Of a stretch of DNA of 64,000 bases, positions 1 through 64,000 are shown one piece after another (the first letter of the stretch is position 1; each line of letters begins with the position of its first letter). Made by a program: the position numbers and the translations under genes. This stretch comes from Stegostoma tigrinum (lineage: Eukaryota), in NCBI RefSeq assembly GCF_030684315.1, contig NC_081361.1, positions 41,461,045 to 41,525,044 on the forward strand, written 5' to 3'. The notes beneath the pieces were generated by a model. That model was not told the DNA's origin and did no database searches. It worked only from the letters and a program-made list of their open reading frames with translations.

Positions 1-433
1 TGCATTATTGATGGAACCACTGAAAAAATGCCAATAATGTTTTCACTAGAGCACGAAGAATTTTCCATTTAAGATTGTTTGTACCAGTCTGAAGAGCTCC
101 CTGATCATATTCGGTTCTCACCAGATGCTGGGTAAAGTTCTCTCTACTCTGCCCATACAATACACCACACATCAAACTGAGAATTGAACTCACGGTGTTG
201 GATGACTTTGCTGAACTTTGCCAAATTTGTAACAATTTGGCAGTCATTTTTATGACCTGGACCAACAGCCAGAAATACAATTTCACAGGATTCTTTTCAG
301 GCAGATTAGAAGTCTTTCAATTAATTTCTCAGGGAGAATTGGAATTAGTTCTCTTAATTAAATGACTAAACATCAGAATCTGCAAATTACGGTTTTGAAA
401 ACCCAGAACACTTCTGCTCCAGGTACACAGTAC

Positions 434-547
434 CTGCTCTGCCCAGCCTTCTGTTCTGCAGCATGTGTGCTTAAACACCTCCAGAGGTTCCCCAGCAGGA
501 TGAAACGACAACTTGTTCTGAATCATTTGGACCGAAGAACAATTGGG
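434..547 (-). CDS. LRRC42: LRRC42 coding exon 5 (PNCSSVQMIQNKLSFHPAGEPLEVFKHTCCRTEGWAEQ); further exons lie left of the window
   Basis: 114-nt exon with AG/GT boundaries; CRTEGWAEQ resembles the vertebrate LRRC42 CKTEGWADQ segment; phase 0 fits the preceding exon. Confidence 0.88.
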
Positions 548-1192
548 CTATTATATAAAAAAAGTTAAAGTTATTGAGAAACATTTTTACACCTTTAACT
601 TAGTTTAATTTGGAAAATTATAGGGGAATCTCAGTTGTTTGGATATGTTAAGAAGGTGCACACAGTATGTAGGTTATTGGAAGGAAACTACACTCAGGAT
701 TATAATAATGACAACAGCTCACTCTTTAGGTTTGATTGGTCAACATGCCACTCTACATTACATGTTTGATCCCCAAGTTTTATCAATATAGTTGATCAGT
801 GGCAAGGCAGTAGCTGGGGCATTGCTACTGGCATCATCACTTGGATCACAGAAGAGGAGAAAAAGGGAAGAGCAAAAAATGTCAAAAGTTCTGCTCCTGA
901 TCAACATCAAACAAATCTCACTGGAAATTGTGTGTGAATATTGAGTAAGGATGGAATCAGGTTCAACAGATACTCTTTCGTACCAGTGAGTAGACCAATA
1001 TTCACAAAACTTAGATAAGAAAAGTAGCCATTTAAGCCTTTATTAAAAGGATAGTTGGTGCAAGTAGGAGCTGTCTTGCAAGAATCAGTGCCTTCAGAAG
1101 AGGAGAGGTGGGAGGAAAAATGAAATAAGGAGGACAGGGATATAGCATCAAAATCAGAACAAAAATAAATACACAGTTATAGTGCTGCAGTT

Positions 1193-1784
1193 TGTGACGA
1201 TGCTGTGGCTTTCATGGTTATTTTGTCCTTGTTTGTTTTAAAAATAAAGAGAGAGATTAGACAAGAGGTGCTGACAGCTTTGGGTTTTTGCTTAACAGCC
1301 TGAATGGGTGTGGCCAGCTCTCTCAGATCAGGATTTCTGGATTTTGGTTTCTCAGTAGCATCAGAAGCTGTTGGGGTCTCAGTGGATGTCTCCTGGCTGC
1401 TACTCTGTCTGAATTTTCTATTGACTTTTTTTTCCTCCTGGGTTCGAGAACTGCATTTAGGAATCAATGTCTGAATTTGCCTTTTTGCCAAGGGGTGTAT
1501 TAAGAGTTGTTTCTATATTGGAACAGTTAATTAGTAATAGTCACTATATCTGTTATTCGGTTAAGTTTTCCAACAGAATTGCTATTCTGAGTTCTTCTTT
1601 CTTTTGTTCTTATTTTAATATACTGTTTAAATAAGATATTTTTTTGCTTAATGTCATGTAGTTTTGATCAGTCGCATTGCATCTTTAACACAGCATGTCA
1701 CATTTGCTGTTAATATAAGAAGAAATTAGAGTTTAGGCCACCTTCTTAGAATATTTTGAGGGATTCTTGGTCTGGTCCATAACA
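1193..1784. mobile_element. Probable solo LTR
   Basis: About 590 bp bounded by TGTGAC...ATAACA (TG..CA, imperfect inverted ends); flanks agtt/aatt; no coding signature. Confidence 0.4.
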
Positions 1785-1794
1785 AATTTAACAG

Positions 1795-2213
1795 AGGGAT
1801 GTTTTTCCCTGGAGTGCCGGAAGTTGAGGAGTGACCTTCTAGAGGTTTATAAAATCATGGCGGCATAGATAAGTTGAATAGCCAAGGACTTTTCCCTCGA
1901 GTAGAAGAGTTCAAAACCAGAGGGCATAGGTTTAAGGTGAGAGGGGAAAGATTTAAAAGGTAGTTGAGGCGCAACATTTTCTACACACAGGGTGATGCAT
2001 ATATGGAATGAACTGCCAAAGAAAGTGGTTGATGTATGTACAGTGACAACATTTAAAAGACATTTGGACTAATACATTAATAGTAAAGATTTAACAGGTG
2101 ATGGGCCAAACGCAGGCGAATGGGACTAGTTTAAGTTTGGAAAGCCACAATGAGGAACCTGGTCAGCATGGACAAATTTGACCGAAGGGTCTGTTTCTGT
2201 GCTGCATGACTCT
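1795..2213 (+). mobile_element. CR1 LINE 3' fragment
   Basis: Degenerate RGH.FKVRG and F.TxRV...WNELP C-terminus with a CR1-type 3' tail. Confidence 0.8.
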
Positions 2214-3215
2214 AGGTCAGTTAGTAACTCTGTTTCAGAAAGAAAACCCCTCGAACAGTTCCACTATTGCTCAAAGAAAGAGATTAAATCACAACCAGAA
2301 GTGACAAGAATCTATCCCTATATTATATCATTAACTTAGAACAGGATCCCAAGCTGCCTCACATAATAGTGTTATCAATTAAAATTGGCCACTGAAATGT
2401 CTTAAGAAATATCCGATGACTAAAAGTTTGATTAAAAAAAGGGCAGGATTTAAAGAGTATCTAAAACCAAGGAAAAAAAGTAGAGTGGGAAGGGGAGTCC
2501 AGAGAAGAGGCCTTGGCAGCTGAGCAGGTGGAGTGATTTAAAAACTGAGGTACGAAAATACCAGAACTGGCTGCTGAGAGTGAGGAGGGTTGTTGGATTG
2601 GCGAAGGTTAGAAATTTAGGAGTGACTGAGGCCAAGGGTGGATTGAAAACAAAACTGACTAATTTTAAAACGGAGGCGTTGCCACACGAGAAGCTAATGT
2701 AGAACAATCAGTATAGAGGTAATGGGTCAACACGACTTGGTGCAACTTAGAATAAGTGCAGTAGAGTTCTGTGATGAATTTATGTAGCATGGAAATAGGA
2801 AGCCTACTTCTATGGGAGCACGGAAATAGTCAAGGTGTAACAGATGCATGGATGAGGGTTTCAGCAACAGATGAAGTGAAGCAGGGATGGAGTCAGGCGG
2901 TAAAAAGATAGACATAGGTGGGATTGATGATGGGAGTGGAAATGTGGTCGGATGTTATTTATTTTGATTTGTTTTGTTCGTATTTGCCCTTTCACTTGAC
3001 ATGGGAACTTAATTCAATTTTAAAAGTTTGTTTGGTGTTGCTAATTTTTAAATGTTATTATTCCAGATATGCAATGCTGTTAGCATGTTAGATATCACTA
3101 GGAAATCTGTGGTTTATTTTCAAGTGTTTTTTTAAATCAAATACCATGTAAAAGTTTTGGTTTGGATACCATGGAATTAACAGTATATTAAATGCAAACT
3201 ACTATCCATCCTCAC

Positions 3216-3304
3216 CATAACACCGGTTCCCGAGATATCCAGAGCCTTCAGTTTTGAAAAGCAGCACAAATATTGCATGCCATGCTCACTGATTCTGGGG
3301 TTAT
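3216..3304 (-). CDS. LRRC42: LRRC42 coding exon 4 (DNPRISEHGMQYLCCFSKLKALDISGTGVM)
   Basis: 89-nt exon, acceptor ccccag, donor gtgagg; LRR motif LKALDISGT; phases consistent with neighbours. Confidence 0.9.
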
Positions 3305-3819
3305 CTGGGGCAGAAGAAACAACAATGCAGGTAATACATGTTTTCTTGTTTAAGGATCCTGCTGTAAGAATTCTCTAAGAATTGTTCTAAGATGTTTACA
3401 TTTTTGAACTCAATTAACAACATCCTAGAATATTAATTTTTCTTTACTCCATAATTTGCACAGACAAAACTGCATTTTGTATCTGTTTGTGGACTATGGA
3501 TTATTGGTATTTATTACCCATCTGTAATTCGCCGAGAAGTTGGCGCTAAGCTTTTATCTCAAGTGATGACAAACTCCAACCACACAGTTGGGGGTCTGAG
3601 CTGGTGGGAATTTTCTAATATATAGCAGCATTCATGTTAGTGCTTTCCAATGCTGAATCACAAGTTACTCAATTTACTCAACTCACATCTTGAGATCGAA
3701 ACTCTTGTCATCACTACATTAACCGTACCCAAATTAAATAATACCGTGACATTTTTCGGTGTAATTTTTATTTCTTTAGAGCTCCCATACAGAAATGACT
3801 ACCAGATTTTTTTTTAAAA

Positions 3820-4160
3820 GAAACTTGTATTTTATTGCAACTTTATAACCATAAAATGTCCAAAGTGCTTTACAGTTTACAAATTACTTTTGAAGTTAGG
3901 TCATTATTGTAGGGTGGGAAATATGCCAGCCAACTTACACACAACCAGGTTCCACAAATGATCATGTGATAATAACCAGAAATCATGTTTATTTGATGTT
4001 GACTGAGGAATAAATACCAAGACAAGCAGTGTCAAGAGACTTATTAGTCCACCTGAAAGGGCAGATGTGTTTTAATGTCTGATTCAAAGGTCAATATCTT
4101 CAATGAAGCAGCATTCCTTTGGTAATGTGCTAAAATTTCAGTTTCATTTTTATTCTTGAA
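3820..4160 (-). mobile_element. DeuSINE-like (SacSINE1/AmnSINE1-type) fragment
   Basis: Similar in reverse to the copy at 60770-61200 and directly to 55625-55855; family call from recalled Deu-domain sequence. Confidence 0.5.
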
Positions 4161-4357
4161 TCCTGGCTTGAACATATTGTTATGGTGAACTCTGCAGTGG
4201 AGAACTGAGATGTTATCTTTTGGATGAGATATTAAATTGATTATATTTGGCTTTTGGATGAAACATTAAACTAAGCCCTTAGAGCAGCAGTGATTACAGT
4301 TCAAAAGTACTTAATTGGCTTTGAAGTACATTGAGAAAAGCTAAATGTAAATGGAAT

Positions 4358-4635
4358 GGGCAGCTGTGGCATAATGTCACTGGACTGGCAATCCAAAGTA
4401 CAACGGTTCTGGAGATATGAGGTGGATTCCACCATGGCAGATAGTGAAATTTAAATTTATTAAATATGAAACGAATAACTGGTCTGGCCGACATATGACA
4501 TCAGACCCACAGCAATGAAGTTGACTCTTCACTGCTCTCTGGCTCTGTAACCCACTTCAATCACTTCAAGGGTAACTAGGGATGGATAACAAATGCCAGC
4601 CTTGACAGCGATACCAACAACCTGTGCAACAATAA
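4358..4635 (+). mobile_element. SINE sharing its 3' tail with the LINE family at 12345-13055 and 21735-23575
   Basis: 3' end aagggtaactagggatgg..aaatgccagcc; related copies at about 23575-23910 (-) and 29085-29430 (-). Confidence 0.5.
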
Positions 4636-4704
4636 GAACAAAGTTCCTTCTGTGTCAATGCACAAGGTCAATGAGAATAATTTAGCATTCCCATAAAAAC
4701 TTAC

Positions 4705-4823
4705 CAGAAAGATCCAGCACTTCCAAACTCCCCAAGCCTCTCTTTACTACTCGAACAGGTGCGGTCATTTTCTGTAGACCGGCATCTGAGAGACCATTAT
4801 CCTTAAGGAATAAGCAAATGAGA
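4705..4823 (-). CDS. LRRC42: LRRC42 coding exon 3 (SLICLFLKDNGLSDAGLQKMTAPVRVVKRGLGSLEVLDLS)
   Basis: 119-nt exon with AG/GT ends; KDNxLSDAG..KMTAPVRVxKRGL is characteristic of LRRC42. Confidence 0.93.
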
Positions 4824-5634
4824 CTGGAAGAAGAGGCAACAAAGATCAATGTGGAAAGTGACGAATAAAATAATTTTACCAAACCACTTAACTGTCTTTC
4901 AGTTCAAAAATAACCTTATAACAACACAAAAGGCAAGAAAATTTACAAGAAAAGACATTAAAAATACTATTTCATGAAAACAGGCCATTCTGCTGGGAAA
5001 CGGGACACAGATCACAACATTTTACAAAGCTGTGGAGTCCTGTGTTGGTAGTTTTTTGATTCCTATTCTACTTGTAACAAATGATAAATAATAGCAGAAG
5101 CAGAACAATGTTGCTTGGTCTGTGAGACTTGAATGAAAGGATTCAGGGATCACAAACGAAGAGGCTGTATGTTCTATCGGTGAGAATATTGCAAAGGTAT
5201 GGTACGATTGGGGAGTTCTGTGAGGGTTGAATTTAAATCTCAAGTAACTACTTTGTTATTTGGTTAGACAGAGCACAATCTGTTGCAAGATACTACAGGC
5301 TGGACCCATTAAGGTTGTACATTGCATTTAAAAAGAAACAATTTTCTATGGCAATGTAATGGAAAACATTTTGTTAAAGTGTTTGATGTAACATAAAATC
5401 TATCACATTGGGGATGAAAAATACAGGAATGAATTTTAATGCAAAAAGATTCATCGTCTATACCTGTTGTTTTATGAAGAAATGATCAACACTGAGCATC
5501 TCTGCCAAGTTACAGGCTAACTATTTTCAGAAACACCTTCACACAGCTATCGTTATGTATAGGGTATTGTGCTCGGTTCTGCCCTGAAGCTCTCAAATCA
5601 TTTAAGGACTGCAGTAACTGTTATGCCTGACAAC

Positions 5635-6880
5635 TCCATTAGAATTCTTTGAGGAAATAATGAGCAGGATAGACCAAGGAGAGCCAATGGATGTTATCTA
5701 CCTGAACTTCAAGAAGGCCTTTGACAAGATGCCACACAAGAGGCTTCTTGGTAAGATAAGGGCCCATGGTGCTAGAGGCAAGATACTAGCATTGATAGAA
5801 GATTGGCTTTCTGGCAGAAAGTAGACAGTAGGGTTAGAAAGGTCCTTCACAAGATGGCAACCGGTGACAAGTGCAGTTCCACAAGGGACAGTGTTGGGAC
5901 CACAACTTTTCACTTTATGCATTAATGATCTAGATGAAGGAACCGTGGGCATTTTGGCAAAATTTGCAGACAATACAAAGATAGGTAGAGGGACAGGTAG
6001 TATTGAGGTGGTGTGGAGGCTGCAGAAGGATTTGGATAGGTTAGGAGGGTGGGCATAGAAGTGGCAGATGGAGTACAATGTGGGAAAGTGTGAGGTCATG
6101 CACTTTGGTAAAAAGAATAGAAGCATGGACTATTTTCTAAATGGGGAGAAAATTCAGAAGTCTGAAGTGCAAAGAGACTTGGGAGTTCTAGAACAGGATT
6201 CTCCAAAGTAAATTTGCAGGTTGAGTCAGTAGTTTGGAAGGCAAATGCAATGTTGGCATTTATTTTGCGAGGACTTGAATATAAAAGCAGGGATGGACTT
6301 CTGAGGCTCTATAAGGCTTTGGTCAGGCCACATTTGGAGTATTGCGTGCAGTTTTGGGCCCCGTATCTCAGGAAGGATGTACTGACCCTGGACCAGGTTC
6401 AGAGGATGTTCACAAGAATGGTGCCAGGAATGAAAAGCTTAACACATGAGGAAAGTTTGAGGACTCTGTGTCTATATTTGATGAAGTTTAGAAGGATGAG
6501 GGAGGATCTAACTGCAATTTACAGAATACCAAATGGGCTGGACAAAGTGGATGTTGATATTATGTTTCCACTGGTAGGAGAGACAAAGTCCCGAGGGCAC
6601 AGCCTTAGAGTAAAGGGAAGACCTTTTAGATCAGAGATAAGGAGAAACCGCTTCAGCCAGAGAGTGTTAATCAATGGAACTCTGCCTCAGAAGGCTGGGG
6701 AGGCCAGGTCATTAAGTATATTTAAGATGGAGGTAGATAAGTTCTTGATTGTCAAGGGGATCAAAGGTTACAGAAAGGAAGTGGGAGAATGGGTTGAGAA
6801 ACTTATCATCCATGAATGATTGGTGGAGCAGACTCAATGGGCTGAATGGCCTAACCTCTGTTCCTATGTCTCATAGTCTT
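5635..6880 (+). mobile_element. CR1 LINE, 5'-truncated (RT plus C-terminus), decayed
   Basis: VTSAVPQGTVLGP, KFADNTK and LYKALVRPHLEYCVQFWAP; internal stops. Confidence 0.92.
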
Positions 6881-7013
6881 ACCTGTATTGCATGTTGTTG
6901 AAGTGCTGGATCTGCTCAGGTCAAGATACAGTGCCATTAGGATTTTGTTTGTACAGAACAGAAAAACAGATCTCAAAGTTCTTCTACTAAAGAAACACTA
7001 GCCCATGCTGTAC

Positions 7014-7145
7014 CTTGCTAAGGTTTCAGATGTCAAATGTAATAAGAGCTCATGTTCATCCCCCAGCTTACAGCTCGACAGATCCAAGCTCATCAAGCTA
7101 CGAAAAGACTGGATTTCTTCCAACTTTTCTGAAACCATCAAAAAC
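7014..7145 (-). CDS. LRRC42: LRRC42 coding exon 2 (FLMVSEKLEEIQSFRSLMSLDLSSCKLGDEHELLLHLTSETLA)
   Basis: 132-nt exon with AG/GT ends; SEKLEEI and CKLGDEHELL motifs. Confidence 0.94.
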
Positions 7146-7404
7146 CTATTAGAATATAAAAGATATCTTATTAAAATGATGGGATCAATCTGGTGTCCAT
7201 GGAGGTGAGAGATTTCCATGTCTTCAATGCTAACACTTCATTGCAGCAAGCACTTCCAAATCAGCTATGATCCAAAGATAATGGAATTGCAGGAGGCCAG
7301 TCATGCCTTTGACATTGCACTGGCTTTCTGGGCATTTTGACTTGGTGTCAAGTTCCTGCCAAGTCTCCATAACTTTGCACATTGGATGATTGTTTAAATA
7401 GAAA

Positions 7405-8150
7405 CAATGCTATCTCAAATGTCCCAGTTGAACCTGCCTCCACCACATTTCCAAATAGCAATATTCCACCCCGTACATCTGTACCCTTTTGTTCTCAATC
7501 CTCTTAGACGTGTGAATAGTTCTTTGCCCATCTACTCTGTCCAAAACATTCCTGATTTTGAAAACATCTATTAAATCACCCCTCAGTCTTCCCCTTTTCA
7601 AGGTAAACAGTCCTGGCTTCTCTAATCTTTGCTCATAAATGAAATTACTCATCCCTGGAACCATTCATGTAAACCTCTTCTCCACTCTCCCCAATGCATT
7701 CACATCCTTTTTAATGTATGGCACCCAGAACTGTACAGTACTCCCCTTGAGGTCTAACCAGGGTCCTATATAGGTTCAGCATAATCTCACTCTTGTACTC
7801 TATGCTGTTATTTACCAAGTGTAGAATACTATGTGCTTGATTAACAGCTCTCTATTGCATCTTGAACAACTCAAGTGCATATATACCCAGGTCCATCAGC
7901 TCCTGCTAACACTTTGGAATAATACATTTTATTCTACACTGTTTCTCAGTGTTTTTTGTGCCAAAGTGTATCATCTCTCACTTTTCTGCACTGAACTGCA
8001 CCAGCCACTTATCCACTCACTCCACCAATGTGTCAACATCCTTTTGAAGTTCTCATTGTCCTCATCACAGTTTACAATTTTTTAAAAACCCTGTTTTCTA
8101 TTGCTCAGCCAATTTTGTATCCATGTTGCTACTGTACCTTTTATTCAATG
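7405..8150 (-). mobile_element. CR1 LINE fragment
   Basis: MVPGM...[21 protein letters not shown]. Confidence 0.8.
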
Positions 8151-9890
8151 AGCTAATGCTACAGAGAAGGGGAGGTTAAATGAAAGAAAATCCTTGTTAC
8201 TTATAAGGTGAGTATCAAGTAACCATTTATTTATTTAACCCTAACAACGAACAAATTAATAGAATTACTAAAACTGAACAATTCGCCCTCAACTACTAAC
8301 TATTCCTTAACTGAACTAAATTCTACTGGTATGCTGTTCCAATAAACGCAAATCAATTTTCCACCTAACATTAAACATAAGCAACATCCCCTCTAACCTG
8401 TACATGCTGATTAGTGTGCTGACACATTGACTTCCATTCCTAGAAGGCATTGCCATACGTGGATGTTGGAGATCTGCATGGTGGAAAAAATGTTACAGGA
8501 AATTTTGGGCATAAGCACACCTTTTCTTTTTAAGTGAGTTTCTATCTCACTTCTCATCCAGGCATCTTTGAATTTGTTTATTCTTTTTTGAGGGTATTAT
8601 AGTTTGACTGTCCCTGAACCATTTCTTCTTTCACTGTCCACTTCAGCTTTCCTGCCAAGCTTTGTATCTAGCCCTGTTCCTGACTCCATTGAACCACTGT
8701 TTATACTGTGGAACAACAAATCAACTTGCATCTTTGTCTCAATACTGGGGAATATTGAAACCTCTGAACTGGTTTTTACCAAGTGGCCATCTTTGTGTGT
8801 AAAACATTGACTGGTATCAGCCTGTTCAATGCAATTGGGAGGAAGCTCATTTTCAACAAACATGACCATTCTTAGCTAGTGTCCAGATGTGTGCACCTTC
8901 CAGAGGCAACCCCTAGACAGTAACTGACTTGTCACTATTTGCCTGGGTGACAGTGTGTACTTAGGAGCCCAGAGGTTAATACAGGTTGCATTAGCTTAAA
9001 CAAATACACTCCTCAGCCTATTGCCACCGTCACCTAAACGTAAATGTATGATAGAATTAAGGAGAAAAGACACACCTCTGTAAAAAAGAAACAGACAAAT
9101 AGAACATGAAGCAGCATAATCCCCCTGTTTTATAATACTCCAATATTATAAATAAGCATTTGGTTATACAGAACTTGATTACAGATAAAACTTTTTGACT
9201 AGCATTGGTCAGGACAGATGCAAAAACATCAAATTGCAAAAGATGCTATTTTGAAGCCAGTTTTTTTTGCTATTTTAAATATTAGTAAAACCTTGGGAAT
9301 AACTGTTCCCTGCTGTATTCTCCACAGCAAAGCATCACCACAATTTTTCTCTCAGGATAAATTGATGTTCCCTTTGAAATTTGGTATTCTTGCATCTGTC
9401 CTAAAGTGTTCAAGTTGAAAAGCCTCAACAGCACATTTCTTTTTTTTTCAGCACTGTAAATGATTGGGAATTTAATTAACTCAGCCTGACAACATTTGAT
9501 CTATGGACTTTAAAATACAAAATACAGGGTGTATTAAATCTTTCACTTTTATTCTGTAAATTAAGGTGATCTGCATTTTGCAACATACTGTAATTTTTTT
9601 CTGTACTGAAATGAGTATGATTGTGTGAACTTTTAATACTTCATAGTTCATTTTATTTGAATGATTATTTATAACTCAAGAATTATTATCGATGGTGTCA
9701 CTTGTATCTTGATAATTCAGCATATACCTTCATGGTGATTTTTCAGTAAACCATTTATCTAAGATGTTGGAAATGCAGCAGGATCAGCCAATACTGGTAA
9801 ACAGAAATGTTTCAGGTTAATTTCTGAATGGAGCTGACAAGTAGGATATAGAATTCTCACTACTGCCACACCAGATAACATAGTTCTTAC

Positions 9891-10357
9891 CTGTTTCGTA
9901 AACACAGGGAGCGGAGCACAAGGCTTCCGTAAGCTTCACTGAATTTAAATAGAGCCTTGGTACTTGTGTCAGGGTCAATAAATTTCTTCCTTGCTTCTAC
10001 CGCAATAAAAAGTTTTTCTGCGACCTGCTCTGGAAAGCCAATTAATGAGTCAACATGCTGTATGTTATCAGCTATAAAGCCAAGCACCAGATCAAAAAGT
10101 GACTTGGGAGAGTAACGAAGATTGCCTTCCTTAGTATATGTAAAGACAATGTGATCAGTCCTGCAAGTGCTTGGTTTGTCTCCATCCTCGATACATAGTT
10201 TAACAGTGAAACCCTTCTGAAACAGTCGCAGTGACTTAGATTTTCCAGTGCTCAGCTTCAAGTTTGGAGCACCATTCAGCAGGCTCAACTGTCCTTTTTC
10301 ACGTACATAGATAGGTCCAAATTCAAATGCAGGTCTTGTACTGGTGTGCGAAGACAT
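9891..10357 (-). CDS. LRRC42: LRRC42 first coding exon (MSSHTSTRPAF...SLCLRNR); exon begins at 10368
   Basis: ATG 10357-10355, 11 nt after acceptor ttttcag; FTYTKEGNLRYS, DSLIGFPEQ and EAYGSLVL motifs; donor gtaag at 9890. Confidence 0.95.
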
Positions 10358-10408
10358 TGGAGGACAATCTGAAAAACTAAACAAAAACTTAAGTTTAAGT
10401 TTAGGTAT

Positions 10409-10638
10409 CAGATATGATGGGAACTGCAGATGCTGGCGAATCCGAGATAACAAAGTGTGAAGCTGAATGAACACAGCAGGCCAAGCAGCATCTTAGGAGG
10501 ACAAAAGCTGACGTTTCGGGCCTAGCCCCTTCATCAGAAAACTTATCTGATGAAGGGTCTAGGCCCGAAACGTTAGCTTTTGTCCTCCTAAGATGCTGCT
10601 TGGCCTGCTGTGTTCATCCAGCCCCATATTTTGTTATC
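10409..10638. mobile_element. Fold-back (palindromic) Penelope-derived insertion with two hammerhead-like cores
   Basis: Arms 10445-10538 and 10546-10639; 14-bp TSD TTAAGTTTAGGTAT at 10395-10408 and 10639-10652. Confidence 0.85.
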
Positions 10639-10752
10639 TTAAGTTTAGGTATATAAGTTTTTTTTAAACAATTAGAAGTTCAAACAACAATATCTTTACA
10701 AACTCAATTCTCATAATTCAGGACATGTTTTAAAACGACTACTTTCCTTCAA

Positions 10753-11710
10753 TGATAATGGGAACTGCAGATGCTGGAGAATCCAAGATAATGAAATGTG
10801 AGGCTGGACGAACACAGCAGGCCCAGCAGCATCTCAGGAGCACAAAAGCTGACGTTTCGGGCCTAGACCCTTCATCAGAGAGGGGGATGGGGTTCTGGAA
10901 TAAATAGGGAGAGAGGGGGAGGCGGACCGAAGATGGAGAGAAAAGAAGATGGGTGGAGAGGAGAGTATAGGTGGGGAGGTAGGGAGGGGATAGGTCAGTC
11001 CAGGGAAGACGGACAGGTCAAGGAGTTGGGATGAGGTTAGTAGGTAGGAAATGGAGGTGCGGCTTGGGGTGGGAGGAAGGGATGGGTGAGAGGAAGAACA
11101 GGTTAGGGAGGCAGAGACAGGTTGGACTGGTTTTGGGATGCAGTCGGTGGAGGGGAAGAGCTGGGCTGGTTGTGTGGTGCAGTGGGGGGAGGGGACGAAC
11201 TGGGCTGGTTTTGGGATGCGGTGGGGGGAGGGGAGATTTTGAAGCTGGTGAAGTCCACATTGATACCATTGGGTTGCAGGGTTCCCAAGTGGAATATGAG
11301 TTGCTGTTCCTGCAACCTTCGAGTGGCATCATTGTGGCGCTGCAGGAGGCCCATGATGGACATGTCATCTAAAGAATGGGAGGGGGAGTGGAAATGGTAT
11401 GCGACTGGGAAGTGCAGTTGTTTATTGCGAACCGAGCGGAGGTGTTCTGCAAAGCGGTCCCCAAGCCTCCGCTTGGTTTCCCCAATGTAGAGGAAGCCAC
11501 ACCGGGTACAGTGGATGCAGCATACCACATTGGCAGATGTGCAGGCGAACCTCTGCTTAATGTGGAAAATCATCTTGGGGCCTGGGACAGGGGTGAGAGA
11601 GGAGGTGTGGGGGCAAGTGTAGCATTTCCTGCGGTTGCAGGGGAAGGTGCCGGGTGTGGTGGGGTTGGAGGGCAGTGTGGAGCGAACCAGGGAGTCACGG
11701 AGAGAGTGGT
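10753..11710 (-). mobile_element. Penelope-like retroelement, 5'-truncated, with GIY-YIG endonuclease domain
   Basis: ORF 11103-11573 reads CTSANVV..IHCTRCG.LYIGETKRRLGDRFAEH...LGTLQPNGIN; 11-bp TSD CTTTCCTTCAA at 10742-10752 and 11711-11721. Confidence 0.92.
10851..10878 (-). ncRNA. Minimal hammerhead ribozyme-like core in the Penelope terminal repeat
   Basis: CTGATGA-A-GGG-TCTAGG-CCC-GAAAC-GTC; helix III is only the ACGT palindrome and local helix I is about 2 bp, so activity is unproven. Confidence 0.65.
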
Positions 11711-12344
11711 CTTTCCTTCAAGAATGGTTTGAACTCACATGCAAGGCTTTATTTATTCTTGATACCTAGTCAATGGTCATAATTAATTTCATACTGATCA
11801 GTTCTTCTGATTCAGTCTGACTCTGATCCCAACACCTTGCAAACAAGGCAACTTCCCTTAACTTTCTAATGACCCAGTTATCTCCTATTCCTCCTTTAGT
11901 CTCGTTTTACAAGAAATATTCATGAGAATACTATGTTACCATCTTCCTTTATCAGTACCAATATACTTACATAGACAATATTTAGAAAAAGTAAATGAAA
12001 CTTTGGACAAAATATAGGTTTCATGTGGTTTTTCAAAGGGTCAGAAGACTGTAGAAAGGTCAAGAGCTGTAGGAAGGAGATTCCAAAGTAAGTCCATTGT
12101 AGCATAAAGGCTCTGACATCAATTGTGTAGTGGATGGGCGTGTATGTTTGGAAGGTTTATAGGATGCTGAACATAAAGGAGGATGTCAGTCTGCAGATGC
12201 AGAGGTAATGCCTTGTAAAAAGACATTTTACAACAGAATGAGCATTTTAAATATATGTATCAGGGGAAGAGACAGAATTAATGCCAAAGCAACAGAGATT
12301 TTGGCATTTGTCCAAAAATTAATTGAAGATTGTGCTGCTTAGAT

Positions 12345-13055
12345 TTTTTATTTCTTGTGGAGTGTGGACATTGCTAGCTGGCCAGCATTTAGCACCCATC
12401 CCTCATTGCCCTTGAGAAGGGGTGGTGAGATGCCTTCTTAAACGACTGCAGTCCACGTGCTGTTGATAGACTCGCAATGCCGTTACAGCCATTGCATTTA
12501 TATGATGAGTGAGTCCAGTTGAGTTTCTGATCAATGGTAACCCCCAGGACGTTGACAGCAATGGATTCAGTGATGGTAACATCATTGAATGTAACGGTGG
12601 TGGTTACATTGTCTTTTATTGGAGACTGTCATTGCCTGTATGGTGTGAATGTCACTTGTCAGCCCACGCCAGGTGATCATTCAGGTCTTGTTGCATTTAA
12701 ACATGGACTCCTTCAGCAACAGAGAAGTCACGAATGGTGCTGAACATTGTGTTGATGAACATCCCCACTTCTGACCTAATGATGGAGGAAAAGTCATTAA
12801 TGAGCTGCTGAAGATTGGTTGGGCTGAGAATACGATCCTGAGGAACTCCTACAGTGACGTCCTGGAGCTGAGGTGGCTGACCAGCAACCAAAATCATCTT
12901 CAGGTTGCCAGCTATGACTCCAACCAGAGGAGAATGTGTCCCAATACCCATTGACTGCAGTTTTGCTAGGACGACTCGACACTCTTGTTCAAATGCAGCC
13001 CTGATTTCAAAGGCTGTCACTCTCACCTCAACTCTGGAATTTAGCGCTTCATCCA
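12345..13055 (-). mobile_element. CR1/L2-group LINE fragment (second family)
   Basis: VTVGVPQDRILSP..INDFSSIIRSEVGMF RT remnant. Confidence 0.7.
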
Positions 13056-13239
13056 TAGATACTTTAGAAACTTTTAAGTGACTCTTGGATAGGCACATGG
13101 AGGATAGTAAAATGTAGGGTATGGAAGGTAGTTTGATCTTAGGAGAATAGGTCAGTGCAACATCATGGGCCAAAGGGCCTGTACTGTTCTATGTTCTATG
13201 TTTTAAATACTGACCTGACTAGTGAAACCCACATCCCAT

Positions 13240-16200
13240 CAGTGAATAAAACAAAACTCCATTTCCTTGGTTCTTTCATCCAGATCATTAATATATAATA
13301 AATAGCTCTGGTCCCAACACTCTCCGCTGCTGAACTCCACCAGTCACTTGTTGCCATTCTGAAAAATCCTCACTTTATCCCTTTATCTGTCTTCTGCCAA
13401 TTAGCCAATACTTTATCCACGCCAATACTTTGCTCCTAACACCATGGGCTTTTATCTCATAGAGTCACAGAGTCATAGAGTCATACAGCACAGAAATAGA
13501 CTCTTCAGTCCATCCTGTCCTTGCTGACCAGGTTCCTCATTATGGCTTTCCAAACTTAAACTAGTCCCATTTGCCAACATTTGGCCCATATCCCTCTAAA
13601 ACCTTCCTAATCATGTACCTGTCCAAATGTCTTTAAAATGTGCATCTACCACATCTTCTGGCAGTTCATTTCACTCACAAACTACCCTCAGTGTGAAAAG
13701 GTTGTCCCTCAGGTCCCTTTGAAATCTTCCCCTCACAACTTCAACCTATGCCTTCTAGTTTTGGACTCCCTACCCTAGGGAAAGGCATTATAAAAGATTT
13801 TATATACCTCTGTAAAGTGGCCCCTCAGCTTCCTCTGCTCCAGTGAAAGAAGTCCCAGCCTGTCCAGCCTCTCCTTATAACTCAAATCCTCCAATCCCAG
13901 TAACATCCTTGTAAATCTTTTCTGCACTCTTTACAGTTTATTAACATAATTCTTTACAGCATGACACCCTGAATTGTATGTAGTACTCCAAAAGTGGCCT
14001 CACCAATGTCCTGCACAGCCACATGACATCCCAACTCCTACGGAGGCATGGGATTGAGAGTGATTTAGCGGTTTGGATCAGAAATTGGCTAGCTGTAAGT
14101 AGACAGTGGGTGGTGGTTGTTGGGAAATGTCCATCGTGGAGTTCAGTTACTAGTGGTGAACCGCAAGGATCTGCTTTGGGGCCACTCTTGTCATTTTTAT
14201 AAATGACCTGGATGAGGGCGCAGAGGATGGGTTAGTAAATTTGCAGATGACACTAAAGTCGGTGGAGTTGTGGATAGTGTGTAAGGATGTTGCAGGTTAC
14301 ACAGGGACATAAGCTGCAGGGCTGGGCTAAGAAGTGGCAAATGGAGTTTAATGCAGAAAGGTGCGAGGTGATGCACTTTGGAAGGAGTAACAGAAATACA
14401 GAGTACTGGGCTAATGGTAAGATTCTTGGTAGTGTGGATGAGCAGAGAGATCTCGGTGTCCATGTGTATAGATCCCTGAAAGTCGCCACCCAGGGTGATA
14501 GGGTTGTTAAGAAGGCGTACGGTGTGTTAGATTTTATTGGTAGAGGGATTGAGTTTCAGAGCCACGAGGTCACGTTGCAGGTGTACAAAACTCTGGTGCG
14601 GCCACACTTGGAGTATTGTGTACTGGTCGCTGCATTATAGGAAGGATGTGGAAGCATTAGAAAGGGTGTACAGGAGGTTTACCAGGAAATTGCCTGGTAA
14701 TGGAGGGAAGGTCTTATGAGGAAAGGCTGAGGGGCTTGAGGCTGTTTTCGTTAGAGAGAAGAAGGTTAAGAGGTGACTTAATAGAGACATACAAGATGAT
14801 CAGAGGATTAGATAGGGTCGACAGTGAGAGCCTTTTTCCCCCGGATGGCGACGGCTAGCACGAGGGGACATAGCTTTAAATTGACGAGTGATAGATATGG
14901 GACAGATGTCAGAGGTAGGTGCTTTACTCAGAGAGTAATAAGGGCGTGGAATGCCCTGCCTGCAACAGTAGTAGACTTGCCAACTTTAAGGGTATTTAAA
15001 TGGACATTGGATTAACACATGGATGATAACGGAATAGTGTAGGTTAGATGGGCTTCAAATTGTTGCACCGACCTGTGAAACCATCGAGGGCCGAAGGGCC
15101 TGTACTGCGCTGTAATGTTCTATGTTCTTGCCTTCATTGGTCAGACCCTTGAGTAAAGTGTGCCAATGTCTTCATCACCACCAAGTCTACCTGTGACACC
15201 ACTTTCAAAGAACTATGTACTTGAACGCCTAGGTCTCTCTATTCATCAGTCCTCCCCAGGGCCCTACCATTAACAGTTTAAGTCCTTCCCCAGACGGTCT
15301 TACCGAAATGCAACACCTATCTAAATTAAACTTCATTCGCCACTCCTTGGCCCATGGACCCATCTGATCAAGATCCTGTTGTACCCTGAGATTACCTCTT
15401 TCACTGCTCAGTATTCCACCAATTTTGGTGTCGTCTACAAACTAACTAACCTTGCCTCCTATATTCTCATGTAGATCATTGTACAAAAAGGACAAACAAT
15501 AGTGGGCCTAGTATTGATCCTTGCAGAACACCGCTAGTTAAAGGCCTCCAGTCTCCGAAACAATCCTTCACCACTACTCTCCGTCTCCCACTGGCAAACC
15601 AACTTGTATCTAATTGGCTATATCTCCCTGGATCCCATCCAATCTAACTTTATTAACCAGTCTATCATGTAGAACTTTGACAAATGCCTTGCTAAAGTCC
15701 ACGTAGACAACATCCACTACTCTGCCTTCATCTATCCTCTTGGTCATGTCCTCAAAAAGCTCAGTTTTGTCAGACACAATTTCCCATGCACAAAGCCATG
15801 CTGGCTATCCCTAATCAGAGGCAGCTTGTCAAAGGCCTATTGATCCAAATAGCTCATGTCCATTGGCTCTCCTTTGTCAAACTTGCTCATTAGTTCTGCA
15901 AAGAGATTTGTCAGGCATGACCTCCCCTTAAGGAAGCCATGCTGACTCAGCACTTCCAAGTACACTCAATCTCATCCATAACAACGGGCTCTATAATCTT
16001 AAAAAAACGACTGAGGTCAGACTAATCGGCATATAGTTTCCAGTCTTCTGCCTCCCTCCCCTCTTAAACAGGGTGTTATATTAATCATTTTCCACTCCTC
16101 TGGCACCCTCCCTGACTCCAATGATTCCTGAAAGATCACCACGAATGCTTTGGTCCAGGTGATTAATCCACCTTCAGGCCTTCCTACATCTCCAGCATCA

Positions 16201-17945
16201 CTTTTCAGTGGTCCAACGTCCATTCTTGCCTCTCTCTCTTAGCTACATATATCTAAAAAAAACTCTTGCAATCTTCCTTTATATTACTAGTTAGTTTACA
16301 CTCATATTTCATCCACCCGCTTTTTTAGTTATACTCTGCTGGTTTTAAAGACTTCCCAGGATAATCTTCACCCATTGTATATTACTTCATTTGCTTTTAT
16401 GCTGTCCCTGACTTCTCGTCAGCCATGGTTGCTTCGTAATCCCCTTTGTATGTTTCTTTTTTCTAGTGGGCTCTACCACAAGCTGCTCCAACAAAAACAC
16501 CTCGTAGACATTCTGCAAATTCCTTTTCTTGAGATCCACTACCTATCTGATTTTCCCAGTCCACCTGCATACTGTAGTCCCCCATGATTATTATAAAAAA
16601 AGTAATTTTCTTACATGCATTTTCTATCTCCTAGTTTATTTTCTTCCCCATATCCTAACTACTGCTAGGACATAACTCCTATTTGGGTCTTATTTCCTTT
16701 GCAGTTCTAACCACACAGATTCTACACATTTCAACTCTTTCTTACTTCTTGCTATCAATTTAATTTGACTTCTCACTAACACGGCAACGCTGCCCCTTCT
16801 GTCCATTTGCCTGTCCTTTCAATAGGACATGTTTCCTCAGATGTTTAGTTCCCAGCCCTGATCCCCTTGCAGCCATGTCTCTGTGATGCCCACTACAATG
16901 CACCCATCAATTTCAGTCTGCACTACAAACTCATTTATCTTGTTTCATATATAGCGTTTATTGAAGTATGACACCTTCGGTCCTGTGTCGACTGCCCCCT
17001 TCTCATGGCTGTCTCCTTATCTGCTGTGCCTGAAGTTAGATTTTTAACATGTTCCATACTCTCTCCTTTTACTTGTTCTGAAAATTTTACTAACCTCTGC
17101 TGAGTCCTCCCTGCTTTTAACTTTTTCCATGCAACTGAACCCACCCTCCTAATAATTAGTTTAAAGCGCTGTCCACAGCCCTAGTTATGTGATTCTCCAG
17201 GGCTCTGATCCCAGCATAATTCAGGTGGGAGTCCATTCCATTGGAACAGCTCCCTCCTTCTCCAGTACTGGTGCCAAAGTCCTATGAATTCAAACCCGTT
17301 TCTCCTATACACCCAATCTTTGAGCTACGTGTTTACTTCTTTAATCTTGCTCACCCTATGCCTATTCCCTTGTGGCTCAGATAGAAATCAGAGATTAACT
17401 TTTGGTTCTACTTTCTAATTGAGCCCTTAAGCTGTTCATATTACCTCAGCAGAACGTCTTTCCTCTTTCTACCTATATGGACCATGACAACTGGATCTTT
17501 CCCTCCCACTCCAAGTTCCTCTCCAGCCAGATGAGATACCCGGAACCCAGCCAAGTAACATAACATTCAGGACTCTTGATCCTGAAAACACAGAAATGGC
17601 TATTCCTCTGGCTATACTACTCTTGATTACAACTACTTTTCTTTCTTCTCCCCCCTCTGGAATGGCTTCCTGTACCACTTTGGTCAGTTTGCTCATCCGC
17701 CCTACAGCCCCCACTCTCATTACACAGGGAGCAAGAATCTCAAACCTGTTAGATAAGCTCAAGGGCTGGTATCTCCAGCCTACCTCCTGGATTCCTCTAC
17801 ATGCCTCACTTGTCATCACGTCACCCTGTTCTTGACCGAATTTGAGGTAGTTAATCTAAGGGGCGTGACTGCCTTCTGAAACAGTGTCCAGGTAAATCTA
17901 CCCTCCATGATGAGTTGCAGAGTACAAAGTTCAGATTCCAGCTCA
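13240..17945 (-). mobile_element. Nested CR1 cluster: element A (-, 13240-13460 and about 15817-17945), B (-, 13461-14040 and about 15160-15816), C (+, 14041-15127)
   Basis: RT/C-terminal motifs (KFADDTK, WAKKWQMEFN, YKTLVRPHLEY); ORF1-like remnant LSLSNRFEIL..KVVVI near 17600-17770; separate 3' microsatellite tails. Confidence 0.8.
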
Positions 17946-18059
17946 TCAAAAAGAAAAAGGGCTTGCACTTGGGGAGAGCAGATTTTAGTAAAATAAGGCA
18001 AGATATGGCCAAGGTAGGCTGGGAACAACTACTATTGGGGCACGGGGGGACATGCACAG

Positions 18060-18528
18060 GAGATTCATCAAAGTGCTGCCTGGGATGTAAAATTTAAGTT
18101 TGAGGAAAGGTTTGATAGGCTTGCATTGCTTTCACTGGAGCAGAGAAGACTGAAAGGTGGTCTGATTGAGGTCTACATAATTATGAGGGGCATGGACAGA
18201 ATGGATAAGGAGTAGCGATTCCCCTCAGTTAAAAGGTCAGTGACAAGGGTATACAGGCTGAAGGTGAGGAGGAGGTTCGGTGGAGAGTGCAAATGAAAGG
18301 AAAAACTTTTTTGGCAACAGTGTGTAATATGCTGCCTGGGTTAGTAGTAGAAGTATGGTGTCTCAAATTCTTTAAAAAGTACTTGGATGAGCACTTAACA
18401 GGTCATAGCATTCAAGGTCACGGTCAAGAGCTCATCAATGGGATTAAGTTGAAGATCAGGTGTTTCTCATGTTTCGGTGCAGACTCAATAGGCCGAAGGG
18501 CCTCTTCTGCACGGTATGATTCTATGAT
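18060..18528 (+). mobile_element. CR1 LINE 3' fragment
   Basis: Degenerate C-terminus and ggccgaagggcct..tatgattctatg tail. Confidence 0.75.
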
Positions 18529-19276
18529 GTTAACTCTGAGCCACAGTTCCTCAAGCGACCAACACTTGCTAGAGATGTGGTCACCATGAACCATTATAAA
18601 ACATAAATTTCCAAAACCAGACATCAAAATTTGTAATGATAATGTTGGATTTAGACAAACCCATTTGAGAAGTTTAGGTCACCATGCAAAACAAAGAAAA
18701 AAACACTAACCTTTAAATGTATTCTATTGTAATCATCTAGTGTCTTTTTTCAGGGTCAAATTACCCCCTGAAGACATAGTTTTTTACAAGACAGTCAAAA
18801 CAAACGCTTTCATCAGAAAACAAACTGTATTCCACCAACATTAATTTAAATGTCACATATTACCCATCTCTAATGGAACTAGAGTGGCGTGTTGCTTCAT
18901 GTGCATAATCTCAGTTATTTCTCTTACCTACAATCAATTACATGATAGAACAACATACTAACATCCTTAAATTTCTTACTGCTTAAAATTCATATCAAGC
19001 TAATTTTAAACTTAACCACTAAAGTATCTCCAGTGTTGAAAAAAAACACTCATATCTCCTTGGGAGAGGGACAGGCAATACAAAATCCGGATGAGTCCAA
19101 AAACAATTCATTCAGCAACTCACTAGGACAATAGAGTCAGGCTCTTCTATCCTAGATTAATATCTCTCCCAGCTCTCACAAGTGGCTGCAAATGTCACAT
19201 CCTGAAAATGAGGGCTGGGGAGGAAACACTTTCCCTTAAACTTCTGCCCACTTATTCCACCGAGTCCAACACTTAC

Positions 19277-19400
19277 CCTGGCTGGTCACTGCTAGTGCCT
19301 GGCTGTAGCCACAAGGATTCCCAAATGAGCTGTAAAACTCACCAAACTACTAAACCTCCTGTTTCCCAGGAGGGGAGCACGGAACCATAACGCAGAAAAT
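19277..19400 (-). other. LRRC42: Probable non-coding first exon of LRRC42 (start approximate)
   Basis: Strong minus-strand donor AGG|gtaagt at 19277/19276 beside the CpG-rich promoter shared with IFT25; the first coding exon has an acceptor, so an upstream exon is needed. Confidence 0.55.
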
Positions 19401-19510
19401 TGAGGGAAGGTGATTATGGGAAGGACCGGAAGTCACCGCCGGTCACGGGGGGAGTATATGTGAAGGACCGGAAGTGGCGGGTTGCTGTAGTAACGGCCGG
19501 GGAGGTTGAC
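19400..19510. promoter_or_regulatory. LRRC42/IFT25 bidirectional promoter with two ETS/GABPA sites and an RFX X-box
   Basis: GAAGGACCGGAAGT at 19420-19433 and 19462-19475; GTTGCTGTAGTAAC at 19481-19494; locally CpG-rich; head-to-head genes. Confidence 0.75.
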
Positions 19511-19605
19511 ATGAAGCGGGATTTCGGTTTGACGGTGGCGGGGACGCAGGTTGTGTTGGCGGCGTCTTCAGATGAGAAACACCCGCCGGAGAACATCCTG
19601 GACGG
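19511..19605 (+). CDS. IFT25: IFT25 (HSPB11) coding exon 1 (MKRDFGLTVAGTQVVLAASSDEKHPPENILDG)
   Basis: SSDEKHPPENI.DG matches vertebrate HSPB11/IFT25; donor gtgag at 19606. Confidence 0.94.
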
Positions 19606-20011
19606 GTGAGGATCTTCAGCTTGTCCGTGCGGTTGGCGAACAGGATCGTCCCCTTAGATAACACAGCATTGCGTTGATATAGCGCCTGGCGCGTGCCCTA
19701 CACCTTGAGAATTTCTAAGTACCCATTGCCCTGCGAGAAATCCTATCAAAGTTGGCTGTTCGTCAGCTTTTTATTTTAGTTATGAAATGGTTGCGTCGAC
19801 AGTCTGATGCTATTACTTCAGCTCCATGCCCGGATTATGCAGTAAAATGCCTCAATTCTTTGCAGAACCAGTGTCGGGTGGTAGAGGTGGAATTCTCGGC
19901 AGAAAGGTAGTTAGATCTATCAGTGAGACTTCTTTCACGGTCAAAAGCGAACACCCCTGCTTTGGTAGAGGTTGCAATATAGCCTAGTGATAAAAAGACC
20001 TTTTATTTATA

Positions 20012-20100
20012 TGATAACAGTATGGAGCTGGAGGAACGCGGCAGGCCCAGCAGCATTAGAGGAGCAGGAAAGTTGACGTTTCGGCTCGGGACCTTTCTTC
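20012..20100 (-). mobile_element. Short decayed Penelope terminal-repeat fragment
   Basis: Similar to the terminal repeat at 10785-10880 (gcaggcccagcagcat...gacgtttcgg). Confidence 0.65.
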
Positions 20101-20635
20101 AACACTTTTCACAACCACCAGCTTTCTCAAAGTGTTTTCCAGCTAACTAAGTCCATTGAAGTGTAGTTACAGTTGTAATTCAACATTTAACAGCAGCTAA
20201 TTGTACGCATTGCAAGGTCCCACAGACAGAAATAACCACAGATTATCTGCGGTTTTGAGAGTGCTAAGTATTGGACAAGATAACTAGGTATAATATTCCG
20301 GCTTTTCAAATGCAAGTGTCTCCCCTCCCACTCTGATTAAAGGGAGATTGCACCCAAATGAAAAATGTAGCAAATTTTATCCCAAGAATTGCCAGATTAT
20401 AGTCCAGAAACTTTGACTGTTTTCCTTTTCTCTTACCCACTATCCAATGCTTGGGATTGTTTTATCAAATTCAAGGTGCTCTATGAATGCAAGTCATTTT
20501 CATCTAGGCTCGGCACGAAGAACAGTCACCTGCTAGAACTGGCTATCTATGATACTAATGAGACACAGATTAGAAAAAAAGATGAAAATTCAATAAACAA
20601 AAATACCAAGTCTCATACTGTACTTCTGTTCACAG

Positions 20636-20742
20636 TAATACAGAATCATTTTGGATTACAACAGGAATGTTCCCACAAGAATTTATCCTAAGTTTTGCTA
20701 ATCTTATAAAAATTAGCTCAATGAAAATTCACTGTTACAATG
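20636..20742 (+). CDS. IFT25: IFT25 (HSPB11) coding exon 2 (NTESFWITTGMFPQEFILSFANLIKISSMKIHCYN)
   Basis: 107 nt, cacag/gtaag; FWxTTGMFPQEFI motif. Confidence 0.95.
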
Positions 20743-21080
20743 GTAAGATTTTTGCTGCTTTTTAATTACTATATTTGAATATACTAATGATTTACTATGA
20801 TAAACAAGCTACTTTACCTCGTTCCATATGGATCAAAGAATAAAGTGCAATGAACAGTAGTTCTTAATTATTCATGATCTTTACCAAGCTTTTATGCATG
20901 ACTTTGCAAATACCTATTCAGTTTTGAGAGGAGTATATTTCTAGCTATATTTCAGTGTAAATGCATGAGTAAACATTGAACTATCTTGCAAAATTCATGA
21001 GAATAAAGTAAGACACCATCTACTCAAAATAATTGTAAATGTTCCAAAAGTAATAAGTTTTTCTTGGTTTACCATTCCAG

Positions 21081-21149
21081 TGCGTAACCTTGGTATTGAG
21101 AGAAGTATAGCAAGAGATCCTGTAGATTTTGAACCATTGAGTAACAATG
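21081..21149 (+). CDS. IFT25: IFT25 (HSPB11) coding exon 3 (VRNLGIERSIARDPVDFEPLSNN)
   Basis: 69 nt, ccag/gtaagt; PVDFE motif. Confidence 0.92.
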
Positions 21150-21263
21150 GTAAGTGTACTCAACAAATATTTTGATAATATTGCCAAGATTGTTGTTGAA
21201 AATAGTTGCTTCCGTTCCATTTCTTTTGATGGTTTTCATCCTGTTGTGCTTACTTTTTACCAG

Positions 21264-21307
21264 AACTTGAGCGCTCTGAGGAACAGCTTCAAGTAAAGGA
21301 ATTTACA
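21264..21307 (+). CDS. IFT25: IFT25 (HSPB11) coding exon 4 (ELERSEEQLQVKEFT)
   Basis: 44 nt, accag/gtaagt; restores phase 0; resembles DLVHTEGQLQNEE. Confidence 0.88.
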
Positions 21308-21734
21308 GTAAGTAAATTCTACAAAAAGCTGAGGTAACATATTAGGTATGAAATCATTATAGGTCAGTTCCTCCCCAAAGTAGTATTGAATAGTGTTGTA
21401 GCGGTTTGATTTCCCCATTTCTACTGAAGTTTTTGATCTCTATGGTGCTGTTGCAGCAAGCTTCTGAGCGAAGGACAATCACTTTCCCAAGTTGGAAAAT
21501 GAGGCCAATTCAAATAATGTACACGTACACATTATTAAATTTAACTAAGTGGTTCAAAATAATATTCATTATTTTGGGAATGCAAGGTGCACTGTGACCT
21601 AGTTTGCTAAGTAAAATAACATAACAATTCAAGGGTCAAAAAAGGGTAGAGACTTTAATGAATTATAAATACTAGCATGGACTGGGTTGACCAAATGGTC
21701 TGTTTCTTGCTGTATTGCTAACATTAATGCCACT

Positions 21735-23575
21735 CAAATAAAAGGCAATGACTTTCTCCAGCTGGAAATAATCTAACCATCGTCCCTTCACATACAGTGG
21801 CATTACTTTGGCTTCACATTGGGATTACCCATCATCGTGTTATGCGGCATTATCACAATGCCAAAATGGGATAGACTTAAACAGACCTAGCAACTCAAGT
21901 TTGGCTATTCATAAGGTGCTATGGGCATCACAGCAGCAGAATCTCCAACATAATCTGCAACCACATGACCCAGCATACCCCCATTCAGTTATTACCATCA
22001 AGACAGGCGATCAACTCTGGTTCAATGGAGTGTGCAGGAGCAGCACCAGCCATACCTAAAAATAAGTTGTCAACTTGGTGAAACTAAGTAGGGCTACCAA
22101 ACGGCATAAACAGCAAGTTGTAGGCAGCAAAACTATCCCACAATCAACTGATGAGATCTAAGCTCCACTGTCCTGCAACATCCAATCATCAGTGGACAAT
22201 TAAACAACTCATCGGAGGAGTCATCTCCAGAAACATTCCCATCCTCAATGATGGCAGAGTTGAGCACATCAGTACAAACAGTAGGGTAGAAGCATTTGCA
22301 GTAATCTTCAACCAGAAATATTGAGTGGATGATCCATTGTGGCCTCCTCCAGTGGTCCCACATCACAGATGCCAGCCTTCAGCCAAAGAAATGTTTGAAG
22401 ACATTGGATACGGCTAAGATTCCAGGCCCAGACAACACTTTGGCAATAGTATTGAAGAATACAAAACTTGCCGTACCATAGCTAAGCTGTTTCGGTTCAG
22501 CTACAACACCGGCATTTCCCCAACTGTTTGGAAAATTGCCCAGATATGTTCTGTACATAAAAAGTAGGATAAATCTGACCTGGTCATTTTCCAGCCCATC
22601 AATCTATTCTCGATCATTAGTAAAGTGATGGAAGGTGTCATCAACAGAGCTATCAAGCAGCACCTGCTAAGCAATAATCTGCTCAGTGACGCCCAGTTTG
22701 GGTTCTGTCAGGGCCAGTCAGCTGTTGATCTCATTACAGCCTTGGTTCAAACGTGGTCAAAAGAGCAGATTTCTAGAGGTGAGATGAGAGTGACCTCAAG
22801 ACTGCATTTGACGGTGTGGCATCGAGGAGCCCTAGCAAAACTGGAATCCATGGTAATCGGAAGTATGAAGGCAGCTCACCATACCTTCTCACGCACAACC
22901 AGGGATGGGTAATGAATGATGGCCAGCCAGCAACACCTACGACCTACGAATGACTAAAATAAATCCCCTGCTTCCAACATTGTGAAGTTGCCATTGACTG
23001 GAAACTGAACTGGACTAGTCGCATTAAACTGTGAGTACAAAAGGAAGTCTGAGGTTAAGAATGTGACAGGTAAATGACCCCAAACTCCCCAAAATCTGTG
23101 CACGATCTATGAGGCACAAATCATGTGATGGAATACTCCACTTGCCTAGATGTGTGCAGCGCGAATAACTCTCAAGAATTTCTTCCCAGGATAAAATATC
23201 CAGCCTGTTTGGCATCCTATCCACCAACTTACTTATACACTGCCTCTCTTACTGATGCAGAGTGTTAGCAGTGTGTGCTTTCCATAAGGTGCGCTGCACC
23301 ACTCACCAAGGTTCTTTTTACAGCACCTACCAAACCTGCAACTTCGAGCACTTATGCCATGGAGAGCAAACATGTGGGAGCACCACCACCTGCAAATTCT
23401 CCTTCAAATCATAACTAACCTGACTTGGAACTAACATTGCCATTCCTTCATTATTGTACATCTCAATCTTAGTACTCCCTTCCCGCTGTGTCTACCTAGC
23501 CCCATGGACTGCAGTGATTCAAGACAGCTGTCATACTTTAAAGGGCAAGTAGATGGGGACAATAGATGTTTATTT
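21735..23575 (+). mobile_element. CR1/L2-group LINE (second family), decayed, in IFT25 intron 4
   Basis: KVMEGVIN.AIKQHLLSNNLLSDAQFGF RT N-terminal motif. Confidence 0.8.
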
Positions 23576-24070
23576 TTAAATTCATTCTTGAGATATGAAC
23601 ATCATTGACTAGGCCAGTATTTTTTGCCTATTCCTAATTACCCAGAGGGCATTTAAGTAATATCCACATATTACTGTGGATCCAAAGTCACTTGTGGACA
23701 AGACCAGATAAGGGCAGCAGATTGTCATCTCTCAGGGTCATTAAAGAACCAGATGGCTGTTGTCAATTGACAGTGATTCCATGGTCAGCATTAGGCTAGC
23801 TTTTTATTGAATTTAAACTTCATCTGACAAGGTGGGTTTCAAATCCATATCCCCAGAATATTAAGCCTGGTTTAGGAGTCCAGTGATGTTACCACTCTCC
23901 CACAGCCTCCCCTCAAAGGCAGTTTAGTCAGTAATGCCCAAATTCTGTAAATCAGATAAGAAATCACATTATATGATGATATACATCTTGAAAATTGTGT
24001 TCTGAGTTGGGCATGCACTAACCTTTTCAAAAAAAAAAGTGTGAATTAATAAATTATATTCTCTATATAG

Positions 24071-24178
24071 CAGGATGAAACTAGAGCTACACATCTACGA
24101 TTTATCATAAAGTCTGGTTTTGATCACTTTGTGTCAGTACACAAGGTTACAGTGGAAGGTACAGAGGAAGATGCCTGA
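24071..24178 (+). CDS. IFT25: IFT25 (HSPB11) last coding exon (QDETRATHLRFIIKSGFDHFVSVHKVTVEGTEEDA*)
   Basis: ATxLRFII.S.FDHF.SVH motif; TGA 24176-24178; total CDS 423 nt; AATAAA at 24302-24307. Confidence 0.94.
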   Translation, partial: QDETRATHLRFIIKSGFDHFVSVHKVTVEGTEEDA

Positions 24179-24594
24179 GTCTACACTGCACAACTCTTGC
24201 TAACAGGACTTGATGGAACATTGATGTTGAGAAAATCTAACTAGTGTACATCCATCTACAGTATATTTATTATAAACCATAATTAGTGGATTGTTATTGT
24301 GAATAAATTATTTTGGTTTTGTAATACTGTGCAGTCTTCATTGGTAATTCCTGAAAGTACTCTTGATTAACATCTGAATGAACCATGAGAACTAGTACAA
24401 GATCTTCCTGTTTCACTATTGAAGGATTTTTATCTGACATGTCACTTCTGGATCCACCATCAGTATGTGCACTGTACTTTATTACTGTCCACTCTCTTAT
24501 CATTCTGCCATTCCATGGCCGTTATTTATTGGTCAGCCAGAGGTTTGAACCAATATTTAAATCTTTAGAATAAAGGCATGTCAATAGTTTCTTT

Positions 24595-24788
24595 ACACAT
24601 GGAATGCACTGCCAGCAGTGGTAGTAGAGTCAGATGCATTAGGGACATGTAAGCGGCTCTTGGATTGGAACATGGATGGTAGAAAAATGAAGGGTGTGTG
24701 GGTTAATTTTGATTTGAGGAGGATAATAGGTGAGCACAACATCGTGGGCCGAAGAGTCTGCACTGTACTGTTCTGTTCTATATTCTAG
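24595..24788 (+). mobile_element. CR1 3' tail between the convergent IFT25 and DIO1 3' ends
   Basis: tggaatgcactgcc...cacaacatcgtgggccgaag..ttctgttctatattct. Confidence 0.75.
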
Positions 24789-24956
24789 TTATAACTTGGA
24801 ATCAATGTGGAGCATTAACTGTAACAAATATTCCACTCCCTTAGAGGTAAATAGAGTTCTTCCACGTAAGGCAATAAAAACACATTCAAAAACACTTGGA
24901 TTGTAATTATTTAATAGTACTGATTGTAAAACTTCATCTTACTGAGTTACGTGCTC

Positions 24957-25031
24957 TTAGCTACATTTCAGAACATCAGTCCACAGCTTTCTCTGGGTTT
25001 TGACTGTAAGCTTCATAAACAATGTAGCTAA
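24957..25031 (-). promoter_or_regulatory. SECIS element of DIO1 (3'UTR)
   Basis: Minus strand reads TTAGCTACATT-GTTT-ATGA-AGCTTACAGTC-AAAA-CCCAGAGAAA-GCTGTGGAC-TGAT-GTTCTGA-AATGTAGCTAA: 11-bp perfect helix I, AUGA/UGAU core, AAA 11 nt after AUGA; ATTAAA downstream at 24915-24910. Confidence 0.92.
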
Positions 25032-27146
25032 AATCATTGTACTTACAGTGAGTAACTATATGCTTTAGGTCTTGACAAACAGAGTTTAAAATGACAAATA
25101 TTAAGTGCGCATGATTTTCATGCTGGAAAGTTGAAAAGCAGAGTATCAATACTTCAAATCTTAAGAATTCATTTACTTTGTTTAAAATTCTAAGCAGCAT
25201 TGTCAATATTCTATAAATATGTCTTTTCCAACTGTAGGCATTAGTTATCAGTGAAATTGGTGGCACCACAATTACTAAATGCTGGTCAAGGAGCTAATAT
25301 TTTCAGAGGAAAGATGGACGATATTTTAACCACTAAAGTAAAACCTCTATTATAAAAAGAAAACAAAAGGTGATAACTACTCAGTCCTGAATGAGCAATG
25401 GCACGCTAATAAAATATCTAACTTTCCCAAGCTGTTTGATCTGATTTAATTCCTGATAACAAGTAAATATGATTATTTAATTTTTTCTGTAATATTAACC
25501 AACTGTAATTTTGCTTTTTGCATTGTACAGGGTTGGTCAACTTAGTTAATTTTGTGAAGCTGTTTGCTATGCTGTTTTCATAACAAAGAAAACAAGTATT
25601 CTCGAATTTTGGTTCTTAATGACCCTTTTTTCAGTACTTGCCTAATGTCTAGTTTGTTTACTACATTACTGCTTTAATGAAAATGTTGATTTAAGTAGCT
25701 CAAATAACAGAAATATTGCAACTAGAAGAATGAATTCTGAAGTGAATGAGTTAAGAAATCACATTGTATACAGAAGTTCACAGCTCTTAAAATAATTGCA
25801 TTAGGTACTCATTGAAGATAATGCACAGAAATCATAATTGCACACTTATGATGTAACATTAAGTGAGGTTATTAATTCATATACAATAGTATCTTCCTGA
25901 ACATGGTACATCAAATACACATCCCTTTTGGATATACACATGATTCTGTAAACAGATCAAGTAGACAGAACCAATGTTTATTTTCAAATCTTCTGATTAA
26001 TTTGTAAATTTGTGAAATGATTTCAGTGTAAGAATGCTACCATTGTTTCTAAGTGATTACTACATGTGCTTCCACAAAAAAAAAGAAGGCATTTTGATTA
26101 GCCTGAAGAGAAAATGGAAGAGAAGGGGAAGGATTATAAATGGAATGCCACTTGTAAATCTTAAAAGCCCACTCTAACCTTCCAACTATATAGGAAAACA
26201 AGATGAAGGGACAATGTTTTATGACTGGAATTTGCAGGAATCCATGGACCTTGTTCATTTAAGAATAAGGTTGTTTGTTTTTGTCAATTTTTGTTTTAAA
26301 AACAGTCAATGATGAATGTTTTAAAGTATACACTGGTGAGGTATCAGGATTTTTTTCTTACACCCTGCTGCCACTGGCACTCCCTCCTTAAAAAAAAAGG
26401 TGGAATGTACTGTCCTAACTTTCAAATGCTATTACGATGATTTAAAATGATAATTACGCATTTTGATTTTCATATATATGAAAACAAAATAAGCAGACAT
26501 CTTTGGGGTTATGTCCAATAGTGACTGAGATCGGTGAGTGGCTAAAATAGCCTCTGAGCATCTGCAGTGGTGCAGTTTAAGGCAGTGATGGAATCCAAAG
26601 TAGTTTTACTTGCATTAAAATTTTAGCACAACGATGTCACGTAGTTGTACCTATTGTACAAATTTGGTTGATGTCTGACCTGAAGAAGCAAAAAAATATA
26701 TAGTTTAAGCACTCGCTAAATGCTGGCTGTTACTCCTGATGGGATTAGAATGTCTGTCTTGTCTGAGTTTGCAATAATTAAGAGGTGTGTGTCTTCAAAG
26801 TTAGTAATGTTAGTAGATATACCAGATCTATGATTTAACTAAGTGAAAAGTAATACATGTACTAAATAAAATAATACAGAATATTAATCTGATCTCCCGC
26901 AGCTGGGTTATGAGATTTCACCTACTACTGCCAGTTTGACAGCTGCTGCACATTCACTCAAGTAGTTTCAAGGAAGAGCTATTTTGTTCTTAAGTTCCTT
27001 AAAGGGGGTAGCAGTCCTGTTTAATATGTGTTTAAAATGTATAAATCCACATGTTAGTACAAGATGGTAGTCCTAAATAAAAAGTTAGAAGTAGATAGCG
27101 TATAAGGAAATTTCAAAGAGATAAAAAGCAGTAGACTGTAGGGACA

Positions 27147-27818
27147 GTGATAATGGGAACTGCAGATGCTGGAGAATCCAAGATAATGAAATGTGAGGCT
27201 GGATGAACACAGCAGGCCAAGCAGCATCTCAGGAGCACAAAAGCTGACGTTTCGGGCCTAGACCCTTCAGAGAGGGGGATGGGGTGAGGGTTCTGGAATA
27301 AATAGGATATATTCCGCTTGGGAACCCTGCAGCCCAATGGTATCAATGTGGACGTCACCAGCTTCAAAATCTCCCCCTCCCCCACCGCATCCCAAAACCA
27401 GCCCAGTTCGTCACCTCCCCCCACTGCACCACACAACCAGCCCAGCTCTTCCCCTCCACCCACTGCATCCCAAAACCAGTCCAACCTGTCTCTGCCTCCC
27501 TAACTTGTTCTTCCTCTCACCCATCCCTTCCTCCCACCCCAAGCCACACCTCCATCTCCTACCTACTAACCTCATCCCACCTCCTTGACCTGTCCATCTT
27601 CCCTGGACTGACCTATCCCCTCCTCACCTATACTTTCCTCTCCACCTATCTTCTTTTCTCTTCATCTTCGGTCCGCCTCCCCCTCTCTCCCTATTTATTC
27701 CAGAACCCTCACCCCATCCCCCTCTCTGATGAAGGGTCTAGGCCCGAAACGTCAGCTTTTGTGCTCCTGAGATGCTGCTTGGCCTGCTGTGTTCATCCAG
27801 CCTCACATTTCATTATCT
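27147..27818. mobile_element. Penelope insertion with inverted terminal repeats in the DIO1 3'UTR
   Basis: Minus arm 27147-27307 joined to plus arm 27308-27818 (LGTLQPNGINVD remnant); 15-bp TSD TAGAC(T/C)GTAGGGACA at 27132-27146 and 27819-27833. Confidence 0.9.
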
Positions 27819-28421
27819 TAGACCGTAGGGACATGCTGGTGAAGGAAACTGTTTTACGTCCTGCAGTCTATTCAGGTCCTGAGAGACTGTTATTGAGGGC
27901 TAATTAATATTATAATCTTTTCATAGTTTCGACTGAATTAGAGACAATATTGGGGATGGTGTTGTTCTAAGTTGGATACGGTATTAACACTTATTTACGG
28001 GTAGCCTTTGATACAGAAACAGGTCTTGCAGAATGGGGCCGATAAGAATGGAAAGGTGTAAAGAAACAGTAATAGGTTGGCAGCCTACGAAGGGATGTTT
28101 GATTTAGTTTATCTGTAAGCATAAAATGTACTACAAAAAAAAAACAATTTTATGAATGAATGAAAGGAAACACGGGATAGTAAACAGAGCACTTTATCAA
28201 TAACTTAATTACGAGAATCATGATACAATACCTCACACACCGAATAATTTTTCTTCCATAGTCATATCATCAGATCCCAGTAACCGCTTTAAAACCAAGA
28301 AAATCACTAAATATGGAAGAAACCTTATTTGATTTGCTTGTATTATATCATTCATTTGCACCTGAGTGTGCCAATGAAAGCTATCTCAAGGCTTCCTGCC
28401 AGTAGTGATTCCACCAGTATT

Positions 28422-28487
28422 TTAATTTACATTTTGTAAAAGTAATCGTACTTCTTCAAGTCTATATCCCTCAGGACCCCTTGCACC
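28422..28487 (-). CDS. DIO1: DIO1 coding exon 4 (GARGPEGYRLEEVRLLLQNVN*)
   Basis: Acceptor tttttcag; G..GP..Y..EEVR..L deiodinase C-terminus; TAA 28424-28422. Confidence 0.92.
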   Translation of the reverse strand, partial: GARGPEGYRLEEVRLLLQNVN

Positions 28488-30069
28488 CTGAAAAACCAAA
28501 AATGAAAATAATTAGTTAGATGGATCAATTAACATACTTCATCCCTCTCTGCCAAAGCCCAATGATACATTAACTTCATTTGTGACCCAACAGATTTGAC
28601 AAACTCTACTCCCTTTCTCCAGAACAAACATCTGTTCTTATTCTAGCTTTCTCATTTATGAAATTGTACGATTGCAATTATTCTGCTCCATTCAGTCAGG
28701 AATGTAAAACACTAAACAAAATACAGTATTTTTTCTTGTTCCTTTAAGTTTGTGTGTTACCTTTCATAATTAATTAAAAATGATCAAAACACAACTAATG
28801 ATATAAATTATCAATAAATTCAGTTAGTCATTATGTTTGGACAGGTTAGCTTGATGGCTAGCATGTGTTTCAGAATACAACAACAGCAGGGGTTTAAATG
28901 CCATTCTGCCAGAGTTAGATTCGGGACCTGCTTTCTTACCCTGCACAGGAATGGAAGGCATTGGTAAACCACCGCTGACAAAAAGGGAGAACAAAGAAAA
29001 TGGATCAGGATAAATCAGAAAGTGAACCAAATACTTGCCTTCAGGAACAGCAATATGACATAACATTAATCAGTCCCATTACAAGTTTTTCCATTCATAG
29101 GATGAGGGTGTCACCATTCATTACTGTATTAAATACTGTATCAGTTTCTAATTATCCATAGAGCAGTTCAGAGTCAACCATATGGCTGAGAGTCTGGAGT
29201 CACATGTAGACCAGATCAGGTAAGGATGGCAGATTTTCTTCTCTTTAAAAAAAAAGGACATGTGTCACCCAGACGGGTTTTTCTGACAATCAGCAACGGT
29301 TTCATGGTCGGCATTAGACTTTTAATCCCAGATTTTTATTGAATTCAGATCCCACCATCTGGCATGACAGGATTTGAACTTATGTCTCTATTAATAGTCT
29401 AGCAATAATACCACTAGGTATTATCCATAATGAGAATGAGAAACATTTCACTTTGAGTGGACACAGCTGAGTTTAGGAATACTACTGACCGCAACAATTG
29501 TTTTGATGCACATTGTAAATGAGCTAGTTCTTCACAGACGCTTTAATGGCCAGCCCTTTTTGTCACCCATGGATTTATGTTTTATTTAAATTTTAGTTTA
29601 ATTGAACTGATATTATGGAACCTGGACTGAAGGCCAACTGCCAACCTTTATGCAAAATTTTACAATAAAACCTGCACTGTGTCTCAATCCATGATGTGGC
29701 TGTTGAGCTCATTTGCTCTTCAACCACTGTTTGTTTCTATTTGATTCTTATTACCATCGATTTCTAATGAAATGTACAAATCTGCACCACTTTCCAATTT
29801 TCTCTTCAGGTATTAGAAATAAATTTCTACCCTACACCAAACATCTCTTCAGAATCATTTCTAGCACAATATTCAAATGCTTCAATAATTCAGAAAATTA
29901 AACCCACAGATTTATTTATAAATTTACCCAAGTGATCTTCAAATTATTCCAACAACTTTTATCTGCATGGCTCAAAACCCACCAGTCTCACGAGCATTTC
30001 GGATCTTGTGTACATCTCCTGATTGGTTAGATAACTTGATTGCTGCTTTTCAATTAAGACAATTAACAG

Positions 30070-31050
30070 GTACAGAAGTAGGACATTTGGCCCATCAAGT
30101 CTGTTCCACAATTCAATTAGATCACTATTGATTTAATAATGCTCAACTTCAATTTCCTGTCCTCATAACCCTGGATTCCCTTACTAATTTAAAAAAAAAG
30201 TGTCTCTCAACTTTGAATATTCTTAACCAAATTGCAACAGTTCTCAGTGGTAAAGAATTCCACATATTCACAACTCTCGAGAAGAAATTAGCACCCTTAG
30301 GTTCCCTAGTAGTTTTGCGCCACTGGTATAATTTCCTCCCCATTTCTGCCCCTTGATTTAGCCTCTTTGAATGAAATTAGTATCCTCCATTATTGTTGTC
30401 CATTATTATTTACCCAGCTTCATTTTCTAAGGAGCCTATGTTTACTTTGGCTTCTCTCTTCCTTTTTATATAAATTTATTGTGTTACAGTCATTGTTTCC
30501 TAAAGGATCTTTTATTCTGAAGTCACTTATTACAGTTGCGTCATTATACGTTAACAGATCCAAAATAACCTGATCTCTGGCTGGATCCACAGCATTGTTG
30601 CTTTGAGAAACTCTCCTGAATACACAATGAATTCTTCCTTGCAACTACCCCTGCCAATTTGATTTTCACAATCCACATGAAAAGTGACCCATAATTAACC
30701 TACGGTCTTTTCCACATTTCTTCATTACTTTGATTAATTTTTTGCCCTACAGTACAGTTACTGTTAGATGCTTTTAGACTACGCCCAATCTTCCCCTTTT
30801 TAGGTTTCACTTCCACCAATATAGATTATCTAACTTCTTTTCCAAGAACACTTCTTGCCATCATGTTCATTCAATTCCATATCAAAAAACTCTACCCCAT
30901 CATTCTTTCCTTCCTACCTGTCTCACACCCCAGTATATTTAATTCCCAGCTTTGATCCCCTTGTAACAGTCAGAATATCATACACATGAACATCTATTTG
31001 TTCTGTTAATTCATTTACTTTGTTTCAATTACCACATATTATAGTAATCC
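30070..31050 (-). mobile_element. Decayed CR1 fragments
   Basis: NFFSRVVNMWNSLP; endonuclease remnant P.RDQVILDLL...DPLGNND.N. Confidence 0.7.
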
Positions 31051-31169
31051 AACTCACAGTTGTCTGAATATATTTTATTTGATTCGAGTAATAGATAGAA
31101 AGAACAAGCTAGGTCCCAAGCTGTTTGTTTTCAGGTCATGGGAGTTAGGTAGACACTAAAAATAATTGA

Positions 31170-32225
31170 GTATAGATGGTGGGTACGTGGACAGTGCAGA
31201 GAGCTGTTCTTGGTTACAAAGGGACATTGATAGGATGCAGAGCTGGGCTGAGAAATGGTAAATGGAGTTTAACCCTGAAAAATGAGGTGATTCATCTTGG
31301 AAGGACAAACTTGAAAGCAGAATACAGGGTTAACGGAAAGCTTGGAGGAGCAGAGGGATTTTGTGGTTCATGTTCACAGTTCCCTGAAAGCTGCCACCCA
31401 GGTGGATAGAAGATAACGAAATGAGAGGCTGTATGAACACAGCAGGCCCAGCAGCATCTCAGGAGCACAAAAGCTTTTGTGCTCCTGAGATGCTGCTGGG
31501 CCTGCTGTGTTCATCCAGCCTCACATTTCGTTATCTTGGACTCTCCAGCATCTGCAGTTCCCATTATCACCCAGGTGGATAGAGTTGTTTAAAACGCATA
31601 TGTTGTGTTAGCTTTCATTAATAGAAGGGATTGAGTTCAAGAGCCATGAAGTTGTGCTCCAGCTATACAAAACCCTGGTTCGGCCACATCTGGAGTGTTG
31701 TGTCCAGTTCTGGTCGCCTCATTATCGAAAAGATGTGGAAGCATTGGAAAAAGTGCAGAAAAGATTTTCCAGGATGTTGCCTGGAATGGAGGGAAGGCCA
31801 TATGAGGAAAGGTTGAGCGCGCTAGGGCTTTTCTCTTTAGAACAACGAAGGATGAGAGGTGACTTGATAGAGGTGTACAAATTGATCAGAGGCATAGACA
31901 GAGTGGACAACCAGGGACTTTTTCCCTAGTGTGGAGGTAGTCATTACAAGGGGGCATAGTTTTAAAGTGGAGTGGAGGTAGATATACGGGAGTCATTAGA
32001 GGTAGGTACTTTAGTCAGAGAGCGGTTGGGGCATGGAATGCATTATCGGAGAGGGTAGTGCAGTCGGCCTCATTAGGGGCATTTAAGCGGCTACTAGATA
32101 GGCATATGGATAATAGTATAAAGGTAGGGGTGGAGGTTAGATAGACCTTAGAATTAGGGTTAAAGTTCAGCACAACATCATGGGCCGAAAGGCCTGTACA
32201 GTGCTATATTGTTCTATGTTCTATT
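31170..32225 (+). mobile_element. CR1 LINE 3' part, interrupted by a palindromic Penelope insertion
   Basis: [32 protein letters not shown]; (ttctatg)n tail. Confidence 0.9.
31411..31567. mobile_element. 157-bp fold-back Penelope-derived insertion centred on AGCT
   Basis: 63-bp arms about 31473/31474; 16-bp TSD CACCCAGGTGGATAGA at 31395-31410 and 31568-31583. Confidence 0.9.
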
Positions 32226-32530
32226 ATTTTCAATCTTTTAAAAAGAATTAGTTTGATTGAGGAAGAGAGACTGAAAGCATAGTAAAACCAGAGTGCAGTA
32301 ATTACATGAAGCAGCTTGAAACTAAACTATTAGAGAAGCACTCTCTATATATAGAATTGTAACCCAGTAGGGATGGTCTTCTTCAGAAAAAGCAGAGGGC
32401 TGAAAGTCAAATGCATTATTCTGTGCTCCAGGGCTTCAGCAGAAGAATAATATAAAACACAAAATAGAAAAACAAGGTGAAACGTTTGAACAGACATTGA
32501 CTTCATCATGAATGTCAAAATACTACATAC

Positions 32531-32730
32531 CTTGTAAATGATTTTGCCATTGAGCACCACATACAGTCTTTCTGGCATAGCTGCATATTTGGCACTAGTC
32601 GCATTATCCATAGTGTCCACTACCACTGGACATTGTGCCTTCTCATTTAGCAATATCCTTGCTGCATCCAATCGCTCACTTAATGTCTGATGTTGTTTGA
32701 TATCCACATTGTTTTTGAAAGCCCAGCCAT
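32531..32730 (-). CDS. DIO1: DIO1 coding exon 3 ([14 protein letters not shown]...[15 protein letters not shown])
   Basis: 200-nt exon; [16 protein letters not shown] and YAAxPERLY motifs. Confidence 0.96.
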
Positions 32731-32916
32731 CTGTTAAAAAAGATAGAAACTTGAGCAAAAATTGAAAAGATCACATTTAACTTGTCATTTGGCTATAGAT
32801 GATATAGAAAACTGCCACTTCTCAAGTTGGGATTGAATAGAACTAGTCAAACTTGACAGAAAACAAAAACACCAAACTCTATTTACGTGAAGAAGAAAGC
32901 ATAACAGATTACATTT

Positions 32917-33145
32917 GGAAAAAAAACAAAAGAACTGTGGATGCTGTAAATCAGGAATAAAAACAAAGTTGCTGGGAAATCTCGGCAGGTCTGGCAGCAT
33001 CTGTGAAGAAAAAATTAGAGATAACGTTTCGGGTTCAGTGACCCTTCCTCCGAACTGATGGTGGTTGGGAAAATGTCAGTTTATATGCATATAAACTGAT
33101 ATTTCCCCAGCCACCATCAGTGCTGAGGAAGGATCACCGGACCTG
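32917..33145. mobile_element. Fold-back insertion of a second Penelope-like family
   Basis: Palindrome centred on ATGCAT 33085-33090; CTGAGGA..GAA core variant; 14-bp TSD AACAGATTACATTT at 32903-32916 and 33146-33159. Confidence 0.75.
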
Positions 33146-33751
33146 AACAGATTACATTTAATCTGATTTTGAAAAAGTCGAGGTAAAAGGGTCTGAGTAC
33201 ATTCCGCTGAAAACCATAACAATTGTTAGCAGCAGAATACATTTGGGGAAGTACATGAATAAGAAATGTTTGGAGGGATATGGGCCAAGCGGAGGCAGGT
33301 GGGACTATTTTAGTTTGGGATTGTGGGTGGCATGGACTGGTTGGACCAAGGGGTCTGTTTCCATGCTGTATGACTTTATAAAACGAATAAGGAATCAGTG
33401 TTTCAAGGAACACAGGGCTTTGTTTTATATTTCTTCTCCTGGTTTTCACCTCATGTGCAGTTCAACTCAAAGGGAATCACAGCTAATCTTACACTCACCT
33501 AACATTTACATTTTCCAATTGGTTCAATAATTATTAATTAGTAGGAGCATTCTCTGGGCTTTGTCTCCATAGGTGACTGACTTGCATAAACCAGCTTCAG
33601 TTGGGATGAACTAGCCAGCAGTCTGGGACTGGAACCTGGGGTATTATGGAATTATATGGACTGTAATCATTTACCACCTAGCCTTTGATATACATGAAAA
33701 GATAAAAATTTGATAAGGATTTGCAAACTCAAAAGGTTTTTTTTTAAATAC

Positions 33752-33895
33752 CTGTGGCATGAGCCTCCTGAATGTAGACAACCAGGAAATCAGCTACAGA
33801 TGTAAAATCTTCAACAAGCTGCTTGAACTCAGCAAACTTGAAAAGAAATGGGGGTCAGGAGCAGCTTCCAAAGTTCAAGATCAGTGGTCTGTCGT
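33752..33895 (-). CDS. DIO1: DIO1 coding exon 2 with selenocysteine ([47 protein letters not shown])
   Basis: 144-nt exon; in-frame TGA at 33857-33855 in the RPLxLNFGSCxUPxF active-site motif; missed by the ORF track because of the TGA. Confidence 0.96.
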
Positions 33896-34089
33896 CTAAG
33901 AGAGAGAGAAAATAAAATCTGAGTGTTGACACATAAAATGGAAAGAGTTAAAGTTCAACTCAGCAAGAATGTAAAGCTTGCAATTTCAAATAAACGTGTT
34001 AGACTATAATCTGGTATTGTGTGACTTCTGCCAATAACATTATAGTGGTCCGTTAGCATGTTGTAAGTTAAATGACAGAAAAATTGTTG

Positions 34090-34790
34090 AGGTTTGCTAA
34101 ATAGCCAGATGATATCAGTGTGGATCAGCACTTACTGGTGTACTCAGAACTATGCATTACATGGTAATTGTTTTTGCAACGTGCAGCAAAAGATTAACAA
34201 GCCTCAGGCAGACCAAAGAGCATCTGTGGTCATTCACCTCATTGATGAATCTCCAGGTCAGATGTTGTTTATCTCCGAGTGCACCTCAGAACAATCCATG
34301 GAACAGATCCATGCTTTACATGGGATGATAACTGGCAAAGATCACAGCAATTTTTTCCCGGATGTGCTTTGCAAAGGCACATTCCTAGAAATGGTTCCAC
34401 CCCACCACAGCCACGTCAAGGGCAATGTGCAAAGGGGCTGAGACTCCAGCCATGTAGGAGGCAGATGTTTGTTTTACATCTTATGATTATGAGGCATTCT
34501 GCCAAATGACTTTGACAGACTGCTCAAAGAACCATTTGACAGGATCCATCAGGTCCTTTTCTCATACAGCCTCCAGGACACTATGTATTGACCACAAATG
34601 ATCAAAGGTGTTTTTCTGCGTAATCATTCCACAAAGGACAGATGGCACAACATGGTCCTACTGAATGGAGCATTCCTTGCAACATTGGTACAGACCTGTC
34701 AGGCAGCCCCTCTGCAAACAGCAACACTTAGTGTTTGTGTACTGAGGTGTGCACACAACTTGGTGTAGACATACACAAAAGATGACCATT
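34090..34790 (-). mobile_element. Probable Tx1/L1-clade LINE 3' fragment
   Basis: Decayed minus-strand remnants WF.EQSVKVIWQNAS and a Cys-rich C-terminal segment; clade call from recall only. Confidence 0.45.
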
Positions 34791-35294
34791 GGGATGCAAG
34801 TAAAGTTGAGCACACGCTTCCTCCCGTTATCTAGCAATACATGCTTGATTATTCAGTACCAGAGAAATGCTTCACCCTGTTTATAGGTCTGATTTCCCAA
34901 CTTAAGTTAGTGAGATTACAGATAATACAACATTCCTCAAAAGGCAGCTACACGTTATTACACAAGATACTGAAGATAGGGAGGGCACGCTTACATGAAC
35001 TATTTACCGTATATATTCAAGTAACAGTCGCGCTTGCAAATTTGGTCTATGAACAAATCCTCAAGTACAGATTGACCGTAACTTTGTATACATACCACCT
35101 ACTCACTGCTGAAATCAACCTTACCCTGCTGCAAACCTATTTGACAGAAGCAGAGCAAGATACCATTGAAATCAACTGTTCTCCTCCTCATATCTGTGCA
35201 CACCAGCATGTAATGTCATGGTCACCACCCCACTGGTACACAGTGTCCTCACCTATCACACTCGTTAACATAGCAACATAGGATCAAGGCAGAC

Positions 35295-37270
35295 CAGATG
35301 GCATTCAGTCCAGTTCAAACTTAAAGTCATTCAGCTTGCAAATCAGACAAACTGTTGTGCAGCAGCTACAGAATTCAAGGTATCAAAGGAGAACATTAGA
35401 GATTGGAGAAAGCTCTCTCCATAGCTTAGGCAAATACCCACAAGTAAGTGTGCAATCAGAAGAGTGCCTAACATGTGGTGTATTGGGAAGTAAAGTTGCA
35501 AAAGAAGTCAGTTAAAATAATCCGAGTTCCTTAAGAAGTTACCTGAATTTCATCCTAAAACAAGCAAATTAAGCACTGCAGAATTCAAAGCCAGCCCCGG
35601 ATGGTACGTCAGTTTTATGAAGAGAAACATTTTTATTTAAATTACAGATTATCAAGATTTCACCAATGTTAAGGACAGGCTCATCACATTTCAATGGTTT
35701 ATAATCAAAACTCTAACCAAAGTGTGAAATCCATTGATCATGAAAACAGTACATACAAAGCTGTACTTATGGACATCCAATGGGAAAGGTAATGGTGATA
35801 TTCAGAAGAAAACCATACCAAAACACAACTCTCAGAGGAGTAAACAAGGTGTAGAGCTGGATGAACACAGCAGACCAAACAGCAGAGGAGCAGGAAAGCT
35901 GACATTTTAGGTCGAGACTCTTCTTCAGAAATGAGGGAGGGAAAGGAGATTCTGAAATAAATAGGGAGAGGCGGATAGAAGATGAATAAAGGCGAAGATA
36001 GGTGGAGAGGAAACAGATTGGTCAAAGAGGCAGGGTTGGAGGCAGTAAAGGTGAATGTAGGTGGGGAATTAGGGAGGGGATAGGTCAGTCCAGGGAGGAT
36101 GGACAGGTCAAGGAGGCAGGATGAGGCTAGTGGGTAGGAGATGGGGGTGGAGTTGAGGGGGGAGGAATGGTTAGGGAGGCAGGGACAAGGTAGGCTGGTT
36201 TGAGATGCAGTCAGGAGAGGGGAGATTTTGAAGCTTGTGAAGTCCACATGGGAACCCTGCAGCCAAATGGTATCAAAGCAAAATAGGAGTTGCTGTTCCT
36301 GCAGTCTTCAGGTGGCATCGTTGTGGCACTGCAGAAGGCCCAGGATGGACATGTTGTCCAAGAAATAGGAGGGGGATGTTGAAATGGTTCACAACTGGGA
36401 GGTGTAGTTGTTTGTTGTGAAACAAGCATAGGTGTTCCACAAACAGTCCCCAAGCCCCTGCTTGGTTCCAATGTAGAGGAGGCCACAACAGGAACAACAG
36501 ATATAGTATACCACATTGGCAGATGTGCAGGTGAAAATCTGTTTGATGTGGAAGGTCTTCTTGGGTCCTGGTAGGAGGGTGAGGTGCAGGGACAGGTGTA
36601 GCACTTGCTGCTGTTGCAGGGAAAAGTGCCAGGGGTGGTGGGGAGTATGGAGTGGACAAGGGAGTCACAGAGAGAGCGGTCCCTCCAGAAAGCAGATACG
36701 GGTGGGGAGGGAAAATTGTCTTTGGTGGTGGGGTCAGATTGCAGATGACGGAAGTGTCAGAGGATGATGCATGGATTTGGAGGTTGGTGGGGTGGTACGT
36801 GAGGACTAGGGGGATTCTGTTTTGGTTGTTATTGCTGGTAGGGAGCGTGAGGGATGAGTTGCGGGAAATGCAAGACACACAGTCGAGGGCATTTTTGACC
36901 ACTGTGGAGGGGGGAGTTGCGGTCCTTGAAAAACAAGAACTGTCTCCCAGAAGTAGTAGTTGCTCCTGTTCAGTATAGAGGGCAGTTGAGTGAAGGTGGC
37001 TTGAAAACAATGCTCAGGAAAGTTTGACGTTTCTGACAAAAAGGATTCTGTGGGGGGCAGGGGCAAGTTCTTCTCATCTGGGATGTGCTCAAATCAAGCC
37101 TCCTGAAGAAGTTATTGATTATTTTTGAAAGATTACATCAGTATGGAACAATTTATTTGGATCTGAAGATGACAAGGTGGGTGACTTAAGAATTTTAACA
37201 TAAAATTATTTTCTATTCTTTTAAAAGAATGAAATTGTATACATGAACATATATCTATGACATTTGTTTT
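35295..37270 (+). mobile_element. pogo/Tigger-type DNA transposon remnant split by a Penelope insertion
   Basis: FKLKVIQLANQTNCCAAATEFKVSKENIRDWRK and EFKASPGWYVSFMKR remnants at 35310-35630; right-hand extent uncertain. Confidence 0.6.
35841..36935 (-). mobile_element. Older Penelope-like element (RT C-terminus plus GIY-YIG, frameshifted)
   Basis: RIPLVLTYHP and FHIKQIFTCTSANVVYYICCSCCGLLYIG; decayed hammerhead core near 35900-35930. Confidence 0.88.
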
Positions 37271-37769
37271 CCAAGAATTTGGAAATCTTCACAAATTGAG
37301 GGCACAAATTTAAAAGAAAACATAGTTGTTATTTATTTATAAAATAGAAATACTTCCAGATCAATCTGCGCTACTTTTGAGGTTGCCGGTAATAATCCCC
37401 AACCTGGCAACTCTGACAGAGCAAGATGAAGATGTAGAGGACATTAAAATTCTCCAAAAAAAAAGTTGACATAAAGTTCAGCCTTGCTACTTGATTACAA
37501 ATTTTGATCTTAGATATTCGACATTTCCATCGATTTCAGCTGGATGTAGACTCTGCACAAAAGTAAATTCTTCAGACGAACAGTTGTTCCTTGTTGCACA
37601 AGGTGGGGCACACACACAAATTACGTACAGTCCACATAAAGCGAAATTGTTTTGACTTAAATTTTAAGTAGAAGCTCGTTAAAGAAAGTATCCCGAAAAT
37701 CCCAGAGAATGTTATTGCTGTCAATATAATTATTATTGTTGCCCTAATGCTAATTAATAATGTAGATAC

Positions 37770-38121
37770 CTTTGGCAAAATCGAGTAGTTTATGTTCTTT
37801 ATTCTCCAAATCGATGACCCGCGTATTGGGAGCGGGATAACCTGTGAAAGCTTCATCACCACAATTCACGAGTAGATGATGAACTACGACCTTGGCAGCG
37901 CGAAAGCTGAAGAATGTTGGCCCCCAGTCTTCATATTTAAACTTGGGGTTTTGTGTCATGGTGGTTTTCAATCCGATTTTCAGCATGAACCTCTTCATCG
38001 CCTCGGGAAAGAGGCAGGCCAAGATTTTGGCGACGAACACACAAAAGCAAACCAAGAGCACGAAAACCAATGTCTTCAGGTAGACAGCCACTTTCCGCAA
38101 ACGCACAGCTGGTTTCTCCAT
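37770..38121 (-). CDS. DIO1: DIO1 (type I iodothyronine deiodinase) coding exon 1
   Basis: N-terminal hydrophobic segment, then TMTQNPKFKYEDWGPTFFS and APN..V; 352 nt; donor gtatct; 4-exon layout typical of DIO1; total CDS 762 nt. Confidence 0.95.
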
Positions 38122-38139
38122 ACCTGCGGAGAAAGTACT

Positions 38140-38795
38140 GCTGCTGCGCCTGCGCCGGCGCTCCTGCCCTCTTTCCTCTAGTTACGGCTGCGTGGGACTC
38201 ACCCATCCCTCTTGCTGCGCCTGCGCCGGGGCTCCTGCCCTCTTTCCTCTTGTTACGGCTGCGTGGGACTCACCCATCCCTCTTGCTGCGCCTGCGCCGG
38301 GGCTCCTGCCCTCTTTCCTCTTGTTACGGCTGCGTGGGACTCACCCATCCCTCTTGCTGCGCCTGCGCCGGGGCTCCTGCCCTCTTTCCTCTAGTTACGG
38401 CTGCGTGGGACTCACCCATCCCTCTTGCTGCGCCTGCGCCGGGGCTCCTGCCCTCTTTCCTCTTGTTACGGCTGCGTGGGACTCACCCATCCCTCTTGCT
38501 GCGCCTGCGCCGGGGCTCCTGCCCTCTTTCCTCTTGTTACGGCTGCGTGGGACTCACCCATCCCTCTTGCTGCGCCTGCGCCGGGGCTCCTGCCCTCTTT
38601 CCTCTTGTTACGGCTGCGTGGGACTCACCCATCCCTCTTGCTGCGCCTGCGCCGAGGCTGCTGCCCTCTTTCCTCTTGTTACGGCTGCATGGGACTCCCC
38701 CTCCTTCCCTCTTGCTGCGCCAGCGCGGGGCTCCTGCCCTCTTGCCTCTTGTTACGGCTGCGCGAGGCTCCTCCTCTTGTCGCGCTTGCGCCGCC
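38140..38795. repeat. 71-bp GC/CpG-rich minisatellite: 8 near-perfect plus about 2 degenerate units
   Basis: GCTGCGCCTGCGCC starts at 38143, 38214, 38285, 38356, 38427, 38498, 38569 and 38640 (period 71); degenerate copies near 38715 and 38781. Confidence 0.97.
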
Positions 38796-38799
38796 GTCT

Positions 38800-39400
38800 C
38801 CGGCACGGTGTGTCAGAGAGAGGGAGAGACCCGCGAATCCTTTCATTTCTGTGGGAGCTCTCATTGGACTGAGACGTCGGTGGGGAGGGAGGTAATCCCA
38901 GAAACGGGGAAGCTGAATAATCATCCGATTCAGAGAAAAACAAAAATAAAGGCAATGTATTGAGTGCAATTCCAAGCACGACTGAAGTGAGTAAAACTGG
39001 ATAGGCTCGAGGTCAGCTATATGTCTGTGTACAGTCAGCTTCCGTGGATCAAATCAAAAACAAAGATAAAAAGAAACTGAATCGACAGAGAATGATGGAG
39101 AGGGTTGCGGAGTTTTTGATCAGTCAGCGTATTAAAGCCTGCGGGGACTGACGGTGCCCTTAAGAAGGGTGGCTGAGCCTCCGCATCTGATCCGGACTAG
39201 GCCCATCATCCTAGATCCGGATTTAAACGGCCAATGTAAACACTGGGCGGGGGGAAGGTCCGGGTCTACCTTCTCCGTGTCAGCACGCACAGCGGAATTT
39301 TACTGTTCCCGTGATTATAACTGGAGTAAAGAGAGTAAATTATCACCAAGGCAACCGCTGTCTTGAAACCCAATGCAAGTAAAATGCTGCGCTGCCCGGA
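38800..39400. promoter_or_regulatory. Probable DIO1/YIPF1 divergent promoter region
   Basis: CpG-rich; CCAAT boxes near 38863 (reverse) and 39231; GC box GGGCGGGG near 39245; lies between head-to-head genes. Confidence 0.55.
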
Positions 39401-39594
39401 AATCTGATTTTTTAAAAAAAAATTGTTCTAAATGCAAGAGTAACTCCGCAGGTCTGGTCGTGTCTGTGGGAGAGTCCTTTCAAATTCGAAACGTTAACTC
39501 TGTTTCTGTCTGCTAGAACTGCCGAATTTCTCCGGCATTTTCTGTTTTCATTCTCTCAAAATCCGGATCTCCCATCAACAGCGCCCTGATTGTT

Positions 39595-40035
39595 TTATTT
39601 TGATTTATTATTGACATGTACCGAGATACATTGAAAAGTATGTTTTGTATGCTAACTAGACAAATCATACCTTACATAAGTACGTTAGGGTAATAGAACG
39701 GAATGCAGAATATAGTGTTACAGCTACAGAGAAAGATCAACTCCGGTACATAGGGTAAGAACAGTGAAGAAGCTCTTCTTAAACCTGTTAGTACGTATTT
39801 TCAAGGTTTTGTATTTTCTGCCTGATGGAAGATGCTGGAGGAGAGTATAACTGGCGGGAGGGGTTGACTGTTTTCCCAAGGCAGCCGGAAGTGTACACGG
39901 AGTCAATGGCAGGAAGGCTGATTTTCGTGGTGAACTGGGCTGTGTTCACAACTTTCTAATTTCTTGTGGTCTTGGCCAGAGCAGTTGCCATACCAAGCTG
40001 TGATGCATCCAGATAGGAAGCTTTCTATGTATAAC
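39595..40035 (-). mobile_element. Rex1/Babar-type LINE 3' fragment
   Basis: LPSGRKYKTLKIRTNRFKKSFF is a typical Rex1/Babar C-terminal motif. Confidence 0.7.
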
Positions 40036-40176
40036 TGGTGATTTGTAACTCACCAGGGATAGGGCCATCAGTTTGTTCAAAGGTACATTCACCATCAGGC
40101 CATCTCAGTGGAGCTGATAATTTGAAATCAATTGACCCGGTAAGGAGCTAACCTGCTTTGCTTTTGCTCATTGCAG

Positions 40177-40306
40177 TATTGTTCATTTATCATCCTTGCC
40201 TTAAGTAGTTTAACATCTTAAACTTCAAATCAAGCTTCCTTGGCGTCCATGATTGCACATCATAATGGAATAGCTTCTCTGTGGAGGATTACCAGTAATT
40301 TGCCAG
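40177..40306 (+). other. YIPF1: Candidate non-coding 5' exon of YIPF1
   Basis: Branch-like GCTAAC, pyrimidine tract and ttgcag acceptor at 40176; donor CAG|gtataa at 40307; no coding support. Confidence 0.35.
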
Positions 40307-41135
40307 GTATAAGCAGCGTAACAACTCTAAAAGTAGGTAGATATCAGCTATACCATGGATTTCCCATAAATCTTAACCAATTGTAATGAATTGGTTTTAG
40401 TATAAGTGGAAGTCTAATTTAATATCTTTTTTCCATTAAAAATTTAGGCCAAGATTTCATGTCCTGTAGTCATTTTGTCATTGTTGTAGCACCAGCCAGA
40501 GTAATGTTTCAAAAAGTCTAGGTAAATGCATTCAGCTTAGAATATGTAGATTCTGCTAGTCTCTTCTGGTTTCAGAATCAGAGGGAACATTTACCTTTCC
40601 CCAGACTAGGGTGCTGAAAAGAATCATAGCATCATTCTGCTGTCAAACAGAGATTGGTTAATGTAATATCACCCAAGGTTAGAACCAGTGACTTTTTGAT
40701 AGGTGTAGTTGAGTCTAGATTGTTATTCAGGAACCAGAGTTGAAAATTATCCCTATTATTGTGTTCCATACTTAACTACTGAACAAGAGTGCTTAATCTC
40801 ATTTGTTATCAGGATATCAATGAGACCTCCTGTAAGCTAAATTAATTTTATCTTGTACACAGTATGGAGTGATATTGTATGTTAAAATTTAACCACATTT
40901 GTTTACTTTTGCCAATTAATCTGACAATTTTTGAATTAACTTAAAATTTGTGATGTTTCTTTTGGATTTTAATGCATATTAATTTGGACATTTTTTAGCA
41001 CAAAATATCCCCATAGTTTGAATTACAGATAGGTTTTAGAGTGGTCTGAACATGATGTCACCTGTTGTTGGAACTACTTTTATTTTTCAGACAAATTTTA
41101 TGGTTGATCATTTCATTGGTCTATCAATCAAGTAA

Positions 41136-41166
41136 ATGGCAGCTGCAGATGATTTACAGTTTCAAG
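41136..41166 (+). CDS. YIPF1: YIPF1 first coding exon (MAAADDLQFQ); exon starts at 41091
   Basis: Matches the MAAVDDLQFE N-terminus; acceptor tttttcag at 41090; donor gtaatt. Confidence 0.9.
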
Positions 41167-42024
41167 GTAATTGAATTTTATGATTGAGTTTTGAATGCAA
41201 TGATGTTTGCTTCAGCTTTACCATTGTACAATAATACCTCTAACACAATGGTTTATTCGTCATCAAAACAGTTTTACTTTTCCTCCTTTCTTATTTTTAA
41301 ATTAAGTTTGTCACTTTTGAAACTTTCATCAAGATAAAAAGATTGTCTGAATCAACATTATCCAACTTTTTAATTGTTCTTGAAAGCATCTGAATTGAAG
41401 GAGAATGCTGCAGTGTAGTATTAGTAACAATTCCAGACGTGTCCTGTTATATGTATCTTCCTCAACACAAACTCTTTTATGACAATTCTTCAATCCTGCT
41501 TTTAACAATAATGTTATAAATTGCTTAAAGTAAGTTAAAGTAGACATTAATACATAAATATTTCTAATAGGGATACTGATTTTTTGGGTTGCTCATTTAA
41601 TGATTGGCAGAACTGGAAATTTCTTACTCTATATTTTGGTATTCACTCACTTCATTTTTGACCACCTTTCTTCAGGCTATAATTTAATCAATTTTCCTTT
41701 CCTTCTGTTAACTTTTGATATTCTTTACAAGTACTTAAATTCCTAATTCTCTTTAGTGTTTAGATGGATTAAGCCCTATTTTTAAACTCAATATTGGAAC
41801 TTCTGGTTTCTTAACTTATGTTAATTGTTGATTAATGCACAGTGCTCTGTTATGACAACATTTAAGGCATTGCCTCAAATTGATCAATGAGCTTAAAGTT
41901 TAAGTGTCTGTATGTGTGTATGCCCCCTTTTAGTTTGTGAGTGACTTTAAAGAAAAGGAAGGTATTGATCTTAAACAAGGTAAAGATTAGTTGAATATAA
42001 AATACTGTTTCAAGTAAAAGTATT

Positions 42025-42320
42025 AGAATATAGAATACCTACTTATTAAGTACACACAGACCCTCTGAAATGTATCCCACCCAGACGTACACTGTCTGTG
42101 TTATCCTGCATCTCCCATGCCTATTCGACCTAGCCTGCACATCCCTGTACACTATAGGCAATTTAACATGGCCAGCCCACCTGACCTAGACATCTTTGGA
42201 CTGTGGGAGGAAACCAGAGCACCCAGAGGAAACCCACACAAATAGGGAGATTTGCAAACTCCACGCAGGCAGTTGCTCGAGGCTGGTTAGGCGATAGTTC
42301 TACCACTGGACCACTGACTC
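42025..42320 (-). mobile_element. V-SINE (HE1-like) tRNA-derived SINE
   Basis: Minus strand tggagtttgca...gggtttcctctgggtgctctggtttcctcccacagtccaaagatgt matches the recalled V-domain. Confidence 0.8.
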
Positions 42321-43914
42321 ACTAAATTGCTAACTAAATACATGCGAGGCTGAAATGAAGATGAGTGTAAAAATACCTTATGGAATTCAATTCTGTCCAT
42401 TAAGATATTGTTGCAGGCTCATAGTTTGCAATTGAAGTGTTAGTTGTCTGGACTGCGGGTGAAATTGAAAAGTTGTGTTCGGTCGCTGAGATGGCTTCCC
42501 AATTCAAATACTCAAGAGTTTTCCTTTGGACTCAGTAGTTAGAGCATTTTCGGGGTTGAGTGAAGGTATCTTTTCTTTAGGGGTTCTACTGGCACAAGAC
42601 ATGAAAACTGCCTGGTTTTCTGAACACCTTCCTTTGTAATTCTCTGTATCAGTGAGTAAGTCCAACTCTCAGGGGACATTTAACTGAGAACAACGAATGG
42701 AATTCTCTTCACAAGTTCTCCTGAGGTCTCAATAGAAAGTATCTGTTCCAATCCAGACATTTATACAGTTCAAAATTCACTATTCTAAACTGTTATGTCA
42801 TGTATCCAGATCAGTTATTGGTTTAATCCAAATTAGGTATTGGTTTAGCCCAGGCTTGGAACATATTCCCATCTAATATCTTTTAGCTTAAGTAGTTTTT
42901 TTAAAATTAATGATCTTCACCATTTACTTGAATGGTTCCCATTTTCCCAGGTTTGGTGAAGTAGGAAAGAACTAGTCATACTTTCAGGGAATCCACTGTA
43001 AATGAGTCTCTGTTCCACCTTATTGAAATGCTTGTTAAATTTCAAAAATCTTTAATCCTTTTTGAGATAACTGCAGTCTGATTCCAACCACAATTGAATT
43101 CACAAGAGAAGTCAGATGACTTGAAAGCCCCCTTTGTATTAATTTCTAGAAAGATATTGCAGTTCATTGTAAAATTTGTAAAATTCTAATTACATTTCTG
43201 TGATATACCTTCCACCTTTCAGGAACTAAAGTTTTTTTTTCAGAAAAGTTATGTGGAAGCAGAAGGGAATAAATGTACAAATTTTTTTTCCTCACAGACA
43301 TACACAGATAGCTGATGCATTGCATCTTCCGTCTTATGTTTTCCCATTAGATTTTATTAGGACATTTCTCTCTTTTTTTCCAGAGTTTGGAACTCCACTG
43401 GACTCTCCATCTGTAGCTTTCTCACCATTCAGAACTGAAAAGAATGAATCTGACAGATGCATACATAACTTGATTGCTGCTTTTTACCTGGAAGCATATC
43501 CTGTAAATTTCCCAGAGTTAAATCTATTAAATTCTCCCTTTGATGTAACATCTTAGCCATGGGTCTTTGGCTTCCAGACTCTTTCTTTTAAAAGTTGGTT
43601 ATTGGCTTTCCTGTTCTATCCATCATCTTTTCCCTTAAAATCCATTCTCTTCTGTGTTTCCACTTCCTCTGTTCCATGAGATACACGCAACCTGACCCAC
43701 GCCTGCTGTAATTCAGCAGTCTACGAGTTAATTCACAAGCCTTAATTTTCATGGCAGCTTCCCTCACAGAGATAACTTCTACTCCTCTAGGTACACTGTA
43801 AGGGAGTCAATTTTGAACTCCTGTAACTGTACCTATTGTTCTCTCATAAGTACTCTGGGCAGAATGTTATAGAGATCTGAGCTGTGGCAGAATTGCATAA
43901 GATGTCTAGTGAGG

Positions 43915-44250
43915 CCCATTATGAATGCTCAATTGCGAAGTCTCATTTAGCACTGTAACATATCCTCATTGTGAAGGCAAGGACAATACAGTGGTCACTC
44001 TTACCATATTGTCACAGATAGATGCATCTGTGGCAGGCAGATTTGTGAAGATGATATCATGTATGTTTTTCCCTCTTGTTGTTTCTGTCACCAGGTGCAA
44101 TCCTAGTCTAGCAACAATGTCCTTTAGGACTTGGCGAGCTTGATCAGTAGTGGTGCTGCTGAACCACTCCTGGTGGTGGACATTGAATTCCACCCCCCCC
44201 AGAGCACATTCTGCGCCCTTGCTACCCTCTGCTTCTTCCAAGTGCCAGTG
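43915..44250 (-). mobile_element. LINE endonuclease fragment
   Basis: FNVHHQEW...TTRGKNI.DIIFTNLP. Confidence 0.6.
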
Positions 44251-44989
44251 AACTTCTTCCTTGACTAGAACTGTTGCAGGTGAAGTGCTCACCAGCTTAT
44301 GGTCCTGCCCTTTCTAAGCCTAATGATCTGACTAAGATGTCAGTATCTGAGTTGGTTGGGAGTTGGGAGCCTTGACGACGCTTTCACTGAGGCCTCCAAA
44401 CTTTGTTCTCAGAGGTAAGGTTGGGGGAGCCAGCTGCTTTACCATGGAGATGTTGGATATGCTGTCAGTACCTACGAGACAAGAGAGAGAGAAGGAATTG
44501 CAGCTAATGGTTGGAAGTCATGTGCAGTGGATGACACTGAAAGCAGGATAAAGATGGGAGTTGCAATGGAAAAACTCATGACCTATGTCAATGCAGGTGC
44601 AGTCCCAGTTCTCTGCAAGGGCCGGGATTCTCTTGTAAGGGATATTACAACCGTATGTGCCCTTTCCACCCTTTTACAAACTCTCTTCTGTAATAAGAGA
44701 AAGGGAGGAATTGAGTGAGATGGAATTGATGGTACGGCTGTTAGTGCTGGTGAGGTTGTGAAGTAGGCAGCACAGAGGGCATGCTGGGTTAGTGGTGTAG
44801 AAGATCAGAAGATGTTGCAGGAAATAGTTAGAGTGGCAGAACATTAGTCTTGTTGGGACGTGGCTGGGATAGCAGAGATGGAATGCGTGCAGAGAGAAGA
44901 ATGTGGCACTCGTGCAGGTGCAGCAGAGAATGTCATTGACTTTATGGTACTGCTGCCGTTCTGCTCTGTGGAGATGTCAATGACCTTGG

Positions 44990-45420
44990 GTCCAGGAATG
45001 AGAAACACTAGTTATGAGGATAATTGGGATTGTTCTCCTTTTTAGAGAAGAAGGCTGAAAGGACATTTAATGGAGGTTTTAAATTCATGAGTAGGTTTGA
45101 TATAGAAGATGGGAGAAGTGTTTCGGCTCGTAAAAAGAAAACAGAGTGACGCCATAATTTTAAAGTGATGTGCAAACAAAGTAAGGATGATGGGAGAAAA
45201 ATACTTTTCATACAGCAAGTAGTTAGGGATTGGAATGCATGGCCTGAAAAAGTAGTGAGTTCAATTGAGCCATACAAGAGGGCACTGGATGATTATTTGG
45301 ATAGAAATAATGTGTGGATATTTGGGGAAAAGGCAGGAAATTGGCAGTAGGTAATAGAATCATTGCGGACACAATGGGCCAAATAATCTTCTACAGTATT
45401 GTAACGATTCTGTGACTCTT
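44990..45420 (+). mobile_element. CR1 3' fragment
   Basis: F.QQVVRDWNAWPEKVV remnant. Confidence 0.7.
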
Positions 45421-45756
45421 TCTGGGTTGACAACTCCAGTTCAACTTTCAACTCTTTCAGTTCTATTTGGGTCAAAGAACCTGGTCTGTTTTTGATTTAG
45501 ATTCTCCTGATGTTCTGCCCCCAAATTGTTTTCAAAATACTCATCCAGCATTTTCAAGAATTCCTGTCTGTTTGTCTCACTGAATATTTTAAATCCTGTG
45601 CGCTTAGTGATAGCATTTTATTGTTCCATGTCTACATTCCACATTCATAAAACATAGAACAGTACAGCACTAGAATAGGTCCTTTGATTCCTCATGTCTG
45701 AAAATTTAAACTTTTTGACAGAATCTTGTGCATAAGGAATTGCCATCTCAATTGTT

Positions 45757-48405
45757 ATAGAGCCATGGAAATAGTCTCTTTGGTCCAACCTGTCCATGCC
45801 GACCAAATATCCTAAGTTAAACTAGCCCCATTTGCCAGCAGAGATAATGGGAACTGCAGATGCTGGAGAATCCGGGATAACAAAGTGTGGAGCTGGATGA
45901 ACACAGCAGGCCAAGCAGCATCTTAGGAGCACAAAAGCTGACGTCAGCTTTTGTGCTCCTAAGATGCTGCTTGGCCTGCTGTGTTCATCCAGCTCCACAC
46001 TTTGTTATCTCATTTGCCAGCATTTGGCCCATACCACTCTAAAATCTTTCTATTCACATATCCACCAAGATGCCTTTTAAATGTTGCAATTGTATCAGTG
46101 TCTGCCACTTCCTCTGGCAGCTCATTCCATGCACACACCACTCTGTGTGTGAAAAAGTTGTCCCTTAGGTCCCTTTTGTATCTTTCTCCTCTCACCTTGA
46201 ACCTATTCTCTACAGTTTTGGACACCGTATAAGGACGTCTATAAGGTCACCCCTCAGCCTCTGAAGCTCCATGGAAAATAGCCCCAGCCTAATCAGCCTC
46301 TCCCTTTGGGTCAAACTCTCCAACCCTGGCAACATCCTGGTAAATCTTTTCGGAGCCTTTTTAATTTTCACAACGCCTTTACTATAGCAAGGAGACCAGA
46401 ATTGCGTGCAGTATTCCAGAAGTAGTCTAACCACTGTCCTGTACAGCCACATCATGTCCTCCTAACTCCTGTACTCAAAGAACTGACCAATAAAGGCAAT
46501 AACACGAAACACCTTCTTTACTATCCTGTATCCTTGCCACTCTACTTTCAAGGGACGATGAACCTGCACTTCAAGGCCCCTTTCAGCAACACTTCCCAGG
46601 ACCTTACCATTAAGTGTATAAGTCCTGCCCTGATTTGCCTTTCCAAAATGCAGCACCTCACATTTATCTAAATTAAACTCTGTCTGCCACTCCTGAGTCC
46701 TTGACCTATTTGATCAAGATCCCATTGCACTCTGAGCTAACCTTCTGTCTGTCCACTACACCTCCAATTTTGGTGTCATCTGCAAACTTACTAACCATAC
46801 CTCCTATGTTCACATCCAAATCATTTATATAAATAATGAAAAGCAATGAACCCAGCACCGATCTTTGTGGCACACTGCTGGTCACAGGCCTCCAGTCTGA
46901 AAAGCAACCCTCCACCACTAACCTCTGTTCTACTTTTGAGCCAGTTCTGTATCAAAATGGATAGTTCTCCCTGTATTCCAAACAATCTAACCTTGCTAAC
47001 CAGCATACCATGAGGAATCCTGTCGAACGCCTTACTGAAGTCCATATGTATCACGTCCACTGCTCTGCCCTCATCAATCCTCTTCGTTACTACTTCAGAA
47101 GACTCAATCAAGTTAGTATGACACAATTTCCCATACACAAAGCCAGGTTGACTCTCCCTAATCAGTCCTTGTCTTTCCAAATACATGTAAGTCCTATCCC
47201 TCAGCATTCCCTCCAGCAACATGCCCACCAGTTATGTCAGGCTGACTGGTCTACATTTCCCTGGCCTTTCCTTACCACCTTTCTTAAACAGTGGCACCGC
47301 GTCAACCAACCTCCAATCTTCCAACACCACACCTGTGGCTATTGATGATGCAAGTAACTCAGCAAGGGGCCCAGCAAACACATCCCTAGCTTCCCGTGGA
47401 GTTTTAGAGTGCATCTAATCAGGTCATGGGGATTTTACCCATCTTTTATGCATTTTAAAATGTGCACCACCACCACCACTGCTGTAATATGGACATTTTC
47501 AAGATGTCACTATTTATTTCCCCACGTTCTCTATCGTTCATGTCCTTCTCCACAGTAAACACTGATGCAAAATACTTGCTTAGTATCTCCCCCATCTCCT
47601 GGAGTTCCATACATAGGTAGCATTGATTTTTAAGGGGCCCTAGTTACTCTTCCGTCCTTAATGTATTTATAGAATCCCTTTGGAGTCTTCTTAACCCTAT
47701 TTGCCATAGCTATTGCATGCCCCCCTTTTACCTTCTTGATTTCCCTCTTACTTATACCCGTACCGTCTTTACACTTTTCTAGGGAGTCACTCGATCCCTC
47801 CTGTATGTACCTGACATATGCTTCCTTTTTATTCTTGACCAAAGTCTCAATTTCTCTAGTCATCCAACTTTTTTACACATACTAGCCTTTCCCTTCATCC
47901 TAACAGGAACATACTGTCTCTGAACTCTCATTATCCCATTTTTGAAGGCTTCCCACTTTCCAGCCATCCCTTTACCTGCAAACATCCATCCCGATCAACT
48001 TTTGAAAATTCTCGTCTAATACTGTCAAAATTGGCCTTCCTGTAATTTAGAATTTTAACTTTTAGGTCAGGTCTATTCTTTTCTATCACTATTTTGAAAC
48101 TAAATGGATTATGGTAATTGGCCCCGAAAGTGCTCACCCACATTCACCTCAAGTCACCTGCTCTGCCTGATTTCCCAAGAGTCGGTCAAGTTTTGCACCT
48201 TCTCTAGTAGGTACATCCACATACTGAATCAGAAAATGTTCTTATACATATTTGACAAATTCCTCTCAATCCAAGCCCTTTACACTATGGCAATCACAGT
48301 CAATGTTTGGAAAGTTAAAATCCCTACCATAACCATGCTATTATTCTTACACATACTGAGATCTCCTTGCAAATTTGTTCCTTCATTTTCTGCTGACTAT
48401 TAGGG
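45757..48405 (-). mobile_element. CR1 LINE (endonuclease through RT, decayed) in the intron after the first YIPF1 coding exon
   Basis: PLFKKG.KE.PG..RPVSLT, MDFSKAFD, SKFADDTKIGG and RLRGDLI. Confidence 0.92.
45841..46010. mobile_element. 170-bp fold-back Penelope-derived insertion centred on ACGT
   Basis: About 67-bp arms around 45942/45943; 12-bp TSD CATTTGCCAGCA at 45829-45840 and 46011-46022. Confidence 0.9.
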
Positions 48406-49444
48406 GTTCCGCTCTATAATCTCAATGAGGCAATCATTATTGTTAGTGTTTTTACCATCCAAGTTAACTGCTGCTTTGATTGCAAACAAATTTGATTCTT
48501 ACTTCCCTTCAATTTCCAATTTCTGTGCAGTTCAAAATTTGCCTCTTTTCAAAGCAGATTGAACCTTGGCTTTTAGTACAATTTAGTATTCGGTCATTTT
48601 GCAACGTGTACAATACCAGACGTGAGACACCAGTTGGCACAAACACACACAAGGCATTTCCTTAAAGTGGTATTGAGATAAAGTGTACTCTATGTGCATG
48701 TGCATGGCCCCTGAATAATTTGTGAATGACTCAAAAAAGTTTTAGTCTTAAGATGAAAGTTATTTTACTGTAAAATACTGCCGTATGTTACTTAAGTATA
48801 AGTAATAAAATTACTTGGTAAATATGTACAAGAATGAAAAGCAGCTGAAATAAAATATATGTATACAGGTGAAATTCATGTCATGTGTTAGTATGCAGGC
48901 TGGCCGCTTTCGATTTATAGTGTTGGATGATTGGAATAAAGAGTTGTGTTCAACAGCTTTGGCGGCTTATGTAGTTTAATATTGCCTTTGTAATGAACTC
49001 AGGGTGGAGCAGTTTACAGAGCATATGGAAGTTCCATTTCTTTATTGGTCTGTCAACATAACGTTTTAAAACTGCCTGAATTTCTCTTTAGTAAAACAAG
49101 GAAGATTTCTGGTCAGCCCTGTGTAACTTGCAATGTGAGAGAGAAAATTCAACCCTCACATGCTGAGTAGTTCAGCTGAGTTTGGTGCTGAAGCTGTCTT
49201 TACAGGTTCTACTGAGATCTCAGATCTTGCACACAATGGCTGTTCCCAGCTAGATTTTAATACAGTTCAAAATCTGAAATGGCTGCTCTTCGATATTAGA
49301 TATTGGATTAGCCCAAATCTTGATGTAGTTCCATCCACTTTTTTAGACAAGTTATTTTTTAAACCGACTCAGTCATGAACTTGAGCAGTTTGATGACAGG
49401 AAAGAGCTTTGCACACCTCCAGGAAGGCCATTGTTAATGAGGCA

Positions 49445-50229
49445 AAAGGACAAAATTTGGCAGATGTAATATAAATGAGGAAATGTGAAGCTATGCACTT
49501 TGGTAGGAATAATAAAAGAGCAGAATATTATTTAAATGGAGAAAGACTGCAAAAAGTTACCAAACAGAGAGACTTGGGAGTCCTTGTCCATGACTTTCAA
49601 AAAGCTAACGGAGAATAAAAGTGCGGAGATTTTGTTAAAACTATACCTGTCACTACTCTGACAACAGCTGGAATACTGTGAACAGTTTTGGGTTCCTTAT
49701 CTAAGAAAAGCTATACTAGCATTACAGGCAGTCTAGAGAAGATTCACGAGACTGACACCAAGTATGGAGACACTGTCTTATGAAGAGATGTTGAGTAGAT
49801 CGTGCCTGTACTCATTGACATATAGCAGATTGAAAGGTGGTGTTATTGAAGCCTGCAGGATTCTTCGGAGTCTTGACAGGGTATGTGTGGAATGGTTGTT
49901 TTCCCTTGTGGGGGAGTCTAGAATCAGAGGGCTTCATCTCAGAATAATGGATCGCACATTTAAATCATTTAAGATCAGAGATGAGGAGGAATTTCTTCTT
50001 TGAGTGTGGTGAATCTGTGAAATTCTTTACTGCAGAGGGCTGTTCAGGATCAGTCATTAACTATATTCAAGGCCAATATAAGCAAACTTTTAATTAGGAA
50101 GGAGATCCAGTGTTATAGGGAAAAGGCAGAAGAGTGAAGTCGAGGATTATTAAATCAGCCATGATCACATTAAGTTGCAGAGCAGACTTGAAAGATTGAA
50201 TAGTCCATTTCTGCTTCTCTGCCTTATGG
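49445..50229 (+). mobile_element. CR1 3' fragment
   Basis: LSYEEMLSR..LYSL...RLKG and LVGESRIRG. Confidence 0.8.
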
Positions 50230-50649
50230 AGATTCTATTTAACCCTATGGACTTGATCCTTCTTGAGATAAGTACAGTCTGTTACAATTCAGTTGAACCA
50301 ACAAAAGTCAAGTGATTTTTGGGAGCCATGTTTAATAGCACTTTTTGTGTCCATTTTTAAAAGGACATTAGAGTCGATTATGAAATTTATAATATGACTA
50401 CATATTGATGACAGCTATTGGTGAAATGGGTGAAAGTTGACTAGTGGTTCTAGGGCATGGAATAGTGACAGTGAAGCGAAAAGATTCACTGTCGGCTCCC
50501 TCTGATTCAGTATTCACTTTTGGAGACCTCAATGCTCATAATGTTATTAATTGAAATGTATTAGAACCTGCTTAATCAATTTACAACGCCAACTTATGTT
50601 TTGTTATGCCTTTATCATAGTCTAATTTTCCAAATGGTTTATAATACAG

Positions 50650-50813
50650 AGTTTGATGATGCCACAAACCTGCTGGCAGCAAACCCAGATGCTACCACAA
50701 TAAGTATCACAGACACCAATGATAAACCTAAAAATCAGAGAGGCCCACCAGGCAAGTTGGGAAGAGATGAGGATGAAGATTTGCTTGGGAATGAAGACTC
50801 TGATAAAGCAGAG
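50650..50813 (+). CDS. YIPF1: YIPF1 coding exon 2
   Basis: 164 nt; ANPDATT and LLGNEDSDKAE; acag/gtgagt. Confidence 0.95.
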
Positions 50814-51358
50814 GTGAGTAACTTTGGAATGGCAAATATACAAAAATTAAATTTATACTGTGTACCTCAAAATATAAGATGACTTTATGTTAATGGCTGT
50901 AAAATACATCACTTGAATTTTAGAACAAGTACATTAGGCCTAAAATACCTTAAAATTTTTCATTCATCGCTTCACCTATACACTTTAATATCAATGTAAT
51001 TTTACTCCAGAAACGCATGCAGTTATCCAGTCTGCTTCTTATTTCTCCCTGCACTGGTGGCCTTCCTTCAGTTTGCCTATTCATTTCATAGTTTAATTTT
51101 CAAGCTTGTAACAAGAAATGATTTGTGGTTATTTTTAATTATTTAAAAAGAATCATGATAATGTTTATTGATACTAATGATAAATGTAATTTGAGTTCTG
51201 CCTTCAGCTGTGTTCCCATACACTCCTCAATTTGCATTTACTTGAAAAAATATGGGTTTTCCAGAACTAAATTATGTGGGTTTCCTTTTGTAAAGAGAAA
51301 CTGCTAATTATTAGAACCTTTGTGACCAAGTTTGCCTTTACTTTTTTTCCCTGTACAG

Positions 51359-51439
51359 TTGCTTGCGGGACAAAAGAAGAGTGCTCCATTTTGGACATTT
51401 GATTATTATCAAACATTTTTTGATGTAGACACCTACCAG
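51359..51439 (+). CDS. YIPF1: YIPF1 coding exon 3 (LLAGQKKSAPFWTFDYYQTFFDVDTYQ)
   Basis: 81 nt; near-identical to recalled vertebrate YIPF1. Confidence 0.96.
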
Positions 51440-51783
51440 GTTGGTGAATTTTGGTTTCTCCACCAGGTACTTCTAATTATAGAAGAGATGAATAATAAAA
51501 AGGCAACATTTTAACTAATATGCATTTTAAAAGTTTTATTTATCTCAATCTCATTTTGTTCTCCCGTTCTGCCCAATGTAAACACTGATTTGTATTGTTG
51601 TTTGGTTCTATGAGTGTTAATTCTGTGGTTGTTAAATACTTTCTGGTGCTTTATGAAAATTACTGTCTTCACTCAATGAGTGACAGCAGAATATTGTTTG
51701 GTGGTGGAGCATTGTTATCCCATCCTACTCACTGTCCACATTCAAACAAGCAGTGATTGGGAAGGGAAGTCCTAGCTTTTATA

Positions 51784-53190
51784 CCGTAAGACATAGGAGC
51801 AGAAATCAGGCCATTCAGCCCGTCGAGTCTGCACAGCCATTCAGTCATGGCCGATAAGCTTCTCAATCCGTTCTCCCACTTTCTCCCTGTAACCCTTGAT
51901 CACCTTGACAATCAAAAACCTGTCTATCTCTATCTTAAATATACTCAATGACTTGGCCTCCACAGCCTTCAGTGGTGGCAAATTCCATAGATTCACCGCT
52001 CTCTGGCTGAAGAAGTTTCTCCTGTTCTAAAGAGTTTTCCCTTTACTTATTTTATGCAGCAGCCTCCTGTGCAGCACTTTGTCATAGGCCTTCTGAAAGT
52101 CAGGTAGATAATATCCATTAGGTGTCCTTGGTTCACCTCCTCAAAGAATTCTAACAGATTTGTCAGCCATGGTCTCCCCTTGATGAAACCATACTGCCTT
52201 TGCCCAGTTTTACCATGCAGTCCCAAGTATTCATAAATATTATCCTTCACAGTACACTCCAAATCTTACCAGTGACCGAGATCAAGCCAATCAACTGTTA
52301 TTTCTTGTCTTTTGCCTCACCACCTTCTTAAACAGGAGAGTTACATCCAGTCCTCTGCGACCATCCCTAACTCCAGTGATTCCTGAAAGATCACCACTAA
52401 CGTCTTCACTATCTCTTCAGAACTCCAGGATGTAGTCCATCTGGTTGAGATGATTTATCCACCTTCGGACCTTACAGTTTTTCTACCACCTTCTCCTTGG
52501 TGATGGCCACCATACTCGACTTTGCCCCCTGAATCTCTTGAATTTTTGGGATATTAACTCGTTTTCCACCGTGAAGACTGACACAAAGTACTTATTCAAT
52601 TCCTTAGCCATTTTTTTGTTCCCCATTACTACTTCTCCAGTGTCATTTTCCAGCGGCCCAATGCCCACTTTTGCCCTTTATATATCTGAAGTAACTCTTG
52701 CAATTTTCTTTTATATTACTGGCCAGCTTACCCTCATATTTAACCTTCTCCCTCTTTTTTTCTTTTCTCATTGCCCTCTGTTGGTCTTAATAGGTTACCA
52801 AATCTCCTGGCTTTCCACTACCTTTTGCCACATTATATACTTTCTGTTTTGCTTTCATGTCGTCTCTGTCTTCCCTTGTCAGCCACGTTTGCCTCATCTT
52901 CCCTTTAGTATGCTTCTTTTTCCTAGGAATGAATTTTTGCTGTGTCTCCCGAATTACTCCCAGAAACTCCTGCCATTGCCATTTCATTGTCTTTTCCTGC
53001 TAGGCTCCTCTCCCAGTTAATTCTGGTCAGCTAATGTCTATGTAGTTGCCTTTATTCAACTCTAATAGTGTTACATCTGATTGTACCTTTTCCTTCTCAA
53101 ATTGCAGAGTAAATTCTATCATATTATGGTCACTGCCTCCTTAAGGGTTCCTTCATCTTAAGCTCCCTTATCACGTCTGCCACATTGCAC
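51784..53190 (-). mobile_element. CR1 LINE fragment
   Basis: QYGFIKGR..LTNLLEFFEEV; MAKELNKYF.SVFT.E. Confidence 0.85.
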
Positions 53191-53580
53191 AACAATGTTT
53201 CTTGTTCTGCACAGAGTACTAAGTTCAAATGCTGTGCTTCAACTGTTTTTAATTTCAGTCATGGGTTGCGGACATTGCTGGATGGGCCAGTATTTATTGC
53301 CTATCCCTAGGTAATCTTCAGAAGGTTGTTGTGGTGAGGTGCCATCCTGAACCCCTACAGTCCATTTCGGTAATGATAGGCCCACAATGCCATTGGTGAC
53401 TGACTTTGAGGATTTTGACCCAGTGACACTGAAGGAATGGCAGTTTTATTTCCCAGTCAGGATGATAAGTGGGGCTTGGAAAGAAACTTACAACTGGTGA
53501 TTTTCAATGTTCCCTCTAAGCTGTGTAGCTGCACAGCCATTGATAAACTTCACACATAGCAGTGGTTTTCAGATGTATAG

Positions 53581-53748
<168 letters not shown>

Positions 53749-54106
53749 TAAGTATTGTTTATTTTGTAGTAACTAACATGAGAACTGAATGCCCTGTTAC
53801 CACTTTCAGCATAAGCCTATCTTATATCCCTATCAAATACAATGTGTAAGCAAAATTTTTCGATGCTAAATTTGAACAAAGGCTGTATTTGGGTCCAATA
53901 AATATCGTCATGGTTTATTCTCTGCAAATAAAATTAAAATACAGATGTGAAAATATTACTGCACTTCTTGGAAGGGAATTGGAGAGGCTCAGAAGACCAG
54001 AATGGAAGCTCATATATTTAGAGGAGGTAAGAAGGGAAAACAAATCCATGAATGAGTTTAGGAAAAGCAGAAATCATGGCCAAAAAATGAGCTCAATCAC
54101 AACTTA

Positions 54107-54482
54107 ACAAAGTGTGAAACTGGATGAACACGGCAGGCCAAGCAGCATCTCAGGAGCACAAAAGCTGACGTTTCGGGCCTAGACTCTTCATCTGAGAGGG
54201 GGATGGGGAGAGGGTTCTGGAATAAATAGGGAGAGAGGGGGAGGCAGACCGAAGATGGACAGAAAAGAAGATAGTTGGAGAGGAGAGTATAGGTGAAGAG
54301 GTAGGGGAGGGGATAGGTCAGTCCAGGGAAGACGGACAGGTCAAGGAGGCGGGATGAGGTAGTAGGTAGGAAATGGAGGTGTGGCTTGAGGTGGGAGGAA
54401 GGGATGGGTGAGAGGAAGAACAGGTTAGGGAGGCAGAGACAGGCTGGGCTGGTTTTGGGATGCAGTGGGGGGAGGGGACGAG
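54107..54482 (-). mobile_element. Penelope 3' fragment lacking the terminal tail
   Basis: Highly similar to 10790-11160; 9-bp TSD CACAACTTA at 54098-54106 and 54483-54491; core mutated to CAGATGA. Confidence 0.85.
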
Positions 54483-54733
54483 CACAACTTATTTTCTTTT
54501 ATTCTAAAATGCCTTTTACTTAAGCTGCCCAGCAGGAAATTCTGAAATCAAATATGTGTTTACATTGCGATAACTAACAGGAAAACCTGTGAATATTCCG
54601 TTTGTGAAAATTTCAAAACTGAAGGGAATTGTTGTTCTGTATTATTTATAATAAAGAAAAATGGAAGAGCACATTTCACTGCTTAAAGGCGTTGTTCTGT
54701 TCATTGGTTTTGCTTTTGAAATGTCTTAATTAG

Positions 54734-54850
54734 GTCCCTTTTGGATATGTGCCACACTGGTGTTTGCAATAGCGATAAGTGGCAACCTTGCAAATTTCTT
54801 CACTCACCGGGGTCAGCGTGGTTACCGCTATGTACCTGAGTTCCATAAAG
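54734..54850 (+). CDS. YIPF1: YIPF1 coding exon 5 (GPFWICATLVFAIAISGNLANFFTHRGQRGYRYVPEFHK)
   Basis: 117 nt; ttag/gtaaat. Confidence 0.96.
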
Positions 54851-56129
54851 GTAAATAGAAAACCCAGGTATTTTCTTCCTTAAATCATGCAGAAATGTGA
54901 TTTAATTGAGGAACAGTAGTTAGACCACACTGCATATGTAATATCAGCATATTATTGGATAATGAGCAATTGCTGTGTCCTTCCAATTCCCCACCTCTAC
55001 AATTCCATTTTAGGGGCAGTACTCAATGGGGACTAAAGACTTGTTTCTTCCAGCAAAGAAGCAGCCTCACACAAGCAGTCAGTGCATTTCCTGATGATTT
55101 CAAAATGTAATTGGTAGAGGCTGAGGAGCTGTTATAAAATCACACACTTAGGAGATGGAGCTTGTTGCATGTGATGAGGTAAAGAACTTTGTTGTGGTAG
55201 TGACAAAATTGATTGCAAAGTTCTTTATCTCACTATATGCATCAAGCTTATCTCCTGCTAAGAGTGTGAGCATATGACAACTCCACAGTCTCTGCCAATT
55301 CCATTTTGAAATCACCATTAGGAAAGTGCACTAACTGGTAGGGTGAGGCTGCTCTGTGCTGGATCAATGGTCTCATGCCCTGTACTGCATGTTTGTCCCA
55401 CTTGTGGCATCTTCACTGTTTCAATGAAAACATTTCTCAGTTCACAAAGAACCTTTGGAATGCTTTACCACCTTCATACTTCGTATAATCGATGTGCTTT
55501 TAAAACCCATCCACTACTTCATGCTTTCTTAATCATTTGCACTGTTTTCCAGTGCTGACAATATCTTGACTCTGGACTTTAGTTTCACACTCGGGATGTC
55601 CCACAGCATGTCAGAGTCAATTCTAAAGACTTGCATTTAGGGTATATCGTGTCTTTTATGAACATCAAACATCTCAAAATGCTTTACGGACCATGAAGCA
55701 CAATCACTGTTGTAATGTAGAGCACATGGCAAACAATCAATTTGTACACTTCAAACTCCAGCAATGTGATATTGACAAAGCACTATGTTGTTGTGATATT
55801 GTTTGAGGGATAGATATTGGACAGGATAGTGGAGTTAACTCCTCTGCTCTTTTAAATACTTTTTGATGTGTGCTTACTGCTGAAATGTAGGGCAATTAAG
55901 GCAGTAATATCTGAATAAGTTTATTGACGTGGTTGGTGGTAATGCTATCTATGTACATATTAATTAAGATAAATAGGATTTGCATTGGTAAATGAATCTA
56001 CAGCTTGAGACCATAAATTTAAGATTATCGTTATAGAGTGTGCTATAAGACATAGAATGTTTTATCAGTGGAAATAGAATCACCAACAGCTTTTAACAGC
56101 GATTTGGATGAATATCTGGAGATGTATGA

Positions 56130-56645
56130 AGTCATAGTGTTAGACAGCATGGAAACAGATCCTTCAATCTAACTGGCCCAGGCTGACCATGTTCCCAAAC
56201 CAAAATAGTCTCACTTGCTTGTGTTTGGTTCATATCCCTCCAGACCTATCCTACTGATGTACGTATCCAAGTGTCTTTTAAATGTTGTAACTGTACCTGC
56301 ATCCTCCACTTCCTCTGGCAGTTCATTCCCCATATGAACTCCTCTCTGTGTGAAAATGTTTCCCCTCATGTCCTTTTTAAATGTTTCTTCTCTCACCTTA
56401 AAAAATGCCCACTAGTTTTGAATTCCCTCACCCTATTCATCTTTTCTGATCCCCTCATGGTTTTATAAACCACTATAAGGTCACCCCTCAACCACCTCCA
56501 GTGGGGGGAAAAAAAAGTCCTAGTTTATCTTTATAATTCAAGTCCTCCATTCCTGGCAACATTCTGGTAAATATTTCCTGAACCCTCTCAAATTGAATAA
56601 TATCCTTCCTATAGCAGGATGTCCAGAACTGTACACAGTACTCCA
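56130..56645 (-). mobile_element. CR1 3' fragment
   Basis: EYCVQFW...RKDII..ERVQ; FTQR.V..NELPEEV. Confidence 0.8.
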
Positions 56646-58215
56646 CACAGGGAAGGTTTAGAGGAATGCAGAGTGCAGTTACTTTATTAACTTTTCTGTG
56701 GTGTAAGCCAAAGTAATAGGAAACAAATGCCAGTAAATGATTAAAGCTGTACTGCCCTTCTGAGCATATGGACATACTAATTAGGAGCTGAAGGAGGCCA
56801 TTGGCCATTTTGTCTCCAAAGTCAACAAGTTCTTCATTAAAATCTTGGATGATCAAATTGTGACTTCAACTCCACATGCTCACCATCCCTGATAACCCCT
56901 GACTTCTTGTTAGTTAAGAAATCCTGGCCTCAACTAACATCACCCTGAAGGGAACTCCAGGGTTATCAGAGGTAGGCTGTGTACACTTTACATCTGTTAA
57001 TTCTTGTTAATATGAGAAAGGAGACTAGAATCATTAAAAATCAAAACAATTCAATTTCCATTTGCAATCAGAATGACAAAAGTTGTGAATAAAGGGATTA
57101 GTAGCTGAAACTAAAAGAAAATTACTCTTCTCCACAAGTTGACTCCTGCAGAAGTTTCATAAATTCAGCGTTTTATTTTCAACAAGATTTACAGCTAGCT
57201 AGAAGAAAGGGTAGTTATAGCTTAATTGTAGGCTTGGGCTCATGGAACTAAAAATGCACTACGATATAAAGAAATATGGCTGTAATATACTTTTGAGCTG
57301 AAAAACAACTGGATTTGTATATCCACCTATGGAAATTTATGTGATCCTTCTATTACATTCAGTTCTGTAACAGAAAGCTGATCTACATATATGGATGACC
57401 TGCTTAGGAATTACTGTGAAGGAAGTGAGTAGTGAAACATACTTAAGTGAAGTGTGTATTCATGCAATTTTTTACCTGGTAATGCACACCCGAACAGTTA
57501 AAACACAAAAGTTAACCTAATGCATTTTCAGTTATGCAATGGGAAAAGAAAAATTGCAGTCAAAACTCATCCTCAGCTTGTCAATGCTATTAAATAATCC
57601 ACATGAGACTGTGTGATGCAGTGTTAAAGTATTCTGTTCCAGTCCAATGGATGGAATGCCTATCTATTGTGTTCTCTTCAAGAATTCTAAATGGAAGAAC
57701 ACTAAGCAAGCTGTGCCCAGTCCCAATTGAGCACAAATCCATAATCTCTTCTTCTGATAATCCCCAGATTCCATTATTGTGAAGCAAAATTTAAGTAATG
57801 TCTTTTTGTGAAATTATTATCCAAAAATAGGAAAAGCCTGAACATTTTTTGTTTAACCAATATGCATTGTGAAACCTGTTTCATGGTTTAATAGAAACTG
57901 TATTCACCAGTTATAAAATATGGAATCACCATTATATGATGAATGATTTCTTGCAACTTTTTTTTAAGAAGACATTCATTCCACATCACCTACTAGACAA
58001 AGCCACAGAATTGCTAATTTGCTTTTACTCACTTAGTCAGTTTTACTCTGTTGTAGATCAAATTCACAACATGGCAAAACCAGAAAACAAGAATTAAAGA
58101 TTGTAAAGTGAATATTAGTGTTAGAAAAATTTTGTACTTAATTTCTCTTAGAGATTTCAGTAAGTAGTAAAGTAAATTTGTAAATGTTACAATGTAACTA
58201 CACTTTTCTTTGTAG

Positions 58216-58382
58216 TTTCTATAGCAGCTACGGCTATCTATACCTATGCCTGGCTCGTTCCTCTCGCTCTGTGGGGCTTTCTAATGTGGAGAAATAATAA
58301 AGTGATGAACATTGTGTCGTATTCATTCCTGGAGATAGTGTGCGTCTATGGATACTCACTGTTTATTTACATCCCCACTGCA
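58216..58382 (+). CDS. YIPF1: YIPF1 coding exon 6 (VSIAATAIYTYAWLVPLALWGFLMWRN...YGYSLFIYIPTA)
   Basis: 167 nt; YGYS motif; tgtag/gtaagt. Confidence 0.96.
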
Positions 58383-58477
58383 GTAAGTATGTCTTTCTTC
58401 CTATGAAAGAGGGAGTTAAAGTATGAAATGGGAGATGAGTCTAGGTACAAAAGTATTTGTGGATTAACACATTTGAT

Positions 58478-59000
58478 CATAAGAAGTAGGTGCAGGAGTA
58501 AGTCATTAGGCCCTTGAGCCTGCGATGCAATTCAATAGGGTCATAAATGATCCAACATTCCTCATGTCTACTTTGCTGAGTTTTCCTCGTAAACCTTGAT
58601 TCCCTGACTGATGAAGAATCTATCATCTCAGCCTTAAATGTGTGCAAGGATTCTGTCTCTACAGCTCTCTGAGGCAGGGAGTTCTAAAGACTCCCAACTC
58701 TCTGGGAGGATGAATTCCTCAACTCAGTCTTAAATTGCTTAAATTGGATGACCCTTAATTCTGAGTCTATGCCCTGTGGTCCTATACTGTCCATAAGGTG
58801 AAATATCCTCTCAGCATTTGCCCTGTCAGGCCCCTTAAGAATCCTGTATATTTCAATGAGATCACCTTTCATTCTTCTAAACCCCATTGAATAGAGTCCC
58901 AGCCTGTTTAGCCTTCGCTCATAAGACAATCCTTCCATACCAGGGATCATTGTACTGAACCTTCTCTGAATTGCCTCCAATGAAATGATATCTTTCCTTA
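58478..59000 (-). mobile_element. CR1 3' fragment
   Basis: LRKDIISLEAIQRRF..MIPGMEGLSYE.RL.RLGLYS. Confidence 0.85.
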
Positions 59001-59915
59001 GAACTTTAGAAGAATAGGAAATACAAATATGAAGGTGTGGAAATCTTATCAATAAAATACAGATAAAAAAACGATTGACATGAGGATTTCGGTCCTGTGA
59101 AGTATTGAAATTGTCTGGTTCTAGCTATGATCTTCAGCATTGGAAGCTGTTTACTACCTGTAAGGGAGGAACAGAAAGCTGAAGGAACTACAGATCAGAA
59201 AAAGAGGTACAAAAGTCGGCATTAGATGATTTTTTTGCATATCTTAACAGCTGGATATCTTGGTGGTTTTGGCTGACTGGATTTAAGACACAGTGTCCTC
59301 TAATATTGAACTGTTATGTCCAACTTGAAGATCTGTATCGAACATTAGTTAAGCACTTTAAAGACTCTTGAAAAGACTGAACTCTGGCTAAGCTGAGTTT
59401 CTTTTTAATGTTGTAAGTGAAGAGTGAGCGAAAACTGATCATTATTCTAATGCCGACTTCAAACCTGAAAATGTGCTGAAATCATAGTTGATCTCAGAGG
59501 GGAGCAGAACAGATCAAAGGAAAGATTGGAAGTCTGGCTTCAATAAGGGAGGGAAATAGGTTGGAAGATCTCTTGGATGTCAGTGCTGTTCTGAATTACT
59601 CCAAGTTGGAATTTTTTACCCCAGGGGATTTTGCAAATGAGGCCATCTATGTATCTGAATAACTTTATGAATTTTAATACCAGTTAGGAGTTACATGGGT
59701 AGATGTCTGACCTAATGGCACATTGTCCATTTCAGCATGCAAGGCCAGGGCTTTTTTAAAATTGCATTTGTCCTAGTTATTGCTACAAACTATTTAATTG
59801 GAATTAATGTTTCAGAAATGTAATCAACTGTGGCAAAGAGGAAGAAAGAATTAAATTTGTGAGGTTGTTTCAGGACAGCTCTGATGTGAGCAAGTAACTT
59901 CTCTTTGTGTTGCAG

Positions 59916-60098
59916 GTGCTATGGATTATTCCAAATGAGATTGTACGATGGATTACGATTGTGCTGGCCATGTGCCTCTCAGGCACCGTGCTGTTGATGA
60001 CCTTTTGGCCAGCTGTCCGTGATGATAGCCAGAGAATTGCCATAGCAACTATTGCAGTCATTCTGATCCTTCATGCCCTGCTTGCAGTTGGCTGTAAG
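59916..60098 (+). CDS. YIPF1: YIPF1 coding exon 7 (VLWIIP...MTFWPAVRDD...LLAVGCK)
   Basis: 183 nt; tgcag/gtacga. Confidence 0.96.
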
Positions 60099-60769
60099 GT
60101 ACGAATTTGTTCTACAGAACAATAAATTTTCACATTTCTAAAACAAAAATTGTTAGGAAACCTGAAGTCCAGTTTTGTATAGTGCCTTTTTTTAAAATTC
60201 AGTTTCACATAAAGACATTAATAATTGTAAATTAGGATTATTTCTAGTCTTAATTATTTTCTTTAAACCTCCATAAATCCAGCAGTTTTTCCAGTGACCG
60301 TGCTTGACAACAAAGGTGTTTTGTCAGATTTTGAACTGAGTTACAGTTCTAGCATTATATCACCTGAAATAAACTGGACAATCAACATAGTTCAGGAAGA
60401 AATTACAAAGTCTCATCGCATCTTGTGAGAAATGTCATGTTTATTTAAAATGTTGTCATTTGTTGAAATTTAATTTCACATGACTGCAGTTCTTCAAATG
60501 TGGTATTATTCATATTTTAAATGGGTAATTTCAGTTTAATGCACATTGTTTGTAATGTTATGTTCAAATAGAGAGAATACCTGACTCGGACCAGCAGACT
60601 CATATCAAAGGGAAAGCTAGCACTGTTTTTGTATGGAAGTTACTTGTTTTTTCAGATGTTGGAACTGCATGACATCATGTTTTATTTTCATTTTCATATT
60701 TTCAGAATTTACTTTTTTTTATTTTCACACTTGTGACTCATTTTGTAAAGAATGCGATATGTGTCAGCT

Positions 60770-61200
60770 GAAGTTCAGTTTGTAGCTCTCTGGCCTCTAG
60801 ATGATTATGATTTCAACTTCCATTCAGCAGTTTGAGGACAAAATTCAAAGCTGGTACTTCTCAGCACTCTTGAGGGATTGCTCCACTGTTGGAGGTATCA
60901 TCTTTTGGATTATCTGTTAAACTGGGCCTCGTTCTACTCTCTTAGGTGACGTAAAACATGTCATGGCATAGTTTTGAAGAGCAGAGAAATTAGCCCCAGC
61001 ATCCTGGCCAATATTTGTCTCTCAGTCAACACTACAGAAGCAGATTATGTAGTCATTATCATATTGATAGCTGTGTAACTTCACTGTTTGTAATTTGACT
61101 TCAATGTTTTTGGTATTTACAACTGTGACTACACTTCAAAATGTAGTTAATAGCTACAGAATGCTTTGTAATATCAAGCAGTCAGTAAAGGAACTGCAGC
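60770..61200 (+). mobile_element. DeuSINE-like element
   Basis: cctggccaatatt..tcaacactac..agcagattat..gtcattatc..gtgactacacttcaaa resembles the recalled Deu domain. Confidence 0.55.
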
Positions 61201-61301
61201 AATGTATTTTTCCTTCTAATCCAAAGTAGAATTTAGTGAACCTCACTTCAAAAATTTTAAATTTTGCTAATTTTAAATTTTGTTGTGCTGCTTTCCATCA
61301 G

Positions 61302-61403
61302 GCCTATTTCTTTGATCCTCCAGAACAGGTCAAAGCTACATTTGTAACCACAACCACCCCTGCCACCCTTAATGGAACTACCTTGGTATCCAGTAGAACA
61401 TAA
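61302..61403 (+). CDS. YIPF1: YIPF1 last coding exon (AYFFDPPEQVKATFVTTTTPATLNGTTLVSSRT*)
   Basis: AYFFD motif, Thr-rich tail with NGT sequon; TAA 61401-61403; total CDS 933 nt; donor gtgagt at 61412. Confidence 0.93.
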   Translation, partial: AYFFDPPEQVKATFVTTTTPATLNGTTLVSSRT

Positions 61404-62136
61404 TTTACCAGGTGAGTGTTTCCATACTCTCTGACCCTGGGAATGAGATATTAATACTGGGTAATTCACTGGCTAAAAAGCATAACTCAGACATCTCTGA
61501 TTGATTGCAATTGTTTTAACTTTAATCACATAGATTTCTGTCCTAATGCTGCTAATTTCTAATCTTAAAAAAAAACTTAATAAAATATGCTGCCTAATGA
61601 CTTAATGAGTAACTAAGGCAGGTACTGTGTTATTGATTCATGGACAACAGGAGAACCCAAGTCTGTGTTGGTTTAGTTGTTTCATTGAGGAAATTAGCCG
61701 ATGCTATTTAATTGGCTTCAATGTTTCTGGATTCGAGAAGTGGAAAAAACTTCAGAGAGAGTTTCTATCCATTAAATTTGCAGTATTGCCTAATGGAAAG
61801 TATGCATCAGTGAATGTCATAGAATGACAGAATTGGGCTTTGATTTGGTGCATCCTAAAGTGGAACAGCTGTTGATATTTGGTTCTATATGTAAATCTAC
61901 CTCAGCACTTTCAGGATGGTACAAAACCTGAAACTGAAATAGTTGACTCAACTTCATTAGCTTCATTCTGTACATGGACAACATGTTTACATTCTAAAAT
62001 TTACCAGCGTTTTCAGCTTTTTAAAAAAAATGTACTAACTTCTCAGAAGTTATTTTCTTTTTCATTAGGTTAAACTATTATGTTAGTGTTATGATCCCAG
62101 CTGATTGTTATTACTAAAAAAGTCAGATCCTAGACT

Positions 62137-62269
62137 TTTTTTCTGAAGAAGGGTCAAGGCCCGAAACGTCAGCTTTCCTGCTCCTCTGATGCTGCTTGGC
62201 CTACTGTGTTCATCCAGCTCTACACCTTGTTATCTCAAATTCTGCAGCAGCTGCAGTTCCTACTATCTG
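62137..62269 (+). mobile_element. Solo Penelope terminal repeat with intact hammerhead-like core
   Basis: CTGAAGA-A-GGG-TCAAGG-CCC-GAAAC-GTC at 62143-62170; 7-bp flanking duplication CTAGACT at 62130-62136 and 62270-62276. Confidence 0.8.
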
Positions 62270-62539
62270 CTAGACTGAAACCTGGATTGATTGTTCAGAT
62301 TTTGTTTTGGTTTTGTTTTAATGAGGTGGTCTGTCAATGGAATATATGCAACTCAATGTTGGAGATTTTGTTTTAACAATAAAACAAGTTTATTCATCAA
62401 AAGAAATTTTCAGTTAAACCATACTGTTTACTTACAACACCAATTAAAAGGTTTTTAAACACACAGTAAAAGTATAATCCCACTACAGTATATACACTTT
62501 TAAAGGCAGATTTTTTAGACTTTTTAAACTCTTTTAATG

Positions 62540-63340
62540 TTAAACTTATGGGATCGACTATTGCGTGAGGGGCTGAAATTCATTCTACAGTCCAAAATAC
62601 CGCATCATTAGCAGAAGCCCACTTGATCTCTAAACAAATAAAGAAAAATAAACAAATTATGGTAATTACTGTACTACATTATTTTCTAGTTCAACAGGCA
62701 GTTTTTCTGCAATCTTAGTTCTCTGCTGAAGTACTAAGTCATGCCTTCTCGTGAACCTTGTGTACCGTCCAGTACTTGCCTTAAAATCCAAAATTCCATC
62801 CTTGTTTGATTTGTTTCGTGCATGGATTCGGATGGCTTCTCGACTAACACATTTTCCATTTTGACAGTTGTCAAGTACCCACTCAGCAATTTTTTTTTTC
62901 CAATTGTGGCCACTTGCTAGGTTTACCTCTGGCGCACTTTTGCTTTGGCATTGTCTGAAGTTGAGTTGATACCTTTTCCAGTCTCTCACAAGTTGCTCTG
63001 AAATTCAAAATTCTCTTGCTGCTGCACAGTTATTTGCCTTCTCTGCAACTTCAATAACTTTTAGTTTAAACGCTGCTGTATATTTTTTGTTTTGTCTGGA
63101 GGGAATTTTTACACAAATGAAGAAGAAATTTCAAAACGCAATAGCATGAAAAAGATTCATTTCCTCATTGTAACACTGATGTGCGGGATAATATCTTGAC
63201 TCTCAAATGTTGATCTGTTATCTGTGAAGAACTAGGGTCAACTTTTATATGAGATATATGGAAAAATCCAAATTTTTTTGGCCAAAAACAGGGAGTCAGT
63301 TTTTACATGAGATTGACTTTTACTTGAGTATATATGTTAA
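62540..63340 (-). mobile_element. pogo/Tigger-type transposon remnant (N-terminal DNA-binding domains only)
   Basis: KKYTAAFKLKVIEVAEKANNCAAARE followed by a CENP-B/Tc5-like HTH (WVL...VSREAIR...FKASTG..TRF..RH). Confidence 0.75.
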
Positions 63341-64000
63341 TCCCAAAATAATCCCTTACAATGTCCAAAAATGTCCAGTAGACAAAAGGATCCTTTATAG
63401 CATACTCACAGCAAAGAAAAGAATATGATCCTCACACATCTATAGGTTTAAGGTAACTGTGACTTTAACTTCTGGACCAGAAACAATGATAGCTTCTTCT
63501 TGGAGCAATCTACACTTAAGCTTAAGCATATTCAGCTTCAGTTAATCTCTTCAGGTGTTTCTCACAACATTTCTGGTTTGGGACTACCAGTAAAGGTGAT
63601 CTAGATTTACTATATACACCGCTTCTCGTGTGCATTGTCTTATGCAACCTTTTTCCATAGAATTGCTCAAATCAATGTAAAACTTAAAAAAAACCAACCC
63701 CCACCCTCACCCCCACCCCCCCCCAATTATGGGTATTTCCCCCAAGCTTTAAAAAATCCTGAATCCAGAAATTTCCAACAGACCATAAAGCATAATGGTC
63801 TACCATGCAAGTCACAACATATCCCAAAGCAAATAAAAACCCATTAGTGCTGCCAAAGTAGCTGACAAACTGATGTAAAAGAAATTGCCGTGGCTATAAA
63901 AATACTTACAAGATAATTATTAATTTCAGAACCGAGAAAATCCTTATGTTCCTAACTCAAACTTAAATGACTTATATTTAAAATATTTGCAAATCACACA

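Follow-up and report, generated by a model that had tools for sequence, protein, structure and literature searches.

Inner junctions of inverted Penelope-like insertions in Stegostoma tigrinum may map the 5' ends of their template RNA

The window that we analyzed, a 64-kb stretch of Stegostoma tigrinum DNA, contains at least nine related insertions, as a sequence-only reading of the same DNA had claimed; these begin at 10409, 10753, 20013, 27147, 31411, 35843, 45841, 54107 and 62139, and belong to one family or to its older relatives. A palindrome of a second family near 33028 adds to the nine. Positions within the element are numbered such that 0 is the last base before the hammerhead cut (C17, which is window position 10851 in the 10753 copy, the coordinate reference). 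The features of the window are as follows.

10395..10408: left copy of a 14-bp TSD with 0 mismatches (right copy 10639-10652), flanking the 10409 insertion
10409..10541, minus strand: tailed arm of the 10409 insertion; its 5' end is the putative RNA start (-31 class); hammerhead core 10537-10513
10543..10638, plus strand: tailless inverted arm of the 10409 insertion; its 5' end is the putative RNA start; hammerhead core 10547-10571
10753..11710, minus strand: solo tailed copy, 5'-truncated within the GIY-YIG endonuclease region; 11-bp TSD
20013..20101, minus strand: old, degraded terminal-repeat fragment; a TSD was looked for and none was found
27147..27818, no strand assigned: the 27147 insertion, of the long class; 15-bp TSD (27132-27146 and 27819-27833)
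27147-27306, minus strand: its tailed arm, which reaches about -60
27309-27818, plus strand: its tailless arm, which reaches about -446 and exceeds the tailed arm in length
31411..31567, no strand assigned: the 31411 insertion, a perfect palindrome; its centre, AGCT at 31472-31475, is the first four bases past the hammerhead cut
31395-31410 and 31568-31583: 16-bp TSD of the 31411 insertion; the host is an older repeat
32954..33147, no strand assigned: palindromic insertion of the second hammerhead-bearing family (longer stem II), centre 33087/33088; a TSD was looked for and none was found
35843..36850, minus strand: older-subfamily copy (~70-77% identity) that extends into the endonuclease region
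45841..46010, no strand assigned: the 45841 insertion, a perfect palindrome; its centre, ACGT at 45941-45944, is the hammerhead helix-III tetramer
45829-45840 and 46011-46022: 12-bp TSD of the 45841 insertion
54107..54482, minus strand: solo tailless arm; candidate 9-bp TSD
62139..62268, plus strand: older-subfamily tailed arm that begins just upstream of an intact hammerhead core (62143-62167); a TSD was looked for and none was found

The ribozyme-like motif CTGANGA...GAAAC, already pointed out in the sequence-only reading, is intact in five arms of the window insertions. The insertions at 10409, 27147, 31411 and 45841 do have the architecture ascribed to them, a tailed arm plus an inverted tailless arm between TSDs (14, 15, 16 and 12 bp, respectively), and the tail, put at 30-36 nt, measures 32-36 nt. 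At 31411, an uninterrupted in-window paralog of the host repeat overlaps by ~15 bp at the insertion site. The tailless arm was said always to stop at TTATCT; this is true of the four named arms, give or take one base common with the TSD, but across the sample TTATCT is no more than the commonest stop. The end could be scored in 97 tailless arms: 22 have the TTATCT length, the others spread over about ±5 nt, and 48 of the 97 reach TTATCT. The supposed fixed breakpoint is a zone rather than a point, and a second internal RT initiation site already explains such a zone (PMC11167929).

The assignment of these insertions to a Penelope-like element (PLE) with a minimal hammerhead is borne out by our finding both an ORF with RT and GIY-YIG domains and a hammerhead core. 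In the 675-aa frame of copy L182, RVT_1 (E=4e-6) and GIY-YIG (E=7e-4) both score slightly below the Pfam cut-offs; the RT is followed by a C-terminal GIY-YIG in a single ORF, and the motifs were read directly in L095. The parent ORF has a DKG motif, and VVY-CxxC-YI..ET with downstream histidines is found in L095 and at window 11232-11714; DKG and a CCHH motif with two cysteines between GIY and YIG are hallmarks of EN+ PLEs (PMC8557442). The RT-EN linker of L095 and of the window copy carries a C-x4-C-x2-C Zn finger, which fits the CX2-5CxxC of the Neptune or Nematis clade, and our label 'Neptune-like' refers to this linker feature. The ATG of the ORF is at +139, and the RT start zones lie upstream, in the 5' UTR. 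Partial tandems forming pLTRs were found (L181-L183), and a PDB sequence search gave no match. Exact tail 25-mers occur 75,177 times in the genome, and a rough estimate puts tailed copies at roughly 3x10^5. The hairpins are real, and are 5'-truncated insertions of an autonomous 3.56-kb Neptune-like Penelope retrotransposon rather than a hairpin element of their own.

Most of the sampled loci lie within the initial 25 Mb of a single contig (C1), on which the locus-level counts mainly rest. The 126 TSD-bounded inverted pairs comprise 120 tail/no-tail, 6 intermediate/tail and 0 tail/tail pairs, in agreement with the reproducible integration route that had been proposed; tail/no-tail was likewise found in 32 of 33 loci chosen independently of the tail. 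TSDs are 10-18 bp long (mode 14-15), while the same search returned 1 match in 376 mismatched flank pairs. Insertions with the tail/no-tail layout range from 116 bp to 3.8 kb (3762 bp), and ~70% of TSD-bounded pairs are <250 bp. The junction -47/+6 recurs in L108 and L118, and junctions are otherwise heterogeneous; with no fixed internal junction or length, the idea of a family of tiny non-autonomous hairpin elements is not supported. The layout itself (tailed arm, inverted tailless arm and TSD) is already published for PLEs, and the outer ends match two known RT start sites. Occasional tail/tail copies also exist (L108 and L113).

Sequencing or assembly errors can create inverted repeats, but we give an assembly artefact practically no credence here. 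The TSDs are locus-specific by the null just described, the arms are ~4% divergent with independent CpG decay, and three public runs matching the unique DNA of the window (a single study, perhaps the same animal) have the -31|-31 joint in 13, 14 and 17 of their contigs.

The element has a minimal type-I hammerhead core (CUGANGA / GAAA / UH), a stem II and a palindromic helix III. N7 and H17 differ between families, the core is kept and stem II is 87% paired; helix I is only 2 bp. The motif resembles the minimal hammerheads of metazoan PLEs (PMC4209133) in its CUGANGA core, the unpaired base before stem II, the G10.1-C11.1 pair, the palindromic ACGU that replaces helix III and the short helix I. 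An Rfam scan of the window gave no hammerhead match; its miRNA matches were rejected as generic hairpin matches, far below gathering scores. Monomer folding gave no hammerhead fold in the runs made (z=+1.5 in one run), and the covariation score of nine degraded window copies was reached by 61 of 500 shuffles.

Palindrome centres were held to lie at the ribozyme. They do cluster there, but at several points that differ from copy to copy: in the window, at the ribozyme start (10409), the cut site (31411), the helix-III ACGT (45841) and far upstream (27147). The 5' ends of 222 arms, chosen independently of the junction, number 6 at -39 to -34, 39 at -33 to -28 (peak -31), 4 at -8 to 0, 10 at +1 and 15 at +2 to +9.

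The upstream edge, at -31, coincides with a TCT-like initiator, 31 nt before the hammerhead cut. The base before -31 is G in 35 of 51 non-C bases among 100 matches listed, and in 22 of 30 in a second subfamily (both hand tallies). Similarly, a scripted count found G in 10 of 13 cases compared to 3.7 expected, and six other position classes showed no excess; 4 of these 10 could be templated, and 6 of 9 remain without those. Locus L085 consists of TSD, G and start, and the full-length copy L183 starts at -29. The TCT core promoter is YYCTTTYY around a C+1 start (PMC4102762), which is matched exactly in the CTTTT subfamily and with one mismatch in the CTCT subfamily, a match made cheap by the pyrimidine-rich stretch. 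We infer, from DNA ends alone, that the excess G is a cap signature and that a capped RNA starts at C(-31). In a LINE-1 study (PMC4859970), an untemplated G at full-length 5' ends is likewise taken as the cap. A splice-acceptor reading of this edge was rejected: the element has CCCC, and no AG, upstream, and the joined bases have one G in common.

The second edge is a step exactly at +1, the first base past the putative ribozyme cut, with 4 ends upstream of the cut and 25 from +1 on (nine positions each); two insertions contribute both of their arms to the 10 at +1. Genome-wide, perfect palindromes number 709 at +1 (AGCT), 212 at -12 (GGCC), 47 at -4 (ACGT) and 23 at +28 (GGCC), although the four patterns are unequal in length and degeneracy and the +1 excess over GGCC -12 is only 3.3-fold. 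Ends at +1 are mostly AGCT palindromes (22 of 32 among 100 matches listed, hand tally); the non-palindromic ones, ~10 of which 4 are microhomology-assisted, show no excess over +6, +7 and +8 (8, 8 and 12). Small deletions able to end at position 0 make up 37 of 100 compared to 18 expected, a figure inflated by 1-nt microhomology; sizes free of this inflation gave 2 of 19 and 5 of 11. In the second family (229 matches), GTTAAC spans the cut, and ~10 among 100 listed begin at +1, like the noise at -2 to -4. We take the +1 pile-up as a hint that a minimal hammerhead may work in the living animal.

The ribozyme need not cut if twin priming from a capped start is combined with RT pausing at the folded motif and AGCT microhomology, which together would make the +1 peak. 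The predominance of AGCT palindromes among +1 ends fits this explanation, as do the high count at GGCC -12 (212), the dominance of uncut RNA as substrate in vitro (PMC11167929) and the poor cleavage of minimal hammerheads, which need dimers (PMC4209133). We consider it unlikely, although worth keeping in view: a stem II pause is expected near -7; few ends fall immediately before the cut and their number jumps at +1 itself (4 versus 25); the equally self-complementary ACGT 5 nt off is 15-fold rarer and the all-GC tetramer at +28 is 31-fold rarer; and both arms respect the boundary in 31 of 35 pairs.

The two arms of an insertion are more alike than arms of different insertions. Divergence is 3.9% between arms compared to 6.1% between insertions, and eight subfamily sites are concordant in 85-95% of pairs, where 50-74% is expected. 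At two CpG sites arm concordance is at chance level, which therefore argues against later homogenisation; post-insertion homogenisation was rejected on two grounds, the independent decay of CpG sites and a divergence of 4.0% in short compared to 3.7% in long insertions. Among 50 pairs, 35 are short/short, 13 long/long and 2 mixed (p=3e-10), and of the 35 short pairs, 31 have both arms ending on one side of the cut (p=9e-6) and 4 straddle it. Perfect cut-site palindromes carry several subfamily haplotypes (4 examined), and therefore have independent origins.

If the two arms were templated by separate RNAs of a single source locus, each RNA bound to its own subunit of a protein dimer, the common subfamily sites, the few cut-straddling pairs and the occasional tail/tail copies would all be accounted for with no strand displacement needed, and the anole protein is predicted to be a dimer (PMC11167929). 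We find this improbable, as independent choice of molecule and of its 5' or 3' copy predicts ~20 of 50 mixed short/long pairs, compared to the 2 seen, and the tail/no-tail asymmetry in 120 of 126 pairs is left unexplained.

The sequence-only reading spoke of fold-back palindromes. The tailless arm, however, is the one that extends further 5' in 20 of 35 short pairs, and it exceeds the tailed arm in the long insertions 27147, L061, L066, L086, L090 and L110; one cDNA folding back cannot yield that, and simple fold-back is excluded. A broader class of explanations, in which a single cDNA folds back and self-primes, self-priming occurs on an antisense template (PMC3846280) or a non-autonomous hairpin family is copied as units, is consistent with perfect palindromes with 4-nt self-complementary centres, nearly identical arms and some recurrent junctions (-47/+6). 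The arm lengths, the heterogeneous junctions, the differing haplotypes of cut-site palindromes, and the edges and extra G, which indicate sense-RNA 5' ends, make this class very improbable.

We think it probable that the insertions arise by twin priming on one RNA, and that each cDNA runs off the 5' end of that RNA, whether capped or cut by the ribozyme. The RNA would start, capped, at C(-31) in the TCT-like initiator, and would contain in order the hammerhead, the cut site (+1), the RT start zones near +65 and +97 to +107, and the ORF; a tandem transcript would have the terminal stretch at its 5' end and repeated at its 3' end. Going by the literature and the TSDs found here, the endonuclease would nick both target strands ~12-18 bp apart, and each nick would prime RT at one of the two zones, both on the same RNA copy, to yield tailed and tailless arms that face each other. 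Priming on the 3' copy would give long arms truncated at random; priming on the 5' copy would let both cDNAs run off the RNA end within ~135 nt, either at the cap (-31), from which an extra C would be read, or at +1 if the ribozyme has cut. The cDNA ends would be joined, often after trimming and by way of 1-5 nt microhomology, and the AGCT at +1 could self-anneal to form perfect palindromes.

A fuller claim, which we regard as evenly poised between right and wrong, is that the junctions, tens of thousands of them, are a fossil map of template RNA 5' ends. They would record a capped TCT-type start and in vivo hammerhead self-cleavage 31 nt downstream, with cut, uncapped RNA still a template and twin priming with strand displacement on one RNA producing the inverted tail/no-tail structure; the ribozyme could be a decapping switch between mRNA and template. 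Counter to the cut-RNA model, an anole PLE used mostly uncut RNA in vitro, its insertion was normal with a mutated ribozyme, and the cut was neither the start nor the end of any RNA-seq read (PMC11167929).

The outer layout is known, and it is the inner junctions that add something. In LINE-1 twin priming, both target nicks prime on one RNA, which results in an inverted 5' part; the internal site at which the second primer anneals varies, and each cDNA copies a different segment. Here, unlike in LINE-1, the two start zones have fixed positions ~35 nt from each other, and the cDNAs overlap; loci L093, L094 and L052, each a tail-only arm plus an inverted remainder, are LINE-1-like. A literature search, with most subscription papers, Repbase and Dfam outside its scope, found no paper that connects the junctions of PLEs with a cap, a TCT start, a ribozyme cut or twin priming. 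The promoter of Drosophila Penelope was reportedly studied by Schostak in 2008.

EN+ PLE insertions, such as those of Adineta vaga Penelope (PMC3846280; overview in PMC8557442), have an inverted pLTR and an optional tail. The insertions here share with that element the inverted 5'-truncated arm, the 30-40-bp tail at one end only, the TSD, the inverted-junction palindromes and the partial tandems forming pLTRs, but their TSDs are 10-18 bp long compared to the 8-10 given for the rotifer; for the junction palindromes PMC3846280 invokes antisense-template self-priming, whereas our data fit sense-RNA twin priming. Poseidon PAc of Anolis carolinensis (PMC11167929) likewise starts RT at two neighbouring internal sites, which bound the tail, cuts and extends both target strands, and has a hammerhead just upstream of the start sites. 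It belongs to a different clade, the linker Zn finger being present here, and its start zones are inside the ORF instead of the 5' UTR; in PAc, cleavage had no demonstrated role and RNA ends were not seen at the cut, where the genomic junctions here peak. Non-LTR retrozymes (10.64898/2026.07.22.740005), reported from one chondrichthyan, are also short hammerhead-bearing PLE-derived sequences, but form head-to-tail tandems with a ribozyme per unit, unlike the single head-to-head insertions with TSDs described here. We rejected a retrozyme identity, as the palindromes are head-to-head and tandem derivatives occur separately.

For metazoan PLE hammerheads, PMC4209133 presents no evidence of in vivo cleavage; the junctions here may provide an indirect genomic footprint of it, known from DNA. 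The family yields predictions at the resolution of a single base, namely a capped start at -31, a 5'-OH end at +1 and two primings on one RNA. With roughly 3x10^5 tailed copies, many of them near-perfect hairpins of 100-250 bp, it is also a large potential source of double-stranded RNA and cruciforms.

Comparison of the window with itself identified nine insertions of the hammerhead-bearing Penelope-like (PLE) family or its older relatives, in agreement with the at least nine terminal-repeat insertions claimed by the sequence-only reading. Five arms in the window retain an intact hammerhead core; the Rfam hammerhead scan proposed in that reading returned, for the window, generic hairpin matches only. 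Positions follow the element sense strand, and 0 is the final base ahead of the predicted hammerhead cut (between GAAACGTC and AGCT); the reference copy is 10753-11710, in which position 0 is window 10851. In this numbering the core CTGATGA starts at -27, the last base of TTATCT is +65 and the tail runs to ~+97 to +101. The two-arm architecture with 12-16-bp TSDs claimed for four copies was seen in each, a tailed arm facing an inverted tailless arm. Window features are as follows.

Window 10409, 27147, 31411, 45841 (starts): the four palindromic copies, with TSDs of 14, 15, 16 and 12 bp; 31411 and 45841 lie in older LINE-like repeats
Window 32954-33147: copy of another PLE-like family, older and also hammerhead-bearing, whose stem II is longer and whose cut site has GTT; this second family forms palindromes too (one here, at 33028), with further copies at sampled loci L061, L065, L070, L074 and others
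Window 38142-38795: tandem array of ~nine 71-bp units, ~95% identical
Window 55060-55353: MITE-like inverted repeat, long (~290 bp) but imperfect, its arms in three segments (81-85%); it has no relation to the PLE family
Window 9191-9422: weaker inverted repeat
Window 13073-16466, 31212-32227, 46008-47165, 51789-52926, 56130-56645: older LINE-like repeat fragments, mutual identity 65-80%

Across all sampled loci, we found 126 inverted pairs bounded by a 10-18-bp TSD (mode 14-15); the TSD search gave 1 match among 376 mismatched flank pairs. Tailed arms are paired with tailless arms in 120 and with intermediate arms in 6, and no pair is tail/tail; the tail/no-tail arrangement holds for 32/33 pairs when loci were not picked by tail. 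When no TSD was required, two tail/tail copies (L108, L113) were present among 89 anchors. The tailless arm had been said to stop at a fixed point, TTATCT, and all four named copies do end there within one base, but only 22/97 scorable tailless arms stop at that length (spread ~±5 nt), and the scatter of tailed-arm ends is similar or wider. The outer arm ends are zones, not single points. This outer architecture is already known for PLEs: PMC3846280 and PMC8557442 describe PLEs with inverted pLTRs, tail and TSD, and palindromes at the junction, the same outer layout as in the present family. PMC11167929 reports that both target strands are cut and extended and that two RT start sites delimit the tail; the supposed fixed breakpoint is therefore the second RT start site. 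Each start zone comes after a copy of one TTATC motif (element +60 to +65 and +92 to +97); the spacing is ~32 nt, and a small hairpin lies in between. TSD ends are skewed in the 126 insertions (62 end in A and no more than 7 begin with G), which may reflect 1-2-nt target-primer pairing with U-rich start zones or a nick preference.

The two arms of an insertion have one template. Divergence between arms is 3.9% within an insertion (335/8531 sites, 120 pairs) and 6.1% when different insertions are compared; for the two TSD copies the figure is 2.2%, with at most one mismatch allowed. At eight subfamily-diagnostic sites the arms are concordant in 85-95% of pairs, compared to 50-74% expected, while at two CpG sites concordance is at chance (66/85 and 70/88), and thus the arms were alike at origin and aged independently. 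Among 50 TSD-bounded pairs at tail-anchored loci, arm length classes mostly agree: 35 pairs combine two short arms, 13 combine two long arms and 2 are mixed (p=3e-10). Of the 35 short pairs, 20 have the tailless arm extending further 5' and 11 the tailed arm, while in 4 the two are equal. The palindromes had been described as fold-backs, but folding back of a single tail-primed cDNA could not yield a longer tailless arm.

The inner ends of the arms form two edges. From 555 matches, 481 remained without duplicates, 416 passed quality filters and 222 were analysed, all outside the window and not picked by their junction; 68 of the 222 extend beyond the reference start, and 154 ends were scored. 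These fall at -100 to -40 (12), -39 to -34 (6), -33 to -28 (39, peak 11 at -31), -27 to -9 (44), -8 to 0 (4), +1 (10), +2 to +9 (15) and +10 to +35 (24). The steps at -31 and +1 are significant (p=3e-7 and 5e-5) assuming independent arms, although paired arms are included, which makes independence incomplete. The furthest end of each short insertion (n=35) lies at -36 to -12 in 24 cases and at +1 to +24 in the other 11; the interval -11 to 0 is empty. In 31/35 short pairs neither arm ends across the cut from its partner (p=9e-6). Among the listed matches for breaks from -4 to +9, described below, a secondary cluster lies at +6 to +8, with G preceding 8/12 ends at +8; it could be due to trimming, to another start site or to chance.

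The -31 edge resembles a capped RNA start. Arms broken upstream of CTCTCTGATGA gave 10,553 matches; by hand tally among 100 listed, the preceding base is G in 35, T in 13, A in 3 and C in 49, G making up 35/51 of the non-C bases, and 21/35 (p=8e-5) once cases explained by the partner arm are removed. For the CTTTT subfamily (3,593 matches), G stands before a single C in 22/30 of those listed, or 10/18 after the same removal. A scripted count gave G in 10/13 at -31 versus 3.7 expected (4 of the 10 could be templated) and no such excess in six other position classes, +1 among them (2/10). One copy, L085, reads TSD, single G, then -31; in L215 the preceding G is a TSD base, and full-length copy L183 starts at -29. 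L085 is itself a first-family copy inserted, with TSD, at the cut site of a second-family hammerhead. The human form of the TCT motif fits the -31 site of both subfamilies. The TCT consensus given in PMC4102762, YYCTTTYY, agrees fully with the -31 site of one subfamily and differs from that of the other at a single base. For L1 and SVA, PMC4859970 states an extra G to be a cap signature. Taken alone, a capped start at -31 is probable.

The +1 edge coincides with the predicted scissile bond. Perfectly symmetric palindromes number 709 for AGCT at +1, 212 for GGCC at -12, 47 for ACGT at -4 (CpG decay being allowed in these last two) and 23 for GGCC at +28. The pattern for breaks from -4 to +9 had 13,060 matches; by hand tally among 100 listed, 32 arms start at +1 and 12 at +8, the next highest, and 22 of the 32 are arms of 14 AGCT palindromes. 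Non-palindromic +1 ends, among the matches listed, show no excess over +6 to +8, which counts against cleavage, as does a helix I of 2 bp. Small deletions spanning -8 to +4 number 151; among 100 listed, an end at 0 is a possible reading for 37 versus 18 by placement alone, a count inflated by 1-nt microhomology. Neither folding nor covariation analysis supports hammerhead cleavage, and the second family shows no clear +1 peak among the matches listed. PMC11167929 reports that uncut RNA predominated in vitro and that RNA ends were not found at the cut, and PMC4209133 describes minimal hammerhead cleavage as weak and dimer-dependent. On balance, we slightly favour cutting by the hammerhead in vivo.

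By the criteria of PMC8557442, the sequence of the parent places it among EN+ PLEs, probably of the Neptune or the Nematis type. Full units of ~3.56 kb, preceded by a partial copy, occur in L181-L183, with the ORF's ATG at +139; its product carries DKG, RT motifs and a C-x4-C-x2-C linker, together with a GIY-YIG domain that contains CxxC (Pfam RVT_1 E=4e-6, GIY-YIG E=7e-4, both slightly below cut-offs). A 25-mer of the tail has 75,177 exact matches across the 3.2-Gb genome and is present in 15/57 tailed arms picked without it, which implies roughly 3x10^5 tailed copies.

As a check for assembly artefact, the joint of -31 to -31 was sought in three public runs (one study, possibly the same animal) and found in 13, 14 and 17 of their contigs, which agree almost perfectly with unique DNA of the window. 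At L121-L150 (e.g. L130, L131, L135, L138), ~17/30 copies continuing past the tail run 90-290 nt into the 5' region, then jump mostly to ~-80 to -220 of the next terminal repeat with varying junctions; the resulting ~330-nt mini-tandems, one hammerhead per unit, may be retrozyme-like derivatives or may come from template jumps over the ORF. A candidate retrozyme-like tandem array at G000:C1:56285398-56286519 has three identical hammerhead-start matches at intervals of 543-544 bp.

The present data supply the parent element with its TSDs, the asymmetry of the tail, a template common to both arms, the two edges and the G excess; double nicking and two internal start sites are taken from the literature. 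A single RNA would be primed twice, with strand displacement; when the 5' terminal-repeat copy is template, the cDNAs would run off a capped 5' end or a ribozyme-cut end, and their ends would be joined with trimming. We consider this twin-priming model as a whole reasonably likely. A search of titles and abstract openings, subscription papers and repeat databases lying outside its reach, found no paper tying PLE junctions to a cap, TCT start, ribozyme cut or twin priming; PMC12602865 contains none of the terms looked for. The junction statistics of these insertions bear on open questions.

Follow-up and report, generated by a model that had tools for sequence, protein, structure and literature searches.

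A 157-nt fold-back insertion of a Penelope-like retrotransposon in Stegostoma tigrinum with its junction at the predicted hammerhead cut site

The window analysed here, a 64,000-nt stretch of the Stegostoma tigrinum genome, contains a 157-nt insert (31411-31567) flanked by two 16-nt target-site duplicates (TSDs), which read CACCCAGGTGGATAGA and are identical at 16 of 16 positions (left, 31395-31410; right, 31568-31583; both + strand). The insertion was received by an older, decayed LINE (31212-32222, + strand), recognised from its translation and from self-BLAST, in which the sequence flanking the insert on either side matches 14295-15128. A paralogous copy of this LINE near 14470-14520 aligns across the site and has the target sequence once, with the insert absent. 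An earlier note on this DNA had described a clean 16-bp TSD inside a CR1 element. The TSD and the position inside an older LINE were both confirmed, but the CR1 label has no library support, with 0 Pfam families matched in the host LINE at 31612-31923. Its translation resembles what we take to be a CR1/L2-type C-terminus.

Element positions are numbered from the predicted hammerhead cut, GAAACGTC/AGCT (the slash marks the cut), with +1 as the A of AGCT just 3' of the cut and -1 as the C before it. The insert is a real fold-back, a small inverted piece of a Penelope-like element (PLE) family with a shape known for PLEs. It is made up of an inverted, tail-less arm on the - strand (31411-31475, element +1 to +65 by sequence comparison; 31410 also fits +66) and a tailed arm on the + strand (31472-31567, element +1 to +96), the latter with 97 % identity over 99 nt to 27147-27245 and over 98 nt to 10753-10850. 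The two arms have in common AGCT (31472-31475), a 4-nt palindromic junction at +1 to +4 after the predicted cut, and the insert length is accounted for as 65 + 96 - 4 = 157 nt. As the earlier note had observed, the palindrome is centred on this motif (AG/CT): 31410-31473 and 31474-31537 are complementary at 62 of 64 positions with no spacer. Both arms read AGCTTTTGTGCTCC from the common AGCT, the sequence that lies 3' of GAAACGTC in core-bearing copies, and nothing 5' of GTC is present in either arm, in keeping with the earlier description of arms that begin right after the predicted cut. The insert thus has only the part 3' of the cut, without a ribozyme core or an ORF. The arms are unequal, which had been overlooked: the + arm extends 30-31 nt beyond the inverted arm as a tail (31538-31567, + strand), which matches the 30-40 bp PLE tail described in PMC8557442 and PMC11167929. 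Variants relative to the copy at 27.7 kb are shared by both arms at +27 and +59, indicating a single source for both; in the other inverted pairs, too, the two arms have variants of their own in common. As DNA, the insert has a predicted fold of -80.7 kcal/mol (z -17.3), equalled by 0 of 200 shuffles. An assembly artefact was considered and excluded: the arms mismatch at two positions, the tail is confined to one of them, the TSD copies match exactly and the paralogous LINE lacks the insert.

Judged by sequence comparison, the insert is a fragment of a hammerhead-bearing, endonuclease (GIY-YIG)-type Penelope-like retrotransposon. This family has about nine insertions in the window, comprising 13 arms. 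The longest copy is non-inverted (10753-11710, - strand; TSD 11/11), and its translation and sequence include a GIY-YIG C-terminal coding part, a hammerhead core and a tail. Its peptide is GIY-YIG-like (Pfam PF01541, E 0.027, weaker than the curated cut-off) and has 88 % identity to whale shark and zebra shark proteins. One of these proteins, P0001, passes the PF01541 cut-off, and in the two relatives scanned (P0031 and P0001) RVT_1 is located N-terminal to GIY-YIG. No family copy in the 64-kb window reaches the reverse transcriptase region, and a full-length copy (direct tandem pLTR-ORF-pLTR) is absent from the window. Searches of metagenome, viral and prokaryote collections with family patterns from 3' of the cut gave 0 matches.

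Four of the nine insertions are inverted head to head, with TSDs of 14-16 nt. In all four the inverted arm ends at +65/66 with the same TTATCT(T) and the partner arm is tailed, while the arm starts vary: +1 and +1 for the insert, -5 and -5 for 45841-46008, -29 and -29 with a 7-nt filler between the arms for 10409-10638 (TSD 14/14), and about -61 and -445 for the asymmetric inversion at 27147-27818 (TSD 15 nt with one mismatch), whose + arm carries an intact core CTGATGA...GAAACGTC at 27726-27753. The fold-back at 45841-46008 has 67-nt arms with 100 % complementarity, a centre at AC/GT (45941-45944) and a TSD of 14 nt with one mismatch. It sits in another LINE, and ACGT is the palindrome that forms helix III in a dimeric hammerhead. 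This sibling retains GTC, which is absent from a 3' cleavage product, indicating that palindromic joining occurs on uncut RNA; the micro-palindrome alternative offered in the earlier note therefore operates in the family. Among the five non-inverted copies in the window, two start at -29 and about -27, with no TSD found for either, and three start far upstream. The insertions at 10409-10638 and 10753-11710 are independent and lie ~100 nt apart, giving a further 95-nt inverted pair (window 10409-10879).

Core-bearing copies have the form CTGATGA-A-GGG...CCC-GAAA-CGTC, and intact cores are found in the window at 10547, 10878, 10537, 27726 and 62143. The core agrees with the minimal type I hammerhead described for metazoan PLEs in PMC4209133 and is a predicted ribozyme. 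It shares with those hammerheads the CUGANGA motif, an extra base before helix II, a G-C first pair, GAAA and a palindromic ACGU (positions 15-16) in place of helix III, and differs in its 3 bp helix II and its 2 bp helix I (as for D. virilis Penelope), which has only two Watson-Crick pairs (U-A and C-G). Rfam gave 0 matches in the whole window, the family hammerhead included. A core scan of metagenome assemblies returned at least 122 loci, from which 99 distinct cores were used for a register test. Helix I pairing of at least 2 bp, between the bases before CUGANGA and those after GAAACGT-N, was present in 75 of the 99 distinct cores among the matches listed, and in four shifted registers of the same cores, again among the matches listed, in 0, 1, 33 and 4 of 99. 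This pairing in related cores supports the predicted cut register GTC/AGCT, as proposed in the earlier note. For a single family RNA, folding predicts CUGAUG/CGUCAG pairing across the cut site, which would be an inactive form. AGCT is one of five four-nt palindromes between -29 and +66; duplex energies for these range from -2.2 to -4.8 kcal/mol, and AGCT (-3.8 kcal/mol) is not singled out. Palindromes elsewhere in the element include ACGT at -5, CTAG at -16, GGCC at -13 and +28, and further AGCT sites upstream at -310 and -394. The window has one zero-spacer fold-back centred at AGCT and one at ACGT, so that both centres lie on the palindromes flanking the cut (-5 and +1) and the other three palindromes are unused (n=2).

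Comparable structures have been described in several systems. An inverted 5'-truncated copy with a 30-40 bp tail at one end is given as typical of PLEs in PMC8557442, while in PMC3846280 the tail is 31 bp long and the inverted junctions of PLEs often hold palindromes, read there as self-priming. Like the endonuclease-bearing PLEs of these two sources (Penelope/Poseidon, Neptune and Nematis), the insert is 5'-truncated and inverted head to head, with a tail on one arm, a junction palindrome, a TSD and a parent with a C-terminal GIY-YIG. Unlike them, it is only 157 nt long and lacks an ORF and a core, and its TSD, at 16 nt, is longer than the 8-10 nt of the rotifer examples. PAc, a Poseidon element of Anolis carolinensis (PMC11167929), likewise has two fixed 3' ends ~30 nt apart downstream of a hammerhead and, like core-bearing copies of the shark family, an ATG ~26 nt 5' of the cut. 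The PAc protein nicks and extends both strands, and the tail is interpreted as the distance between the two reverse transcription starts. PAc was assayed in vitro, whereas the shark family is known here from sequence, and the main text of PMC11167929 has no spectrum of 5' junctions. The HDV-like ribozyme of R2 provides the accepted case of ribozyme-shaped 5' junctions, as a correlation between its cut sites and the genomic 5' junctions is reported (PMC3774820), and snap-back 5' junctions in R2 insertions are reported in PMC11331408, with inversions arising via cDNA self-priming or microhomology. R2 belongs to another element class and has another ribozyme, and its link was made from in vitro cleavage and many junctions as opposed to the one copy here. 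The openly searchable literature, at the level of titles and abstract openings and with subscription papers mostly outside it, gave no paper that sets out to map PLE 5' junctions relative to the hammerhead.

The insert is probably a PLE insertion in which two primed strands were joined head to head via AGCT, a process for which RNA cleavage is unneeded. The endonuclease would have nicked both strands 16 nt apart, as suggested by the TSD, and reverse transcription would have been primed at each nick from fixed starts, at +96/97 for the tailed arm and +65/66 for the tail-less arm. The new strands may then have been joined via the self-complementary AGCT, either after longer cDNAs had annealed and been trimmed or through a fold-back. 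The fixed arm ends are observed, whereas the double priming is inferred from PAc biochemistry. Two primings are preferred because pure snap-back of a single cDNA leaves the stop at +65/66, found in four of four inverted arms, unexplained. On this account it is the 4-nt palindrome starting at the predicted cut site that places the junction at that point.

The 5' ends of other family copies were collected from four assembled runs by comparison with the family copy at 27480-27830: X2 (168,064 contigs, same species), X12 (21,705, another species), X10 (44) and X7 (2,769). Among the rows listed, the leading loose 5' end with long unrelated flanks was at 27725, which is -29. These ends were found in at least 738 contigs of X2 (median 255 nt, agreement 0.37), 194 of X12, 20 of X7 and two of X10, although the X2 counts are lower bounds and part of the -29 rows may come from the edges of alignments to related subfamilies. 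The earlier note had proposed a histogram of 5' truncation points, with a spike at the cut site as the sign of cleavage. For copies with unique flanks this histogram has its leading end at -29 and no end at +1 among the 24 rows listed (822 further rows; four assembled runs). Ends at +1 would number at most 140 in X2, 17 in X12 and five in X7 if the six rows listed per run have the highest counts, the ordering not being stated. Perfect palindromes collapse in de Bruijn contigs, and these counts therefore do not extend to AGCT-centred fold-backs like the insert. Four opposite-strand joints were listed (50 further rows), at -29/+21, -27/+11, -23/+18 and -21/+12, each in 1-5 contigs per run; +1 was not among these four, and perfect palindromes cannot show in such joints. 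The population evidence that could be obtained points to -29 rather than +1. In the X7 run a steeper rise in depth was seen across the cut, to which no weight was given as the depth is per contig and smeared.

The pile of ends at -29 is a by-product worth keeping. It was seen in the four runs and in three of the nine window insertions (27725; also 10538, 10546, 62142 and about 20101). Position -29 is the base before CUGAUGA, where both the ribozyme core and the predicted CUGAUG/CGUCAG hairpin have their 5' edge. Upstream of the core, at 27680-27725, the sense strand has a very high C content (with a correspondingly G-rich cDNA) and includes a splice-acceptor-like pyrimidine tract whose last bases, CAG, lie at about -56. 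Either the C-rich strand or this tract could bear on the -29 pile.

Arm starts were also compared in other animals, using 26 loci with a self-match of which 21 were analysed; L032 was dropped as the same as L014, and L021, L043, L065 and L080 as short, weak or having no inverted partner upstream. Ten of the 21 inverted pairs start from -26 to -44, eight from -64 to -170, one from -15 (with a diverged partner) and one from +18. The remaining pair, L089 (630 nt), has a short arm that starts at +3 by alignment and at +1 by eye, and its join overlaps the other arm via the two complementary helix I strands, which is also microhomology. These loci were selected for a whole core, so copies like the insert cannot occur in the set, and the cluster at -26 to -44 (10 of 21) is partly forced by the selection and is not independent support for -29.

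The earlier note had suggested that the insert is a genomic footprint of cleavage in vivo. Under this explanation, which we consider unlikely, the template was the 3' cleavage product of the hammerhead, both cDNAs ran off its 5'-OH end and their self-complementary AGCT 3' ends annealed untrimmed. Both arms start at precisely +1 without an additional base, the outcome expected of run-off on cut RNA, and this counts against joining without cleavage, as does the use of the two palindromes flanking the cut by the two zero-spacer fold-backs of the window (n=2); the register test (75 of 99 related cores among the matches listed, against 0, 1, 33 and 4 when shifted), the short arm of L089 from +1 and the ribozyme-set 5' junctions of R2 (PMC3774820) are also in its favour. 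However, AGCT occupies +1 to +4, and joining through it yields a start at +1 for both arms with cut and uncut RNA alike. Cleavage and micro-palindrome joining therefore predict the same sequence, and the match between junction and cut site, though exact, has no discriminating power; the proposed footprint is not supported. The ACGT sibling shows such joins from uncut RNA, no pile at +1 was present among the 24 rows listed for the four runs, the L089 join lies on helix I complementarity and is likewise microhomology, and the two-pair helix I and the predicted inactive fold of the single RNA do not favour cutting. Minimal PLE hammerheads are described in PMC4209133 as low in activity and dimer-dependent, with in vivo evidence absent from that account, and in PMC11167929 cleavage is dispensable in vitro: a ribozyme-dead RNA inserted equally well, and the paper reports finding no RNA-seq reads that end at the cut (its Fig. 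S2). Joining at AGCT without cleavage is thus the preferred reading. In vivo cutting and the purpose of PLE hammerheads form a question for which a shark genome with about nine insertions of one family in this 64-kb window could allow junctions to be counted and which a single copy cannot answer.

Two further explanations are improbable. In the somewhat better of these, the junctions would trace a dimeric hammerhead fold rather than the cut, with two RNAs held together via ACGU (helix III) and helix I, and two-ended reverse transcription stopping or switching at helix edges. Short junctions do fall on hammerhead landmarks (+1 at the cut, -5 at the palindromic helix III, -29 at the 5' edge of the core and helix I, and the helix I strands in L089), both arms have one source, and the PAc protein is predicted to be dimeric (PMC11167929). 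Complementarity between RNAs is, however, also microhomology between cDNAs, which gives a simpler reading for each case, and selection for a whole core in part produces the cluster at -26 to -44 in other animals (10 of 21). Folding two cores together also predicts a duplex other than the hammerhead, at -38.0 kcal/mol, whereas a partial dimer drawn by hand with helices II and III alone reaches -10.5 kcal/mol. Least probable by a little is an originally longer inverted insertion whose centre was removed at a later time, through deletion or hairpin resolution at AGCT, as a spacer-less palindrome requires equal removal from both arms, deletions in palindromes usually break symmetry, and the TSD and outer ends are intact. 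Longer inverted siblings are nevertheless present in the window, and microhomology-mediated deletions in PLE copies are reported in PMC3846280. A broader proposal, which is doubtful, is that the short junctions of the family record germ-line hammerhead action: AGCT fold-backs would have cleaved RNA as their source, and junctions at -5, at -29 and on helix I would mark a dimeric hammerhead that pairs templates for two-ended integration. If true, the PLE hammerhead would have a function in vivo, and the inverted-plus-tail structure would be accounted for.

Other repeats were observed in the window. At 32917-33147 lies a fold-back of a second hammerhead-bearing repeat family, with its centre at ATG/CAT ~65 nt upstream of its predicted cut and a TSD of 14 nt; its inverted arm ends ~6 nt before the cut, not downstream of it. 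A decayed 315-nt palindrome (55049-55363) has arms with ~75-85 % complementarity and a MITE-like look, and no similarity to the PLE family was seen. A tandem array at 38142-38795 has a period of ~71 nt, with neighbouring units 95 % identical.
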